A stretch of DNA of 64,000 bases from Isurus oxyrinchus (GCA_026770705.1 JANJGN010000034.1:3720001-3784000), one strand, 5' to 3'; shown: positions 1-64,000, numbered from the stretch's first letter. Numbers and translations are program-made. Notes: generated from the letters alone by a model not told the origin.

Positions 1-1928
1 TCTATCGAAAGCATGGGGGAATATAAATTTGCACGGGACTAAAAGTGCCGACACGGAGCAGTGTGAACATATAGAAACTACGGAATGCATGTGTTTAATT
101 GATCGAGTGTGTAAGTGGACCTATGGAACGGATTTTTAGTTGTGACTTTAATAACTACTTTCATATTACATTCACTGTGGTTATCGCACAACAATATGCC
201 TTCATCTTATACTAACACGAGCCAAAGGAGATAATTTGTACCCTGCCCTTTATAAACTAATCTGCGCTACTTAAGGCTTACTTCCTGATTTGCAACAACC
301 AGATCAGTTGAATGAGAAATGGTTATCCGTGCAGTTATAACATTAAATATCATTTAGAACAAAAAATAAAGGGTCTGTTAAAAATTTACATTAGACCTTG
401 TAAAAAAAACGTTCAATATGTCTGCTAAATACCAGATAGAACTGTGAAATTTAGACAGGGTCACTCTTCCAAGAGAACAAACGATAATGTTAATGGAACC
501 ATTGCTCACAGGGCTTTTTCTTTTCTTTTCCCAGGCGAAAACAAATTTGGTTGATGCCTTATTATAAGAATGCAATTATGGATTGTCCTACTAAAACACA
601 CAAAAAAGAGCTATAACTTGAAGAAGGGCCGATGAAGTGTCAATGTCTTGTGCGAGCTGTCCGAGCATTGTTATATCCTACTTGAAAAAAAGTGGTCATT
701 TAAGCTTCCTGCCAATTGCTTTCTTAAAACAAGGAAACAGTGAGATCCACTTAAAACATCTTGAAGTGATTACAACCCTGAGATAAACAGTGAAATACGT
801 TTATAAACAGCCGTGGTCTCTTCTGTAATCTGGCGATTTGAAAGAGTCCACGTTCAAAACCAGAAGAAAGGAAATTTCTCTCCTTCCAATGGCCCCTGAT
901 TTCAGCTGCTAAAAGTCTCTCGAAAGTTTTGACTAGAAAGCTATCACAGTTGCAGAACCGGTGGTAGAGCCTCACGATCTATACTTTAGTCAATCTACAT
1001 CTCAACTTCAAAATAAATGGGGCCTGCACTTGCACTGACTATGGACCATTCTCTTTTTTAAGTTTATATCTATCGATGTATTACATTTTGAAGCTAATGT
1101 TTGTGTTTATTTGTCTTTATTTCTAAGTATAAAGAAAATGATGCTGTGTTATTTTATATTAAATCATTCACGCGACCGTTCTGAAATATTCATCCTTACA
1201 AATACACAATAGAGAAGCGACTCTGAGTGAAAAAAAAAAATCTAAAGCGCATCTGGCACTAATTAGTGCACTTTGGATAGTTTATAATGGAAACCTTGGT
1301 TATTAATCAAATCTTTATTTTATTAAGGCTGGATTATACTCAGAATCATTTATGCCTAAAAAAAAACATGCTGTTGTAAGTATATGCATTTGAGATCAAT
1401 CTCAAATCGGATACTATGTGATAGATCCGCGTCACTCTAGTTTGAAAAACGTTGAGATGAGATTGTGCAATTACTGTACAATTATGGAAAATCGGGTAAT
1501 AGTTAACACACAGTGACAATTTCTATTGTTGCATCTGATAGACAATGTACGCAAACAAATAAAACCCAATAAAAACTTCAATTATGCCTGTGGCCAATTG
1601 CAGAATTGCAACGGGTTCTATTCGACATAAGGTACTTTTACTTCCTAGCTTAAAAGTTGCATTTCCGGGAGACATTTTTGGCTACCAGTGCCCTGTTAAA
1701 AATAGATGGTATACCCTCTGCATGACATCTCACGTGGCAAATTCGAAGCACTTATCACTGTCAGCTTCGCCTGAGTCTGTAGATTTTGTCCTTTGTGAGC
1801 TGGCAAGGTTTCAATTAATCAGATTAGCTCTTTTACAATATTCCCTACTTAGTAAATATTCAACCTAAGACTTCTGCATCAGTAGAGGTGTGCATTAGTT
1901 TATAATTATATCTTGAAATAACGTTCAC

Positions 1929-1958
1929 CTAATTTGATCACTGAAGTCTCTTGATTTA
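1929..1958 (-). CDS. candidate class C micro-exon, 30 nt, (V)NQETSVIKL
   Basis: Minus strand reads cattactaag|TAAATCAAGAGACTTCAGTGATCAAATTAG|gtgaac. It ends TTAG|gt like other B/C exons, but the acceptor is weak. Confidence 0.4.
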
Positions 1959-3627
1959 CTTAGTAATGTTAACACAACAGAGAATACTTTGTTATAGGAC
2001 ATTATTTTATGATTGCTTTAAAATTGACAATTCATACAGCACCAACCTTAATATAATCAAACACGTCACAGAATATAACATTGGAAGGTAGGAGTATAAT
2101 CCTAACTTCGTATCAAATATGTATCGAACAGTCTGGGGTGGGAGGTGGGGGGGGGGGGGGGGACGGGGACGGTGGGCGTGGGAGTAAATCAGAGATCTCA
2201 GTTGTTTACCCTGCTTCTCTCCTCAAAGCTGCTTCCAAATATAATGAGAATTCGGAGCATTTTCTGGTATTATTTGAGACTTCCATCACTTGCATTCTGT
2301 TTCATTTTTTGGCATTTTTGCAGTTGTTGTAGTGTGCTGGAGGCTGTTTGGCATATGTAAGTTAAAGTATAGAGGAGCATTAAATATAGTTGCATGGCCA
2401 ATACCTGATTTGTAAGATTTTAGCTTTCAGCAAAAAAAAAGCAAGGAGAGCACGATGCTGATTTTTGAATGTCTTTGTGTAATCTAAATTTTGTGTTCAA
2501 ACAGGTGAATTGTGTTAAATTTGAAACGAGGAGGGACTGCTGCTTTTTTTTTTAAAGGCGTTGAGCAGGTGAAAATCATTGAATATATGGAATAGAAAGT
2601 TTTGCTGTTAAATGCAAATATGCAGGGTGATATCCGATTTGAGTATTAATGCTGGGCTGCAGATTTGGACACGTTTCTGGTTTGTACAGAGGAAAGAAAA
2701 AAATGTGAAAGCCGCAGAAGACAGCTGGTAAGAAATCCCTCCTATGGCCTTCCCACAAGATCATGTACATGAACGTATTTATGAAAATCCCAGTATTATA
2801 TTCAGTGTTGCACTTCTGAAGTTGGCTTTTCCCAGGGTACAATAATGAGACAAACATGAAAACCAAAGACAACATTTATTTAAATCCACTGTTTCTGGTT
2901 TCTGCTTGGTTTCTGCATTTTTCTACCATCTTATTACTCTCTAATATATCTACGTCACCGCAATTTTGGTTTCATCCGCCCCTCAGGCTTATAACTCTCA
3001 ACCACTGGCGTCCTTACTTTCATCTCCTTTATTTTGGCACTTTGCGAAATAAACATATGTTACTTTGACCTTAAAAGACCCCCTCAACTCAGCCCCCCAG
3101 CACCTTTCCTTTCTCCCGTCCTGATTTCACTGACACATTTTGTCTTCCTTTCTCGTTTTGTGCTGAATTGAGATGCTGGTTATGTTCGACTTAATTGCTC
3201 CCTAAGAATCTGATGCCTTAAATAACCTTTGCTAATTTGGAGTTTGCACAATAGGGTTGTTATATTAACGGACGTCCAAAAGAATGGGTTTGGTGGCGTA
3301 TGTCCAGTACTCTATTCTGAACAAGTTAACTTCATTTCCTAAATTATATTGAAGCATTTGACAATACTTTGTCTTACAATAGTCGCTCTGTCATCTTACA
3401 GTGCAAATAAATAGACCTAGCGGCATTGTCTCTTGCGAATAACAGAGTCAACCTAATTTGAATATGATGTTGCTCTTTGCGAATTCGCGGAATTTGACCT
3501 GATATTTAGGCAGATATTTGGACAGAGCCTCAGCTGGCGACACATTAAAGCAGCATTAGGAAAAATAAAACGAAACATGAGTGTAACACAAGTGCTTGAT
3601 TTAGTACGTATTTCATTAAATTTTCAC

Positions 3628-3654
3628 TTCTTCTTTCCATCTTTCACGTAAGTT
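3628..3654 (-). CDS. candidate 27-nt micro-exon with in-frame TGA, (E)LT*KMERR; terminal or poison exon
   Basis: ttggaacag|AACTTACGTGAAAGATGGAAAGAAGAA|gtgaaa. It lies 100 nt downstream of a class B exon, similar to the 12909-to-12807 spacing. Confidence 0.4.
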
Positions 3655-3754
3655 CTGTTCCAACGCAAATGGATGGTCCAGACAAGCGAGTGAAATATAA
3701 CCATATAGCTGCTCATGCATCTATTATATAAATACAGGATGACGTTCCCCTCAC

Positions 3755-3790
3755 CTAACTTTATGGTCATTAATTTGCAATCTGACAACT
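3755..3790 (-). CDS. class B micro-exon, 36 nt, (E)LSDCKLMTIKL
   Basis: gtttgtttttcacttgcag|AGTTGTCAGATTGCAAATTAATGACCATAAAGTTAG|gtgagg. Strong splice sites and open in phase 1. Confidence 0.75.
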
Positions 3791-4276
3791 CTGCAAGTGA
3801 AAAACAAACAATGTTGCATTAATTGGAATCCTTACTGTGGGACACTTAGAATGTCTTTGATTGCAATGGTCCTAATATCTCCAAGTGTATAAACAACAAT
3901 CTGTCCGAAACACTCCATACGTTCACATGAATAACCAGAATGGAATATTGATCACGAGACTACTACTGCCAGCAAACCATGGAGATAAATCGCAGCTTAA
4001 ATACACTGGTCCATTTTCATTACATTGATTACCCATTTTTACTCATTTTAAGCAACAGCATTCGCTGTGGTGAAAAATACGAGCGCTTCATTTAGCTAAG
4101 AAAGATAACATATCCCTTAATGGAAGAAAACATAAACAAACAGATATTATACATAACAAGCCCTTGATTAGGTACGGGCCAAAATTATAATTTCATATCA
4201 TGAAGGGCCACCAATGGGCAATTCATAATGCTGTGCAACCACGTGGGTGAACTTTTCGACCCGTGCCAACAAGTAC

Positions 4277-4306
4277 CTTTCTCTTTTTGTTTCAACGTTT
4301 CTTCTT
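4277..4306 (-). CDS. class A micro-exon, 30 nt (27 nt with the alternative NAGNAG acceptor), (E)EETLKQKEK
   Basis: ttcttttcttcag|AAGAAGAAACGTTGAAACAAAAAGAGAAAG|gtactt. Nucleotide-level homology to 15704-15730 and 22598-22624, including the donor flank. Confidence 0.8.
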
Positions 4307-4479
4307 CTGAAGAAAAGAAAATTATTCAAGTTGATCATGTACATCAATATGTTCCAAAGAATATAACATGCGTCACTTCAAATGGATATCTGGCTTAATT
4401 TGTTAAGCATCAAAGGAGGAAAATAAAATCTATTTAGCGAAACACCTGTCACAAGGAAATTGCCAGAATCCATTATTCA

Positions 4480-5820
4480 TTAGATTACAGCAGGATACTT
4501 ATAAAACCAACTTGCAAACCGACAGAGCGGTCGGTCGTGGCATTTTGAAAGGGAAATCGTGGTTACCTAACACATGAGATGTTTTTTTTTTCGATTGACG
4601 GTGTAACAAGCAAGTTGGATAAAATTTAACTTGTAGGTGTTGTGTAATTAAATTTCCAAAGGCATTTGATAAGTTGCCACGTCAAAAATGCAACATAAGT
4701 TAAGAGAACATGGGGTTGCGGCAACATATTAGTTTGGTTACCTAGCAGGAAGCAGAGAGTAGGGGCAGAAGTATGCGTTTTTCGGTTCACCAAGCTTTCA
4801 CTCGAGGAGTCCAACATGGATCAATGTTGGGGCTTCAACTATTAATAATGTTTATAAATGATTTGTATGTTAGGATCAAATTTACGGTAGCTAAATTTGC
4901 TGAAGGCATGAAGATATGCAGGATGGTACGATGCCGAAATGATGCCCAGAGCCTTAAAAGCGAAATACACAGGTTAAGTGAGAGGGCAAACATTTGGCAG
5001 TTTGTGTGCAATGTGCGAAAGTGTGAACTTGCACATTTAGCCAGAAAGAATGTCGAAGTGGTACACTATATAAATATTACGAGATTACAGAACTCGGTTG
5101 TACAAAGGGATTTGGATGTCCTGGAACATGAGCAGTAAACAGGAAGTTAGTATGCAAGTCGGGCAATTGATCAGGAAAATAAATTGAACGCTGCCCTTTA
5201 TCGCCAGAAGAATGGAATATCAACGAAAATAAGTTTTACCGATGCTGTCTAGGGCATTTTTGTGATCCCATTTGGAATAATATGGAGAGTTTTGGTATCC
5301 TGTTCTTTAAGACGTGATTGCTTTAGAGGCATTGGAGAGAAATTTCACTCCATTTACTGAATAGCTTACGTTACGAAGATAGGTTGGACACGTTCGATCT
5401 CTTGGCATTGGAGGGTGCAAGAAGGAGAGCTGATTGCATTTAACATTTTTAATTCTGCGGGGACTTGGCAGGGTCGATACACGTTCATTGTTTCCGGTTA
5501 TGCGAGAGATTAGAACGTGGGGACACATTTTAATCATAAGAGGTGTCCTTATAAATGCTGAGGTGAGCAGAGTGTTTCCTCTCTCAGAGTTCCATAGGTA
5601 TGTGTAAATTTCTTCCACAAAGGGCAGTGGAGAATGGATACGTCAAGTTATTCAAGACAGAGCTAGACGTTGATGGATAAAGGAATCAAGTGTGATTGTG
5701 AACAGAGGGGTCAGTCGAGCTGAGGCATCATCCAGGTCAGCCACGATGCTATTGGTTGGCGGAGCAGGTTGAAGGGCCGAGAGGCTCACTTCTGCAGCTA
5801 AGTCCTATTTAACTATGTTA
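4480..5820 (+). mobile_element. CR1-clade LINE, 3' half of ORF2 plus 3' UTR, decayed
   Basis: RT motifs NFQRHLISCH (~DFQKAFDKVPH, frameshifted), GVQHGSMLG, FINDL, KFAEG (~KFADD) and QRDLDVL, plus a typical shark CR1 3' tail (ggagcaggttgaagggccgagaggctcact). Confidence 0.9.
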
Positions 5821-6109
5821 ATATGTGCTACCAGCCGCAATCCTTAATTAATAAGAGTAACAACGAAATGCTGCACTGGTAAAGCTGTCACTGAACGAGA
5901 TTATAGCAATCAACGAGTGCTAAGATCATGCATATTGATGTAACTGCACTGTGTTACACATGCAAAGCTGTTGGAAGGATTTTAACATATTGTTCATTCA
6001 TTTATCTATAATTTGAGATGGTGAACAGAGACCAATGCAACTAATGGAATAGAAGTTGGAGGATGAATGAAACTTGGGTTATTCCGACAGATTTTCCTTT
6101 CTGGATTCT

Positions 6110-6470
6110 TCCATGGGACGTGGGCGTCTCCGGCGTGGCCAGCATTTGTTGCCCATCCCTAATTGCGCTTTAACTGAATGATTCGACAGGCCATTTCAGA
6201 AGGCACTTAAAAGTTAATCACTTTGCTGCGGATCTAGAGTCAGAAGAACGGATTGCAGGGTTCCTTTTCTAAATGGATAACAATGAGCAAGAAGGCTGAT
6301 TATAACAATCTCTGATAGTTTTATAGTCATTATTGTCGAGAATGCTTTTCAATGCCTGATTTTATTATTTGGATTTTGAGTCCTCTAGCTGCCATGGTGG
6401 AATTGAAACCCATGCCACACCAACCGTCAACCTGGACCTCTGGCCCACAGACATCACTATTATGCCACCA
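6110..6470 (-). mobile_element. tRNA-head SINE, decayed
   Basis: Reverse complement resembles the SINE-like head at 29325-29630 (cagctgccatggtggaattgaaaccc; gcatttgttgcccatccctaattg). Confidence 0.7.
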
Positions 6471-9400
6471 AATCACCAATGTTTAATGAGTTTAATATAA
6501 AAAAAAAACATAGTGAATTAGAAAGCACAAATTTTCCACGCCTAAGTCTTTAAATGATTTCCCAATTATTTCTCCAATAAAACAAGAAAACACTGATTGT
6601 TGTTACATTTTAAAATTATATGTTGTGGCTCTTTGCTCTAGACTCCGGGATAAAGCAATTTCTTAATTCCCGAAAATGACGAGACTCAGATGTCTGCATT
6701 CCTTCTAGTGCCTAAGCAATGTAACACCTCTCCAGACAGATGATGCAGCCTGTAAAGCAGCAGCCTGCCACAACTGGCATTGGATATTCACCCTGAAAAT
6801 GCGATAAGAATAGTAATTAAAATAAGTTCGCCCATGATAAACACGTTAATCTCCAGGGATGTTCATGGACATTGATCATTGTTCATCCATCATCTGAAAT
6901 AGAACCTGAAATCAGTAAAATATGACATTCCTTTTAACTCGAATTGTTCTGTTCTGACAAGTTATCCAACAAGATCGCCCTGGTGAATTTAGTGTTTGGG
7001 CAACATTTTTAACGTGCTCTCCGCTTTTGTGTACTAGTTGCTTCTCACTTTCAGTTAACTTCGCTGGCTAGCAAAATTCCTAAAATAAAGAGCCAAATGT
7101 CCAGGTGTTTCCTAATCAGTATAAAGACTCTGCATGGGCGGATCCTCACCTGTCGCTCCTAGCAGCGTCATACAAAAAATGTGTCCATCGCTATGCCAGG
7201 CTAAGCTTTAATGGAACTCTGAGGAGTTTTGTCTGTTAATTTTACAGTGTATATGGTCATTGGTAATGGGACACGGCCTGTTACGTCTAAATCTCATTTC
7301 CACCTATGACCCAATAACTCCACTAATTTCGCATCCCTGGGGAAATTGCCAAAAAAAACCCTGGGATTGACAACAAAGGTGGGCTGATGTCTAAATATGT
7401 AATCATTCACCAATTTAATGCCATAAATTTTCATTCCATTGAACGAACCCCACATATGGGCGATACAGCCCCTAATATTTTTGCATCCCAGCATCTCCTT
7501 AACTTTCCCACAACCTTGCGCCCTGGTGAGCGCCATACAATACAGTTTCAGAAGGTTATCGGATTTTGAAAAACAGCAAGTAGGGGTGAATAGCGTTAGT
7601 GGATTTTCGTTACGAACAGGTTCTCATGGACGTACACGACTATGGGAGAAACTATTCTATCCTCATGTCAGCAAGAGCCCCGCACCCCAAAAGATCTTGA
7701 GACCTGAACGTCTGTCTGATGCAATGGTGATTGACGAATAGAGAGAAATTTCAACAACTGGGACAAAATCCACTGCAGTAAACAAACAAGCAAAACAGAA
7801 AGTGAGAGAGAGAGAGAGGGTGGAATGTCAAAAATATGCAATTTGGGGCATTTTTGCACGTGTACAGCAATGTCTGGCGACTAGCAGCTGCTTGATACCA
7901 GGCACATGGTGAACGATGATTGATGTGGAACTTTCAGTATTTCTTTTTACAATAAATAGCCAGATTTGGCAGGAGCATATCGCTGAAAGAAGAATGAACA
8001 AAAAAGTCGATGCACGTTAATTTAGCGGGGAGAAAATGGGGAGGAACCGGGGGTGCAAGGCATTGAATTCAAGAGGTATAACTATAGTCATGTGGAAATA
8101 ACTTCTCTTGATGATGCCACCTTCAAATATTGTGGAAGTTGTTCATTCCAACCATCTCGAATGAGAGACGGCTACTTAAACTCCCCAGTGTCTGTGCTCA
8201 AAATTTGTGATCTTCTTGAGAAGAGTAAGACCAGGACAGTGACGATTTTTACACTGTTATTAGCAGCAACCATTAGTTAGAACATATGACATACTGGGGG
8301 AGTTCAACGCAGGACTGGGAACAGACAAGGTAATTTGGTGCTCCTCCCTTTAACATCATAGATTGGGAAAGTTAAAGGTCAACAGTCCGAGACTGCATGA
8401 GCTTTGAGTTACAAGGACTGCTGCATTAATAAAACCTTATTTAAAAACAAATCAAACCTCAATTTCCCCTGGAGCCATCCTCGATGAGGTCAATGATACC
8501 AGCTAATGTAATGACCACCAGGAATGTATTAGCATGAATTTGCAACCTTTGAAAATGAACTTATTTATTCAAAGCAGATACGCCACACTTGTATCAGTGT
8601 CAGTCCTTCTTCCTCCCCCGATAAAAATAAACAGGTCAATGGCTCGATTCTACACGTGCTGACCTGCTTTCCTAAACATACTGCACCTAAAACACATAAC
8701 ATACTTAAATACACAATGTAAACAAGTTCACTCAAAACATGTGGGAAGCAAGTGCAGAAAAGTGGTGACTTGATTCGAGAGTATCATCACTGAGATGGAA
8801 TCTGACATTGATGTCAATCATTCTTCTTTCATTCATTACAAGAGGGATCAAAGCGATAAGAATTAGGAACACTGAGAGCTGCCCAATCTAAAATATATTG
8901 AATTGTTAGTGGTCATAATTGTGCCAGAATATCCATATGCCCTGTTAGACAGGGAATTTCAGGGGCATCGATAAAGTGACCCTAACGGCAACAGGTTAAT
9001 AAGCAAAGGGCTCTATTCAACACAATTTAGATGAGGTCGTCATCAGCTGCAATAAAGTGTTGGAGAGCTGGGCGAATTATATTACTTTCAACTGTACCCT
9101 ATGTGGAAATCTGTCACCGAGGCAGGAATAGATACCATGAAATGCCTTTTAGACCTCGACACAGAACCGTATTACAAATGCTGTTGACTCTGTTGCAATG
9201 GCAAACTCCCAGCTGTTGTCCCTCCACCATTTGAACTCTTCGTACAGTAGTCAACCATCCTGCAATATCTAGACAAACATCTCTGTCTCTTTCAATCCTC
9301 ACTTTTTGTGTCCTGTCACTTGCCGGTGTTAATTACTTTGTTTTACATAATTTAGTTCTGACACATTTTTTTGTCTGCAGCATGTATCGGATAATTATTG

Positions 9401-12400
9401 TCACTGTGGTCTCACCCATTGTATTTGAAACTTCCCCGTTCATACAATTTCATTGATGCGCTGTGAAGATTTTAACCTTATTTCATGCATTGGCTTAGGA
9501 GCGTGTCATAAATGTTCAGCGTTACGATTAACGTTTAGACTTTTATCTCTCTAAATTGATGTGGGCACAAATAATATCGCAGTTAGATAGTTTTCATTAA
9601 TCTGATAGTCTTTGACAGTCGGTATTCATGGCATGTATCTACGTTGTGCTGCTTCTCCATTTCTTGCAGAGGACTGAAACATATTCTCCATAACATGGAA
9701 CAGTGCCAAGCGTTTCAATTTACACTGATAACCCTGGAAATGTCCTAAGATATAGCGCTCCTAATTCCATATTTATTCTGACAGATTCGCATGTTATTTT
9801 CTCACAATAACTTCTCAAAATATTGCAGACTGAATTGTTACATCACGAACACTCTTCAAATTTAAGTTGAAAGTCCGCCCTGATTCATACCAGAAATTGG
9901 TCACTTGCTTAGATTCAAAATAAAGTATATCAAATTCAGTTCATCACACTATCTATGGTGAAACTGAACTTTACTGTTCTCAATTACATTTGCGTTCTCA
10001 AGCGTTGAAAATGCATTTTCTAAAATATTTGCCAACATTTATTGATGAAACCAAACGATTTCAGCAGCAAGGCTTGGATTTGATTTCCTATGAGCACCCT
10101 GATTGCTTTAACGTAGTTTCAAACTAAATTAGACACACTGTTTGCTTAAGCCTCAATATGATGTAAAAACTAATATTAAATTTCTAGCTGTGCTATTTAA
10201 ATATTGGTTAAATTAATAACGTTGAGCAGAAATTAAATCAGGGGTTTCAGGAAGGTGACATGCCTATGAAGTGAGAGACTGCATCAAAATAATGTGTTGG
10301 CTTAGAGTCTAAAGAGGATGAACTATTGAGCTTCCAGGATGCTGTGATGCCCTGTTCCTTTTGACTGTTGCAACTGTAAAAATTAAACATAATCTGAGAT
10401 ATTAGTGTTCGCAAGGTTTTGCGGCTTTGTCAATTTGCATTCTTCATTGAAATTCTGTATATGCAGTGCCTACAGCTGCAGAACCATATTCCCCAAAGTT
10501 ATCTTCCCATTTTGCAATATCTCAATTCTTCTTCTGAAAATGTTTCCTTAGCTCGGTAATGCTTGACAAATCTTTTAAACATATGCCTGATAGATAGAAC
10601 TTGGTGCACTGTCAGAACTTTACTTGGGAGTTGGCACTTTAAAGGTATTTGTGAAGTTCTGCAGTATTATTATTTTTAAATTATTATTTTTCTCTTCTTG
10701 ATTGCATATTCGACGGTGACTGGAGGATTCGCTTGCTTGGTCAAAGAGATACACAGGAAGGCACATGTATTAATCGCCATACTCCTCTTACAACAAGTAT
10801 TATTTCCGCTGTTGAAAATTAATGATGCCATGATTTGCCACCGACAAAGCATTTCTCTCGATTTCTGTTAGTAAATAATTATATAATTGCAAAAATGCAA
10901 AAAACACTTTCACGTTCTTGCGGTAAATCTTCAGCTCAATCATCAAAATATAACGGTACTAATAATGAATCGTGATCATTGAAATGGAAGATGCATTTTT
11001 GCTTTCTTTAAGTTTGCGACCGTCAGAAATATATACATTGAGCATGATTGCTCAACATAGCATTAAAAAAAACTCAATAAGTTTGACCCGTGGCCATGTA
11101 GGATAGAAGCGAATTTCAAGTTAGATGTACATAAGTTATCACATGTTGTCCATGAAACAGTTAATTTTTCTTTACCTAGTAATTAGCATTTTCAATAGGA
11201 CAGTAGCAATACAATTTTGGAATCTACATATGGACATTGCTATCCGCGTTAGCACAGATTAATGGAACCATGTGGAATAACACAAGGGTTCCATTTAGTT
11301 TAAGAACGACAACATTGAAATGTCTGAAGGATATTCTAAACTCGCCTCCATAATGGTTGAGTACATGGGGAAAGGTCAGGGAAGTGAAAGGTTAAGACTT
11401 TTTCACTCTCAAAGGACGATGCCAAATCTCCCAACATTATTATTTTAGTCTCGCTTTAATAAACATATTATTATATGTCTAATATATTATTATCATAATG
11501 TATGTTTATATTCTTATCGGTTTGTCGTAGCTGCATTATGCTTCTTTTTTCCTTGTTATGCCAAAATTGGTACACTGTGTATAGTAATGCTAGGCATATG
11601 TTTTGAAAAGTTATGGATGCACTATAGAAACACATTTGATGATATTTGCAATATAAAGCTTAGCGGGAACATTTTGAAATTTAACGTGTGTTTGTGACCT
11701 AATTAATGCGTTAAATCGTTTGAGATGTGTTCCTATTTGAAACAGAGATCGGTTAAAATAAATATGTGCACACATGCACACACAAACACTCACATACACC
11801 GAGATCAATTGGCAAAGGAGAATAATGTACGGAAAAAAATGCAGAACACGTAATCAGAGGGATTTGTTGAGATGAATTAGCGCAGTTACATTTAGCGATA
11901 CTGGGCAAGCATGTGAAAACAGCGAATGGAGGGATTTGCTGCTACAGATAGCAGAACAAAGCTCGGAGCTTTCTCGAGTTCAGTGCAAAAAAGTAAATTA
12001 CAGTGGTGGGACTCAACGTACCATTACGTATTGCACATTGTAATCAATTTCATGTAAGGTGGAGAAAATGGAACAATAAGAATTATATTGTGCGGCTTCC
12101 CACGAGGACCATGCATAAAAGTAACAATCCAAATTACAGTTTAGCAATCACTTTTGCCCACGTGGAACCAGCTTGTCCCGAGGCTCAAGTATTACACAAT
12201 AAGGAAATATAAAAGCGAACTTTTGTCTTCCTATTACTGTTTCTAAGAAAGTAATGGTAATTCTGACGTAATATCACAGCTTCATTGCTTCTCCGACATT
12301 TTATCCAGCATTTTGATTCTCAAGTACATTTGCAATATTCCAATTCTGGAGGCCTCAGCTTTGGTGATTTGCATTGCATTATCATGGCCAGGTAGTTTCT

Positions 12401-12444
12401 AGTTCCTCTTTTTTGGATGTTGGTAAATAACTGTTCCCACCGCT

Positions 12445-12590
12445 CTATCCCTCTCCTCCACCCCATCACCTCTATCTCTCTCTCTCTTTCTGCTTGCCTG
12501 TCTCTCTCTCCTCCTCTCACTCTATCTCCACCTACCCTCTCACTCCCTCTTTCCCTCTCATTCTCCCTTCACTTTCTTTCTCTATTCTCA
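12445..12590. repeat. CT-rich polypyrimidine / degenerate (CT)n tract
   Basis: Directly visible low-complexity ctctct/ctccc run. Confidence 0.9.
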
Positions 12591-12783
12591 ACAGCGGGAT
12601 GCTAGCTTAAGCCTTTCTCTTTGGTAGCGCATATAATAAGAAGCATAATTTGATGGCGTGTGCTGTTTCCATGCACTCGGGGAATGTCTACCTGATGTTG
12701 TAGCCATTTTTGTGTACATAGCTTGCATGTACGAAATCACTCTTGAATCAGCATAAAATAAATCATTGACTTAACAGAAATAC

Positions 12784-12807
12784 CTAGCTTTACAGGTACC
12801 TCATTAA
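12784..12807 (-). CDS. class C micro-exon, 24 nt, (V)NEVPVKL
   Basis: gagatttcatag|TTAATGAGGTACCTGTAAAGCTAG|gtattt. Lies 101 nt downstream of the class B exon 12909-12944. Confidence 0.6.
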
Positions 12808-12908
12808 CTATGAAATCTCCTCTATTTTGGGGAGCAGTTAGTTTCCAGTCCAATAGAATTAAGCTGTGATAAATTGCGAGAAAAAAACAAACATGATTTT
12901 TTTCTCAC

Positions 12909-12944
12909 CAAAAATTTTGTACTGACTGTTGCAAAGTTGCAACT
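12909..12944 (-). CDS. class B micro-exon, 36 nt, (E)LQLCNSQYKIF
   Basis: ctttgttcccttacag|AGTTGCAACTTTGCAACAGTCAGTACAAAATTTTTG|gtgaga. Confidence 0.75.
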
Positions 12945-13449
12945 CTGTAAGGGAACAAAGTTTACACATCACGATTTGATTAACATTTAAATCTGTTTGA
13001 CTCGGATTCATTATTGTGGAATACTTACAATATTACTTGAGTGGATTAGTTCCAGCTATTGATATCCCACTTCCTGAAGACATGAAGCACGTATACTCAT
13101 CAATCCAGCAGCCTCTGTATGAACTTCCCGGACCCCTGAAGGGATGGGGGTGGGGGGTGGGGGAAGGTGGGGGAGGAGGTGAGGGAGTGGGGGGAGTGGT
13201 ACGGGGGTGGTGTGCTCTGCCCTGGATTTGCCCAATAAAAAGATTGTTCATCTGTACCGGAACCTCGGCGATAACAATTATCCAGCCATCCCCCAGCTGA
13301 GAAACTTCGGGGAAACACATCTATCCATGATGCCCTTGGTATGCTGCAGTTTTTGACGGAACACAACTACCCCAAAATACAGGGCGGCTTCACTACTGTA
13401 AGTTTACTTTTGATATGCACAGCTCAGTCTGTACCCTGCAAGAATAATG

Positions 13450-14480
13450 GCGTGGGCAAATGAGACCACAATGATTTTCCTTTATTGGCCTCAACAAGAT
13501 ATTTGACGATGTGAGAAGAAATGGTCTACTGAAGTCTCTTGGTTGGTTGGCTGCCAAAACTGCTCAATCTAAATCCCTCTTTCCATGACAGCGTGATGGA
13601 CAGTTATGGTTATGAGGTGATTGCATAAAACCTTTGAGGACCGAAGCAAATTCAAGGAGATTTTGTTCCCCTCTAGATCTTTACTCTATGCCATTGTATT
13701 CTCTTTCTGCTGTCTTGTGTGCTGAGCTCAGTTGCAAACGGTTTCTGCAGCTATATCAGAAGCGACAGTAATTTGCTTCAAATTAATCGTCTGATATACA
13801 GGGAAAAACAATTTCAGCAACTCATTTTCGGGGAATTAATTTGCGTTGAAAATACCGCACCTACAAACCACAGAGGTGAACATACGCAGCTGCAAATAGG
13901 CAAATAGTGTCATAGCCATAGAGCTCATTTGACCAGAGGTGTTAGGAGGAGAAATGTTATGGACCACCATTTGACCATCTGACCATCTAACAGTCTTGAA
14001 AATACGACGCTGGAGGCTATGCATATATTAACATATGCAATCTTCACCATGAACAACAATATGCACTTGATGCCAAAATCATACCAACCATCGCAGGAAA
14101 CTGTAGCTGCGAATTACAAACTGCGTGAGTAACTTTTGCATGGTATTAATCGGGCTAAGATCTCTTGGACGTCCATGACTCCTCCCCAATGACACATGCA
14201 AGCGGGATATGAAGATGCAGATGTTGACTCCGGCAAAGTGGAGACTGCCGCTGACAACCATGAACTCTGCAGTCTAACTATTTGGGCACGCATTTGGAGG
14301 GGCAAGCAGAAACAAAATGCTCCTCTGATCGATAGGATGGCACAGCACAAACAGAACCCTGAACTGTGCAGCTGCTGAACCTGTTGTTTTCCTCTGCAGC
14401 AAATGTGACAAATTCTTCCATGGAGAACGGAGCTCAAGAACCAAACGAGACCCTAGCTGGCAAAGAATAGATCACCACAA
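13450..14480 (+). mobile_element. RTE-clade LINE 3' remnant
   Basis: TCKRDMK-like motif near 14195, ETAADNHELC (~WExxAxDRxxW) and a C-terminal CSKC motif near 14395. Confidence 0.6.
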
Positions 14481-15703
14481 TGCAAAACATTATTATAAGA
14501 AGTGGAATAGTGCCACGGACTGTTTGACAATAATATTATTTCGTTGCATCTTCAAATCTCCAGGAACAAACCCGAAATTATAATATAGGTTAATGTCTAG
14601 AAGATAAAGCCTTACAATTCGATTCGTTGGAAGTTTAGAAGTAGGCAATTTTTAAAATCTTTTTTGTCCCGATCTCTAGTATGGTTGCTCTCGTTATGAA
14701 TTATTATTTATGCTAGTGGATATGGAAGTAGCCGTGTTTCTCAAAGGATAAGTGGCAGAACTAAATAATGTCGTGCATCACGGTAGGAAGCATTGCAACA
14801 TAGGGACTTTCTTATTTTTTAAAAATTAAGAATGTTTGAAGATAATGAACAGCCAGCCAATCACATATGGCCTGCAATGGGCGTAAGAATAGATTAATAG
14901 TTATCTCCTTTAGCTGAAAGCAAAATAATTTCCGCCCATTTGCCGTTAACTATTGTGCACAATTTCATCTTAAGGAAGACAATGGAAGGGAAGACTTGAA
15001 TTTCATATCAACGTTTTACGCATGAACAAATAAAAAGTGACCACACTCACCGCTCAAAACATGCAGTTAAAATGCATGGAGTGTAGCTTTTAGCCGCTGC
15101 TTAGCGTTAGAATCACTGGAAAAGTGGATGTAATTGAATACTAACCAACTGTTCCCTGAATCCTATTTCAAAACAACAGATTGTTCAATCGTTTCATTTC
15201 TTCCCTTTGCGTCCAAATTGTCTTCGAATCTAAAACAGGCCCATTCGCAATGAATGGCAACAAGTTGCAGGCAAAACTCGTGGACGTGAATTTGCTGAAG
15301 CTCGTGTTCGGATGCATCTGCTGCCCTTTTACTTCTAGAAGAAAGAGTTCCTGGGGTTGGAAGGTGCAGACAGAGGGGCTTTGGTGAGTTAATGTAGTGC
15401 ACCTTACAACAATATAATGCTGGTTTTACGAGGATTCAACATCCCCTCCCTTCCAAATGATCCATGGTGGTCTATATCCGACAATGAATGTCCCAGAACC
15501 ATGTTGCATGTCACCTAATCAGCTTTTCCATACTTTCTAGCCTCTTCCTCATCTTCTCCATACAGTATACTGTTAAACATTATAAACATTCCTTTTGCAA
15601 TGTTATCGCGTGCAACAGGCATTTCTAGAGTTCTCGCAACTTCAGCACTGCCGCAGAAGGTGACGTTCCCACCCAGCATTTATTAATGAATGTCAGCAAG
15701 TAC

Positions 15704-15730
15704 CTTTCTCTTTTTCCTTCAACTTCTTTT
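15704..15730 (-). CDS. class A micro-exon, 27 nt, (E)KKLKEKEK
   Basis: tctcccacag|AAAAGAAGTTGAAGGAAAAAGAGAAAG|gtacttgctg. Homologous to the exons at 4277 and 22598. Confidence 0.8.
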
Positions 15731-16631
15731 CTGTGGGAGATTGATTTAATTTATTTAAAAATGCAGCTCAAATTTTATTTCTCCGTAATGTTCTGAAGGT
15801 GAATGGCAATGCACAATCTCAAATATTTGCTAATTTCAATAATAGGGTAACACGCTGCCAGCTTGGCCGGTGGCAGAGCTGCTAAGTGACTGATAGAAAC
15901 CACATCGCAGTTAATGTGGGCCAAAGAGAGGTAGGCCAGTGTCTCAACAACAACATCTTAGCAACAGATGTGGATGGAGACTGCGCACAACTACAGTGGA
16001 ATTAAAGTGGGACAAAGTTAATCCAACAAAAGCTCTAACAACAAAAAACAACATCTGAAAAACAGCTATCTATCATGATCTTACAATCGCGGAGGGGGAC
16101 GATTGGTGAAGTCCTTTAGATGTTCAAACATTGGCTCGGGGTAGGGGTTGTTATCTCATGTGGCAATGTAAATAGTAAAAAGAAAACGGTTGGGAGTGCA
16201 CCAAAAGAAATGTCAGAATCATAGTGATGAAAAGGTATAAATCACTAAGCGTGTGCATAATGACTTGTGCGATTCACAATAGTCTAGGAAGTCATGAATG
16301 CGCAGTGAAGTCATAGAACTGTGATAGCATGAAATCGTACGTTGATCCTGCTCTTGGGATTATGCATTTTTTAAAAAAATGTAAACAATCAAAACGTAAA
16401 AAGTGAACGCGCTGGGGCCGAAGCCAGACGTTCATTCAGGGCGCAGGGCTGTGTCAGAATGGCGGTTTACGAATGGATAACACATATCTGCATAAGATAA
16501 ACTCCCTTGTGGGAAGAAATTTGAGGAAGCAATCTTTCGGACACGGAGAGTTGAGAGATTCAACTTGGTGGCTTGACATGAAAAATCATCGAAATATTGA
16601 AATATGGAAGAAACTGCAATGTTATCCTTAC

Positions 16632-16661
16632 CTAATTCCGCTAGAATTTTGCCTTCTGCTT
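16632..16661 (-). CDS. class C micro-exon, 30 nt, (E)AEGKILAEL
   Basis: cccttctgtattgcag|AAGCAGAAGGCAAAATTCTAGCGGAATTAG|gtaagg. Confidence 0.8.
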
Positions 16662-17565
16662 CTGCAATACAGAAGGGTAGAATTTCAGGCATAAATTTTT
16701 AACGGGAGCTTTTCTCTCTTTTTTACAAGGACTGGATTGAAGGGAAACAACCGGAAAGGGAAAACTTGTTCAATTGGCGCAGTTGAAGTCCCCAGGACGC
16801 CCCAAAAGAAGGTTGTAAGCTAGCAACTAGTTTCGAAATTCAGTTTAGCCTCGGGATTATCCCTATCTTTGATACCTTTCGAAATTGTTAATAATGAACA
16901 ACAGTGAGAAAGAGGGACTCTGCCCACTGTGTTTGAAAATGACCAGGACATCAGCGCAATGTTAAAGAATGAGTATTAATGCAATTGGATCCCTATATGG
17001 GTGTTCTTAAGAATGGAATTTGATGTCTTTACATCAAAGTCTAAACTAAATTTTTTGTAAAACATCTGGCAAAGTCCTTTTAAATGACGCACAACCATCT
17101 GTTCAATGTTGCCTATTTCAAAGCCGCGAATGGTCTGAAAAAAACCTTTATTTTTATTTTCTCCATATTTAGGAAGGCATGTTTCAAAAGAATGTAAAAT
17201 TAAGCCAGCGGCTTGTGTTATTTTTTTTTTTGCTGAACAGGAATAGCCGATCTAATTTTAAACCTTTGTATGTACAAATACGCGATGACATCCGTTACTG
17301 TGCAACACATTGTCCAGAAACGTACTTTCAATGCTCCAGCGTTAAAATCCATAACTTTTTAATGAAAGTCCACTGTATGCTTCAATTTCTGAGATCAGTA
17401 TCAAGTTAATGATTCGCTATGAACAATAAAAATCACAAAATCACACCAGATCTGTTTAAAATGCATTTAGCCTTTAATATTTTCTCGAATATTTGCAATT
17501 CATATAAATGGTTTTACGTAGTCTGCAGCTGAGAGCTTTAAAGAGTTTCAGATAATTTTGCTCAC

Positions 17566-17601
17566 CTAAATCTGTCAACGACTTTTTGCACGTGGTGAAT
17601 T
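17566..17601 (-). CDS. class B micro-exon, 36 nt, (E)FTTCKKSLTDL
   Basis: tttttattctcttgtccag|AATTCACCACGTGCAAAAAGTCGTTGACAGATTTAG|gtgagc. Confidence 0.8.
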
Positions 17602-17839
17602 CTGGACAAGAGAATAAAAATAGCCATTAGTATTTCAGCTAAATAAATCTTGCTTAATTCTTAAACATACCAATATCTAAAATTGCACAAATTACTTGTA
17701 ATTTACAATGCAGAAACCGTGCAATTTTTCCGCATGCTTTATTCTCTTATGTGGACATCATAGAAGCCAGGCATATTCAATCTGATCGTAGCAGCATACT
17801 CTTCCACTCAATTCTACTCCATGCTCTTCCTTTCTTTCA

Positions 17840-18480
17840 AGCAGCACTATTATTTAGTTCAGCAATTTGTTACGGTTTTGAGGTCTGCATTTCCCCTGCG
17901 ACTTGTGTATTAGTTTTTATTCTGAATGCCCCGCTGTATTAGTCAGTGATTGACGAATAGCTGACGTCAAGAAATGTCTTCATCTCACACACTATGCCCC
18001 TGTAAAATAAATGTGGGAAACATATCCGCCTCTCCTGTCTTACCGGAGATGAAAGTTTATTCCTGTCTGGTGGATGATTTTCAAACAACCCCAGTCTTGT
18101 GTCAGCATTTTTGCAATATGCGGATTTTAAGCATGCACAGTGATCCACGCATGGGTTTACCAATTGCTACAGATTTGTAACGTTACTTTGATGCATACAC
18201 AATTCTAACAATCTGAATGTCATTATTGAAGGATATTCATCCAACGTTTTTGCCAGCCGTTATTCAGAGCTGTGACTATCTTCCAGTTTTTACCCGTTTT
18301 TCCCAGATAAGAGAAACATGTCAATTCAAAACACAAACTCTGCTAGGTGTTCCCATTTGGTTAGATACGCCTGAAAATTTCTTACGATTCAGATCTGCTA
18401 ACAGAGCAAACATCCGTATTAATTCTGGCACCTTGACATTTTTCGTTCTCCAAACTTCCTCTCAAAGTGTTGCATAATTA
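17840..18480 (+). mobile_element. highly decayed LINE reverse-transcriptase remnant
   Basis: Collinear weak matches: YGF, DVKKC (~DxxKAF), and LL*CIHNSNNLNVIIEGYSSNVFA (~LLFxIYINDL..IEG.ISKFADD). Confidence 0.4.
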
Positions 18481-20354
18481 AACTATATACCACAAAGCCT
18501 GTTCAAGTCTAAGTAAAACGTCGGTTTTAGCGCCAAATTCGGTAACACATTCTACGTGTTTTACACTCCTAGCATTTTGAAGCCTTCGCCAAACTATCAC
18601 TGAAGCCGATCCGTACTTTTGGCTTTGACGGCCTTGTTCCCCACTTGTGCTCCAACGGTATTTTCTATCGGGCCGAAGCTGAGAATTCCAACAACACCCG
18701 GATTTAATGTAATCCGAACATCATTTTTTTTTTTTATCGTAGTGCCGGAAGTATGTTGTTAAAACTGCTTGCTTTTAGTTCTATGACAACATATGCAATG
18801 GTTAACGGATTACACGAAGCGGCATATATTTGAATCAATGGATAATTTTGTCGCGGAATATAATTAAATAAGTTGTCCATCTGATTAAATGGGCGATTAA
18901 ACTTCAATAATTTATTGGTTTTGAATGTATATAACGTCAGTTATTGAGCGATCAGCGGTTGGAAACACCCTGATTTTTAATTGAATTAATCACAACTCGC
19001 TTCCATTACTTGAAAATTATGCGCCTTTTGTGAACCAGGAATATTTGTCGAACAAATGCCCAATTGCCGAGCCAGTGCACTGAAATTATCTTTCATACAC
19101 ACGAGATCCACTTTGATCTTTACAAGTCTGCTGAACACTAAATTATTTGATCAGGCTTAGTAAGTATCTGCCTTGAAGAGTATGGAAAATCTGGTGAACT
19201 GTCAGAAACATCTTTGAATTTTAGGTTTTCAAGATCTATGGGCCATTATGCTGAATGATTGCAACTTTTCAAAACATTCTTGGTCTTTTTGTTGTCCAAT
19301 TATCTGGGACGGGGAAGATTATAGATAGAGCAGGAAAAAAAGTAATTTTAATCACCAACCTTCTCTCAGGGCACGGACTGTTTCCGCTGTTGAAAGCAAT
19401 AATTTAATATGTGACTAGCCGCTTTATTATTATTAGCATTATTTTCAATATAATCCACTCATTAAATATAAGGAAGGATGAAAACAATTATTAGACCTCC
19501 CATGAAAGTCTGAACCAGATTCATAAAAATAAGGTACTACTGATAATGAAAATGAGCATTTGATTCCACGGTGTATTTCATATTATGCTATTTATTTATA
19601 TATTGATTTGTTTGGTGCATCACACATTTGTAAATTAGCTTAATTGCCAAAAATACCCCTCAAAATGCCCTGAATAGAACTAAAGACGGATCTGTGAACG
19701 GCTTTAATGTTCTTTTTGATGGACAGTGTACGCACGGAGCTAACATCCAATGAAATTAGCTCAACAATGATCTCGAATAAATTAGCAAAATAGAACCGAT
19801 TCGATTCGATATGAGATAATGGCATCTTGCGGGTTACACTTTGAGTTTCCTGGAGACCTATTTCATTGCTGGTTTCAAATCAGAAATGTTGATTATATCC
19901 TTTAAACCACAACTCCCAATGAATGGTCGGAATTTGGATGAACTCATTTCACTAAGGTTCGCCTCCAAGGCATGGTATGTCAATTCTACATGGAAATAAA
20001 TAGGTCAGGTAAGTATTAAACTTCACTGTCTAAACTATATTTCTTCGTGAATATAATTTGAACTTGGAAACGTTTGCATCAGTGATGCTCTGAATTAAGT
20101 TAGTATTATATCTTGAATAGATATTCCCATCTCACCACTGAAGTCTCATCTACATATTAAACTTAAAACATCGAAAAAATCACATTGTTAATCTAAATAA
20201 ATTTATGATCGAATTGACATGTTCAAATTGTACGCCACTAACCCAATAAAAAATCTGAAAAGCAATAGCTTTAAAAAGGGGGAAGTTGTGCGGCACTCAT
20301 ATCCACCATTGATTAGAACAGGAGGAAAATCCTGAGGCGTGACGATTCAAATAT

Positions 20355-20486
20355 AAAAACAAAAAACTACGGATGCTAGAAATCCAAAACAACAACAGGA
20401 TTTCCTGGAAAAACTCAGCAGGTCTGGCAGCATCGGCAGAGAAGAACAAGGTTGACGTTTTGGGTCCTCATGACCCTTCAACAGAA
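20355..20486. mobile_element. Penelope-like terminal repeat fragment (common shark repeat)
   Basis: ggatgctagaaatcc...ctggaaaaactcagcaggtctggcagcatcggcagagaagaacaaggttgacg. Related copies occur at ~27590-27760 and ~52640-52780. Confidence 0.65.
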
Positions 20487-20671
20487 CTGAAATAGTAACA
20501 GACAATGTTATGGAGAGAGAAGCAGAGTTGAATCATCACGCATTGGCAGAGAAGAACGAAGTTGACATTTCCAGTTCTAATGACCTTGAACATCAACTTT
20601 GTTCTTCTCTGCCGATGGGTGACGATTCAACTCTGCTTCTCTCTCCATATCATTGTCTGTTATTATTTCAG
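20487..20671. repeat. long inverted repeat (about 83-bp arms, about 17-nt loop)
   Basis: Left arm ctgaaatagtaacagacaatgttatggagagagaagcagagttgaatc... is the near reverse complement of 20588-20671. Confidence 0.9.
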
Positions 20672-21714
20672 ATTCACAGTGTCTGCATTATGCACCTACA
20701 TATTGGCTATAAAGCATATGACGTGCTGTCTACTTGGCTGTTTGCAACTATCAATTTATGTTTGTGTGTGCGTGTGTGTGCATTCATACCTGATTCCTTA
20801 GTTTTTGTTTTTCGGAAATGTACGAGAAAATTGAACAACACGCCAACACATGTAGTTGCTGAGTCGGCGAGTGCAGGCGCATTTAGGGACATGGGACACA
20901 AGCATGTGAAATGTGTTTAATAAGGAGGTTACTGCTGAGCAAAGGTGGAATAATACTGGATTGGAATATGGTAGCTGGACTGAAGCTGCTTGGCTTAATT
21001 TTGTGCTTCTCTGTTGCATTCTGTAAACTATTCTGTAAACTGTAAATCATGGGCATCAATAAATCTCTCGGATGGCTTCCCCCTCGAACAAAGCATGGAC
21101 ATTTTCATACAAGGATCCTTTCAACAATAACATTTGTCTACATTGAAATGTATCGCTCGGTGGTCCAACAATGGCGCAATAAAATAAACGTATGTGTTTC
21201 TCCCTTCACTGCTTGCCTTCGTCGCTGCAATCTCCTACCTTCTGATAGTCAATTGTGTCTGCAATGTTCTAATTCAGTTGCGTTCTGCACCTCTGATTTA
21301 AATTGCCCCGTATTTTTTCGATCAATCAGTTAGTTCCCTGATCTTTGCATGCTGCTCGTGTTGCCAACTGCAGCACCGCCCCTCCACCCCACCCCCAACA
21401 CAACTATTTTCCACTCTTTCACTGAGCTGAAATCAGAAGCCAGATAATTTCTGCTTCAGAATTAGTAATACTGTGTATACTTTGACTAATTTAACTGTGA
21501 TAAACCGAGAGACTTTTATTAATACTGCTGAAAGACTATGCTGTCATAAAACGTAACATGTTTTTAGATGGATGTACAGCGCTTAATCACTAACCGATTG
21601 GTTAAAAAGAATGATTGATTCTTCTTTTACAAAAAAAAAATTGAATCATTTAACAATCTCATTGGCATCCATGGCCGAAATGCACTATTTTTATTATCTA
21701 GAAAATGGAAGTAC

Positions 21715-21741
21715 CATTTACTTTTTTGCTTAATATGCGAA
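21715..21741 (-). CDS. candidate class A micro-exon, 27 nt, (V)RILSKKVN
   Basis: aaattatag|TTCGCATATTAAGCAAAAAAGTAAATG|gtactt. Same length and donor as other A exons, but a weaker acceptor. Confidence 0.5.
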
Positions 21742-22029
21742 CTATAATTTGCTCTGTGGATCCAGATATTTTCGACCTCATGCTTTGACCAGGTCTGTGG
21801 GCGGAGCCTACTTTTTGCAAACTGACAACTGAGGCCGTGTCAAGGAAAAAAACACCATAACAGTAGTTTATGGTTTTACGTGCGCCTCATTTACTTCTAA
21901 AATTACCCCACCTTTGACCTATGTTCAGTTCCTATAGAACTGGATGGCGCTTATATAACTTTCTTGGGAAATGTAAACTATAACTGTCATGCCTTTGAAA
22001 TTAGAGGAAAAACAATCTTTTCTTCTCAC

Positions 22030-22065
22030 CTAACTGTTTGGCCAGAGACGACTCAACTTTCAACT
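22030..22065 (-). CDS. class B micro-exon, 36 nt, (E)LKVESSLAKQL
   Basis: gcttccttcacttacag|AGTTGAAAGTTGAGTCGTCTCTGGCCAAACAGTTAG|gtgaga. Confidence 0.8.
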
Positions 22066-22597
22066 CTGTAAGTGAAGGAAGCGTTGGTATCATCACTTAA
22101 ATAGCAGCCAGATGTGACTTGGATTCATTTTTGTTATGGGACATTTACAATACCTGGTCAACAGAATGCTGCTAATGTATTCAAGAACATAAAGGTAAAT
22201 CGTTACGATACACATGTCTGCACAGCAATTATGAGAATTGAAGATTGATTTTTATTTTTTTTTTCTCCAGGGTGCTGCATCCAGAAAAGCATGATGATAA
22301 ATCTCAGATATAATAAATGTTTGCATGTCGATAACATTATTCGACCCCAAATATTAATTATCTGCAACAATATTACCGGCCAATAATTGGGATCCTTCAA
22401 TCAAGCCAAGAAGAAAAAGCGCACCTCAATAAATAAACAAGAAAAAGATCAGATGCTATCGAAAATAAGTCATTGATAAGATAATGCCTCGCCTGTTAGT
22501 TTCGAATATATTGGACAGCTAATTGCTTGGGTCTATGTAGCGCAACTACACTTTTGCAATTACAGCCCAAGACTTAGAAGCAAGGGACAGCAAGTAC

Positions 22598-22624
22598 CTT
22601 CATCTTTTACTTTCAACTTTCCTT
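22598..22624 (-). CDS. class A micro-exon, 27 nt, (E)GKLKVKDE
   Basis: ttctactcacag|AAGGAAAGTTGAAAGTAAAAGATGAAG|gtacttgctg. Confidence 0.8.
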
Positions 22625-23363
22625 CTGTGAGTAGAAATGGTATATACATTCTCAGCAACAAGGTGATCTAACGAATATAACATCATTCACAACAGATTCA
22701 TATTTGGATACTATTTAAAGTTTTGAACTGCAAATGCAAAAAATTATTGATCAGGGCAACGAATACAACCTGTATTGGCATAGCACCTTTCATTCATAAG
22801 AAAGTCCAGCAGGTTTTACAGGTGCATTATCATTTTCTATATGATACCTAAAAATACGAGGTGGAGTGCAGGGGGCAAAAAGAATGAATTAATGAAATTG
22901 ATCATTAAACTGCGTGGCAAACTGGCTGCGATGGTCATAGCGGGTATGATTCTGAAAACTAAATTGATGTAAACTTTAGAAAGAACATTCCCCAAGCCTG
23001 AGGAACATGATATCTACTATGCATAATGTTTGCAATGCACAAGGGCGCATCAATAAAGGACTTATTTGACCTGGCAGATCGACGACTCACAAACAGAGTT
23101 TCTGAGGTAATTTCAAAACAGGCTGTTTTTCCTCTGTTTCTTTTTATCTTTTGCATTGAGTGGTTTCACGCTCAGGAAAAAAAAAATGCAAATCATCGAA
23201 ACTAAATCGGCAGGGCGACTGAAGTTCGAAGTCCTGCAGCAAAATTCTAGAGGGGCATAATTTTAGCAAACGATAAAAAAAAGGCAGACGGACGCGCAAT
23301 GTTTTGCGATAGTCAGTTGCAGTTTCAACAAAGAATGAAAACAGGAAAAAAAAGTGTCCCCAC

Positions 23364-23393
23364 CTAATTCTTCCACAGTTTTCCCAAATGCAT
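23364..23393 (-). CDS. class C micro-exon, 30 nt, (D)AFGKTVEEL
   Basis: cttgttaattccgcag|ATGCATTTGGGAAAACTGTGGAAGAATTAG|gtgggg. Peptide pattern A-x-GK-xxx-EL matches the exon at 16632. Confidence 0.75.
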   Translation of the reverse strand: MHLGKLWKN

Positions 23394-26300
23394 CTGCGGA
23401 ATTAACAAGACAATTTTTCATCTTTAACGTTTCAGAAAGATGCGTCCTTCCTTCTCTCCCAGGAATCCGGGAGATAGCCCTTTGCTAATCTCTGAAATAG
23501 CGATTGTGGCAGTTCTATATTTCTCTGTTTGGCAAATGTCCCACCAGCAGCGATCAAGAAGCAGTCTGTGGGCACTGACATTGGAGAATTTCCCTACAAT
23601 TGTGTTTATGGATTGTAAAAGTTGCATCAATTAAAACACTCTCGTCTGAATTAATTGCTATTCGTGGATATGGTCTCTGCTCACTTTTACTTAAAGACCT
23701 CATAGCAATCCTACGGCCTGTTATGAATCAATGCATCATTTGTTTTTTGACTGTGTGCCCTAAATGTGGACTGGTGCTCCCAAGTCAGAGAACATGTTTT
23801 ATATGCCAGTCTGCTTAAATTTTCAGCTCCAGTTGCTGGTCATCAGCAATGCAAAAAACAAAGCTAGAATTGTAAGCCGCACCCTGTCGTTTTACTGCGC
23901 CTCCATCAGAAAAGCATCAGTGGTGCCTCCACGTGATAACACAAGAAAATTGGATCCCCCGTGGCTCCAGGCTAAATCTTGACAAGAATTCCGAGCAAGG
24001 TTTGCCCAAAACATGATTTGTGCAGGCTCAATGCTGAAGTAACATGCACCGACATGTAAGGGCCACATTCTTCAAAATGGGAAGTCAATCCGCTGCCATG
24101 CGGGCAAATCAGGAGAGCTGATAGCTGAAGCACTAAGTCATCAACAGCTTCATTAAAAATGGCTCTTGTTTAGAGCGAAATAGGGGTAGACATGCAATGA
24201 AATTTGGATCCTTTAATGGAGTTAATTGATCAGATTGAGTAAAATAGAGAGTCCAGGATAAGTTCGCGATCTGGAAATATTTCTGAAGATGTCATGGATA
24301 GAAGACAAATGTAGTGGTAACGATATTATTGAACAAAAATGAAGGAGCAAATTGTGACATTATGGCCGTCCAGCGGATTTAGCTAATTATAGAGCTTTGG
24401 TCTTAGTTCACTTAAAGTAAAGCGAAAGAACAATCAGAGACTGCCACTATGGGCGGGGGAGTTGCAAGCGGTGGGGGGAGGATGGCACCTTTGGCAGTCG
24501 GAGCAAATAACGTTTTCACTATCCCATGCAGAATGCATCCTGAATATTTGAAGTCTTTACCAGATCATGTACCACATATTTTTCCAGAGCAAATATCATT
24601 TTGTCTCTTCATTCTGCCTTAATTTTAATACCTCTCTGTTCTAGCAACAATGTTTTCTTTTTTCTTTTGATATTTTTTATTTAGTTTTCCTTCGCCTGTG
24701 CATCTGTCTCTTTTTCTCCAACGTAGAGTCCAGAGCTACGCAAAACATTGCAAATGTGATCAAAAGCGTGTGCTAAACGAATTTAACACAATATGCCTGG
24801 TTATGAATTCTATCCCTGTAAATCTATGTGCCTTCTCTGAGACGCAAAATGTCCAGGCTTCAGTATGCTGACCTCATTTTCCATTCCGTACTCAATCTAT
24901 GCCAACACCTTCAAACGTTATTTTACGTGTTGCAAACATATTTATTATGCCTCTTTTATTCTGTGTAATTCCGTACTCTGCCATAGGTTTCCCATCTGAT
25001 CTGGATGTCTGTGATGAACGAACACAGTATCAAATAACACAAAATACACCGTTTCCAATTCATCCCTCTCGAATTACACTCAAAATGTTGAAAAATGAAA
25101 TATAGAGCACACATGTTTCCTCAAATTGTAGCGCCAGCACCTGTTTCCCGGCATTCTGTGATCATCAACTCAAACCCGGCTGTTTTTGTCTAGTGTAGGA
25201 AGATAACTCCTGGAGGAAATATTAATTTCGTGCCATGTATGAAACAACAATTTTGCCCTCGCCCAGCGATCATCAAATTTAGATTCCGCAAATGGGCAAG
25301 CATAACAGAAAGGAAAGGTCAAATGGCCTGTATTTTAAGGCAGTCCTCCAAGCTGTGCTCTGCCTGCGCTTGAAGTTCTTTGGCATCCACCTCCCATGTC
25401 CCTGATTTGTAGCGAAAAACGTGTGTCTTTGTGAAAAAAAAAAACTGCTGTCAAGCTTTTCGTAACGTACTTCAGGGCTGATGATCAGGGCAGATTTAAA
25501 AGGGCACATCAATTCATTGATGAAAATTGAATGCTGATTGGTTAAGACATGGACGCTGATTGTTCAAGGAGATGATGCCGCCCAATGATGACACCCCATG
25601 CTTTTGATTAATTCAACAAATAAATAAAAATTCCATTGCTTGGATTATGTCAGCGCCTTGCCTTTCCCGAACAGCCAAAGGGAAGAGTGGCTTGATACGA
25701 TCCGCTCAACCTGCTAACTGCTACAGCCTATGTACCTGGCATTGCAACAGCACTGGAATTCATGTACCACATCCGCCAGCTTCGTGGCAAGGCAGAATTT
25801 TTTTTTGGTTGAATGGAAGGAGTTCCCCAGTAATTAATACCACTTCTTTGCTACTGCATATTAACGGCGTTAAATGGCTAGCTTAATTTGCTGTTCTAAT
25901 TAATGTGGTTTCTAACTGGGGGCAGATTCCCTGCATCTGAACAGAAGCATCATTTTATTCCTTGCAAAGCTTGTTTCCATCCACTGTCTATAAAATGGCG
26001 AAAGCCATGCTTTGCATGGTTATCATTGGCTGAGCAATGTTAAGTGTCAAATTGCTTTGACATGCTGTTCTGTGAAGAGTCTCGTGAGGTTTTATTTCGA
26101 AGCCAATTGAATGTTTCCTTCGCTCCTGTTTGCTTTCATTGTACAGTTGAATCAGTACCGTACCATGGTCCTCCATCCATATGCTCCTAAGTCTAACACC
26201 ATATCGCTTTTTCTGAGCCTAAGAAAGATCATGTTACCCTTCAGCAACAAGACGTGTTTCCAAACGAATATCGAAAGATATATCCATGCAAAGGTGTGAC

Positions 26301-27367
26301 ATAAGATATTGCGGTAATACCTTGTTGAGCAGCAATGCGTCACCAGCGGTAGGACAGGATGGGCGCGTTCAAATTAACAAATTGCTTTCAGAAAACTTAA
26401 TAACGCAGATCCTTGTAAATCAACGAATTTGAGTATCGATGGTAAGTATAACAAGAGACTTGAAATTGACTTCTGTAAATCATTATCGAATTCAATTGTG
26501 ATGCCTGATATTCAATCGAAGTTTGCAATACAACATTGCATTCCGAATTCCAACATTCATTCTAAACAACTCATCCCCACCTGTATCCTCGAAATATTTG
26601 TCTATCATTTGAAATCTGGGTCTGCATTTGATGTGATGGTGCGTTTGAAGTCAACGCCCACTCCCCCCAGCTAACATCCACATCTCTCCACTCCCACCAC
26701 CCTTAAAGCCTCCATTCATAACGTTATTGGCTTGTTTAGTTCTATTACTCTGCAATCCTGTTTTCAGGAATATGCACAAAATATGATCGCTGATGTATGT
26801 TTAACTTAAACGATGCATTTCTGTTCTTAACCAATTCTTTCGCCACTAAGCTTTTTTGTGCGAAATCCATGGGCAATTCTTTTGAACAGATGTGTTGTTA
26901 TCATGATTCGTACCTGAAGGCAGTTACCATGGGTACATCTTGAACTAAAGCTGCGCCATATGCATAAGCCACAGGGGTTAGCAACTGGACCTTAATTGCT
27001 TTAGAAGTCCCAGGACGTGACGATGATTCTGCGTGTCTCTTCGAACCCAACATTCAAAACAAATATCAGGTGAGGCATGGATTTCGTATTTTCTTATTAT
27101 AAGCAAATACGTGTTTATCAGCTATGAATATCATTGTGGTCTGTTTAATAATTCTGCGTGAATGGCCGTCAGAACTTAACCAAATATGCTCAATAGCAAA
27201 TGCAATCTTAAAGGGGCATTTAATAGAAAACAGATGACTGACATCATCCAGGATGATTCTTTTGTTTGCAAAAGGTTGTGGCTTCGTCATTCTCAATTCA
27301 GCACGGCCACCAGAACCGCCTGCCCTACGAAAAAAAAAACAAAACAGGAAACATTGTTTGCATCTAC

Positions 27368-27394
27368 CTAACGCCTTTTCTTGTATCTTTGCAT
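27368..27394 (-). CDS. class A micro-exon, 27 nt, (D)AKIQEKAL
   Basis: ctttctctctcacag|ATGCAAAGATACAAGAAAAGGCGTTAG|gtagat. Confidence 0.7.
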   Translation of the reverse strand: MQRYKKRR

Positions 27395-27584
27395 CTGTGA
27401 GAGAGAAAGTTCGTCTTCTTAACAATGAACAAAATAGTTTATTTTAAATAATCAGGCTTCGGCCCTGTCAAATTGTTACTTTCTTGTAATAACTTAAAAG
27501 TGAAAGTAAATATGAAATCCGATTCATTTAATAGTCACAACAACAATGAGTCAATGGTTCTAGAGCGGTGGTAGACCTGGGTAG

Positions 27585-27760
27585 AGAAAATCAAATTACT
27601 GTGGATGCTGGAGATCTGAAACAAAAACAGAAAATGCATGAAAAACTCAACAGGTCTAACAGCATCTGGAGAGAAAAAAAGAACAGATTCGCCAGTTCTG
27701 AAGTAAGGTCATAAGGACTCAAAAAGTTAACTCTGTTTCTTTCCCTCTCCCCAGGTATTT
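27585..27760. mobile_element. Penelope-like terminal repeat fragment
   Basis: tggatgctggagatctgaaacaaaaacagaaaatgc...aaaactcaacaggtctaacagcatc, homologous to 20355-20486. Confidence 0.65.
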
Positions 27761-28779
27761 TGAACTGTTTTTTTCTCTCTCCACAGTTGTTGCTAGACCT
27801 GATGACCTCTTGGTAGAAATTAAGTGTGCATGTGGGCCCGAAATAGAAAGCTCGGGATACAAAGAGATGAAGCAATGGTGAGATGTTTGGGTGGAGACTG
27901 AGATCACATTGAGTGCAATTCAAGAGAAGGAAAGAAACTTCAAAGAAATATCAAACATCAGAAAAAGGAAATGCAAAACATCTATGGTAAGATCAAAATC
28001 AGGGAAGGAGTCGATTAGTGCATAACTGTAATGAGCTTCTAATTACAGGTATCAATATTGAAGGAACACAGGTATTTTAGCCCAGTGGGCAAAATATCCT
28101 GCATCATGTCAGGAAATTTAGATACTTCTCAGGCGTGTCAGAGCCGCCAGTTGGAGCAGAAAGAAACCCAGCTGCCGCAGCATAGGCAACGACAGCAGCA
28201 GTCGAGATGCATCGGGGAGGCGGCAGGATATATGAATATTAATTTTCTTAAATTGGTAAAGCCGGCACACAAAAGTGCAGGCTGAGTGTGAGTTTGAGGC
28301 AGGTAGCTGGACAAAAGCTGTCCTGTTAGGGAGGGGAGTTAGTAGGTGGGAGGGGGGGGGGGGGGGTGGTGGTGTGGAGTGCATTAATTGTGTACATCTC
28401 ACTTTTGAAACTGCATTCAATTCAGAATACTTGTGACAGTGATTTGCCCTCTGCAGACTGCATGCACAGCCAAGTCCATGACAGCATGGGCGGCTGAGCA
28501 ACAAAATTGAGGAGGGAACATGAGAAGTTGCAGAAAAGTAACTATAGGGGATTCGATTTTAAGAAGCGCAGAAAGGCACTTCCTTGACTCCTATGACATG
28601 TTGTCTCAGTTGATTTGGCGTTAGTATTTACATGGCAATTGAGGAGGGAAGTCAGACACGCTGCTGACATGTCACTTGATTGCACCAAGTGCAATGGCTG
28701 AACGAGGTGGGTGGTCATGCAGGCAGCTTGCATGAGGCTAGGAGAAAACCAGACACACATAAATAGTAATCACTGGATT

Positions 28780-29290
28780 ATTACTCTGGTTAAATGTTAG
28801 CGGATGAAGGAATAAGAAAAGTATGCCGATAAATACATTACTGGAGAAGGGGGCAGGATGGATTGATTTCAAATCCGGATGCATGGGAGCTTTTTTTTTC
28901 TTTACTTGGAGGTGGGACCACTAGAATTCTGACGGATGACACCTCAACTTACCGCAAACAATATCCTGTCAGGTAGTTTTGATAAGTATCATTGGTGATG
29001 GTTAAACTACCTCGATAGCTGGATGGACGCAGTATACGTTATTTGGACGTGAGAGCTAAAATGTTTGAAATGAACGTCAGAAAATTATTATTGCACATAA
29101 ATCAAAAGTAATTGTCGACTAAAGTAGAGGAGTTGAGAGCAGAGATTTAGAGTTCGGAGCATACTATGTCACAACGGAAACTAGGCTGTAAAACAGAAGG
29201 AGTGGAAGCCCACTATTCCTGATTACATAGTTCTCGAAGCTGATAGAGAGATGGCAAAAAATGAGCTGGAGAGCGATAGACGCTAGAGGA
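28780..29290 (+). mobile_element. CR1 LINE ORF1 end / ORF2 endonuclease start, decayed
   Basis: DG*HLN-like motif near 28930, then KVEELRAEI, TETRL (~TETWL) and a frameshifted IPDY...DR segment. Confidence 0.6.
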
Positions 29291-29324
29291 AAATGCATAA
29301 AACTGGCTTGTATCTTTGTCAGGA

Positions 29325-30262
29325 TGGGGTAGTGTTATGCTCGCTTGATTATTAATCCTGAGACCCAGTTAAATGCTCTGAGGACAAGGATTCCAATGCC
29401 ACCATGGCAGTTGGTGGAATATGAATTCAATGCAAGTCTGCAATTATAAGTCTGATGATGAATAGGAAACCATTTGCGATTTTAAATATACCCTGACTGG
29501 TTCATAGTGCCCTTTTGGGAATGAAATCTGCGATCCTTTCCTGCTGAACACTATATGAGTCTCCACGCCAGCAGCAATGTGGTTGACTCTTAAAGGTCAT
29601 CTGAATTGGCCTAGCAAGCCATTCAGTTGGATCAATCCAATAAAAACATCACAGAATAGGAATTAAACTGGACGGACAACCCGACATCCTCCGAAGCACC
29701 AGAAAGGACATAGGTAAACTCAGCCCTGTCCGCCCTACAATGTCCTCCTTAATAACAACTGGGGGCTTATGTCACAATTTCGAGAGCAGTCTCAAAGGCT
29801 CACAAAGCAACAATGTGCATAGTTATCCTCACAGAATCACACCTGACATATAATGTCCCAGAAAACACCTTAACCTACACTCAGCATCTCCAGTCCCACA
29901 ATCAGGGCAGACCCAGCAGATTTGACAGCAGAATGGTGTATGGCCTGGAGGGAGGTGGCTTTCCAGTCCTCAATACCAACTCCGGACCTTATGAAACCTT
30001 TTGGCTTCAGGTCAAGCATGGAGAAGGATACCTCCTGCTGATTGCTACGTACTTCTTTCAGATTAATCACTGCTCCTCCTTATTGAATACCTCTTGGAGG
30101 AGGTACTGAGGGTGGCAAGGACGCAAAATATACTCTGGGTGAGGGACTTCAACGCCTATCAACAAGAGTGTCTTGCTTTGCAAAACTACTGGCCAAACGG
30201 GCCGCATGCTAAATGAGATAGCTGCCAATCAGAGTATAGGGCAGATGTTCAGGAAACCAAGT
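29325..30262 (+). mobile_element. 5' part of a LINE with a tRNA/SINE-like 5' head and APE endonuclease ORF, decayed
   Basis: SINE-like head at 29325-29630 followed by IVILTESHL, WLQVKHGEGYLLLIATY and LWVRDFN (~GDFN). Confidence 0.8.
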
Positions 30263-33155
30263 GTATTTTCCTGATGAAAGGCTTTGCTTAATAAAAAATA
30301 CAAGACGGGACGTATTCTTGAAAACTTAACACGCTTTCACAACAAATATATGTGGTGGGCAGGGGTATTGGGGTGGGGGGGGGTGAGGTGGGGCGTGGGG
30401 TGGTTGTGTGTGTGGTTGCGGTGGGTGTGGGTTGGGTAGCATGTGGGGGGTGGTGCTGAAACATTAACTTCATCAGACATTGGGACTGAATAAAAGTTAA
30501 GGGTTGAGACAAATTTGAAATTTGATAAACATTCAGGCCAGAATCCTAGGCTGCTCAGAAATGGGAACAGAAAAAAATTATCCGTGGTCTTGTGTGCTAC
30601 AGAAGAGAGGAAACAGGTAACATTGTGCCATCGATTTATATGTCAGTGAAGTGCAAAATGAAGAACTGAAGGCAGCCCCCTCGCCCCTGTTAAGTAAAAA
30701 CATTCTGCGAATTCTGACGGTCAGAATACATTTTCATTTGCAAATACTTGACTTAATCAAATGCACGCAACACAAAACTGTTAAGAGAAGATCTTGTTTT
30801 CTAATCTGGTTTCCAATTTTGAAGCGATTGTACTTGTAACGATCAGGCTATTGCATTTTTTGGCATCAGTGCGACTTTTGACAATTTTTGACATGACTTA
30901 ATGGCTAACAAGTTAAAGATAAATTAATTGCAAGAAGGATTTCAACATAGATCTAAAATTTCCTCAAAAGCACAAGGATATTTCTTGATTAATATCTTGT
31001 TGGAAAGATCACTGCTAGTTGATTTGTTTATTGCGAAATACATCAATTCTGTGTGGTTGATTGTTATGTGTTTGATTTAGAAACTTTCATCTGACAGAAA
31101 ATAATGGGCGTCAGGCTGCGAATCAAGGGGACTTTTGAATAGTACAGAAACGTATTAACGAGGGGGAGGTGGCAGTGGAGCACAATTTTTAATCCAAGGA
31201 GCAATGAGGTAATTCATTTGAAGATTAACAATGGAACTGAAATTAAACTTTAGGGTATTGAGAACAACAGCTGATAAGAGGTACCTTTACTTCATGTGCG
31301 CCTATCTCTAAACGTGGTTCGACAGGTAAGCGTTTGTTTATGGATTCATAATCGAAAATTAGTTTTATTAAATAAGGGAACAGATTTTTTGCTTTTTTCT
31401 GATTAAAGAGGCATGTTGGCAAAACTTTTCATTTGGCGTTCATGAGGACATTTCACTAAACATACACGTTTATAATGTAAGAGAAGAAAGTACTGATTGT
31501 TTGCTCAGTGGACTCTGCTTGGTAGAGGTGTTGCTATGGCACATGTACTGGTTGATGCTGGCTCACAGTTAACTGCAAATTATCATTTGGAATTTACACC
31601 AGGTAGCTTGACTCTGAGTAAGGCATTCGCTGAGGAATGCACCAGTGAATGGTTGTCACTTAGTTTGTTTTTCTGACACAGCTGCATTGTGTAGGCATGT
31701 CCTTTCTGGCTGCAAATATAATGGGTCTGTATATTAGTACATGTACCGTTCAATGCTTATAATTGTGCCACATGCCAAGCCAGTTTGGCAGCATAATTTT
31801 TTGCATAATGTGGATTACTTAACATATTTTGAACAGTTGCAGAATCAGATGTTATGTTGGACAGTGTGTTTTGAGTTTTGCAATGACGGGGCGGTTGCGT
31901 GCTGTATTTTTATTTCCCAGTCCCAAACAACAGAAGGTACACACTGCTTGATGTAATATGCCAGTGTTTGGGACATACGTTTCAGCACATGCCAAAAATC
32001 ACACTGGCATATTGCTGATTTCTGTGATAGGTGAACATATTCTTGCTTGATAGCATTTAGCATTTAGTCATAAATACCACTCGGTTTGATACTTCATCAT
32101 AGCAGCGTGAAGCAGCTAGCTTCATTTGCTGCTCAAGTATTCTAAACACCTTAGCTCCCTCTGTAATCAGAGTAGACTTGGCACTTTTCAGTGACAAAAT
32201 TAAATTTCACGTGTTTGGCCAATATTTGGCGCAGAATGATCTCATCAGTTAGGCATCCCGCAGGATGCCTTTCATAAGCACTATTTCAGCTTCAAGTGTT
32301 TGTGGTGACCATATGGCTCGTTTCCAATTTGCAAGATTGCCAACAACAGAATTCATATAGCGTGTGAAACATTAAGTGTCCCAAAACTTATATTGACCAA
32401 TGAAGGTAGACTTGATGAATTCCCGAGGTGAATTATCAACTATTACATCAAGAAAACAGAGTTAATTTGGCTGCTCAATTTCAAAGGTGAACTTGATTTC
32501 AACATGGTGCCCATTAAAACAATTAAGAAAATATAACATGAAATTGGGGGATTTACGCAAAGCAAATGGCTATTATTTATGTGTCGGAAATACCCAAGAT
32601 GGATGGGATTATGTGTCATTCCATCAAAGACACGTTTTGCATGGTCTGCTTCAAACCTACCTTCATTCGTCAACAAACACCTTATATTCGTATATTTCAA
32701 GGCATTATATGCAAACCCGTAATTATGTCCAGAGCCATGTGCTCACCATGTAAACTGATGGTAAATTACCGCGCATCAAAGGCATCCTATACTCAGTGTC
32801 TACTCAGAAAAATGTCATTCTACGCTGTATGTCGTGCAAACGCCTGGAACACACTTCCATTGCTGAAAATTGCCAAGTCTAGCTCAGATTTCCGTAGAAG
32901 GGTGAATTATCTCAAACATTAGAACAAAACATGTAAATAGCTGTTGCACACTGTTGCTATGCAGTACCAGTAGGAATGGTATTCACCAGTAAGAGGATGC
33001 TGCCATAAAAACTATCGCACAAATGAGTAACGTGGATTTTCATGACAACCATTCGCTGGGTCATTCTTTAGGATAATCCCTTGACCTATTTGAGTCTGTC
33101 AACCAAACAATAATCAATCTCATTGAGTATAAATTGGTTTCCTTCCTTTGCATTG

Positions 33156-33317
33156 NNNNNNNNNNNNNNNNNNNNNNNNNNNNNNNNNNNNNNNNNNNNN
33201 NNNNNNNNNNNNNNNNNNNNNNNNNNNNNNNNNNNNNNNNNNNNNNNNNNNNNNNNNNNNNNNNNNNNNNNNNNNNNNNNNNNNNNNNNNNNNNNNNNNN
33301 NNNNNNNNNNNNNNNNN
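33156..33317. other. assembly gap (162 N)
   Basis: Run of N. Confidence 1.
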
Positions 33318-33439
33318 TGTATTAAATAAAACTTGTGTGTAGAAGTTTTCCTTTTCAGTTCAAGTATGACAGCTTCCAGATGGATACTACAATGGAACAC
33401 CAGGTTGAACATGCTTGTTTATTGAAGATTTGGATAAAA

Positions 33440-35175
33440 AAATGAAATTATCAACGGGAAAATATGATTGCAGACTTGCTTCCAGCATTAAAGGGTATCC
33501 CAAATTCTTCAATGTGCATACGCATTGTAAATAGATGGTTAAAACAGAGAAGTATGGCTGGTTGGTGAAGGAAAGCAGAATTTAAGCATGGAGGAAGGGG
33601 ATATAGCTGAGTTATAAAGTGGATATTTTGTTTCTGTGTTTTAGAAAAGACGAACATGCTACCCAGGCCAAAATGAAAGGAGCAATAATTAATGCAATAG
33701 AACATTTGAACTTTGCATGCAGTTGGTAGTATACAGGTTTCCTAATCTTAAAGTCGATAAGGCATCACGTCAAAATTGATGCATCCGGAGATAAAAAGGA
33801 TGCTGAGACTGGAAGTCGATTAATTAGAGACATTAGCAACTAGGAAACAAAATTAGTTTAGTGACAGGAAACAGGGTATAACGGTTAATGATTTTTTTTT
33901 TTCGAACTAGAGGAAGGTTTGTTCTGTAGTTCTCCAGGGAACTTGTCTGTGACCATGGTCTTCCTAATGCCTATTAATGACATGAATATTGATGCACATG
34001 CTCATTTTTTAAAAATTTTAGGGTGGTGGAAAACTTGGAAGCACGGTGAACTGTGGAGTAGGAAATCTATAATTTGAAAAGGATGGAGTGAAGTTAGTGG
34101 AATAAGTCATAAAGGGGCAGATAAAGTTCAGTGATAGGAAATGAAAAGTTATTCACTTTCGAAAGGAGAACTTGGCAGGTTAATATAAAATAAAGCATAC
34201 ACACGTATAGGGAATGCAGCTACAGAGAGACCATGGGTCTATATGTGTGTGAGTAATTGAATGTGGCAGAAGAATTTAAGTGAGTGTTTAATTAGGTGTG
34301 AAGTATCCTAAGCTTTCATATTAGCAGCATAGTCTAAAATAACAGCGAGATTATGATTAACTTGCATAAGACAAAATTACGCCCACAGCTTGAATATTGT
34401 GTCTGTTCTGGGAATCACCTTCCAGAAAATACGCAAAGGCACTGTGGTGAGTGCAAAAAATATCCACCACAATGACACTACCATTGATGATAGATTTAAG
34501 AAAGTTGGACTCTTTCTTTTTAATTGCAAAGGAGAATTTTGAGAAAACATTTGTTAGAGATATTCCAAATCATTAGGTGTCTGCATAGAGTAGATAGAGA
34601 GAAGCTAATCTCAGTCGTGAATAGGTCTGGAATGCAAGGGAGCAGCTTTGAAAACAATAACCAAAAGAAACAAAAGTGACATGTGGAAAACATTTCTTAT
34701 TTACATGCAACGAGTGGTTACGGTTCAGCTTGTACTGTCTAAGAATGGCTGAGACAGTTTCAATGAAAGCATTCAAAATGGAATTCGATTGTTGTCTGAA
34801 AAATAACCTTGGCAATATTCGCACTACATTTATCTTCCCCATAAACAACCTGCTGTACGTCAGCAACATGTCTGCTACTCTGATGTTCCTTTTGGGCTGT
34901 AACTTAAAACCTAATGATCTCAGCCCTGAACTTTACTTTTTTTTTAAATTTTTTAATGAAAATCATGCTTTGCTTTCTGATAAATCTAAGTTGTGCATGA
35001 TCAAGAATGGACATCAAACTGCCTGTTAGTAAAAAAGGACAGCTGATCATTTATGACATACTACTTGTTATTGGGAAAAGGCGTGAGAAGGGTCCTATCT
35101 GCATTCCTCATTTAGTGACCCAGTGAGTATATGATTGGCCGAATAGACTCCTTATGCAGTCCAACATTTTTTGTG
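33440..35175 (+). mobile_element. CR1 LINE ORF2 and 3' end, decayed with internal deletions
   Basis: LASSIKGYPKFF, MHP, an RT core near 33860-34040, RPQLEYCV, and a 3' tail ggccgaatagactcctt. Confidence 0.8.
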
Positions 35176-35579
35176 GTTCTCTGCACGTTTGATTCTACGC
35201 AGCTGTAGAAATGTGAATATTTTGTGAAAATTTGCCCCTGCACGACAGAAGAGGTCTGATAGCAATAAAACATGTGCAGAGGAGATTTATGAAGATTTTC
35301 CTGGGACTGGAAAAGTTTGGCAAAGGAGAAAGAATGGATTATATTTATGTATTTTTTTTATCAGTGGCGCAATGCGGGGAGGCAGTAGCATTATAATTAC
35401 ATAACATATTAATGGGCTCGGTGGGATGGATAAGGTGTCACTGTTACATATATATCTCAGAGGAACATTAAGAAGCATTTGTAGATCTATGGCAAGACAG
35501 GAGTTGTTTGGAGGAAAAACTTTTTCATAGTTGTAACATCTACTAATGCATTGTTTTATTTTATTTTTTCATTAGACGT

Positions 35580-35960
35580 TTGAAAAGCTGACAAGGCCAG
35601 CATTTGCATGTCAACTCTAATTGTCCTTGAACTTCGTGGATTGCTACACAATTTCAGAGGGGCAGTCAACGGTGACCACTTCACTGTGGGTCTAGAGTCC
35701 CATGCAGGTTAGGTCAGGTAAGAAAAGTAACTTTCCTTCCTTAACAGTCAGTAGTGAGCGTGGTGTGCTTTTTTTAGTTTGCATTTTTATCACTATCAAG
35801 AATTGCTTAATGATCCGTGTAGCTGGCAAAAGCTCCAAAATTCCAGCTTATTAATTTAAGTCCCACCAGCTGCTGTGCTGGATTTTAAACATTTATTGCA
35901 GAGCATTAGGTTGAAGGACTCGATTACATATCGACTGCTCTTACCAATATGGCAGCCTTT
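35580..35960 (-). mobile_element. tRNA-head SINE, decayed
   Basis: Homologous to 6110-6470. Confidence 0.6.
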
Positions 35961-35999
35961 CCCGTTTGTCATGATTTACTTCATAATTTGGATTCAAAA

Positions 36000-38900
36000 A
36001 TCTCTAATATAATTGCCAAAGTTGATTTCCCTTTCGCCAACCGATGTTCACGTTCTCGGATTTCACCATGATTTTCTAACTGCTTTGTCAATGGTCCCTT
36101 GCAGGTGATTGCAGAATTTCGCAAGAGGACTGGTACCAGGCTCTCTTATTCCCTGAATTATCGAAACCTCCTTCAACGATCAGAAAAACATTTGCTAATC
36201 CAACTCTGCTGGGGCCGTTTTAGCTTCCAAAGGACTTTCTGAATTTTTAAGCGGTGGATCACATATTTCTGCAGCTACCAAATTTAGGCACATTGCCATG
36301 CGGGACATTAGGCCATTCGGATTTACAGGGTTTCAGTTATTTAAGCTTTTCTAATAATTTTCTCTGCAAACATTAATTACCTCAATTTCCTTTCTTGTTT
36401 TATCCCCTTAGCATTTCTCTAATTCTGTTATACAATTTGTCTTTTCTATAGAAAATGAAGTTACCCAATTTATTTATGTATTATAGCTTTTCCTTGCTAT
36501 ATTTTGAACTCTGCTTCATCTTTATATTTTGGTCCATTACGGGCCCTTACCCCCTTACTACGCCACAGATGGGTTTCGTTTTTTTTTTGCTTCTGGATAG
36601 AATGTGTTGTGATTAAATATTTTTGAAATATTTCTTTAAAGGTCTGCCACTTTATATAAGACAAATTAACCCTGTATTATTGCACAACAGTAAACCCACA
36701 TAGATTTTCCCAAAATTATTTCCTCCAAGTTTTCTTTCCCATAACCGTCTCAACAATGCCATCATGAACTAAGCTTCCATGTCCCCTTTGCATATTTTAT
36801 TATTCAGTATCCATGAAGATAAGCGTTTCCACAGATTATTGCATTCTCAATGGTAAAGACCATGATCATTTCTTAAGATAGCCGACAACTACGATGAGGT
36901 GGATGGGCATCAGTGTGTGCTGGGGGCTTTAGCATACTACCAAAATCTTCCCCTAACGCTTTTACCCACGTAATCTCCACTCATACTGATTCTAGTTCGT
37001 AATATGTTGAACCAAGATACTTTCTGACTAACATCTGCCTTTCATCATTCACGATCAGGGCTATTCATCCTCATTTAATGTTCCACCAAATTAGCAGCTC
37101 CACCAATCATTACGTTTTAGAATATGATAGTCCCAGGCCTCATCAAATGTTCTGCATTTCTAGCTCAGCTCCATGCCTCATTCTTTTCATCAGCACTGAT
37201 CGACAGAAACTTTCAAGTTGCATGCTCATTTTAACAAGTAATACAATGGAATTTCCGTTTCAAAATAATGATTATAATTCCCTTTCTGAAGTTTGAACGT
37301 CCACCTAATCATTTCCACTGAGTAGTCGGTTAGTCCGTGTTATGTTTGTCTATATTTTTCTCTATGTCACGATATTCTGAATATGAATGATTTTATATTG
37401 AACGAATTCCCTTCAAAATGGTATTTATTAGATTCTCAATGATGCCTTTCTACCACCTTATTTATTCTCAGTCTGGAGCTTAAAAGGAGGATGGAACGCT
37501 TTTTGCAGAATGAGTTAAATTTAATGAATGCAATCTCTATTCGTTTTCGAGAGGCAATAACATAGCCAAAGTTTCCTCACTTGAGATGCCAGTAATATAA
37601 AATATCAAAGGCTCGATTGCTGGACCAGCAGTTTCTATTTATACTAATGAAAGCGAATCCTCCTGAAGGTCCCCAATGTTCCGTTAATTCTGGCTTTCAT
37701 CTTTTACACAATTGACTTGGTACTTTGAACGTAGTGTGTGTGACCAGCTGAAACCTGAGCTTCATCCTAAAGGTTTGAACTAAATCTCTCTTAATTTCTA
37801 CTCTGCCCGCCTGATGAAGGACGCTCATGAGGAGCAGGAATCGACCACCTGGCTGTTTGGTGCTGCCCCATCATTCGAAAAGATTATGACGGATCTGACT
37901 TTAAATTCAAATCCAAATCCCTGACTACTCTGATGACCTTTCAACCCCTTTCATAGCACGTATATTCCTAAATATACTTTAAATGTATTCCAAGATTTTG
38001 CCCCACCGCATTTTTAGGAAACATGTTCTAAAGTCTCAAGACCGTCGCAGAGAGAGTAAAAAACCTCCTCACTCCTGTCTTGGTGGATGGCCCCTGAATT
38101 TTAAAGCGACACCTAGTTCTAGATTCTCCCATAATGGGGAACAACGACTGTGTCACGACCACACAGTATCTTATATATTTGAAACATTTTGCCTCTCCCC
38201 CTTCTAAACTTCAGTGGATCCATGCTCAACCTGCCAAGCATTTTCTCATAAGGTAACACAACCATTCCGGATATTAATCTAGTAAACATTCACTGAAATA
38301 TTTCCAATGTATTTAACATGCCCCTCAAATAAGGAGACGCATGTAATAAGGAGACTCTGTAAAAAAGTTGTTCCTTCATTTCAAAATGCGTTTCTTCTCC
38401 AAAACTATACACAGGCTCCCACTCTTTCTTGTGTCTTCAGATAACCGGAACAATTTTTAATTGTGTACCTTGGTCAAATAGGTCATAATCATATTAATCT
38501 CCATCTTATCTGCCTTAAATCTTCATTGTTCCCAGGACAACAAGTATTGCTCCTCGAACCTGGCCCAGGTAGTTACTACCTGTAAAAGGTTTGGTAAATC
38601 TCCTCTGCACCCTTTCTAGGACTGTAACAACCTCCCGAAAGTGTGGCCGTTAAAACTGGATGCAATGCTCTGTTGAAACTAATCAAAACTCGTAGAATCT
38701 TCCCCGATTTTTAATTCAATGCCTCTATTTGTGAAGTCGGTTTTGACATGTGCTATTCCAACTACTCTCTCGATATGCTGTGCCATATTCATTTATATTA
38801 ATGTATGCTCCCAGAGTTCTCTCTTGAAAACTATGCAACTGAGTTAATATTACCTCTCCCTACGCCTCTGCAAAATATTGTTTCTTTCAATTAGCATCGC
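36000..38900 (-). mobile_element. several decayed CR1 fragments in minus orientation
   Basis: Reverse-strand CR1 hallmarks such as ccttctaaacttcagtgga, tctagtaaacattcactg and ggtaaatctcctctgcaccctttc. Confidence 0.6.
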
Positions 38901-41569
38901 CTTCATGGCTTGCTATTCTTTCGAGTGTGGTATCGTTGAGAAATTTTGAAATTTTCCTCAAAATTCCAAGATTAAAGTATCTTACATATAATACAATGCA
39001 ATCGTCTAAATACTATTTTAAGGCAATTAAATAGTAAAACATTTGGAAAAAGCACCAACCCTCTTGTAATCCACTTATTGTATCCGCTGTTAGAGACAAA
39101 CAGAATATGTTACATCTATGCAACAGCAGATTAGTTACAAAAATACTGAGGAATAGAATATTTTGATCAAAGAAACACAACAAACTTCAGAGATGCAATA
39201 ATATGTTGAAGTACAATGTCATATACAGCTTTTATGCAACAACGCTGGCAGAGATTCGAAAACTCTTTATGCACCATACTGGATATGCAGTTCCATTGCA
39301 GCAAGTGGGGCTGAATATACTGAGAAGTAAGTATAATCCATGGTGACCTGACGCTTTTCTGCACTGTTAACAATTCGATGCTGTCAAAATTACACATCAA
39401 GTTCTACTTATCCTTTTCTATGTTGCATATCGTCTGAACTTTCTGAAATAGTCTTCACCAGTCACTGACTTCCATACGCAAGAATCATGGAATGGCATAA
39501 TAATAAGCAGGAGGCCATTCGAACCATTTATTCTGTGCAGACTCCAGTAAAGAGCAATTAAAATTGTCTCACACTGCCAGTCTTTTAAAAGTACGATCAA
39601 CTTTTACACATCAAGCATATCGAAAATAAATTGAAGGCTGCTATAATATCTCGTTTCACTGTGATGTCAGCAGGACTTTTCAACTTCACTCTAGCCGTGG
39701 TGACAAAGCTTTTTGTTGATGCTATTCTTCCTCGTTGGCCAAGAAGATGGAAACTGATCCCTGTGGCTATGGTCATTCCAGACATTCGAAACAGGTTTGT
39801 TTTATTTATTCTCGCTGAACCATTTGTATCAATTCTGGCAATTCTACACTCAGCTTTCTCTGCTAAATTGAAAATGCGGAGAGCTTGGCCCAGCCATCCA
39901 TTTTGTCCAGCTACCCATGAATCAGGAACACATTTCACAATGTTCTGGCCGATGGATAAATACATTGGATTGGGGCTAATCAATGACGGACTGGTTTACA
40001 TTTTGTAAAATAATGCAGTAATGCATGTGGTAGGAGGGGAAAGGGATGTTGGAACACAAAATCCAGAAATGTGTCCTAAATATTATGAAGGTGAATATTA
40101 ATAAAGAGATTAAAGAAGTAAAAAAAAACTATGATATACATTGGAGATTATAGCTGTATCAAAAATGTCATGCTGCAATCGAACAATCATACCTGGAATG
40201 CCCAGCACAGTTATGTATAACATATTGGCGCAAATATTTCGATTTCGGAAGGCCATACCCCAGAAGTTGCAGTAAAACGAATCATTAACTGTATTTGCCT
40301 GGAAATTTGAAACTGCTGGTGGGCAACTACCCTGCACTCAGAAATAGCCCGCACTCCAAGTTACATTGGAGATATTGGATGCTTTTGAATGTCGGAACAT
40401 AATAATTACTCAGAAATGTGACAGTGGTTAAACCAGTGCTTACTCCGGGGTAACTACAGGACTGACATCCCACTCACCCTCGAACACCATGGTATCCCAA
40501 ATACTACAGCCAACCCGACTACCCCCAAAAGTCCCAACTATCCCTACCGGTCCCCCGAGTGACCCTCCAAACTCCACAGCTTTTCCCCAACCAATCAACA
40601 AAATCCCCCCACCTCTGGGCCTGCGCCGACAACTCTACACTCCCCCACCCACCGAGACCTTTCACTGACCACCAGACATGCTGCTCGCTCCACTTACTAT
40701 CCTACATCCCTCACTCATACTCTCCCTTCCTAAGTGCTACATTGCAAATTGCCCGTGCCCCTGACTTCTGAAAATTTCAGGAGCCTTTGAAACTGCCTGC
40801 CTTACAGTAGCTAGTGCCTTTGAAGTGCGTTGGGTAGGTGGTGAGTTTTGATTTCCCTCGACTCTGCTGCACTTTATTCACCTGGTCCTGTCGAATGCTA
40901 TAGTTGCAGATGCATGTAGGTAAAAGTAAAAATGAGGCGCGTGGCAAACCAATTCCGATTCCTCTCCTCGGAAGTTATTTCCCTTGAATGAATAGTATGC
41001 CATAGAGGAACGTGTGAAGGAGCAATTTATATTCTCACGTGTGGTGGAAGGATAGAAAACATCATGCTAGTGGAAACTGAGCAGAAAATTAGGTTTCCTT
41101 TTAACTTAAAATATAAGATTTATTTTTTCCTAATAAACGGTACTCAAGTATGCATGTCACTTATTTACAGTTGGCATAGAGAGGCCAATCATGCTTGCAG
41201 AACGAAATAATTATTTATCTTCCATATTAAATCATCATTGAATACTCAGATATGGAATTCACGATGGATGGATGCACCAAGAAGTGAAGATTTGGAATTG
41301 CAGCCCCCCCACCACCGCCACACTCCACTCAGAGATTATGTAAAAAAAAACATTGCCCTGGCAATAAAGTTTAAGCGATCAAATCATTTGGGGGCCGGGG
41401 GTGGGGGGGAGGGGGGGTGGGGTGAGGTGGGGGAAACTGAAGTGTAATGCTGATGTAGCTGGTTCAGAATGGATTGGAATATGAATGATTTGAATTAACC
41501 ATTACGCTTATAGAATTGAAAAGGCTATTTCTGGGCTGTATGGTTTACGCATATTTATGCATTCTGCAT

Positions 41570-42060
41570 AAATATATATTACATAGTTTTCGGATTGCCT
41601 CCCATCTTCGACATTGTTTTCATTCAGATCTCTTGTTTCCTTTGCATTATTGCCCTGGCTGATTTGAATTGCTTGCAGGTTCAACAACTAATCATTTAAG
41701 AAAATTGCTTCAATACCAAATCAACTATTCATCTTCTCATCTCAATGCCTCTGCAATGCTTTGCAGCCCGATGACAACCTGATACCTCTGTGCTGGTGCC
41801 ATACTGTACTTTTGTGAATTACCAGCTAACATCCCTCCACTTGTAGCAAATGTGCTTTCAGCGGCTTTAAGCTTATGCCGTGGAAGTCCTTCACCTAATA
41901 CTTTCATTTTTAATCCTTGTCTCCCTTCCTTAGCATTCTACTTGGAATTTCCTTTTCGACAAGCAGTTGATCAGCAGTTCTGATTTGTTTTTTTGCTTCT
42001 TTAATTGTACTTCACTCAATTTGAATGTCCATCATGGAAATCGATCCAATTATTTTATGT
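41570..42060 (+). mobile_element. L2 LINE 3' end
   Basis: gtgctttcagcggctt...tggaagtccttc...cttttcgacaagc resembles the L2 AFSxxxPxLWNSLP region and 3' tail. Confidence 0.55.
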
Positions 42061-42919
42061 AAGCAGCTGAACTGGCAATATTGCTACTGAAATGGTGGTA
42101 TGGTCAAAAATGCAAAATTTAATGAGTGTGTCTTTTGTTTATAGTAGAACATGCAGATTAATGTCACTGGACAGGAATTCATAAACCGTGTAGGGAATCC
42201 AGTTTTCTCTCTGGTGAAAGCAATTCGGTAGTTAGAAACAACTTTTCACATAGAGCGCAAGTTTAAAAGTTTGAAGAACTGCAATGTGCTTTTGTAGGAA
42301 AATGTGAAGGGGAAATGTTAGGCTACTTGTTTAGTTAAGTGGTATTAGTTACGTTGGCTCGTAAAATTGTTAATAGGGCGAATCAGGGAAACAAAACTAT
42401 TTACAGATATGCGCAGTCGGGATCAGCAAGTTACTGGTTGCAGCAGAAACTACGATCATGCCTCGTGCTGGTTGCTAATACACATTTAAAGATGAGTCGT
42501 CCTTTGGTAAAATGCAATTTTACAGGATCCTGCATTCTCTTTGCCTCTGCAGGCACCTTTACAGGTAATGTAATCTCTGCATGCTACAGAAGTCAAGACC
42601 TCTGCGTGAGACAAATATTGTTTCTCGACTTCGAGACGATCAGTATCCATGCGTCTTACCACTATTTTTTAAAAATGTTTTCCTGGACCGCCGAAATTTC
42701 GGAATTTCGACCAATTGATCTGATCAGTATTGAAAACTTGGCCTGATCTGGAGGGAATAAATTGTGATTCAGTGCAGGTTACATGGTTAAACAAAAATGA
42801 GGATATATATGCATAAGTCACATGTCATAGAGCTTAACATTGCAACATTGATTGTGCTTCTTCAGCCCCATTCCATCTCTACTGTATTTTACATGAATTA
42901 TCAGAAAGCATTTTCTTAC

Positions 42920-42955
42920 CACACTTCTTAAGAAGAGCGCTGCACTCTATAAATT
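42920..42955 (-). CDS. class B micro-exon, 36 nt, (E)FIECSALLKKC
   Basis: cattctttttacttacag|AATTTATAGAGTGCAGCGCTCTTCTTAAGAAGTGTG|gtaaga. Confidence 0.8.
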
Positions 42956-43599
42956 CTGTAAGTAAAAAGAATGAACAGTTTACCATGGGCCTAACAGGCA
43001 ATGTTCTGTTGCCTCGATTGCTGTTCTTGCACGGTGATGATAAGGGGTTATGGAACTAAAGCTTGACATCTGGCCACATTCTGAAATATATTTTTGATTC
43101 TTTCCATGCCTTTCCAGGGCTCTCCTGAAATCAATACATTTTCTGAAAAAGAAAAATGACAGAACACATCAAGAACTGATGGTTATGCCTGGAATCTAGT
43201 GCAAGTGGGACCGCACCAGCAAGTATGTTCAGTTGTAATTGATGTTAACAATTTGAATCCAACTTAGAACTGTAAAACCGCAATGACACATCAAGCTAGA
43301 CCAAAGACCAAGATAAAAGAATAAGTGCCCCACTACCCATGAATAAAAAATTCGTTCTTGGAAACTCTGACTCAGCAGTTGCAATTTTAAAAGATTTGTA
43401 AGCTTTTCCTATGACTAGGCAGCATATCCTTCTGCACAGGAAGTGGAGCTCAGTCTGCACCATGAATCACTTGCAAATGTGAGATGTTGGTGCAAGTAGG
43501 ATATCGATGCAGAGGGAGAATGAGGTGATTTGTTTTATTTTCAAACCTTCTGTAGGTTGTGAAGATTGGTATATTTTTCAAGCAAAGAAAATGGAAGCC

Positions 43600-44260
43600 T
43601 CTGTTCTGGTAATTAACCAAAAAGGCAACCAACTTTACTGATGAAGTAAAATATAAGAAACAAAGGTTTGGACAACATGAGAGGAAACGTGGACTGCTGT
43701 GGTTGCAAAATAATTCTGGAATTCATTTCAGTCCAGCACACACATATCTCCGGTGAACATCTATGTCAACTGCGTCCCAGTGTTGCTGAGCTGGACTCTG
43801 ACTTTCACATATTATTGATAATCAAGAAGCAGGAAAGTTAAATTAACCCGGAATGGAGTCACTTTGATTAAGTCAAATTGTTGAATTGCGGAATATCATG
43901 GGATTAACATCAGCAGAAAAATCGTATTTGAAAAATTAAGGGTCAAAAACCTGGCAAAACTCTGGGACAAAATTTCCGACATCATAGTGTCCCAACAGCA
44001 TTCACTCCAGAAATATTGGATGCCCTGGTAATCATTCAAAAAAAATCCCCACAACCTAGAATGGTTCAAGTGAAGTTGCAGTTAGCAAGTATAGCACTGC
44101 AATTGAAGAAGAAACATGACTGCGATGCCATGGAATAGAGGCCAATCAGCCAAAATTAACACGGCTTGAAATAATTGGAATTATCAGTAAGGACGTCATT
44201 AAACTTACTGTCACTATTTTGGACGCTAATACCAAACATGTTTTGAAAAATCTCTTTTAG
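43600..44260 (+). mobile_element. decayed CR1 ORF2 middle
   Basis: ALVIIQ...MVQVKLQLASIALQLKKK...RPIS, resembling ALxxIFQ..VPxDWRxANVTPLFKKG..YRPVS. Confidence 0.55.
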
Positions 44261-44280
44261 TTTAAGGTAAAACATTTTTC

Positions 44281-44520
44281 ATCAATCCATCCATCCATCC
44301 ATACATACGTCCGTCCATTTGACCGTCCACCATTCGGCCAGTACATCCGTCCAGCCACCCATCCGTCTGTGCTTCTGTCTATCCATCCTCCCGTTCTGCA
44401 AGCCAAGCATCAGTCCACCTGTCTATCCACCCATCAAATCGTCCACAAAATTACCCATTCATCGACTCTTCCATCAACGTGTTTATCCTTCTATCTGTCT
44501 ATCCATCTATTTATTTATGT
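44281..44520. repeat. degenerate (ATCC)n/(GTCC)n microsatellite
   Basis: atccatccatccatcc...atctgtctatccatctatttattt. Confidence 0.9.
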
Positions 44521-45049
44521 AATTATTTACTTATTTAGCAAAATATTTATTTGCCACAGTGAAGTTGAACTGTTTCATACTCAAATTCTACTACACTGAG
44601 TTCTGAAGGAAGAAGCATCACCTGTAATTGCGAGCCAAATGTATAACACGTTTTGCTCTCCAATTTTCACAAAGGTAAAACTCTCAGTCTCCGCCTGGTT
44701 AACTCTCACTGGCAATACTACACCTCATTTCTGGCCCAAAGACTTCAATTTAACGCTCAGACATTAAAAAGGCATCTGTTCTCTCATGTTTCCAGACTGA
44801 TAAAGGCTTTGCTTACATTTCAGTGAATGCAGCAATATTAGATGTTTTTTTTTGTCCTTTTGGCTCCCGCGCATTCCAATGTTGGCATTTCATTGCCTAT
44901 TGATTCAAATCTTGCAAGAGCCCCATTGGCTTAGTATCCCGGTAGATACTAATCATCCATATCTGTAAAGGAAAGCAGATTATTTTATTGAAGTGTGGAA
45001 ATTGTAATAATAGATGTTTATCTTTTTGCACTGCTTCGAAGGAAACAAC

Positions 45050-45600
45050 AACTTAGCAGCAAGTGCAACAAGCAGTTAAGAAAGAAAAAGTCATTTTGCC
45101 CCTTGTTGCAGTTTATTTGAATAGAATAGGAGCAAAACATTTTGAAATATTAGAGCGCACTATAGAAGCCATGGCTGGTGTTCTGTGTACAGTGTTGTTT
45201 TCCATATTTAAGGACTAACATCGTTAAACTGAATGCGGTGCACGCCATGTTAATTTGACTGCTATGGGAAATGAGACGTCATGCTATGAATGCCTCTATT
45301 ACCTAAGCGTACTCCCTCTGATGTTTAGTTGCAAAATATAGAAATAGAGCCGATCGTGCTCAAAAAAATGAAAGGTTATGGAAACAATGTTGCCAGGATA
45401 GATATTGAGAGGTATTTGTTTCACTCCATGTGACATCTTTTACCAGCCTGTGTTTAATGGTGCAATCAATTAGATGCGAAGTGGAGAGAAATATCTTCAT
45501 TAAATAGTTGACCACCTTTAGATTTATCTACCATGGAGGATTGTAGCTGCATTGATAACCTATGTCTGTATAATTATTTATTAATATTTGAACCCATTAA
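45050..45600 (+). mobile_element. CR1 3' portion, decayed
   Basis: caagtgcaacaagcagttaagaaag, ttctgtgtacagtgttgttttccatatttaagga. Confidence 0.65.
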
Positions 45601-45807
45601 TTCTGTACTTAATAATAGTGATTGAATGAGAGTGCTGGATCACACATTCGACATCAAAAATACTAAATCCCAAGCGTTCTATATACATATAGCCGACAAA
45701 TCGCTCATGGTGTTCAGTTTGGGAGTTTTGCGGCTGACTTTGAAGAGGGATGCGACTACAGATTCATTGGTCTGGAAGGAAATGGCGTTATAACTCATAA
45801 CCCCTAC

Positions 45808-45834
45808 CTTTTGCGTTTGCCTTCAACAGCTCCT
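45808..45834 (-). CDS. class A micro-exon, 27 nt, (E)ELLKANAK
   Basis: tgtctctttaacag|AGGAGCTGTTGAAGGCAAACGCAAAAG|gtaggg. Confidence 0.75.
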
Positions 45835-46339
45835 CTGTTAAAGAGACATTCGTTCAGTTTAGTACAGGAAGTTACACACAACGACATCAGTTTTGCTCTT
45901 GCCCTTTTCCATGTTGCAACTGAACTCCTGCAAAGAGCTGAAGTGAAATAAAAACATAGATATCTTATTTCCAATGGTGCAGAAATGGTTTTCCAATTGT
46001 AATGTCGTCGTCTGTCCAACAGCAAGCTTCTGAAATGGTTTTCACTACATACCCTTTTATTTGACGTCACATGGAATTGCAAGTTCAGCAAAACTCATTT
46101 AACTCAACCTACAAAGCTAAGGTGGATAGAGAAGTGTTTTTTTCGACCTCAATCTTCCAACTAATGTCCTCCCAGAGCTTTGTATAAATACCTTTTAATG
46201 GCATGAATGAACTTCAGCTCCCACCGAACACCCACCCGATCCCCCACTCACAACCCCCCCACCTCGTCTTACATTCAGTTGCTCAGCAAATGCATGATTC
46301 CAAATCTTTCACAGGAATTGTTTTTTCATTGCTGCTTGT

Positions 46340-47250
46340 AGAATTTACCAATGCCTCTTGAGGAAACTAAGCTGACAGCCATGGACACAGGCGTTGTCCT
46401 TAAGTTCCCTATATCTTCATTGTTGACCTACTCTTCACCAGTTTTGCTATCAACAATCCATTTTTCCAAACTTACACAAAATATACTTGGTCTATGTTGA
46501 ATGATGCCTAAAAATGCTCATCAGTGAACTGAGGACTTTTGAGTTAAAGGTTCAACCTCAAAGTACATGCTGCAAGAGACACTCTGAATAATGTTGATCG
46601 CTAACCATATCATGGCAGCCACATCTTTCAAGAAGCCACTTTGACGAGGAGATCCAATAGCAGATAAACTGTGCCAGCTCAGCCTCTTGAAATCAATAAC
46701 AGCGACTGCTTGACAACAATTGCTGCCACATGTCAGGAAATGTACAAGTGCCCAGCACAGTTGTCAACACCAGTCTCCTGTATTGCAATGAGACCATGGG
46801 CTGTGTTTCTGTGAAAGATAGGCGGGCTTGGGAAAGTACATTAACAATGCACCAAATTTTCCAAGTAATATGTAACTGCTGTCGAACAAATGTTAGCATC
46901 CTTTTCAAAAGCAGTTACACAAACATTCAGGCAAATCTCTGTTTCAATATATTTCGATAGCTGAGGCACTATGCACGGTTGGCCGAAAATATTCTCCACC
47001 AGCGGGCCGTAGTTTCGCAGCACTCAAATCCACAGTTGGACAAGGGAGGGCAACGGAAAAGCTGCAAAGACATTCAGAAGATTTCCTTGAAGAACTGCAG
47101 CATTGATATTATTGACTGAGTGAAGCATACTACGAATTTTTGAAAATGGTGGCAACTTGCCCATGAATTTCAAACATCGTCGCCTCCAGGCTCCTTAATG
47201 ATGAAGCATAATGATGGCAGAGGTAGAAGCACAAGTAAGAAATTCGTGCA
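46340..47250 (+). mobile_element. RTE-clade LINE 3' half, decayed
   Basis: VVNTSLLYCNET (~VVxxxLLYGxETW) and GGQRKSCKDIQKISLKNCSID (~GGQRKRxKDxLKxSLKxCxID). Confidence 0.75.
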
Positions 47251-47510
47251 AACTTAATCCCACTAAAGTGAGAGTCGGCACACAGACGGTACGCATACAA
47301 CTGCAATTGAGAATTGATCTATTCGCTCAAAGAACAATGGCAAAATCTCACTACCCTGAGAAGTGCCATCCACATATGGAATTTTGATATGGTAGATGCA
47401 CTTGAATGTTTGAACTGCGGCTTTATTTTTGTACTCCAGAGGGGACTTTTGAGGCTCATGTTAAATGTATTATTTCTCGTTTCAACGATGTTGGTCAACC
47501 TACTTCTCAC

Positions 47511-47534
47511 CAGTAACGCAGTTTCTATCTCTGC
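47511..47534 (-). CDS. candidate 24-nt micro-exon, (G)RDRNCVT
   Basis: ccatttttag|GCAGAGATAGAAACTGCGTTACTG|gtgaga. It preserves frame, but the peptide is unlike the other classes and it may overlap a LINE relic. Confidence 0.35.
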
Positions 47535-50131
47535 CTAAAAATGGTGTCACTGAGAAAATGGTACTGCTGAGGACAAGCTGCTTGATGATGGGTGAGGAAG
47601 TGAGGCAAAAGGGTTTTCAGCAGGAGGCAATGTGAAGGTTCTACATGAAAAGATATCGGATGGAATTGCAAGCCTGTGACATATTCTTTTCAATGCAACG
47701 TTCACCAAACACCGCTCTTTAGCCTGGGCATACCTGGATATAAGTACGCCCTAAGATTTTGGAAAGCATGGTTTTGCTGATGGCCGTAAAAGTGTGCAAA
47801 CTTGACCCAGAAACTCTTCACACCAGGAGCTGCCGACTCGGGATTGAAGATCACATCGAAAGACTGGGGTCACTGCTGGATCCGGAAGAAGGAGGTGATT
47901 GCTGCATTGCATACAAATAGAGGCATTTAATTACATTGTCCCGTTCTTGATAGAGCAAGGTAGAATGGCAAGTGGCTTTGCAGGATGATCTTGCGTATAT
48001 ATCGCCAATGTCATTGCGCAACAACCTCAGATTGTGCTGGAGTTGGCTGCTCTGTATGACTGACATGCCGTTAAAAAATCCACTGGCACAGTCGCCATAT
48101 TGGATGGAAAGGCATCTGAATCAGACAGGACAAAATGTTCGTGCTCATTAGAGACACTGCGTTCCCTGGTGCTCAGTGCTTCAGCTGCACTGCATTAATC
48201 CTGTTGCAAGATTGTTGACAGACTCTGCCAATTACACTTGGCATATGCCACCATGATGAAGCCAGGCTGGCATAAAAAGTGCAGTAACATGCACATAGCA
48301 TCAGTCATTCTTTGAAACCCCTCTGTATGACACCCAAAAGCAGTGCTCCTCTGAAATGTTTTCAATAAATATTTTTGTTCACTTAAGGCCTCCGCCATCA
48401 TGACAGCTGTACTTACATTTTCACCCACATTTTCTTCAGGTTATGGAAGGCCAGAACGCATCTCACTTACGTGTTCCCTTCAAGACAGCACGGAGCGTCA
48501 GTGATAGGCTCAGCGTGAGTAAAAATGTTCTCTCCCACTTTCCTTTCTGCATGGTGTTGTTATTTAGAAAAAAAAAAATTCGTCTGCACAGTAGGCTGAC
48601 CCAGGATCTCATTGTTTCTCGATATCGAGAAAGTGAAAGACACAGGGTTTGTTCTGTGCGAGGGGAATGGAGGACCGAGAGTGGTATTGTTTTTAATCAT
48701 ATGGATGCGTTAAATACAAGAAGTGAGGATGAAATGATATTGTGTTAACTAGAAGAGATATTATGTCTTATCATGCCATCATATCCAGTGATTTCAACCA
48801 ACTATTCGGCAGGTGTTCAGGCCTCAGGCAGAATTTTATCAACATGTCGTAGCGGGGGAGGGGGTAAAATTATGCGAACTGTTCAGAGGTCCACTTCCTT
48901 CAGCGCCATCAGAACCGCACCCACCCCCCCTACTACCACCGCCCCGCTGCGCAAAATGTTGCCGTGTCTCTAGAATTACAATTGACAAATTCTGCTGCTA
49001 CCGCTAATGAAATTCTGCAACACTGAAAGACCCTCACTGAGAGCAAGTTATGAGTAACTTTGCCCTTCAATAGAGATTGAAGTGACGAGTGCAACAGATT
49101 GTTGACCCGTCTGTTAGGGGAAATTAATTGACAGTATGTGTAAGCTGCAATATGTGGATGTGAGTCGCTCAGATTTGCAAAGCATGCGAGTTTCTAGTGA
49201 AGGAGACAAGTTGCAGATGACAAAGGTGTTGGCCAAATGAGTGATGGCAAGGTCCTGAAAGTAGCAGAGCATAACGTATGATATTTGAACATGCATTGAC
49301 TTACATTTGACCGCTTGACAGAGGTCATTATTTTATTTTCGTATTGTGTTTAATTTTGCTGCAATAGCAACTGCAGAGCCCCGTTCCTCTGCCCTCCATT
49401 GTTGGCAATATCAAATTTGGTAATCTGCCTCCACTGTCGTAGCAGTGCTTGTGCAGAGGCCTCATTGGATTCTATTCCTAGGCTAACTCCTTCTGTCGGT
49501 GCATCTCATGTTGTGAACTGTTCCGTGCAGCTTTGGGGAAACAGCATATCAACTTCATGCATGAGGTGTCATTCTTGCACATATACCTGGCCCAACAAAT
49601 ACGTACAATGAAAAAAAGACCTGGTTCAGTTGAAATGCATTGCCAATTTAACAGATGCAGGCATACCTTGAAATGTGCTTGGAATTACACACCTGGCTGG
49701 AGATTTTACGCACCTTTCAGGCATTTGCTCCTGATGCTTATAGGAAAGGTACTTATTATTGCTTGAACAAAATCGCTATTTGAATGAGCACGCATCACTA
49801 GAAGCAAATGACACGGGCTAAACGTATTCCACTCGCCATAAGGCCATTTTAGATCCTTATCCATTTTTGCACACCTTGGTACACCAGCCCGCAAAACTAA
49901 AGTGATCTTCAATGCTGTATTAAGACGGAACAAATGCAATATTCAAAATTACTTCAGAGAGGAAAACATGCAGTTATAATATGTCATTGGTTCTAATCAA
50001 TGCTCTCAGCACCAAACTGTAACCATGGCTTAAAGCTGATCTGTGGAGTTCCTAGCATACCATGTGCAAAGTTATCATTCCAATTTCAATGGTTCATACT
50101 GTGAAGTGATCGATTTGTCGAAACGAGTTAC

Positions 50132-50158
50132 CTCTGCCTTTGATTTCTAGCTTTTTTT
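50132..50158 (-). CDS. class A micro-exon, 27 nt, (E)KKLEIKGR
   Basis: attttcttcctaatag|AAAAAAAGCTAGAAATCAAAGGCAGAG|gtaact. Confidence 0.75.
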
Positions 50159-50579
50159 CTATTAGGAAGAAAATCTCGTTTCAAATAATAAAAGCAGCTG
50201 ATGATTCCCGAGGCACAGAGAAGAAATGAAGAAATCGGGTACCTAATTGCTACATTCTAAATTTACCATGATACCTTGGTGCCTAATAATAGTTTGCAAC
50301 GAAGTTCTATCTTAATAAGCTATCATCTCTAGAAAATGTTTTGATAATTTACGCAATAATAGGAATAAGCAGTTTTCTTGATGATTAGCAATGAATAACA
50401 TTTTTACAAAATTACAACTACACAACATATATGAGCAGCTTCAACTTCGATTGCGTATTTCAGTCTTCTTCATATTAAATTAGCTGGGCCTTTGCCCTGT
50501 GAAAATTATTTAGCCGGCTAACAATACACCATTTCCTTAGTCATATTAAGTCACATTGTTTTAATGAGGATCATGGAAG

Positions 50580-51760
50580 TATGAGTTCAAACAATGTTGA
50601 CAGCACAGATAGAAGGCATTTCTTTGCACTTGTCCATGCCGGATCTCTGGAATAGTAACTAACCAAATTCCACTCCCTAGCCTTTTCCTTGTGGTTTCCT
50701 TTGCACCTAATTGTACAAAACACTTTTCAAATGCTAAAAAAAAATCCAGAACTTAATGATGCATTACTAATATAAAGATAAATTCCACGCCCTCCTGGCT
50801 TCGTTGTTTTCCCCCGATCACCATGGCTGGGAGGATTCCCGTTCCTGATGTCATTACCAACGGGCACAATTCCATCCTATCTCCTCTAGCCGGATGGTCT
50901 TTGGTTTTGTAATTCGCCGCCGCTTCTCATTTTAATCTCCTCTTCTCCAGCACAACGGCCACATCTTCTCCAATACATTCTATTAGCAGAACCTCCCATC
51001 CTCCCTAGAAACTGCTGATAAAGTGCATTCGCCTGTGAACTCTCCAATGGCTTCCTAATCTTCCCTAAAGTATCATGTCAGACTCGGAAATGGTCACGTT
51101 AGATTGTAAGTTGGCATTATTAATACGCATTTCAAGACAGAAAAATCAAAGAGAACAGCAGATCACGGAACAGAGAGCCTGTCTTGTCTGCTATACATAA
51201 GAATCTATTATTTGGCAAGAGCATTTAGAAGAGCACAGTATAGTTAGAAAAAAACGCAGCTTAGCTTTGCTGAAGGGGAATCGTGCTTGACATAATTTTA
51301 ACGCTTTTGGGTGATGTAGCTAGAAGTTTAGAAGAACCAGTAGATAACATGTGCCTGCATTGCCAAAATAAATTACATAAAGCGGTCAGTGGGCAAAATA
51401 ACGGCTCATGGAGCTGGGGCTATTACATTCGTATCGACGGACGATAGGTTAATGCATATAAAACAGCGAGAAGTGATAAACGTGGCTCAGCGCGGACTGT
51501 GGGATGTATATGACTGTTCACACTGAAGGCACCGGAATTCGGACGTTATGCCTAACAGGAATAGATAAACGGGCTAATTTCTTGTGAAAATCGAGTGTTC
51601 TGATCTAGGATAATAGGGAATATTCAAAAATTATGAAAGGTTAAGATTGAATCGACATAATTGGAATTATATAGCTAATAATGTATTTCAAATTTATGGG
51701 TAACCAGTTGTGTACCAGCAACAAATGGAAGTCGGTAGCCATGCTAATGACATTAATAGA
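50580..51760. mobile_element. decayed CR1 fragments (minus ~50580-51110, plus ~51140-51760)
   Basis: Minus-strand CR1 3' end, followed on plus by ggggaatcgtgcttgac (GxSCLT) and aaaataacggctcatgga (KIxAHG). Confidence 0.55.
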
Positions 51761-51899
51761 CATGGCATAACTTTAATATTGTATCGGCTTGATGAGTCAT
51801 TTTTACTTTCGTGCTATATATTCTAGTAATTCCACTTAAAACGTATAATTTTGACTTTACAAAGGAAAATCCAATTGATTCCATCGAAGTACATTCGAA

Positions 51900-52340
51900 A
51901 GAATTGGTAGATTTAAAGCTTCCTTTCACAGCAGACATACAGACCTTCTCAGTCCCAGAACAATCTATAACTAAGTAGTCTTCAATGTTACAGATTCACT
52001 TCATGGTCTGGCTTCCCCCTATCTCTATAATGTTCTCCAATCCCACACGCTGTTTCTGCTTTTCACTTATTGGCCTTGTATACATGTCTAATTTTCATCA
52101 CACTGATGTAATGGTTGTTTGCCCTTGATTAAAAAGTTACGACTTGAATGTCTTTTTTAAACAACTATGACAATCAATGCTCATTTAGTCCGCTCCTGAA
52201 AACACCATTTTTTGATTAAGTATTAGCTCACCTGCCCTAACAAACTTTATTTGTGGTTCAGTGGCAAACGTAATTCCATATACTGCCTGTAAGCTGGTGT
52301 GGGCATTAAGTAGTTTAATGGAAATATAACTGTGGAGCAC
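51900..52340 (+). mobile_element. L2 LINE 3' end
   Basis: catggtctggcttccccctatctc (HGLASPYL ~ HGLAPxYL) and a tail gctcacctgccctaac...tgtggttcagtggcaaa. Confidence 0.6.
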
Positions 52341-53189
52341 TATTGCATGCTAAATATGCATTAACTGAGGGAAAGGGAATTCGATGAAATAAACTCCCAA
52401 GAAAGGGCTTCAACACTAGAGCAGAGGGCTAGTGTTGTGGCCAGGTGGCATTTTGGAACAGGAGAAAGCTGCAGATGCAACAAGCCAAATGATATTAATC
52501 GGTGTAACAAAGAACTGCATAGGGCCCCCGCATTCAGTTCTGGAGACGTGGATAAACCACGCAAAGCAATGTGTTTGAAAGCCGATTTGCAGGGGAGAAC
52601 TGAAAAAAATAACTGCATTTGCATTCCAGGATAACACAGATAATAATGGAACTAAAGCAGAAGATTCTTGAAACACTCAGAAAGTCGGGAAATGTGTGTG
52701 AAGAGAAAAGCAGCATTAGTGCTTCGAATCCAGCATGAAAATTCTTCACGCCTGCAGCCTGTTAAGAAGTAGTACATAATCGAGCGCCTTAGAATATTCT
52801 AGCTGGATCTGATATTGTGTTACTTGGTGCAACCAGATTAGGCAGTGCATGGTTGAATCGATTGTCCGCCATACCAATGATCTTCTGAGTCATTGGGCTA
52901 AGTTGAATGAAACCAATGAGGTCCAGGTTAACGGACTTACTACTGTCGTCCGTGGTGGCTGTAGAATCAAATGCAGACATATTTCTGTTTTTGAGGCCCT
53001 GGGTGGCTGCATAAATGCAACTGCGATAGGAGGGCAATATTTTAGGTGGGTTGTCATTTTAATAGCGCATTTCTATGTAATTGTCATTGCTGGGGGAAAT
53101 AAAAACAACATGTCCATGCTTTTCGCCTTGCAAACATCAAGACATTCGCAAGAATACCAATCTCTGGGAGAGAACAATAATTTAAACCC

Positions 53190-53525
53190 TTTATGAAGAG
53201 AGTGATGATTGGTTGGTAATTGGCGTAGCCACGCAGAATGTATAACTTGCGGTGATTACAGTTTTATGCAAAGCGTTATTTGAAATGTTAACCTGACAGT
53301 TTGATCCTCATTGGTGAAGATATTTTTAGCAGTCAGTCACCTTCAGTAGGACATTCTCTGCTGGAACGTTACTTTCCAACCAATCAACTTTCTCTTCACA
53401 TGCATTATAAATTGTTGTTATCCCCTTACACTGGTATTCTTGAGAGTGTCCTGATGAGTGCGAGACGAAGAGATTAGGTATCTCTCTTTATTCAGCGTTA
53501 TTCAAGGTCTGTACTACCAAATTTC
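53190..53525 (+). mobile_element. Penelope-like terminal sequence with a degenerate hammerhead-like core
   Basis: ttataaattgttgttatcccctt...ggtattcttgagagtgtcctgatgagtgcgagacgaag. Confidence 0.5.
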
Positions 53526-53877
53526 TATTAGAAATTTATAAGGGAATATTCAGGAAAAAATAGATTTTAGTATGGGTTTAAAGTCCTCCTCTTGTGAATA
53601 CACTGATAGAAATTCACAGATTTGTAAAATATAATGCTTAGTTATTTTATATTTCCATTCACTGGTGTAATTTAATCAATGTTCAATTTAATTAAACAAG
53701 AGTTTGAAAACCAATTGGTAAGAAAGTGTATTCAAACACGGAGTCGAAAAATCTAAGTTGTTTGGGAATATTTCATTTCAATTCAGCCTTGATTTAGCTG
53801 ATACAGCATGAGGATGCGAGCAGTATATGTAATTGCTCATGGAATTAGAAGTCAATATATATTAATATTTTTCTCAC

Positions 53878-53913
53878 CGAAGTCTATGACGAGAGACCTA
53901 CAGACTTCTAACT
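53878..53913 (-). CDS. class B micro-exon, 36 nt, (E)LEVCRSLVIDF
   Basis: ctcttttcacttcatacag|AGTTAGAAGTCTGTAGGTCTCTCGTCATAGACTTCG|gtgaga. Confidence 0.8.
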
Positions 53914-54887
53914 CTGTATGAAGTGAAAAGAGAAAGGTTAATGCCTTACAGTCAATGCTGCATAACTTTAATCTCTTATTGTAGATTAATTAGTATATGC
54001 AGTCAGTGGACGAAATGTGGGCTACAAACGTTTTATCGGCCTCCAGGTAACTTCTGGTGACAAACTCTTCCGGATTTGTCCAAATTTCTAGGAATGTGTT
54101 TCGTTCTTATCCCTACATGTTGGTATGCATTATTTGCGTTTGTAGGGGAGCAGTGGATTCTTAGCAGGGTATCACCTAGGATAAAGCGTTCACATTAGTT
54201 TCAGAGATTCAGGAGGACGTGTTGGGGTTCCCAGGAATCTGAAATATTTAGTGGTGATTTCATCGAAGATATCGCGGGAATAATGGTAACAAATGTGGAT
54301 GAATGCAAAACATTCACAGTGACTTGTACGTTTAGAAGCTGTATTTTAAAAATGGTGGGAGGTTATTCAGGAGTGAAATTAGGCAGCGCATCTGCATGAA
54401 AAGGTATTTTTTTCTGTGCAAATAGTAACTAAAGCGACATCAAAGGCAAATAGTACATCTGTGATGTGTGTGATATTATCCTCTAATCACAACAAAATGT
54501 CAGGTACGTGTGCTATGGGCTCTGGTCTGCCATTGGATCACGTAAAGTACTCTTGGGGCGAAATACCAACCACTTAGTTCATATAATCCTTTATATAAAA
54601 CATGAATGCAGTTGGAATGATTCTAAATTAATATTTCTTGCATAGTTCCCTTTAATGATAGAAGCATTGTGGAACTTTAGACATTAGACGTTTTTACTGA
54701 TAGTCTAGATTTATTGAATAACCCTCAACACAGCTAGATGTCAAATGCGACCTATTCTCGTAGGCAGCTTAGGACATTTCCCTGGAAGATACTTATCCAA
54801 TGGCATTTGAACTAATGCCAGCAAGTGAACGGAGCGCTGAAACTAGAATCACCACTTCATCAAGTATGCAACAGAGTCAGTAGTTAC

Positions 54888-54914
54888 CTTTTTCTGCTGC
54901 TATCAATTTTTGAT
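54888..54914 (-). CDS. class A micro-exon, 27 nt, (N/D)QKLIAAEK
   Basis: gcctttttccgtcacag|ATCAAAAATTGATAGCAGCAGAAAAAG|gtaact. Confidence 0.75.
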
Positions 54915-55731
54915 CTGTGACGGAAAAAGGCACTCATATTATGTCCAAGAATGCATTCAGATAAATATCGGGAAAATCAAATTGATATTGTACAAATGAA
55001 AATACTTCTTTAAACTCATCCCGTATTTCATGAAATTGTCAACTTGCATTGACATTGCGTCTTTAGCAATAGCAAACGAGCACATATTTGCATATGTGCA
55101 GAATCATACGTGTGGCGACACCAATGAACAGAAGTGAGGTGGGGACGGGGGCCGCCAGGTGTGGGTCGGGGTTGGGAGTTGGGGGAGGGGGGAGAGGGGT
55201 TTAAGATCAGGTGACCAAACGACGGATGTACTTAGTAAGCAACACGTAGAAACTAAAAGATAAGAAGTTTCCTGAAAAATAAGTGCTTTAGCTGACGCAA
55301 TCCACAACTTAAAGCACAGCAATTCATTTGCTTATTCATTCACCGGATGTGGGCGTCGCTGGCTACGCAAACATTTATTGCCCAACCGTTAGCTCCCTTT
55401 TCCAGATATTAGAGTTCCTTTCAGAGTTGGAGTAGCACACCGACCTTCAGGTTTTGCATTGTCACACGAATAAGGTCTTAGATGGATGGGCAACAATGGA
55501 TGGAAGTGTTAAAGGGTTAAAAGGAATTATTTGCTGCAACCTGGAGGCAATGCTCGTCCTCAAAAGAACTTATGCAATCCAAAGGTGATTATCCATGTGT
55601 CTGTAAACGGCAGCATAATTTTGAATGCTCTCAAATTTGGCGAATGCGCAGGTTGAGTGGTTTGCCGGCAGACTATTGGAAAAGTCTACACGGGTGCTGA
55701 GTAACGACACACAGCAATGAAAACTACAAAC

Positions 55732-55761
55732 TTTCCCTAACTATTTCTCCCGTTTCTGCTT
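55732..55761 (-). CDS. class C micro-exon, 30 nt, (E)AETGEIVRE
   Basis: ttttttttcttccag|AAGCAGAAACGGGAGAAATAGTTAGGGAAA|gtttgt. Starts AAGCAGAA like the exon at 16632; the donor is weaker. Confidence 0.55.
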
Positions 55762-56809
55762 CTGGAAGAAAAAAAAAAGTGTTTCTTTAAACTCTTCCAT
55801 CTTAGCAATGAAAAATACATTTCTTTTCCCAGACATTATTTATTTCCAAACATGTCATAGTTACTTTTTAACTACCGAAAAGTAAACATTTAATTATGGT
55901 TGAATATCATTTAAAGTCGATGCTGCTATTTTAAATGGAGTGGCAGTTATAACCTAGGAGATGTGGCAGACAGTCATTGCATTAATAGCTCACATGGATG
56001 TCAAAAAAAAAAGAACTTTGCTTCTGCAGGTGCCGATTGAATGATTGGATTGCAGGAAGGATACCCAATGCGATTCTTGGAGATGATAAAATAGAATTGC
56101 CCAAAAGGCCATGGCTATTCTCTCATGGATAACCGGCACGACCCTCCAACTCTACACTCACTGGATCAAATTTATGTGCTCTAATTTCTGGAGGAGTATT
56201 AAGAATACACCATAGTAACCAGTTAATTAGAGCGAAAGCGTATATCTGAATTAGCTCAGCATTAAGAAACGTGTGGTAGAGGCTTTCCCAACGTTTGGTA
56301 TACATTCGGATTATTGATTAAATTTTTAGGCCATAGAGATCTTCTAATAAATTTGACTGTCTCATTCACAGACTCATTGCTTTTTCTGGATTGTTCATGA
56401 TAATTATATAATACGGCATTAGTTCCGATTTATTTTAACATTTAAGTGTTTCATTCAGGTAATCATATCAGCATATCCTTAAATTTATTACTTCCCATGT
56501 ATCGATCTGGCGTGCCCCTGAAGTGATTTTTTTTTTCATTTGCCTCAGCTGTTAAGTCTGGTTGAGAATTCAAAATACACATCACTCTTTGAGTGGATTT
56601 TTTTCAAAGTCTGTTTTGGATTTATTGCAGACTCTTCATTGTTATGAAGCTAATGTTTGAGTATTGTAGTCTATAGGCCCACAATATTAGTTTCAACATT
56701 TTTTAAGTCGTTTATATCATTACACACCTCATTTTTTTGCTCATCAGATTTATTGTTTCTGTTCAAAATAGCCATTCAGATGTGTCGAAAGTGATAGCCA
56801 GACTGGGTC

Positions 56810-59420
56810 TCCTTCATAGAACCATTGAAGAGTGAAGGCACCAAACGGGGCTATTCATGTCTTGTCCGTAGCTTTCGCGTTCAAAGCACTTCAGGTGCAG
56901 AACCAAATACCGATAAATTAAGTTGAGGTTCATGCCTTAAACAACAAGCCAGACAGCGAATTCCAGACACACACCAACCTCTGTGTAAATAAGTTTTTAC
57001 TCATGCCCTCTCTAATCATCCTTAAATATGCGTCCCCTGGTGATTGATCTCTCTGCTGGGGGAAAACGTTATTTCCTGGTAACTCTATCTAGTCCCCATT
57101 GAAGCTTGTGCAGCTCATTTGAGTCATCCCACAGCCTCCTCCGCTTTATGAAAGACAGAACTAACCTATAGATAATTTCTTCATAGCTGCAATTTTAAAG
57201 TCCTGGCAACACTCCTGAAAATCTCCAGTGCACTCTATCTGGAAAGAATATTTCATTTCTGTACTGTGATGACCGGAAGTGTAAGGAAAATCCAAGACGT
57301 TTTCTAATCAGGCTTATATATAGGATTGCATTTATGTACCATCTCTAATTGCAATTAAGAATGTGTTGCAGAACTGCATTTCAGAACTGCTGCAATCCCT
57401 GATTTGTAGGCGCAACCACAGCCCTCCTAGGGAGGTCGTTTTACAATGCTGACCCTGCGACAGTGAAGAAACAGCAATACATTTTCAATTTAGCATGCAG
57501 ACTGGCTTGAAAGGGAACTTTCAATTGCTGGTGTTCCAATGTGTCTGCTGCCCTTCTCCTTCCAGATGGCAGCAGTCGTGTGTTTAGGGAATGTTCTCTA
57601 AAGAGCTTTGCTCATTCCTGCAGTGCGTCTAGTATACACTACTGCGAATTTGCGGGGAAGGGAATGATTGATATTGGATGAGATGCCAATCAAGTTGTTC
57701 GCCTTCAACTGGATGGTCAATATTTCCCTGCTACACCTCCACCCCTCTCAATCTGCTGCCATTTATCGTGGATTGCGTTGCATTTCCTCGGACCTCCCTA
57801 CAATGGAATTCCTTGCTCCACTTTTAAGCCACTCAGCTAAAACATTGATATAATTCCGCAGGTAAAAGCTATCATCTTCAAAATAATCTACATGCGTCAT
57901 CAGCAAATTTCCCAATCATGCTCTTTATTTTTAAAAGCAAATCATTACTCTATACAAAAAACAGCAACAGACCTAATACTGAGCCCTGCGGAAAACCGCT
58001 GGGGACCGCTTTCCATTCACATTCATATATGTAGACCATTGCCCCTTGTTTCCGGGGCCTGGGCAAATTTTAGATGCAAGTCGCCACACTCCCCAGTATC
58101 CAGCAGGTATTGACATTTCACGACAGACTTTAACGTGAAAGTTTTACAAATGCTTTACTGTAATCTGCGTAGACAGCATTCACTGTACTACTTTCGTCCA
58201 TCTTCCTTGCTACTTCCTCTAAAAATTTGATTAATTTACAAAGACACGAACTTCTGCTAACAACATCTTGCTGATTTTAAAGGAAAAAAACCCTGATTAA
58301 TATGAACCTTTCCAAGTAGCACTTTATCCTGTCTCTACGAAATTATTTTAATAATTTACCAAACACAGAATTCAGTCTGAATGGCAAGGAATTATTTTGA
58401 ACAGTCTCCCACTTAACTCTTTAATTGATGTTACAACTTCTGCATTCCTACACTGTTTGGTTCATAACCTATATCTCGTGAGGAATAGAAAAAAAATATC
58501 CACAGTGCATCCGCTATTTCCTCCCTTACTTGCTTTTACAGACTGGTGTAAAATTAATTAGGCTCCGTTGAATTTACCATCTTGATGAATGCCATTCCCT
58601 CCAGTCCTTCCCCTCTCATTATGCTTAATTTGATGAAAACTTCACAATCCTCCGTCTTTACGAGAATTGATGCATTATTCCAATCCCTTGTAAATTCAGA
58701 GACAAATTAATCTTTAGGAGCCTTGCCTACATTTTCTGCACTGATGCATAAGTGGCATTGTTCACCACTGATAAGACCAAATCTTTCCCATATTTATAAC
58801 TTAAACTAAAGCTTATAGATACACATCGTTGGGTTTTCCTTGATCATGCTAGCCAATAACTTTTTTTTTTCCATATCCTCTCCTTGCTTCCCTCATTTCA
58901 CTATTTTTTTTAACTTACCCCTGTATTTTTTGTGCCCCGTTAGTTTTCTACGGTACTTTTTTTTAAAGGAGATTATCATAAGCCTTCAATTTCTGCTCCA
59001 TTTTTTGGATAACTAGCGGGAAGGGGATCTAGCTTTGAAAGTACCAGCCTTTTTCTTTATGGGAGCAGCTATATCAAGTCCACTTTCGCCAGATCATGTC
59101 TCAGATACAGTTCATTGTTTTAAACCAATTTAAATTTTGAAATCCTGTTATATATTTGGCCTTTTTTATAATGATGCTAAAAGTAATTGCATTATGTTCA
59201 TTATCTCCAAATGGTTCACCGACTGACACTTCATTCTCTTGCCCTGCTTCATTTCAAAAGATATGAAGCCCCTCTCTTTAGGTGCATTATGCACTGGTTA
59301 AAGGAAAAAAAAGGGTCGCCTGGAATGCAGTTCTAGAATTATGGCCCTTTATGGTTCTCATTCTTTTCGTATCACATTTCTTACTAGAGTACATAAACTC
59401 GCCAGTTGTTATAGCATTTT
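56810..59420 (-). mobile_element. nested decayed LINE fragments (mostly CR1), minus orientation
   Basis: CR1 3' end at ~56810-57330, a different LINE segment at ~57370-57730, and CR1 ORF2 at ~57780-59420 (e.g. caaatgctttactgtaatctgcgtagacagc ~ YxDxxKAF reversed). Confidence 0.65.
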
Positions 59421-59429
59421 TGTTTTGGC

Positions 59430-62400
59430 ACGCTGTTATGTAGCTATATATTTGCTCGACTAGCTCCTCCCACGATTTGGTGGTCTGTAGTACACTTTGA
59501 AAAGTGTAGCTGGTCCCTTTATTATTCATGAGCTAAGTGGGCTCATTTTGGTGATTTATTTTGTGTATCGCCTTTCCTCAGAGCTTTATCTTTATATTCC
59601 ATGCATTTATTGTCACGAGTGGGATGAGAGAAAAACATTGATTACCGATCCGCAATGCTCCACAGACAAGACCATTAGTGTAAATACTTAATTGACACTG
59701 CAAAACGACCAATTATTTACCTTGCTCCTCTTTGATGCAGTATAAAAGAGACTTTAACAAAGGCTGTGTTCAGTAAATTCAGAACTATAGATTTATCATG
59801 AAGCAAAATATATTTTAACAAGTTGCAAGAACTGTAGAGTGCATTGCGTGTAAACTGGATGTTTAACTGCAGATCTCTTTTAAAGTTCCCCAGTGTGGGC
59901 ACCTGTGCGCACACACGAACGCAAACACAGACACACACACCCACGGAAAGAGATGCTATATCTGCAGAGATAGGCAATCGATTAAAACACGTTATTTTAA
60001 AGTACAAAGTTCGCAGTATTCAAACCTTTTGGTTTGATGCTCCCTCATGTGAAGGCAGATCGTTCGCCCAGGTAAATATCTGGAAGCTTGGAGGAGAATC
60101 GATCAGAACCATCTTTATGTTTCACGCCCGCTGATTTCCAAATACCGACAAATACCACTCAGTTGAGGATTCCAAGTGGACTACTGATAATTGCATTTTC
60201 TTTTGTGGAAGGCAAAGAGAGCCTGAGTTGTGGAGCTTTGCCATTCTCAGTTCATTCTCAACTGAGTTTAAAAGAGCAAGTTTTAAAGTTAAAGCTCACC
60301 TTATCTTGGGAGTTCCAAAAAATGACTTGGTCCTTTGTCATTAAAGCATTTTTTTTTTAGCAATTAAATTTATTGCAGTTCAAATAATCAGCAGCTCTCT
60401 ACCTTCAAGGCCCATTCTGGAATTAGCTGAAGCCATGCTGCTCCTTGGGAACAGCATGCCTGTTGACAGTCCAGGGTGAAAGTAAAAGATGTAGAAAACA
60501 AATCCTGGTCCGTTTCTAAGTTTCCAAATAATGCAAGACTCTTCCAAATCTTAAAGAAAACACCTTTTTTGAAGATAGTTTTATAACATGCCTCTACACT
60601 TAATAAATTAAAGGCAATTTCCAAATCTGCTCCACTCCAAAGTGTATAGGAAAATGTATTTTCATAATAGAGCACACAATTCACACGTTCTCTCAATGTG
60701 TTACACAATCCCTTACATAGATACTGCACTATGTTCTCTGATGTTCTTCGGTTCGAGATAGACCTACAAAATGTTCATTCTTGATAACACATCTACAATT
60801 ATATTATCCAGAAACGTTAAGAATATTTACGTTGGAACGCTCTATTTGCAAGCTCCATTGGAATAGATTGCCATTCTTAGTTTTTTTTTTATTTTCTTAA
60901 AAAGGCCAACGGATTATCGTCAGTATATACCAGAGTTTCTTTACAGGCATGATGGATATCTACTTCAAAACGCTAAAGAGGCACTAACAATCACAGGGTT
61001 TCCTTTTCAATTTTGAATATCTATTTTGGTGTTTATTATGTATTTTTTTTTTAGAAAAAATGCCCGCCTAGCTCCAATGTAACTTTTTGCAGTAAGGTTG
61101 AACCCAGCAACAGGCCACCAGCATTGATTGCCACCTTGAGGATGTTTTTCAAGTTACTGGGAATAAGACCAAATGAATTGTGAGAACTGCCATCATCTTC
61201 TCAACAGCTATCTGGCACTCGCTTCATCAGACAACATTTGCCTTTTTTGCAATAAATCTGTTAGTGGAACAGCTATTGCGCTAATGTTTGGCACAAACTT
61301 GGGATAGCAGTTACACATCCCTAAGCGTCTTAGGATCAATGCCCATGAATCAAGGACAAATGTCCAGTTTTCTTTTGTTTACTCGATTTGCTTAGCTACC
61401 TTCTCAAACTGAATTATAATTTCCTCTACATCCCTTTCCTAGAAATTCGGAAAACTTCTATAAAATTAACCATCCTCTCACTGTGCACTGTCTGGGGGTT
61501 ACTTTGTTTCCGTCAACAGGATTTTCATCTTCATATACGACATTTTAAAAAAATAAATTCCAGCCTTGTAAGCTGGCTTTCCTTTTCTCCTTTGTTCTGG
61601 CTTTCCTCTGTTGCTAAATTCTGCCGCTGGAGGGCAGGTTTTTGCATTTCCATTTCTATTTTTGTCCGACTTAAATTTATTATACTTTTTTTCAATGTTC
61701 GAGTTTACGATTCTCGATTATTCATGTCCAGACTGTTTGAATTCCAATTTTATAGTAGCTATTTGACTTTACATACTGGCCTGCAAAAGTCTTTTGTCTC
61801 GTACCCTTTTCAAATTCAAATGCTGCTTTATTAACACAACTATATAGTATTTCTGCTCCCCTACCGTTAATTGTAACTGCAACTCACCCATCAATTCCTT
61901 TGTCTTCATCTTGGTTATGTTACATAAATTAGTTAAGGTTAACTGTGCTATCATTAGGAATGGTCCAGCAACCTCCAACTCCATTTTCATTTACTAATGT
62001 AAAACAAAATATGTATCTGTCCATTTCTCCTTTAACAGTTGTAATTATTCTGCATCCAAGTAACAATTATGGGCACTTTTCACTCCCGAAAGACCCCCAA
62101 ACTATGCGAGCACTGCTATGCTCTTTGGAATGATCGATCTAAATGGTATATTTGGTGAGAGCTTTGGTGCCTTAGGAGAGGGCGTGTTTGGCCAGTTCGC
62201 CTGCAAGCATAAAGCTGCATCTCCCTGGCAGAGATGGTGTGGCGCTTGCTGTAATGAACTACCCATGAAACCCCGAAGGCGAACACCCGAAAATGTCGAC
62301 CATGAAGGAATTCATAACACACATGACATGGACGAGATCTTACGCAGGGTGGAGCTGGGTCAGCACCCTCTACACATAAGTGTCATAATAGCTTGCCACA

Positions 62401-63350
62401 TTTCCTTTGCTTTTAGTCGGCTTCATTGTGACATTAGTTCCTGACTGCTTTGATGCCTTTCCTAAGGAACCACCCTTCACCACAGCTGGCAACTCAGGTA
62501 TTCCACTAGACATGGAGCAACTATGAGTGGAGTACAAACTTTTCCTAGCCCACAACCCGTCAGGTTGCACTATTAGTGCCAATATTTAACTCAATCTCAA
62601 ACATAGTCAAATATTTACCTTCACTACTATTAGACACTGGATATAATAAACTTTAAACAGGATAATTGATTTCTTATATCTAAAAAAAATAAATCATTTC
62701 TAAGAGCTGATGAACAGATCATTGTAATCTATAAGAATTACAATTTTCCCTTTGTCTCATGTGCGGCCATCTCCCATGCACAAACACAAACACACAGAAA
62801 AGACACACACACACATAAAGGGCAAAGAAATGTGGCCTCTGCACAAGTCGACGATTGGCAAAATAAATACGGCCTAAAAAAGGGAAAAGCTCACAATGTG
62901 TTGACCCTATCGATCTGCTGCGCCATCTTGTATATACAGATCCCTAGCCGTAGTGCATGCCAGGAGGTTGTAAAAAATGGAGCATCAACATGAAGGCTAA
63001 TAGAGCTGGATCAATACTTCTTGGCTTATCAGCTCTTCTTTACATTCCAGGTGGCACTACTGAGATAAGCATTACTGGCTGGATATGCATAACCATGCTG
63101 CATTTCGTGCAAGGCAAAGAGACCACGAGCTTGGCAGCTTTCCCCTTCTCAGTTCATTCCCACTGAATCCAAAGCTACAAAATGATAACCTAAATCTCAA
63201 TTCTACATCGTGATTTCCAAAGAACCGCTAGGGCCTTTACATTTGAAACAATTTCAGACTCATAGATGTTTACAACCAGAAATGGCTGCCCATCAGGTTC
63301 GCGCCGGTGAACACAAATTTGATTACACTAATTACATTTTCCAGCGCTTG
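59430..63350 (-). mobile_element. decayed Gypsy LTR retrotransposon with two diverged LTR-like copies and an internally deleted gag/pol
   Basis: Minus strand: PBS-like tttgggggtctttcgggag at ~62085-62102; gag-like E/K-rich start at ~61990; LRRLGMCNCYPKFVPNISAIAVPLTDLLQK (RT end); ECQIAVEK; IEKETL..ETLVYTDDNPL (RNase H). Direct-repeat homology 59672-59770/62575-62660 and 60210-60265/63110-63170, at an offset of about 2.9 kb. Confidence 0.8.
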
Positions 63351-63479
63351 GTCCATACGTGGGGACATGGCAGCAGAAGTGAAACCGTAAACACTTGCCA
63401 AATGTTACATGAGTTTCTGAATCAACTAAGCTTTCAGGCATTGAATTCGATACTCCCACCGCACAATGGATGAAAATTT

Positions 63480-63960
63480 TTTCCCTCAACTTCACATTCA
63501 TCCTTCCAATTACTACCTGAAATCAATAGCCCCGGTTATTGCTCCCTTCACTATTGGAAATAGGTGCCTTCCTGTCTACTCCATCTATAATCCTCATAAC
63601 TGTATAAACCTCTTCCCTTTCTATGTTGAGTTACCAGATTATTTCACAGTCCTCCACCTTGATGCCTATACCAGCGTTGTCTTTTTTTCCATTGGGAAGA
63701 TCTAAGCACAGTATTCACTGAGGGGTGCACCAAAGTCTTCCTGATCCACACACAGATTAAATATATTGCCCCTAACTGGCACTAGGCTTTCCTCTTCTTG
63801 TTCATTATATATTTAAATAAAACCATTTTTTTTATTCCACACACCGATGATTTCTCTTGCACTCTTGCCACTTTCTTGGCTTGCTCTTTAACTCCCCCCG
63901 ACTCTTTTTATACTCCACTCAAGAGTTCTACCATATTATGCCCTCGGTTTCTGCCATAAG
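63480..63960 (-). mobile_element. CR1 3' fragment, decayed
   Basis: cctgtctactccatctataatcctcataactgtataaacctc. Confidence 0.55.
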
Positions 63961-64000
63961 ATTCTCATGTTTACTTAATACTAAATTTTATAGCCCTTGA

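Follow-up and report, generated by a model that had tools for sequence, protein, structure and literature searches.

A predicted gene of about 500 kb in Isurus oxyrinchus, built of frame-neutral micro-exons and a single B30.2 exon

Can a gene be hidden in exons of some 30 nucleotides, and if so, how far does it extend and what might it encode? The question arises from a 64,000-nt stretch of the Isurus oxyrinchus genome (JANJGN010000034.1, here contig C34, 3,720,001-3,784,000; the window), the minus strand of which was proposed in a preliminary description to hold a gene interior made of symmetric phase-1 micro-exons. The 18 micro-exon peptides listed there were all located, on the minus strand and in phase 1. 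Generic splice-site tables, used with no training, picked out 13 minus-strand AG-(27/30/36)-GT candidates in the window vs. one plus-strand candidate, against a background of 0.5 per length. Stops were absent from the phase-1 frame of these candidates (0/13); the counts in the other two frames were 12 and 4. Twelve of the 18 listed exons lay above the generic thresholds, and 16 of the 18 scored 13 or more in an exon model trained on 52 exons, all outside the window. The preliminary description had named plus-strand hits and shuffled sequence as nulls. With the trained model, whose window counts include overlapping alternatives, the minus strand gave 16 candidates vs. 0 on the plus strand at a threshold of 18, and at a threshold of 14 the window gave 22 vs. 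0-2 in 12 shuffles. The exon-like segments in the window are real sequence features, the idea of a hidden gene interior is supported, and no tandem repeat was found in the window.

The whole window (1-64000) reads as the interior of one predicted minus-strand gene that extends past both ends. From the higher coordinates downward, and on the minus strand throughout, the first segment in the window is a 30-nt class C exon (55732-55761) whose acceptor is strong and donor poor, making inclusion uncertain. A 27-nt class A exon follows (54888-54914; trained score 30.9), then a 36-nt class B exon with a core-position Cys (53878-53913), a 27-nt exon of the class found after B exons (50132-50158), another 27-nt exon (45808-45834; trained score 24.3) and a second 36-nt class B exon (42920-42955). 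Two 27-nt exons absent from the earlier list, 39060-39086 and 19360-19386, belong to a fourth class, D. Between them lie a class A exon (27 nt, 27368-27394), a class C exon (30 nt, 23364-23393), a further class A exon (27 nt, 22598-22624), a class B exon (36 nt, 22030-22065) and a 27-nt exon-like segment (21715-21741), which has a purine-rich, poor acceptor (-7.6), falls below scoring and is probably decayed or rarely used. Class B (36 nt, 17566-17601), class C (30 nt, 16632-16661), class A (27 nt, 15704-15730; trained score 28.8) and again class B (36 nt, 12909-12944) come next. The 24-nt segment at 12784-12807, also below scoring with a purine-rich, poor acceptor (-9.8), is doubtful. The last stretch holds a 30-nt exon of class A type (4277-4306; score 38), the tandem acceptor of which permits 27 nt too, a 36-nt class B exon (3755-3790), a 27-nt segment with an in-frame stop (3628-3654), which would be a dead copy or a poison exon, and a class-B-like remnant that has its donor and lacks an acceptor (1929-1955). 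The C-A-B grammar first proposed for these exons stands in part; the simple three-class scheme does not, as clustering of exons with their flanks split the 36-nt exons into several subclasses and gave at least one more class of 27 nt.

How far does the gene reach? The window had been taken to hold about 200 residues spread over 54 kb. The predicted figures are instead some 1,170 residues over about 500 kb. On the minus strand of C34 the array runs from about 3.975 to 3.478 Mb, its upstream limit (about C34:3,974,961) being 191 kb past the end of the window and its downstream limit at C34:3,478,419. It contains roughly 100-120 phase 1-1 exons, most of them 27 or 36 nt. Over the whole gene the untrained splice test, with a chance background of about 4 per length, gave 36 minus-strand vs. 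2 plus-strand candidates of 27 nt and 26 vs. 2 of 36 nt. Two of these 62 had a phase-1 stop; in the other frames the numbers were 39 and 29. The trained model gave 96 vs. 0 at a score of 17 and 129 vs. 11 at a score of 13, gene-wide counts that are held out for the window only and not beyond it. When 117 exons were selected, 108 of them 27 or 36 nt long, they joined into a stop-free chain of 1,174 residues, 49% of them K, E or L.

The array is followed by an intact terminal phase-1 B30.2/SPRY exon of 172 codons (C34:3,474,116-3,474,636), 245 kb before the start of the window, at the lower coordinates where such an exon had been guessed. Its translation matches Pfam SPRY with an E-value of 2.9e-18, its best sequence match among solved structures is the B30.2 of BTN3A1 (E 2e-32), and the top Foldseek matches of its fold are TRIM7, TRIM11, TRIM21 and BTN3. 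It is the only B30.2 exon within the 864 kb searched, and no other recognisable terminal exon was found among 17 long open frames on the same strand. We infer that the window exons are spliced into one transcript with it. Micro-exons would then encode about 1,174 of some 1,350 predicted residues.

That the micro-exons encode a modular coiled coil, as originally proposed, is supported by the predicted sequence. In the 36-nt exons (n = 40), positions 1, 4, and 8 are hydrophobic in 93, 93, and 88%, respectively, and the hydrophobic periodicity of the predicted chain peaks at 3.5. One 36-nt and one 27-nt exon together make 21 residues, or three heptads, and 21 residues is also the commonest spacing of the 36-nt exons (18 of 32 intervals). 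Such pairs would place Leu or Ile at a and Cys, Leu, or Lys at d. Since they give three heptads, the predicted chains should dimerise. The heptad register of the chain predicted from the window exons is broken in places.

Our preferred reading, held with moderate confidence, is that the minus-strand array and the single B30.2/SPRY exon are one gene, and that it encodes a rod of more than 1,100 residues, a parallel coiled coil that is soluble, probably stays in the cytosol and bears two B30.2 heads at its tip. A coiled coil rises 0.15 nm per residue, and the full-length rod would measure about 170 nm. By analogy with the coiled coils of butyrophilins and TRIMs, which act on a small scale, the rod may serve as a spacer or cross-linker through which a partner protein meets the paired B30.2 domains. 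Any exon could be skipped with no loss of frame and no stop, because all exons are multiples of three and the junction codons start with G; cells could therefore vary the length of the rod. Paired skips would keep the heptad register, and single skips would add a kink. The array probably grew by tandem duplication of exon-plus-intron blocks. Introns beside paralogous exons still resemble one another (p-distance 0.33-0.35 vs. 0.45 for random pairs).

To which family does the gene belong? The preliminary description held that the window could not tell. Four paralogs flank the gene on C34, and each of the five B30.2 paralogs of the contig has same-strand micro-exons before it; the neighbouring paralog has runs of 21-nt exons. 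Relatives in catshark (P0002, P0169, P0166), skate (P0157), electric ray (P0160), chimaera (P0163), and basking shark (P0043) are present as database models labelled TRIM39/58/69- or A33-like; for catshark, skate, electric ray, and chimaera these 'TRIM-like' names are misnomers. In a tree a 100/100 branch sets all 13 family rows off from the rest, and their B30.2 form a long branch of their own, apart from those of BTNs; the clustering is partly by construction, as rows were picked by similarity to the query. The B30.2 within this clade and the same-strand micro-exon array place the gene, with the same proviso on how rows were chosen, in a coiled-coil plus B30.2 family of cartilaginous fishes that is separate from both butyrophilins and TRIMs. 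Catshark P0002, likely the ortholog of this gene, is 72% identical in its B30.2, groups with the gene as sister in the tree at 100/100, and aligns in order with four of the gene's last micro-exons. Catshark P0169 (945 aa) maps to 14 predicted micro-exons on contig C21, 11 of them gap-free, with a chain score of 394 vs. 10 on the opposite strand and 29-44 for five shuffled queries. Among the relatives, database isoforms are set apart by blocks of 9, 9, 6, and 9 residues; RefSeq isoforms rest on RNA-seq. A literature search, with subscription journals and supplements outside its coverage, found no description of the family, which is conserved from chimaera to sharks and rays.

Several known systems resemble the predicted gene in part. 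In butyrophilins (BTN3A1, BTN2A1; in sharks, e.g., P0187) the B30.2 is one phase-1 terminal exon. The gene shares with them a C-terminal B30.2 of matching fold, preceded by small phase-1 exons that encode heptad repeats; in butyrophilins, too, heptad repeats come before the B30.2 (PMC4046983, PMC12841164). It differs in having no detected IgV, IgC, or transmembrane exon, and in having about 100-120 heptad exons where butyrophilins have a few. The guinea-pig enterophilins are soluble, with a long heptad zipper and a C-terminal B30.2, and are not known to carry RING or Ig. They are mammalian and far shorter, and the likeness is probably one of parallel derivation. Enterophilin-1 is reported as a partner of sorting nexin 1 (PMC13749957). 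C-IV TRIMs (TRIM7, TRIM21, TRIM39, TRIM58, A33-like) share the coiled coil and a PRY-SPRY of the same fold, and lend their names to the database relatives; in the gene no RING or B-box was found, and its predicted micro-exon coiled coil is many times longer. In chicken BG a long coiled-coil tail is likewise assembled from small exons, of which each gene has 13-36; the intestinal zipper protein, a soluble BG tail, is a reported regulator of actin-myosin interaction (PMC4046983). BG, however, has one-heptad exons of 21 or 24 nt and is a membrane dimer with an IgV domain; here the exons are mostly 36+27 nt, no IgV or transmembrane exon was found, and the gene ends in B30.2 and spans some 500 kb. 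Finally, Schistosoma MEGs have coding sequence made mostly of tiny symmetric exons, with variants by skipping (PMC4015677). The likeness is of design only and implies no homology; skipping is seen here only in the database isoforms of relatives, and MEG products are small and mostly secreted, whereas the vertebrate product predicted here is a heptad rod that carries a globular head.

Could the same gene structure yield a secreted product instead? Such a product, a fibrous coiled coil cross-linked by disulfides and tipped with B30.2, would belong to mucus, egg-case, gland, or matrix; we regard it as unlikely. The core-position Cys in 17 of the 40 36-nt exons would suit a disulfide-linked extracellular rod; B30.2 domains, on the other hand, are cytosolic for the most part. 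An ATG exon of 10 codons (C34:3,997,772), its donor strong, and the 39-nt candidate that follows (3,991,816) would, through an unsupported join, read like a weak signal peptide. Neither patterns nor similarity to the N-terminus of the skate model led to a convincing first coding or signal-peptide exon. The N-terminus of skate P0157 is hydrophobic, but it ends, by eye, in intron-tail-like residues and has no counterpart in the 864 kb. A signal-like N-terminus is absent in nine of ten family models checked, and none of the ten has a strong transmembrane stretch. The N-termini of database models may be 5'-incomplete.

It is less probable still that the window is a decaying or optional section of a real gene, its exons rarely included or bypassed by a shorter transcript from an internal promoter near the B30.2 exon. 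The dN/dS of six window 36-nt exons is 1.07 and that of a 27-nt set of paralogous exons 1.06, as decay would have it, against 0.65 and 0.44 in 36-nt sets, all from few sites and pairs that are not independent; amino-acid constraint on the micro-exons is loose. Between paralogs 4 and 5 the difference is 9.5% in micro-exons and 11.3% in flanking introns, with no third-position excess and no clear signal of selection. The introns of the window B exons are nearly random (p-distance 0.42 vs. 0.45 for random pairs), yet exon lengths, frame, and splice signals have persisted well above what chance would allow. The window does hold four weak or dead copies, and P0002, just 358 aa with a repeat-like front, holds only the last few micro-exons; it was the sole close relative in searches of longer proteins and an HMMER search of representatives for long homologs of this gene. 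Against this, the 945-aa model shows that long family members are known, and Atlas clusters of 1,277-1,802 aa with SPRY are leads to others. The B30.2 exon lay outside the contigs of four RNA runs from the same species, and that of paralog 4 outside those of four runs, three of them shared with the first set; no RNA data set was listed as containing window positions 16000-24000. None of this counts either way.

Another reading makes the array the cytoplasmic tail of a butyrophilin- or BG-like receptor in the membrane, with Ig and transmembrane exons that went undetected. The shared layout, phase-1 heptad exons then a one-exon B30.2, and the BTN3A1 match speak for such a receptor, which we nevertheless regard as very improbable. 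IgV, IgC, and transmembrane exons had been expected at higher coordinates, and none was found. Pfam detected no Ig family in 150 of the 288 open frames of the 5' zones (all those of 75 aa or more), though Pfam did pick up an Ig exon in the cluster flank. Ten Ig-bearing BTN-like proteins matched only the B30.2 exon and repeats, missing the distant Ig exons of the flank too. None of the best 150 of 3,319 candidates in a genome-wide V-set search fell in the cluster, which is weak evidence. The space left before a divergent paralog is just 18-35 kb or so, and comparison of the 5' zones of paralogs gave repeats only. An open frame of 123 nt (C34:3,566,907-3,567,029) overlaps a 36-nt exon and has a good acceptor and a hydrophobic stretch; it was rejected as a constitutive transmembrane exon, the stretch being an intron tail, with stops in eight of ten paralogous copies and no second genomic copy. 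The family B30.2 also stand apart from BTNs in the tree.

Other domains were likewise sought. Seven RING-bearing proteins matched only B30.2 in the 864 kb, and neither RING nor B-box was found in the scanned 5' open frames or in six relatives, whose sole Pfam family is SPRY. Pattern searches of the 864 kb gave chance-looking matches only for C-type lectin, which had been suggested for the lower coordinates, and for fibrinogen, C1q, TNF, SRCR, olfactomedin, and KASH. The reading as chance AG...GT pairs or a non-coding repeat, for which the shortness of the exons and about 4 chance pairs per length over the gene might speak, is rejected by the strand, length, and frame controls, with the cross-species protein match and the lack of a tandem repeat also against it.

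In closing, we return to the soluble B30.2-tipped rod. The predicted gene would take the heptad-exon design of butyrophilins and BG to an extreme, with the receptor parts absent, and would belong to a multi-megabase gene cluster shortened and misnamed by standard annotation. It may bear on how immune families with B30.2 domains arose in early jawed vertebrates. Two questions find a natural test in the locus: how a hundred near-identical exons of 27-36 nt are spliced over half a megabase, and whether the length of a protein rod is tuned by exon skipping. More tentatively, the family could be an ancient, undescribed one of cartilaginous fishes whose giant genes are splice-programmable molecular rulers, in which the cell type sets a rod length (up to about 170 nm here) from more than 100 interchangeable, frame-neutral micro-exons to place a pair of B30.2 sensors. 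If that were true, its isoform diversity would be combinatorial and of an order for which schistosome MEGs or Dscam are the other known cases.

The micro-exon array is a real feature. All 18 peptides listed in the preliminary description were placed on the minus strand, each of them in phase 1. Generic splice-site tables, used without training on this locus, gave 13 minus-strand candidates of 27, 30 or 36 nt versus 1 on the plus strand, against a window background of 0.5 per length for these tables. The phase-1 frame was stop-free in all 13, and the other frames carried stops in 12 and 4. A splice model for which 52 exons from beyond the window served as training set found 16 minus- and 0 plus-strand candidates in the window at score 18. 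At score 14 it found 22 on the minus strand, and 12 shuffles gave 0-2. The listed exons largely held, 16 of 18 scoring at least 13 with this model; the segments at 21715-21741 and 12784-12807 are exon-like but have poor acceptors. Also on the minus strand, the exon at 55732-55761 has a poor donor, and 39060-39086 and 19360-19386, absent from the original list, belong to a further 27-nt class. The two poor-acceptor segments, a segment at 3628-3654 with a stop in the phase-1 frame and a remnant lacking an acceptor at 1929-1955 are dead or weak copies. Three of them follow a 36-nt exon at a distance of 100-300 nt, the position that an intact 27-nt partner occupies in other repeats. We read them as signs that exons arise and decay within the array. 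The proposed C-A-B order (24-30, 27 and 36 nt) is a simplification: the classes do recur in order, but clustering of exons with their flanks separates several 27-nt and several 36-nt classes. Spacing between 36-nt exons is 21 residues in 18 of 32 intervals. A run of 162 Ns (33156-33317), unreadable as sequence, sits within an intron-sized gap. Minus-strand candidates of 33 and 45 nt (43110-43142 and 42557-42601) have fair signals, one with a GC donor, and differ in composition from the array exons; they are probably due to chance.

The array proved not to be confined to 1929-55761. With 400 kb examined on each side of the window (genome, 4.98 Gb), it continues on the same strand of contig JANJGN010000034.1 (C34) from about 3,974,961 (perhaps 3,991,854) down to 3,478,419. 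Over this span, the untrained tables gave 36 27-nt and 26 36-nt candidates on the minus strand versus 2 and 2 on the plus strand (a background of about 4 for each length), with phase-1 stops in 2 of the 62 and stops in 39 and 29 in the other frames. The trained model, its training exons here included in the count with no hold-out, gave 96 versus 0 at score 17 and 129 versus 11 at score 13. The product, earlier put at about 200 aa, becomes 1,174 stop-free residues from 117 selected exons (68 of 27 nt and 40 of 36 nt; median intron 2.3 kb, largest gap 37 kb), a selection certain to include some false exons and to miss some real ones. The introns carry LINE/Penelope-like reverse-transcriptase remnants, and a plus-strand frame of 199 codons (C34:3,913,815-3,914,411) resembles, on visual inspection, the remnant of a mobile element.

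At lower coordinates, where a B30.2 exon had been suggested as worth seeking, a motif scan found one (C34:3,474,116-3,474,636), in phase 1, with 172 codons, a good acceptor and a stop. It matches SPRY in Pfam (E 2.9e-18) and BTN3A1 by profile (E 2e-32), and its predicted fold (pLDDT 62) resembles the B30.2 folds of TRIM7/11/21 and BTN3. On the same strand, 17 long open frames in phase 1 have a fair acceptor, and of these the B30.2 exon alone was recognised by eye as a non-repeat domain. A single gene comprising array and B30.2 exon, joined by predicted splicing, is highly likely.

The predicted product is a segmented rod. Among the 40 36-nt exons, 93, 93 and 88% have a hydrophobic residue at positions 1, 4 and 8, respectively; among the 68 27-nt exons, 75% have one at position 3, and Lys is frequent at position 6. 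A 36-nt plus 27-nt pair gives a regular a/d pattern across 21 residues (periodicity maximum 3.5). Three successive 36-nt exons in the window agree in heptad register, others being displaced by 30-nt exons. G is the last nucleotide of nearly every exon, so that the junction residues, computed assuming an exon-final G, are E, D, A, G or V, and exon skips therefore preserve the frame and create no stop. We favor, with moderate confidence, a soluble cytosolic protein whose parallel coiled coil would space or cross-link structures and offer two B30.2 heads to a partner, the length of the rod presumably being governed by exon skipping. Cys occupies position 4 in 17 of the 40 36-nt exons; a secreted, disulfide-linked fibre is an alternative to which we give rather low odds.

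Selection at the residue level is loose: dN/dS is 0.65 and 0.44 in sets of 36-nt exons, 1.06 in a set of 27-nt exons and 1.07 in the six 36-nt exons of the window. Between paralogs 4 and 5, two of the C34 B30.2 genes, it is 0.45 for B30.2, and divergence is 9.5% in micro-exons versus 11.3% in introns. Conservation concerns length and frame, the splice signals and the hydrophobicity of the core. That the section of the array in the window is decaying or optional we consider improbable. Flank similarity points to growth of the array by tandem duplication of exon-intron blocks.

On the 5′ side, a divergent plus-strand paralog begins at about C34:4,010,266, leaving 18-35 kb between both genes. They appear to start head-to-head (about 3.975-4.010 Mb) and could possibly share a promoter; mild CpG enrichment is seen between them at 4.004-4.008 Mb. 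A short ATG exon candidate at C34:3,997,772 is speculation. Of the 288 open frames in the 5′ zones, the 150 longest gave no Pfam match to Ig, RING or B-box; Pfam did recognise an Ig exon in the flank of the cluster. The Ig exons sought at higher coordinates did not appear: in 864 kb, ten Ig-bearing BTN-like proteins, like seven RING-bearing ones, matched only the B30.2 exon and multi-copy repeats, with one additional match (E 0.38) on the other strand. The distant Ig exons of the flank escaped this search, so that its negative result applies to BTN-like Ig only. A transmembrane-looking 123-nt frame (C34:3,566,907-3,567,029, minus strand) was rejected: it is the tail of the intron before a 36-nt exon, and the corresponding tail has stops in 8 of 10 paralogous cases. 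An upstream acceptor there would add 29 codons with a transmembrane-like stretch to that exon, which could give a membrane-anchored isoform. A membrane receptor whose exons were missed is very unlikely, and chance, on which the strand and shuffle comparisons bear, may be dismissed.

The gene belongs to a family. C34 has five related B30.2 exons (2.71 and 3.47 Mb, minus; 4.82, 6.40 and 7.50 Mb, plus), each preceded by same-strand micro-exons, and contig C21 of the same genome has two more, the genes at 89.65-89.72 and 91.27-91.35 Mb having micro-exon arrays inside a large B30.2 cluster. On C34, a second minus-strand array, read at both ends, runs from about 3,430,467 down to 2,708,632 and ends in its own B30.2 exon; if continuous, it is a gene of about 720 kb. 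At 4.07-4.18 Mb the plus-strand neighboring paralog changes over to series of 21-nt exons of one heptad each, many of which contain Cys. The cluster has as neighbors, at 7.52-7.68 Mb, a gene with an Ig domain that is Siglec-like on visual inspection, together with genes for a cobalamin-binding protein and a GPR15-like receptor, and on the opposite side, at 2.60-2.66 Mb, tectonic-domain and Myb/SANT exons.

Relatives with TRIM- or A33-like names were found in catshark, little skate, electric ray, basking shark and chimaera; SPRY was the only Pfam family in the six scanned. In a tree of 32 B30.2 domains (arbitrary root, bootstrap not fully settled, rows selected by similarity), a 100/100 branch splits 13 family rows from 12 TRIM and 7 BTN rows. 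The catshark model P0002, the likely ortholog (358 aa), pairs with this gene at 100/100, and four of the gene's last micro-exons match it in the same order. A longer catshark model, P0169, has 945 aa and lacks any hydrophobic segment. It could be aligned with 14 micro-exons at C21:91.27-91.34 Mb, of which 11 are gap-free, at a chain score of 394 versus 10 on the other strand and 29-44 in 5 shuffles; the 80 kb taken in covers only the last part of its rod. Relatives have database isoforms, presumably derived from RNA-seq, that are set apart by 9 residues in chimaera, 9 in catshark, and 6 and 9 in electric ray. ESM Atlas holds SPRY clusters of 1,277 aa (score 0.93) and 1,579 aa (0.91); a third, 'TPR isoform X51' (1,802 aa; 0.76), is only a lead. 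By eye, P0002 and another database model, P0055, contain translated LINE-like pieces, a sign of annotation failure.

Membership of the butyrophilin, BG and TRIM families fails in all three cases. The nearest architecture is probably that of enterophilin. PMC13749957 names sorting nexin 1 as a partner of enterophilin-1. The product of this gene would work as a BG tail or the intracellular half of butyrophilin does (PMC4046983, PMC12841164); the schistosome MEGs (PMC4015677) are a parallel gene design. A literature search of limited coverage yielded no published account of this family. The present analysis adds to it a member on the minus strand, for which catshark has a likely ortholog, and a long catshark model mapped exon by exon.
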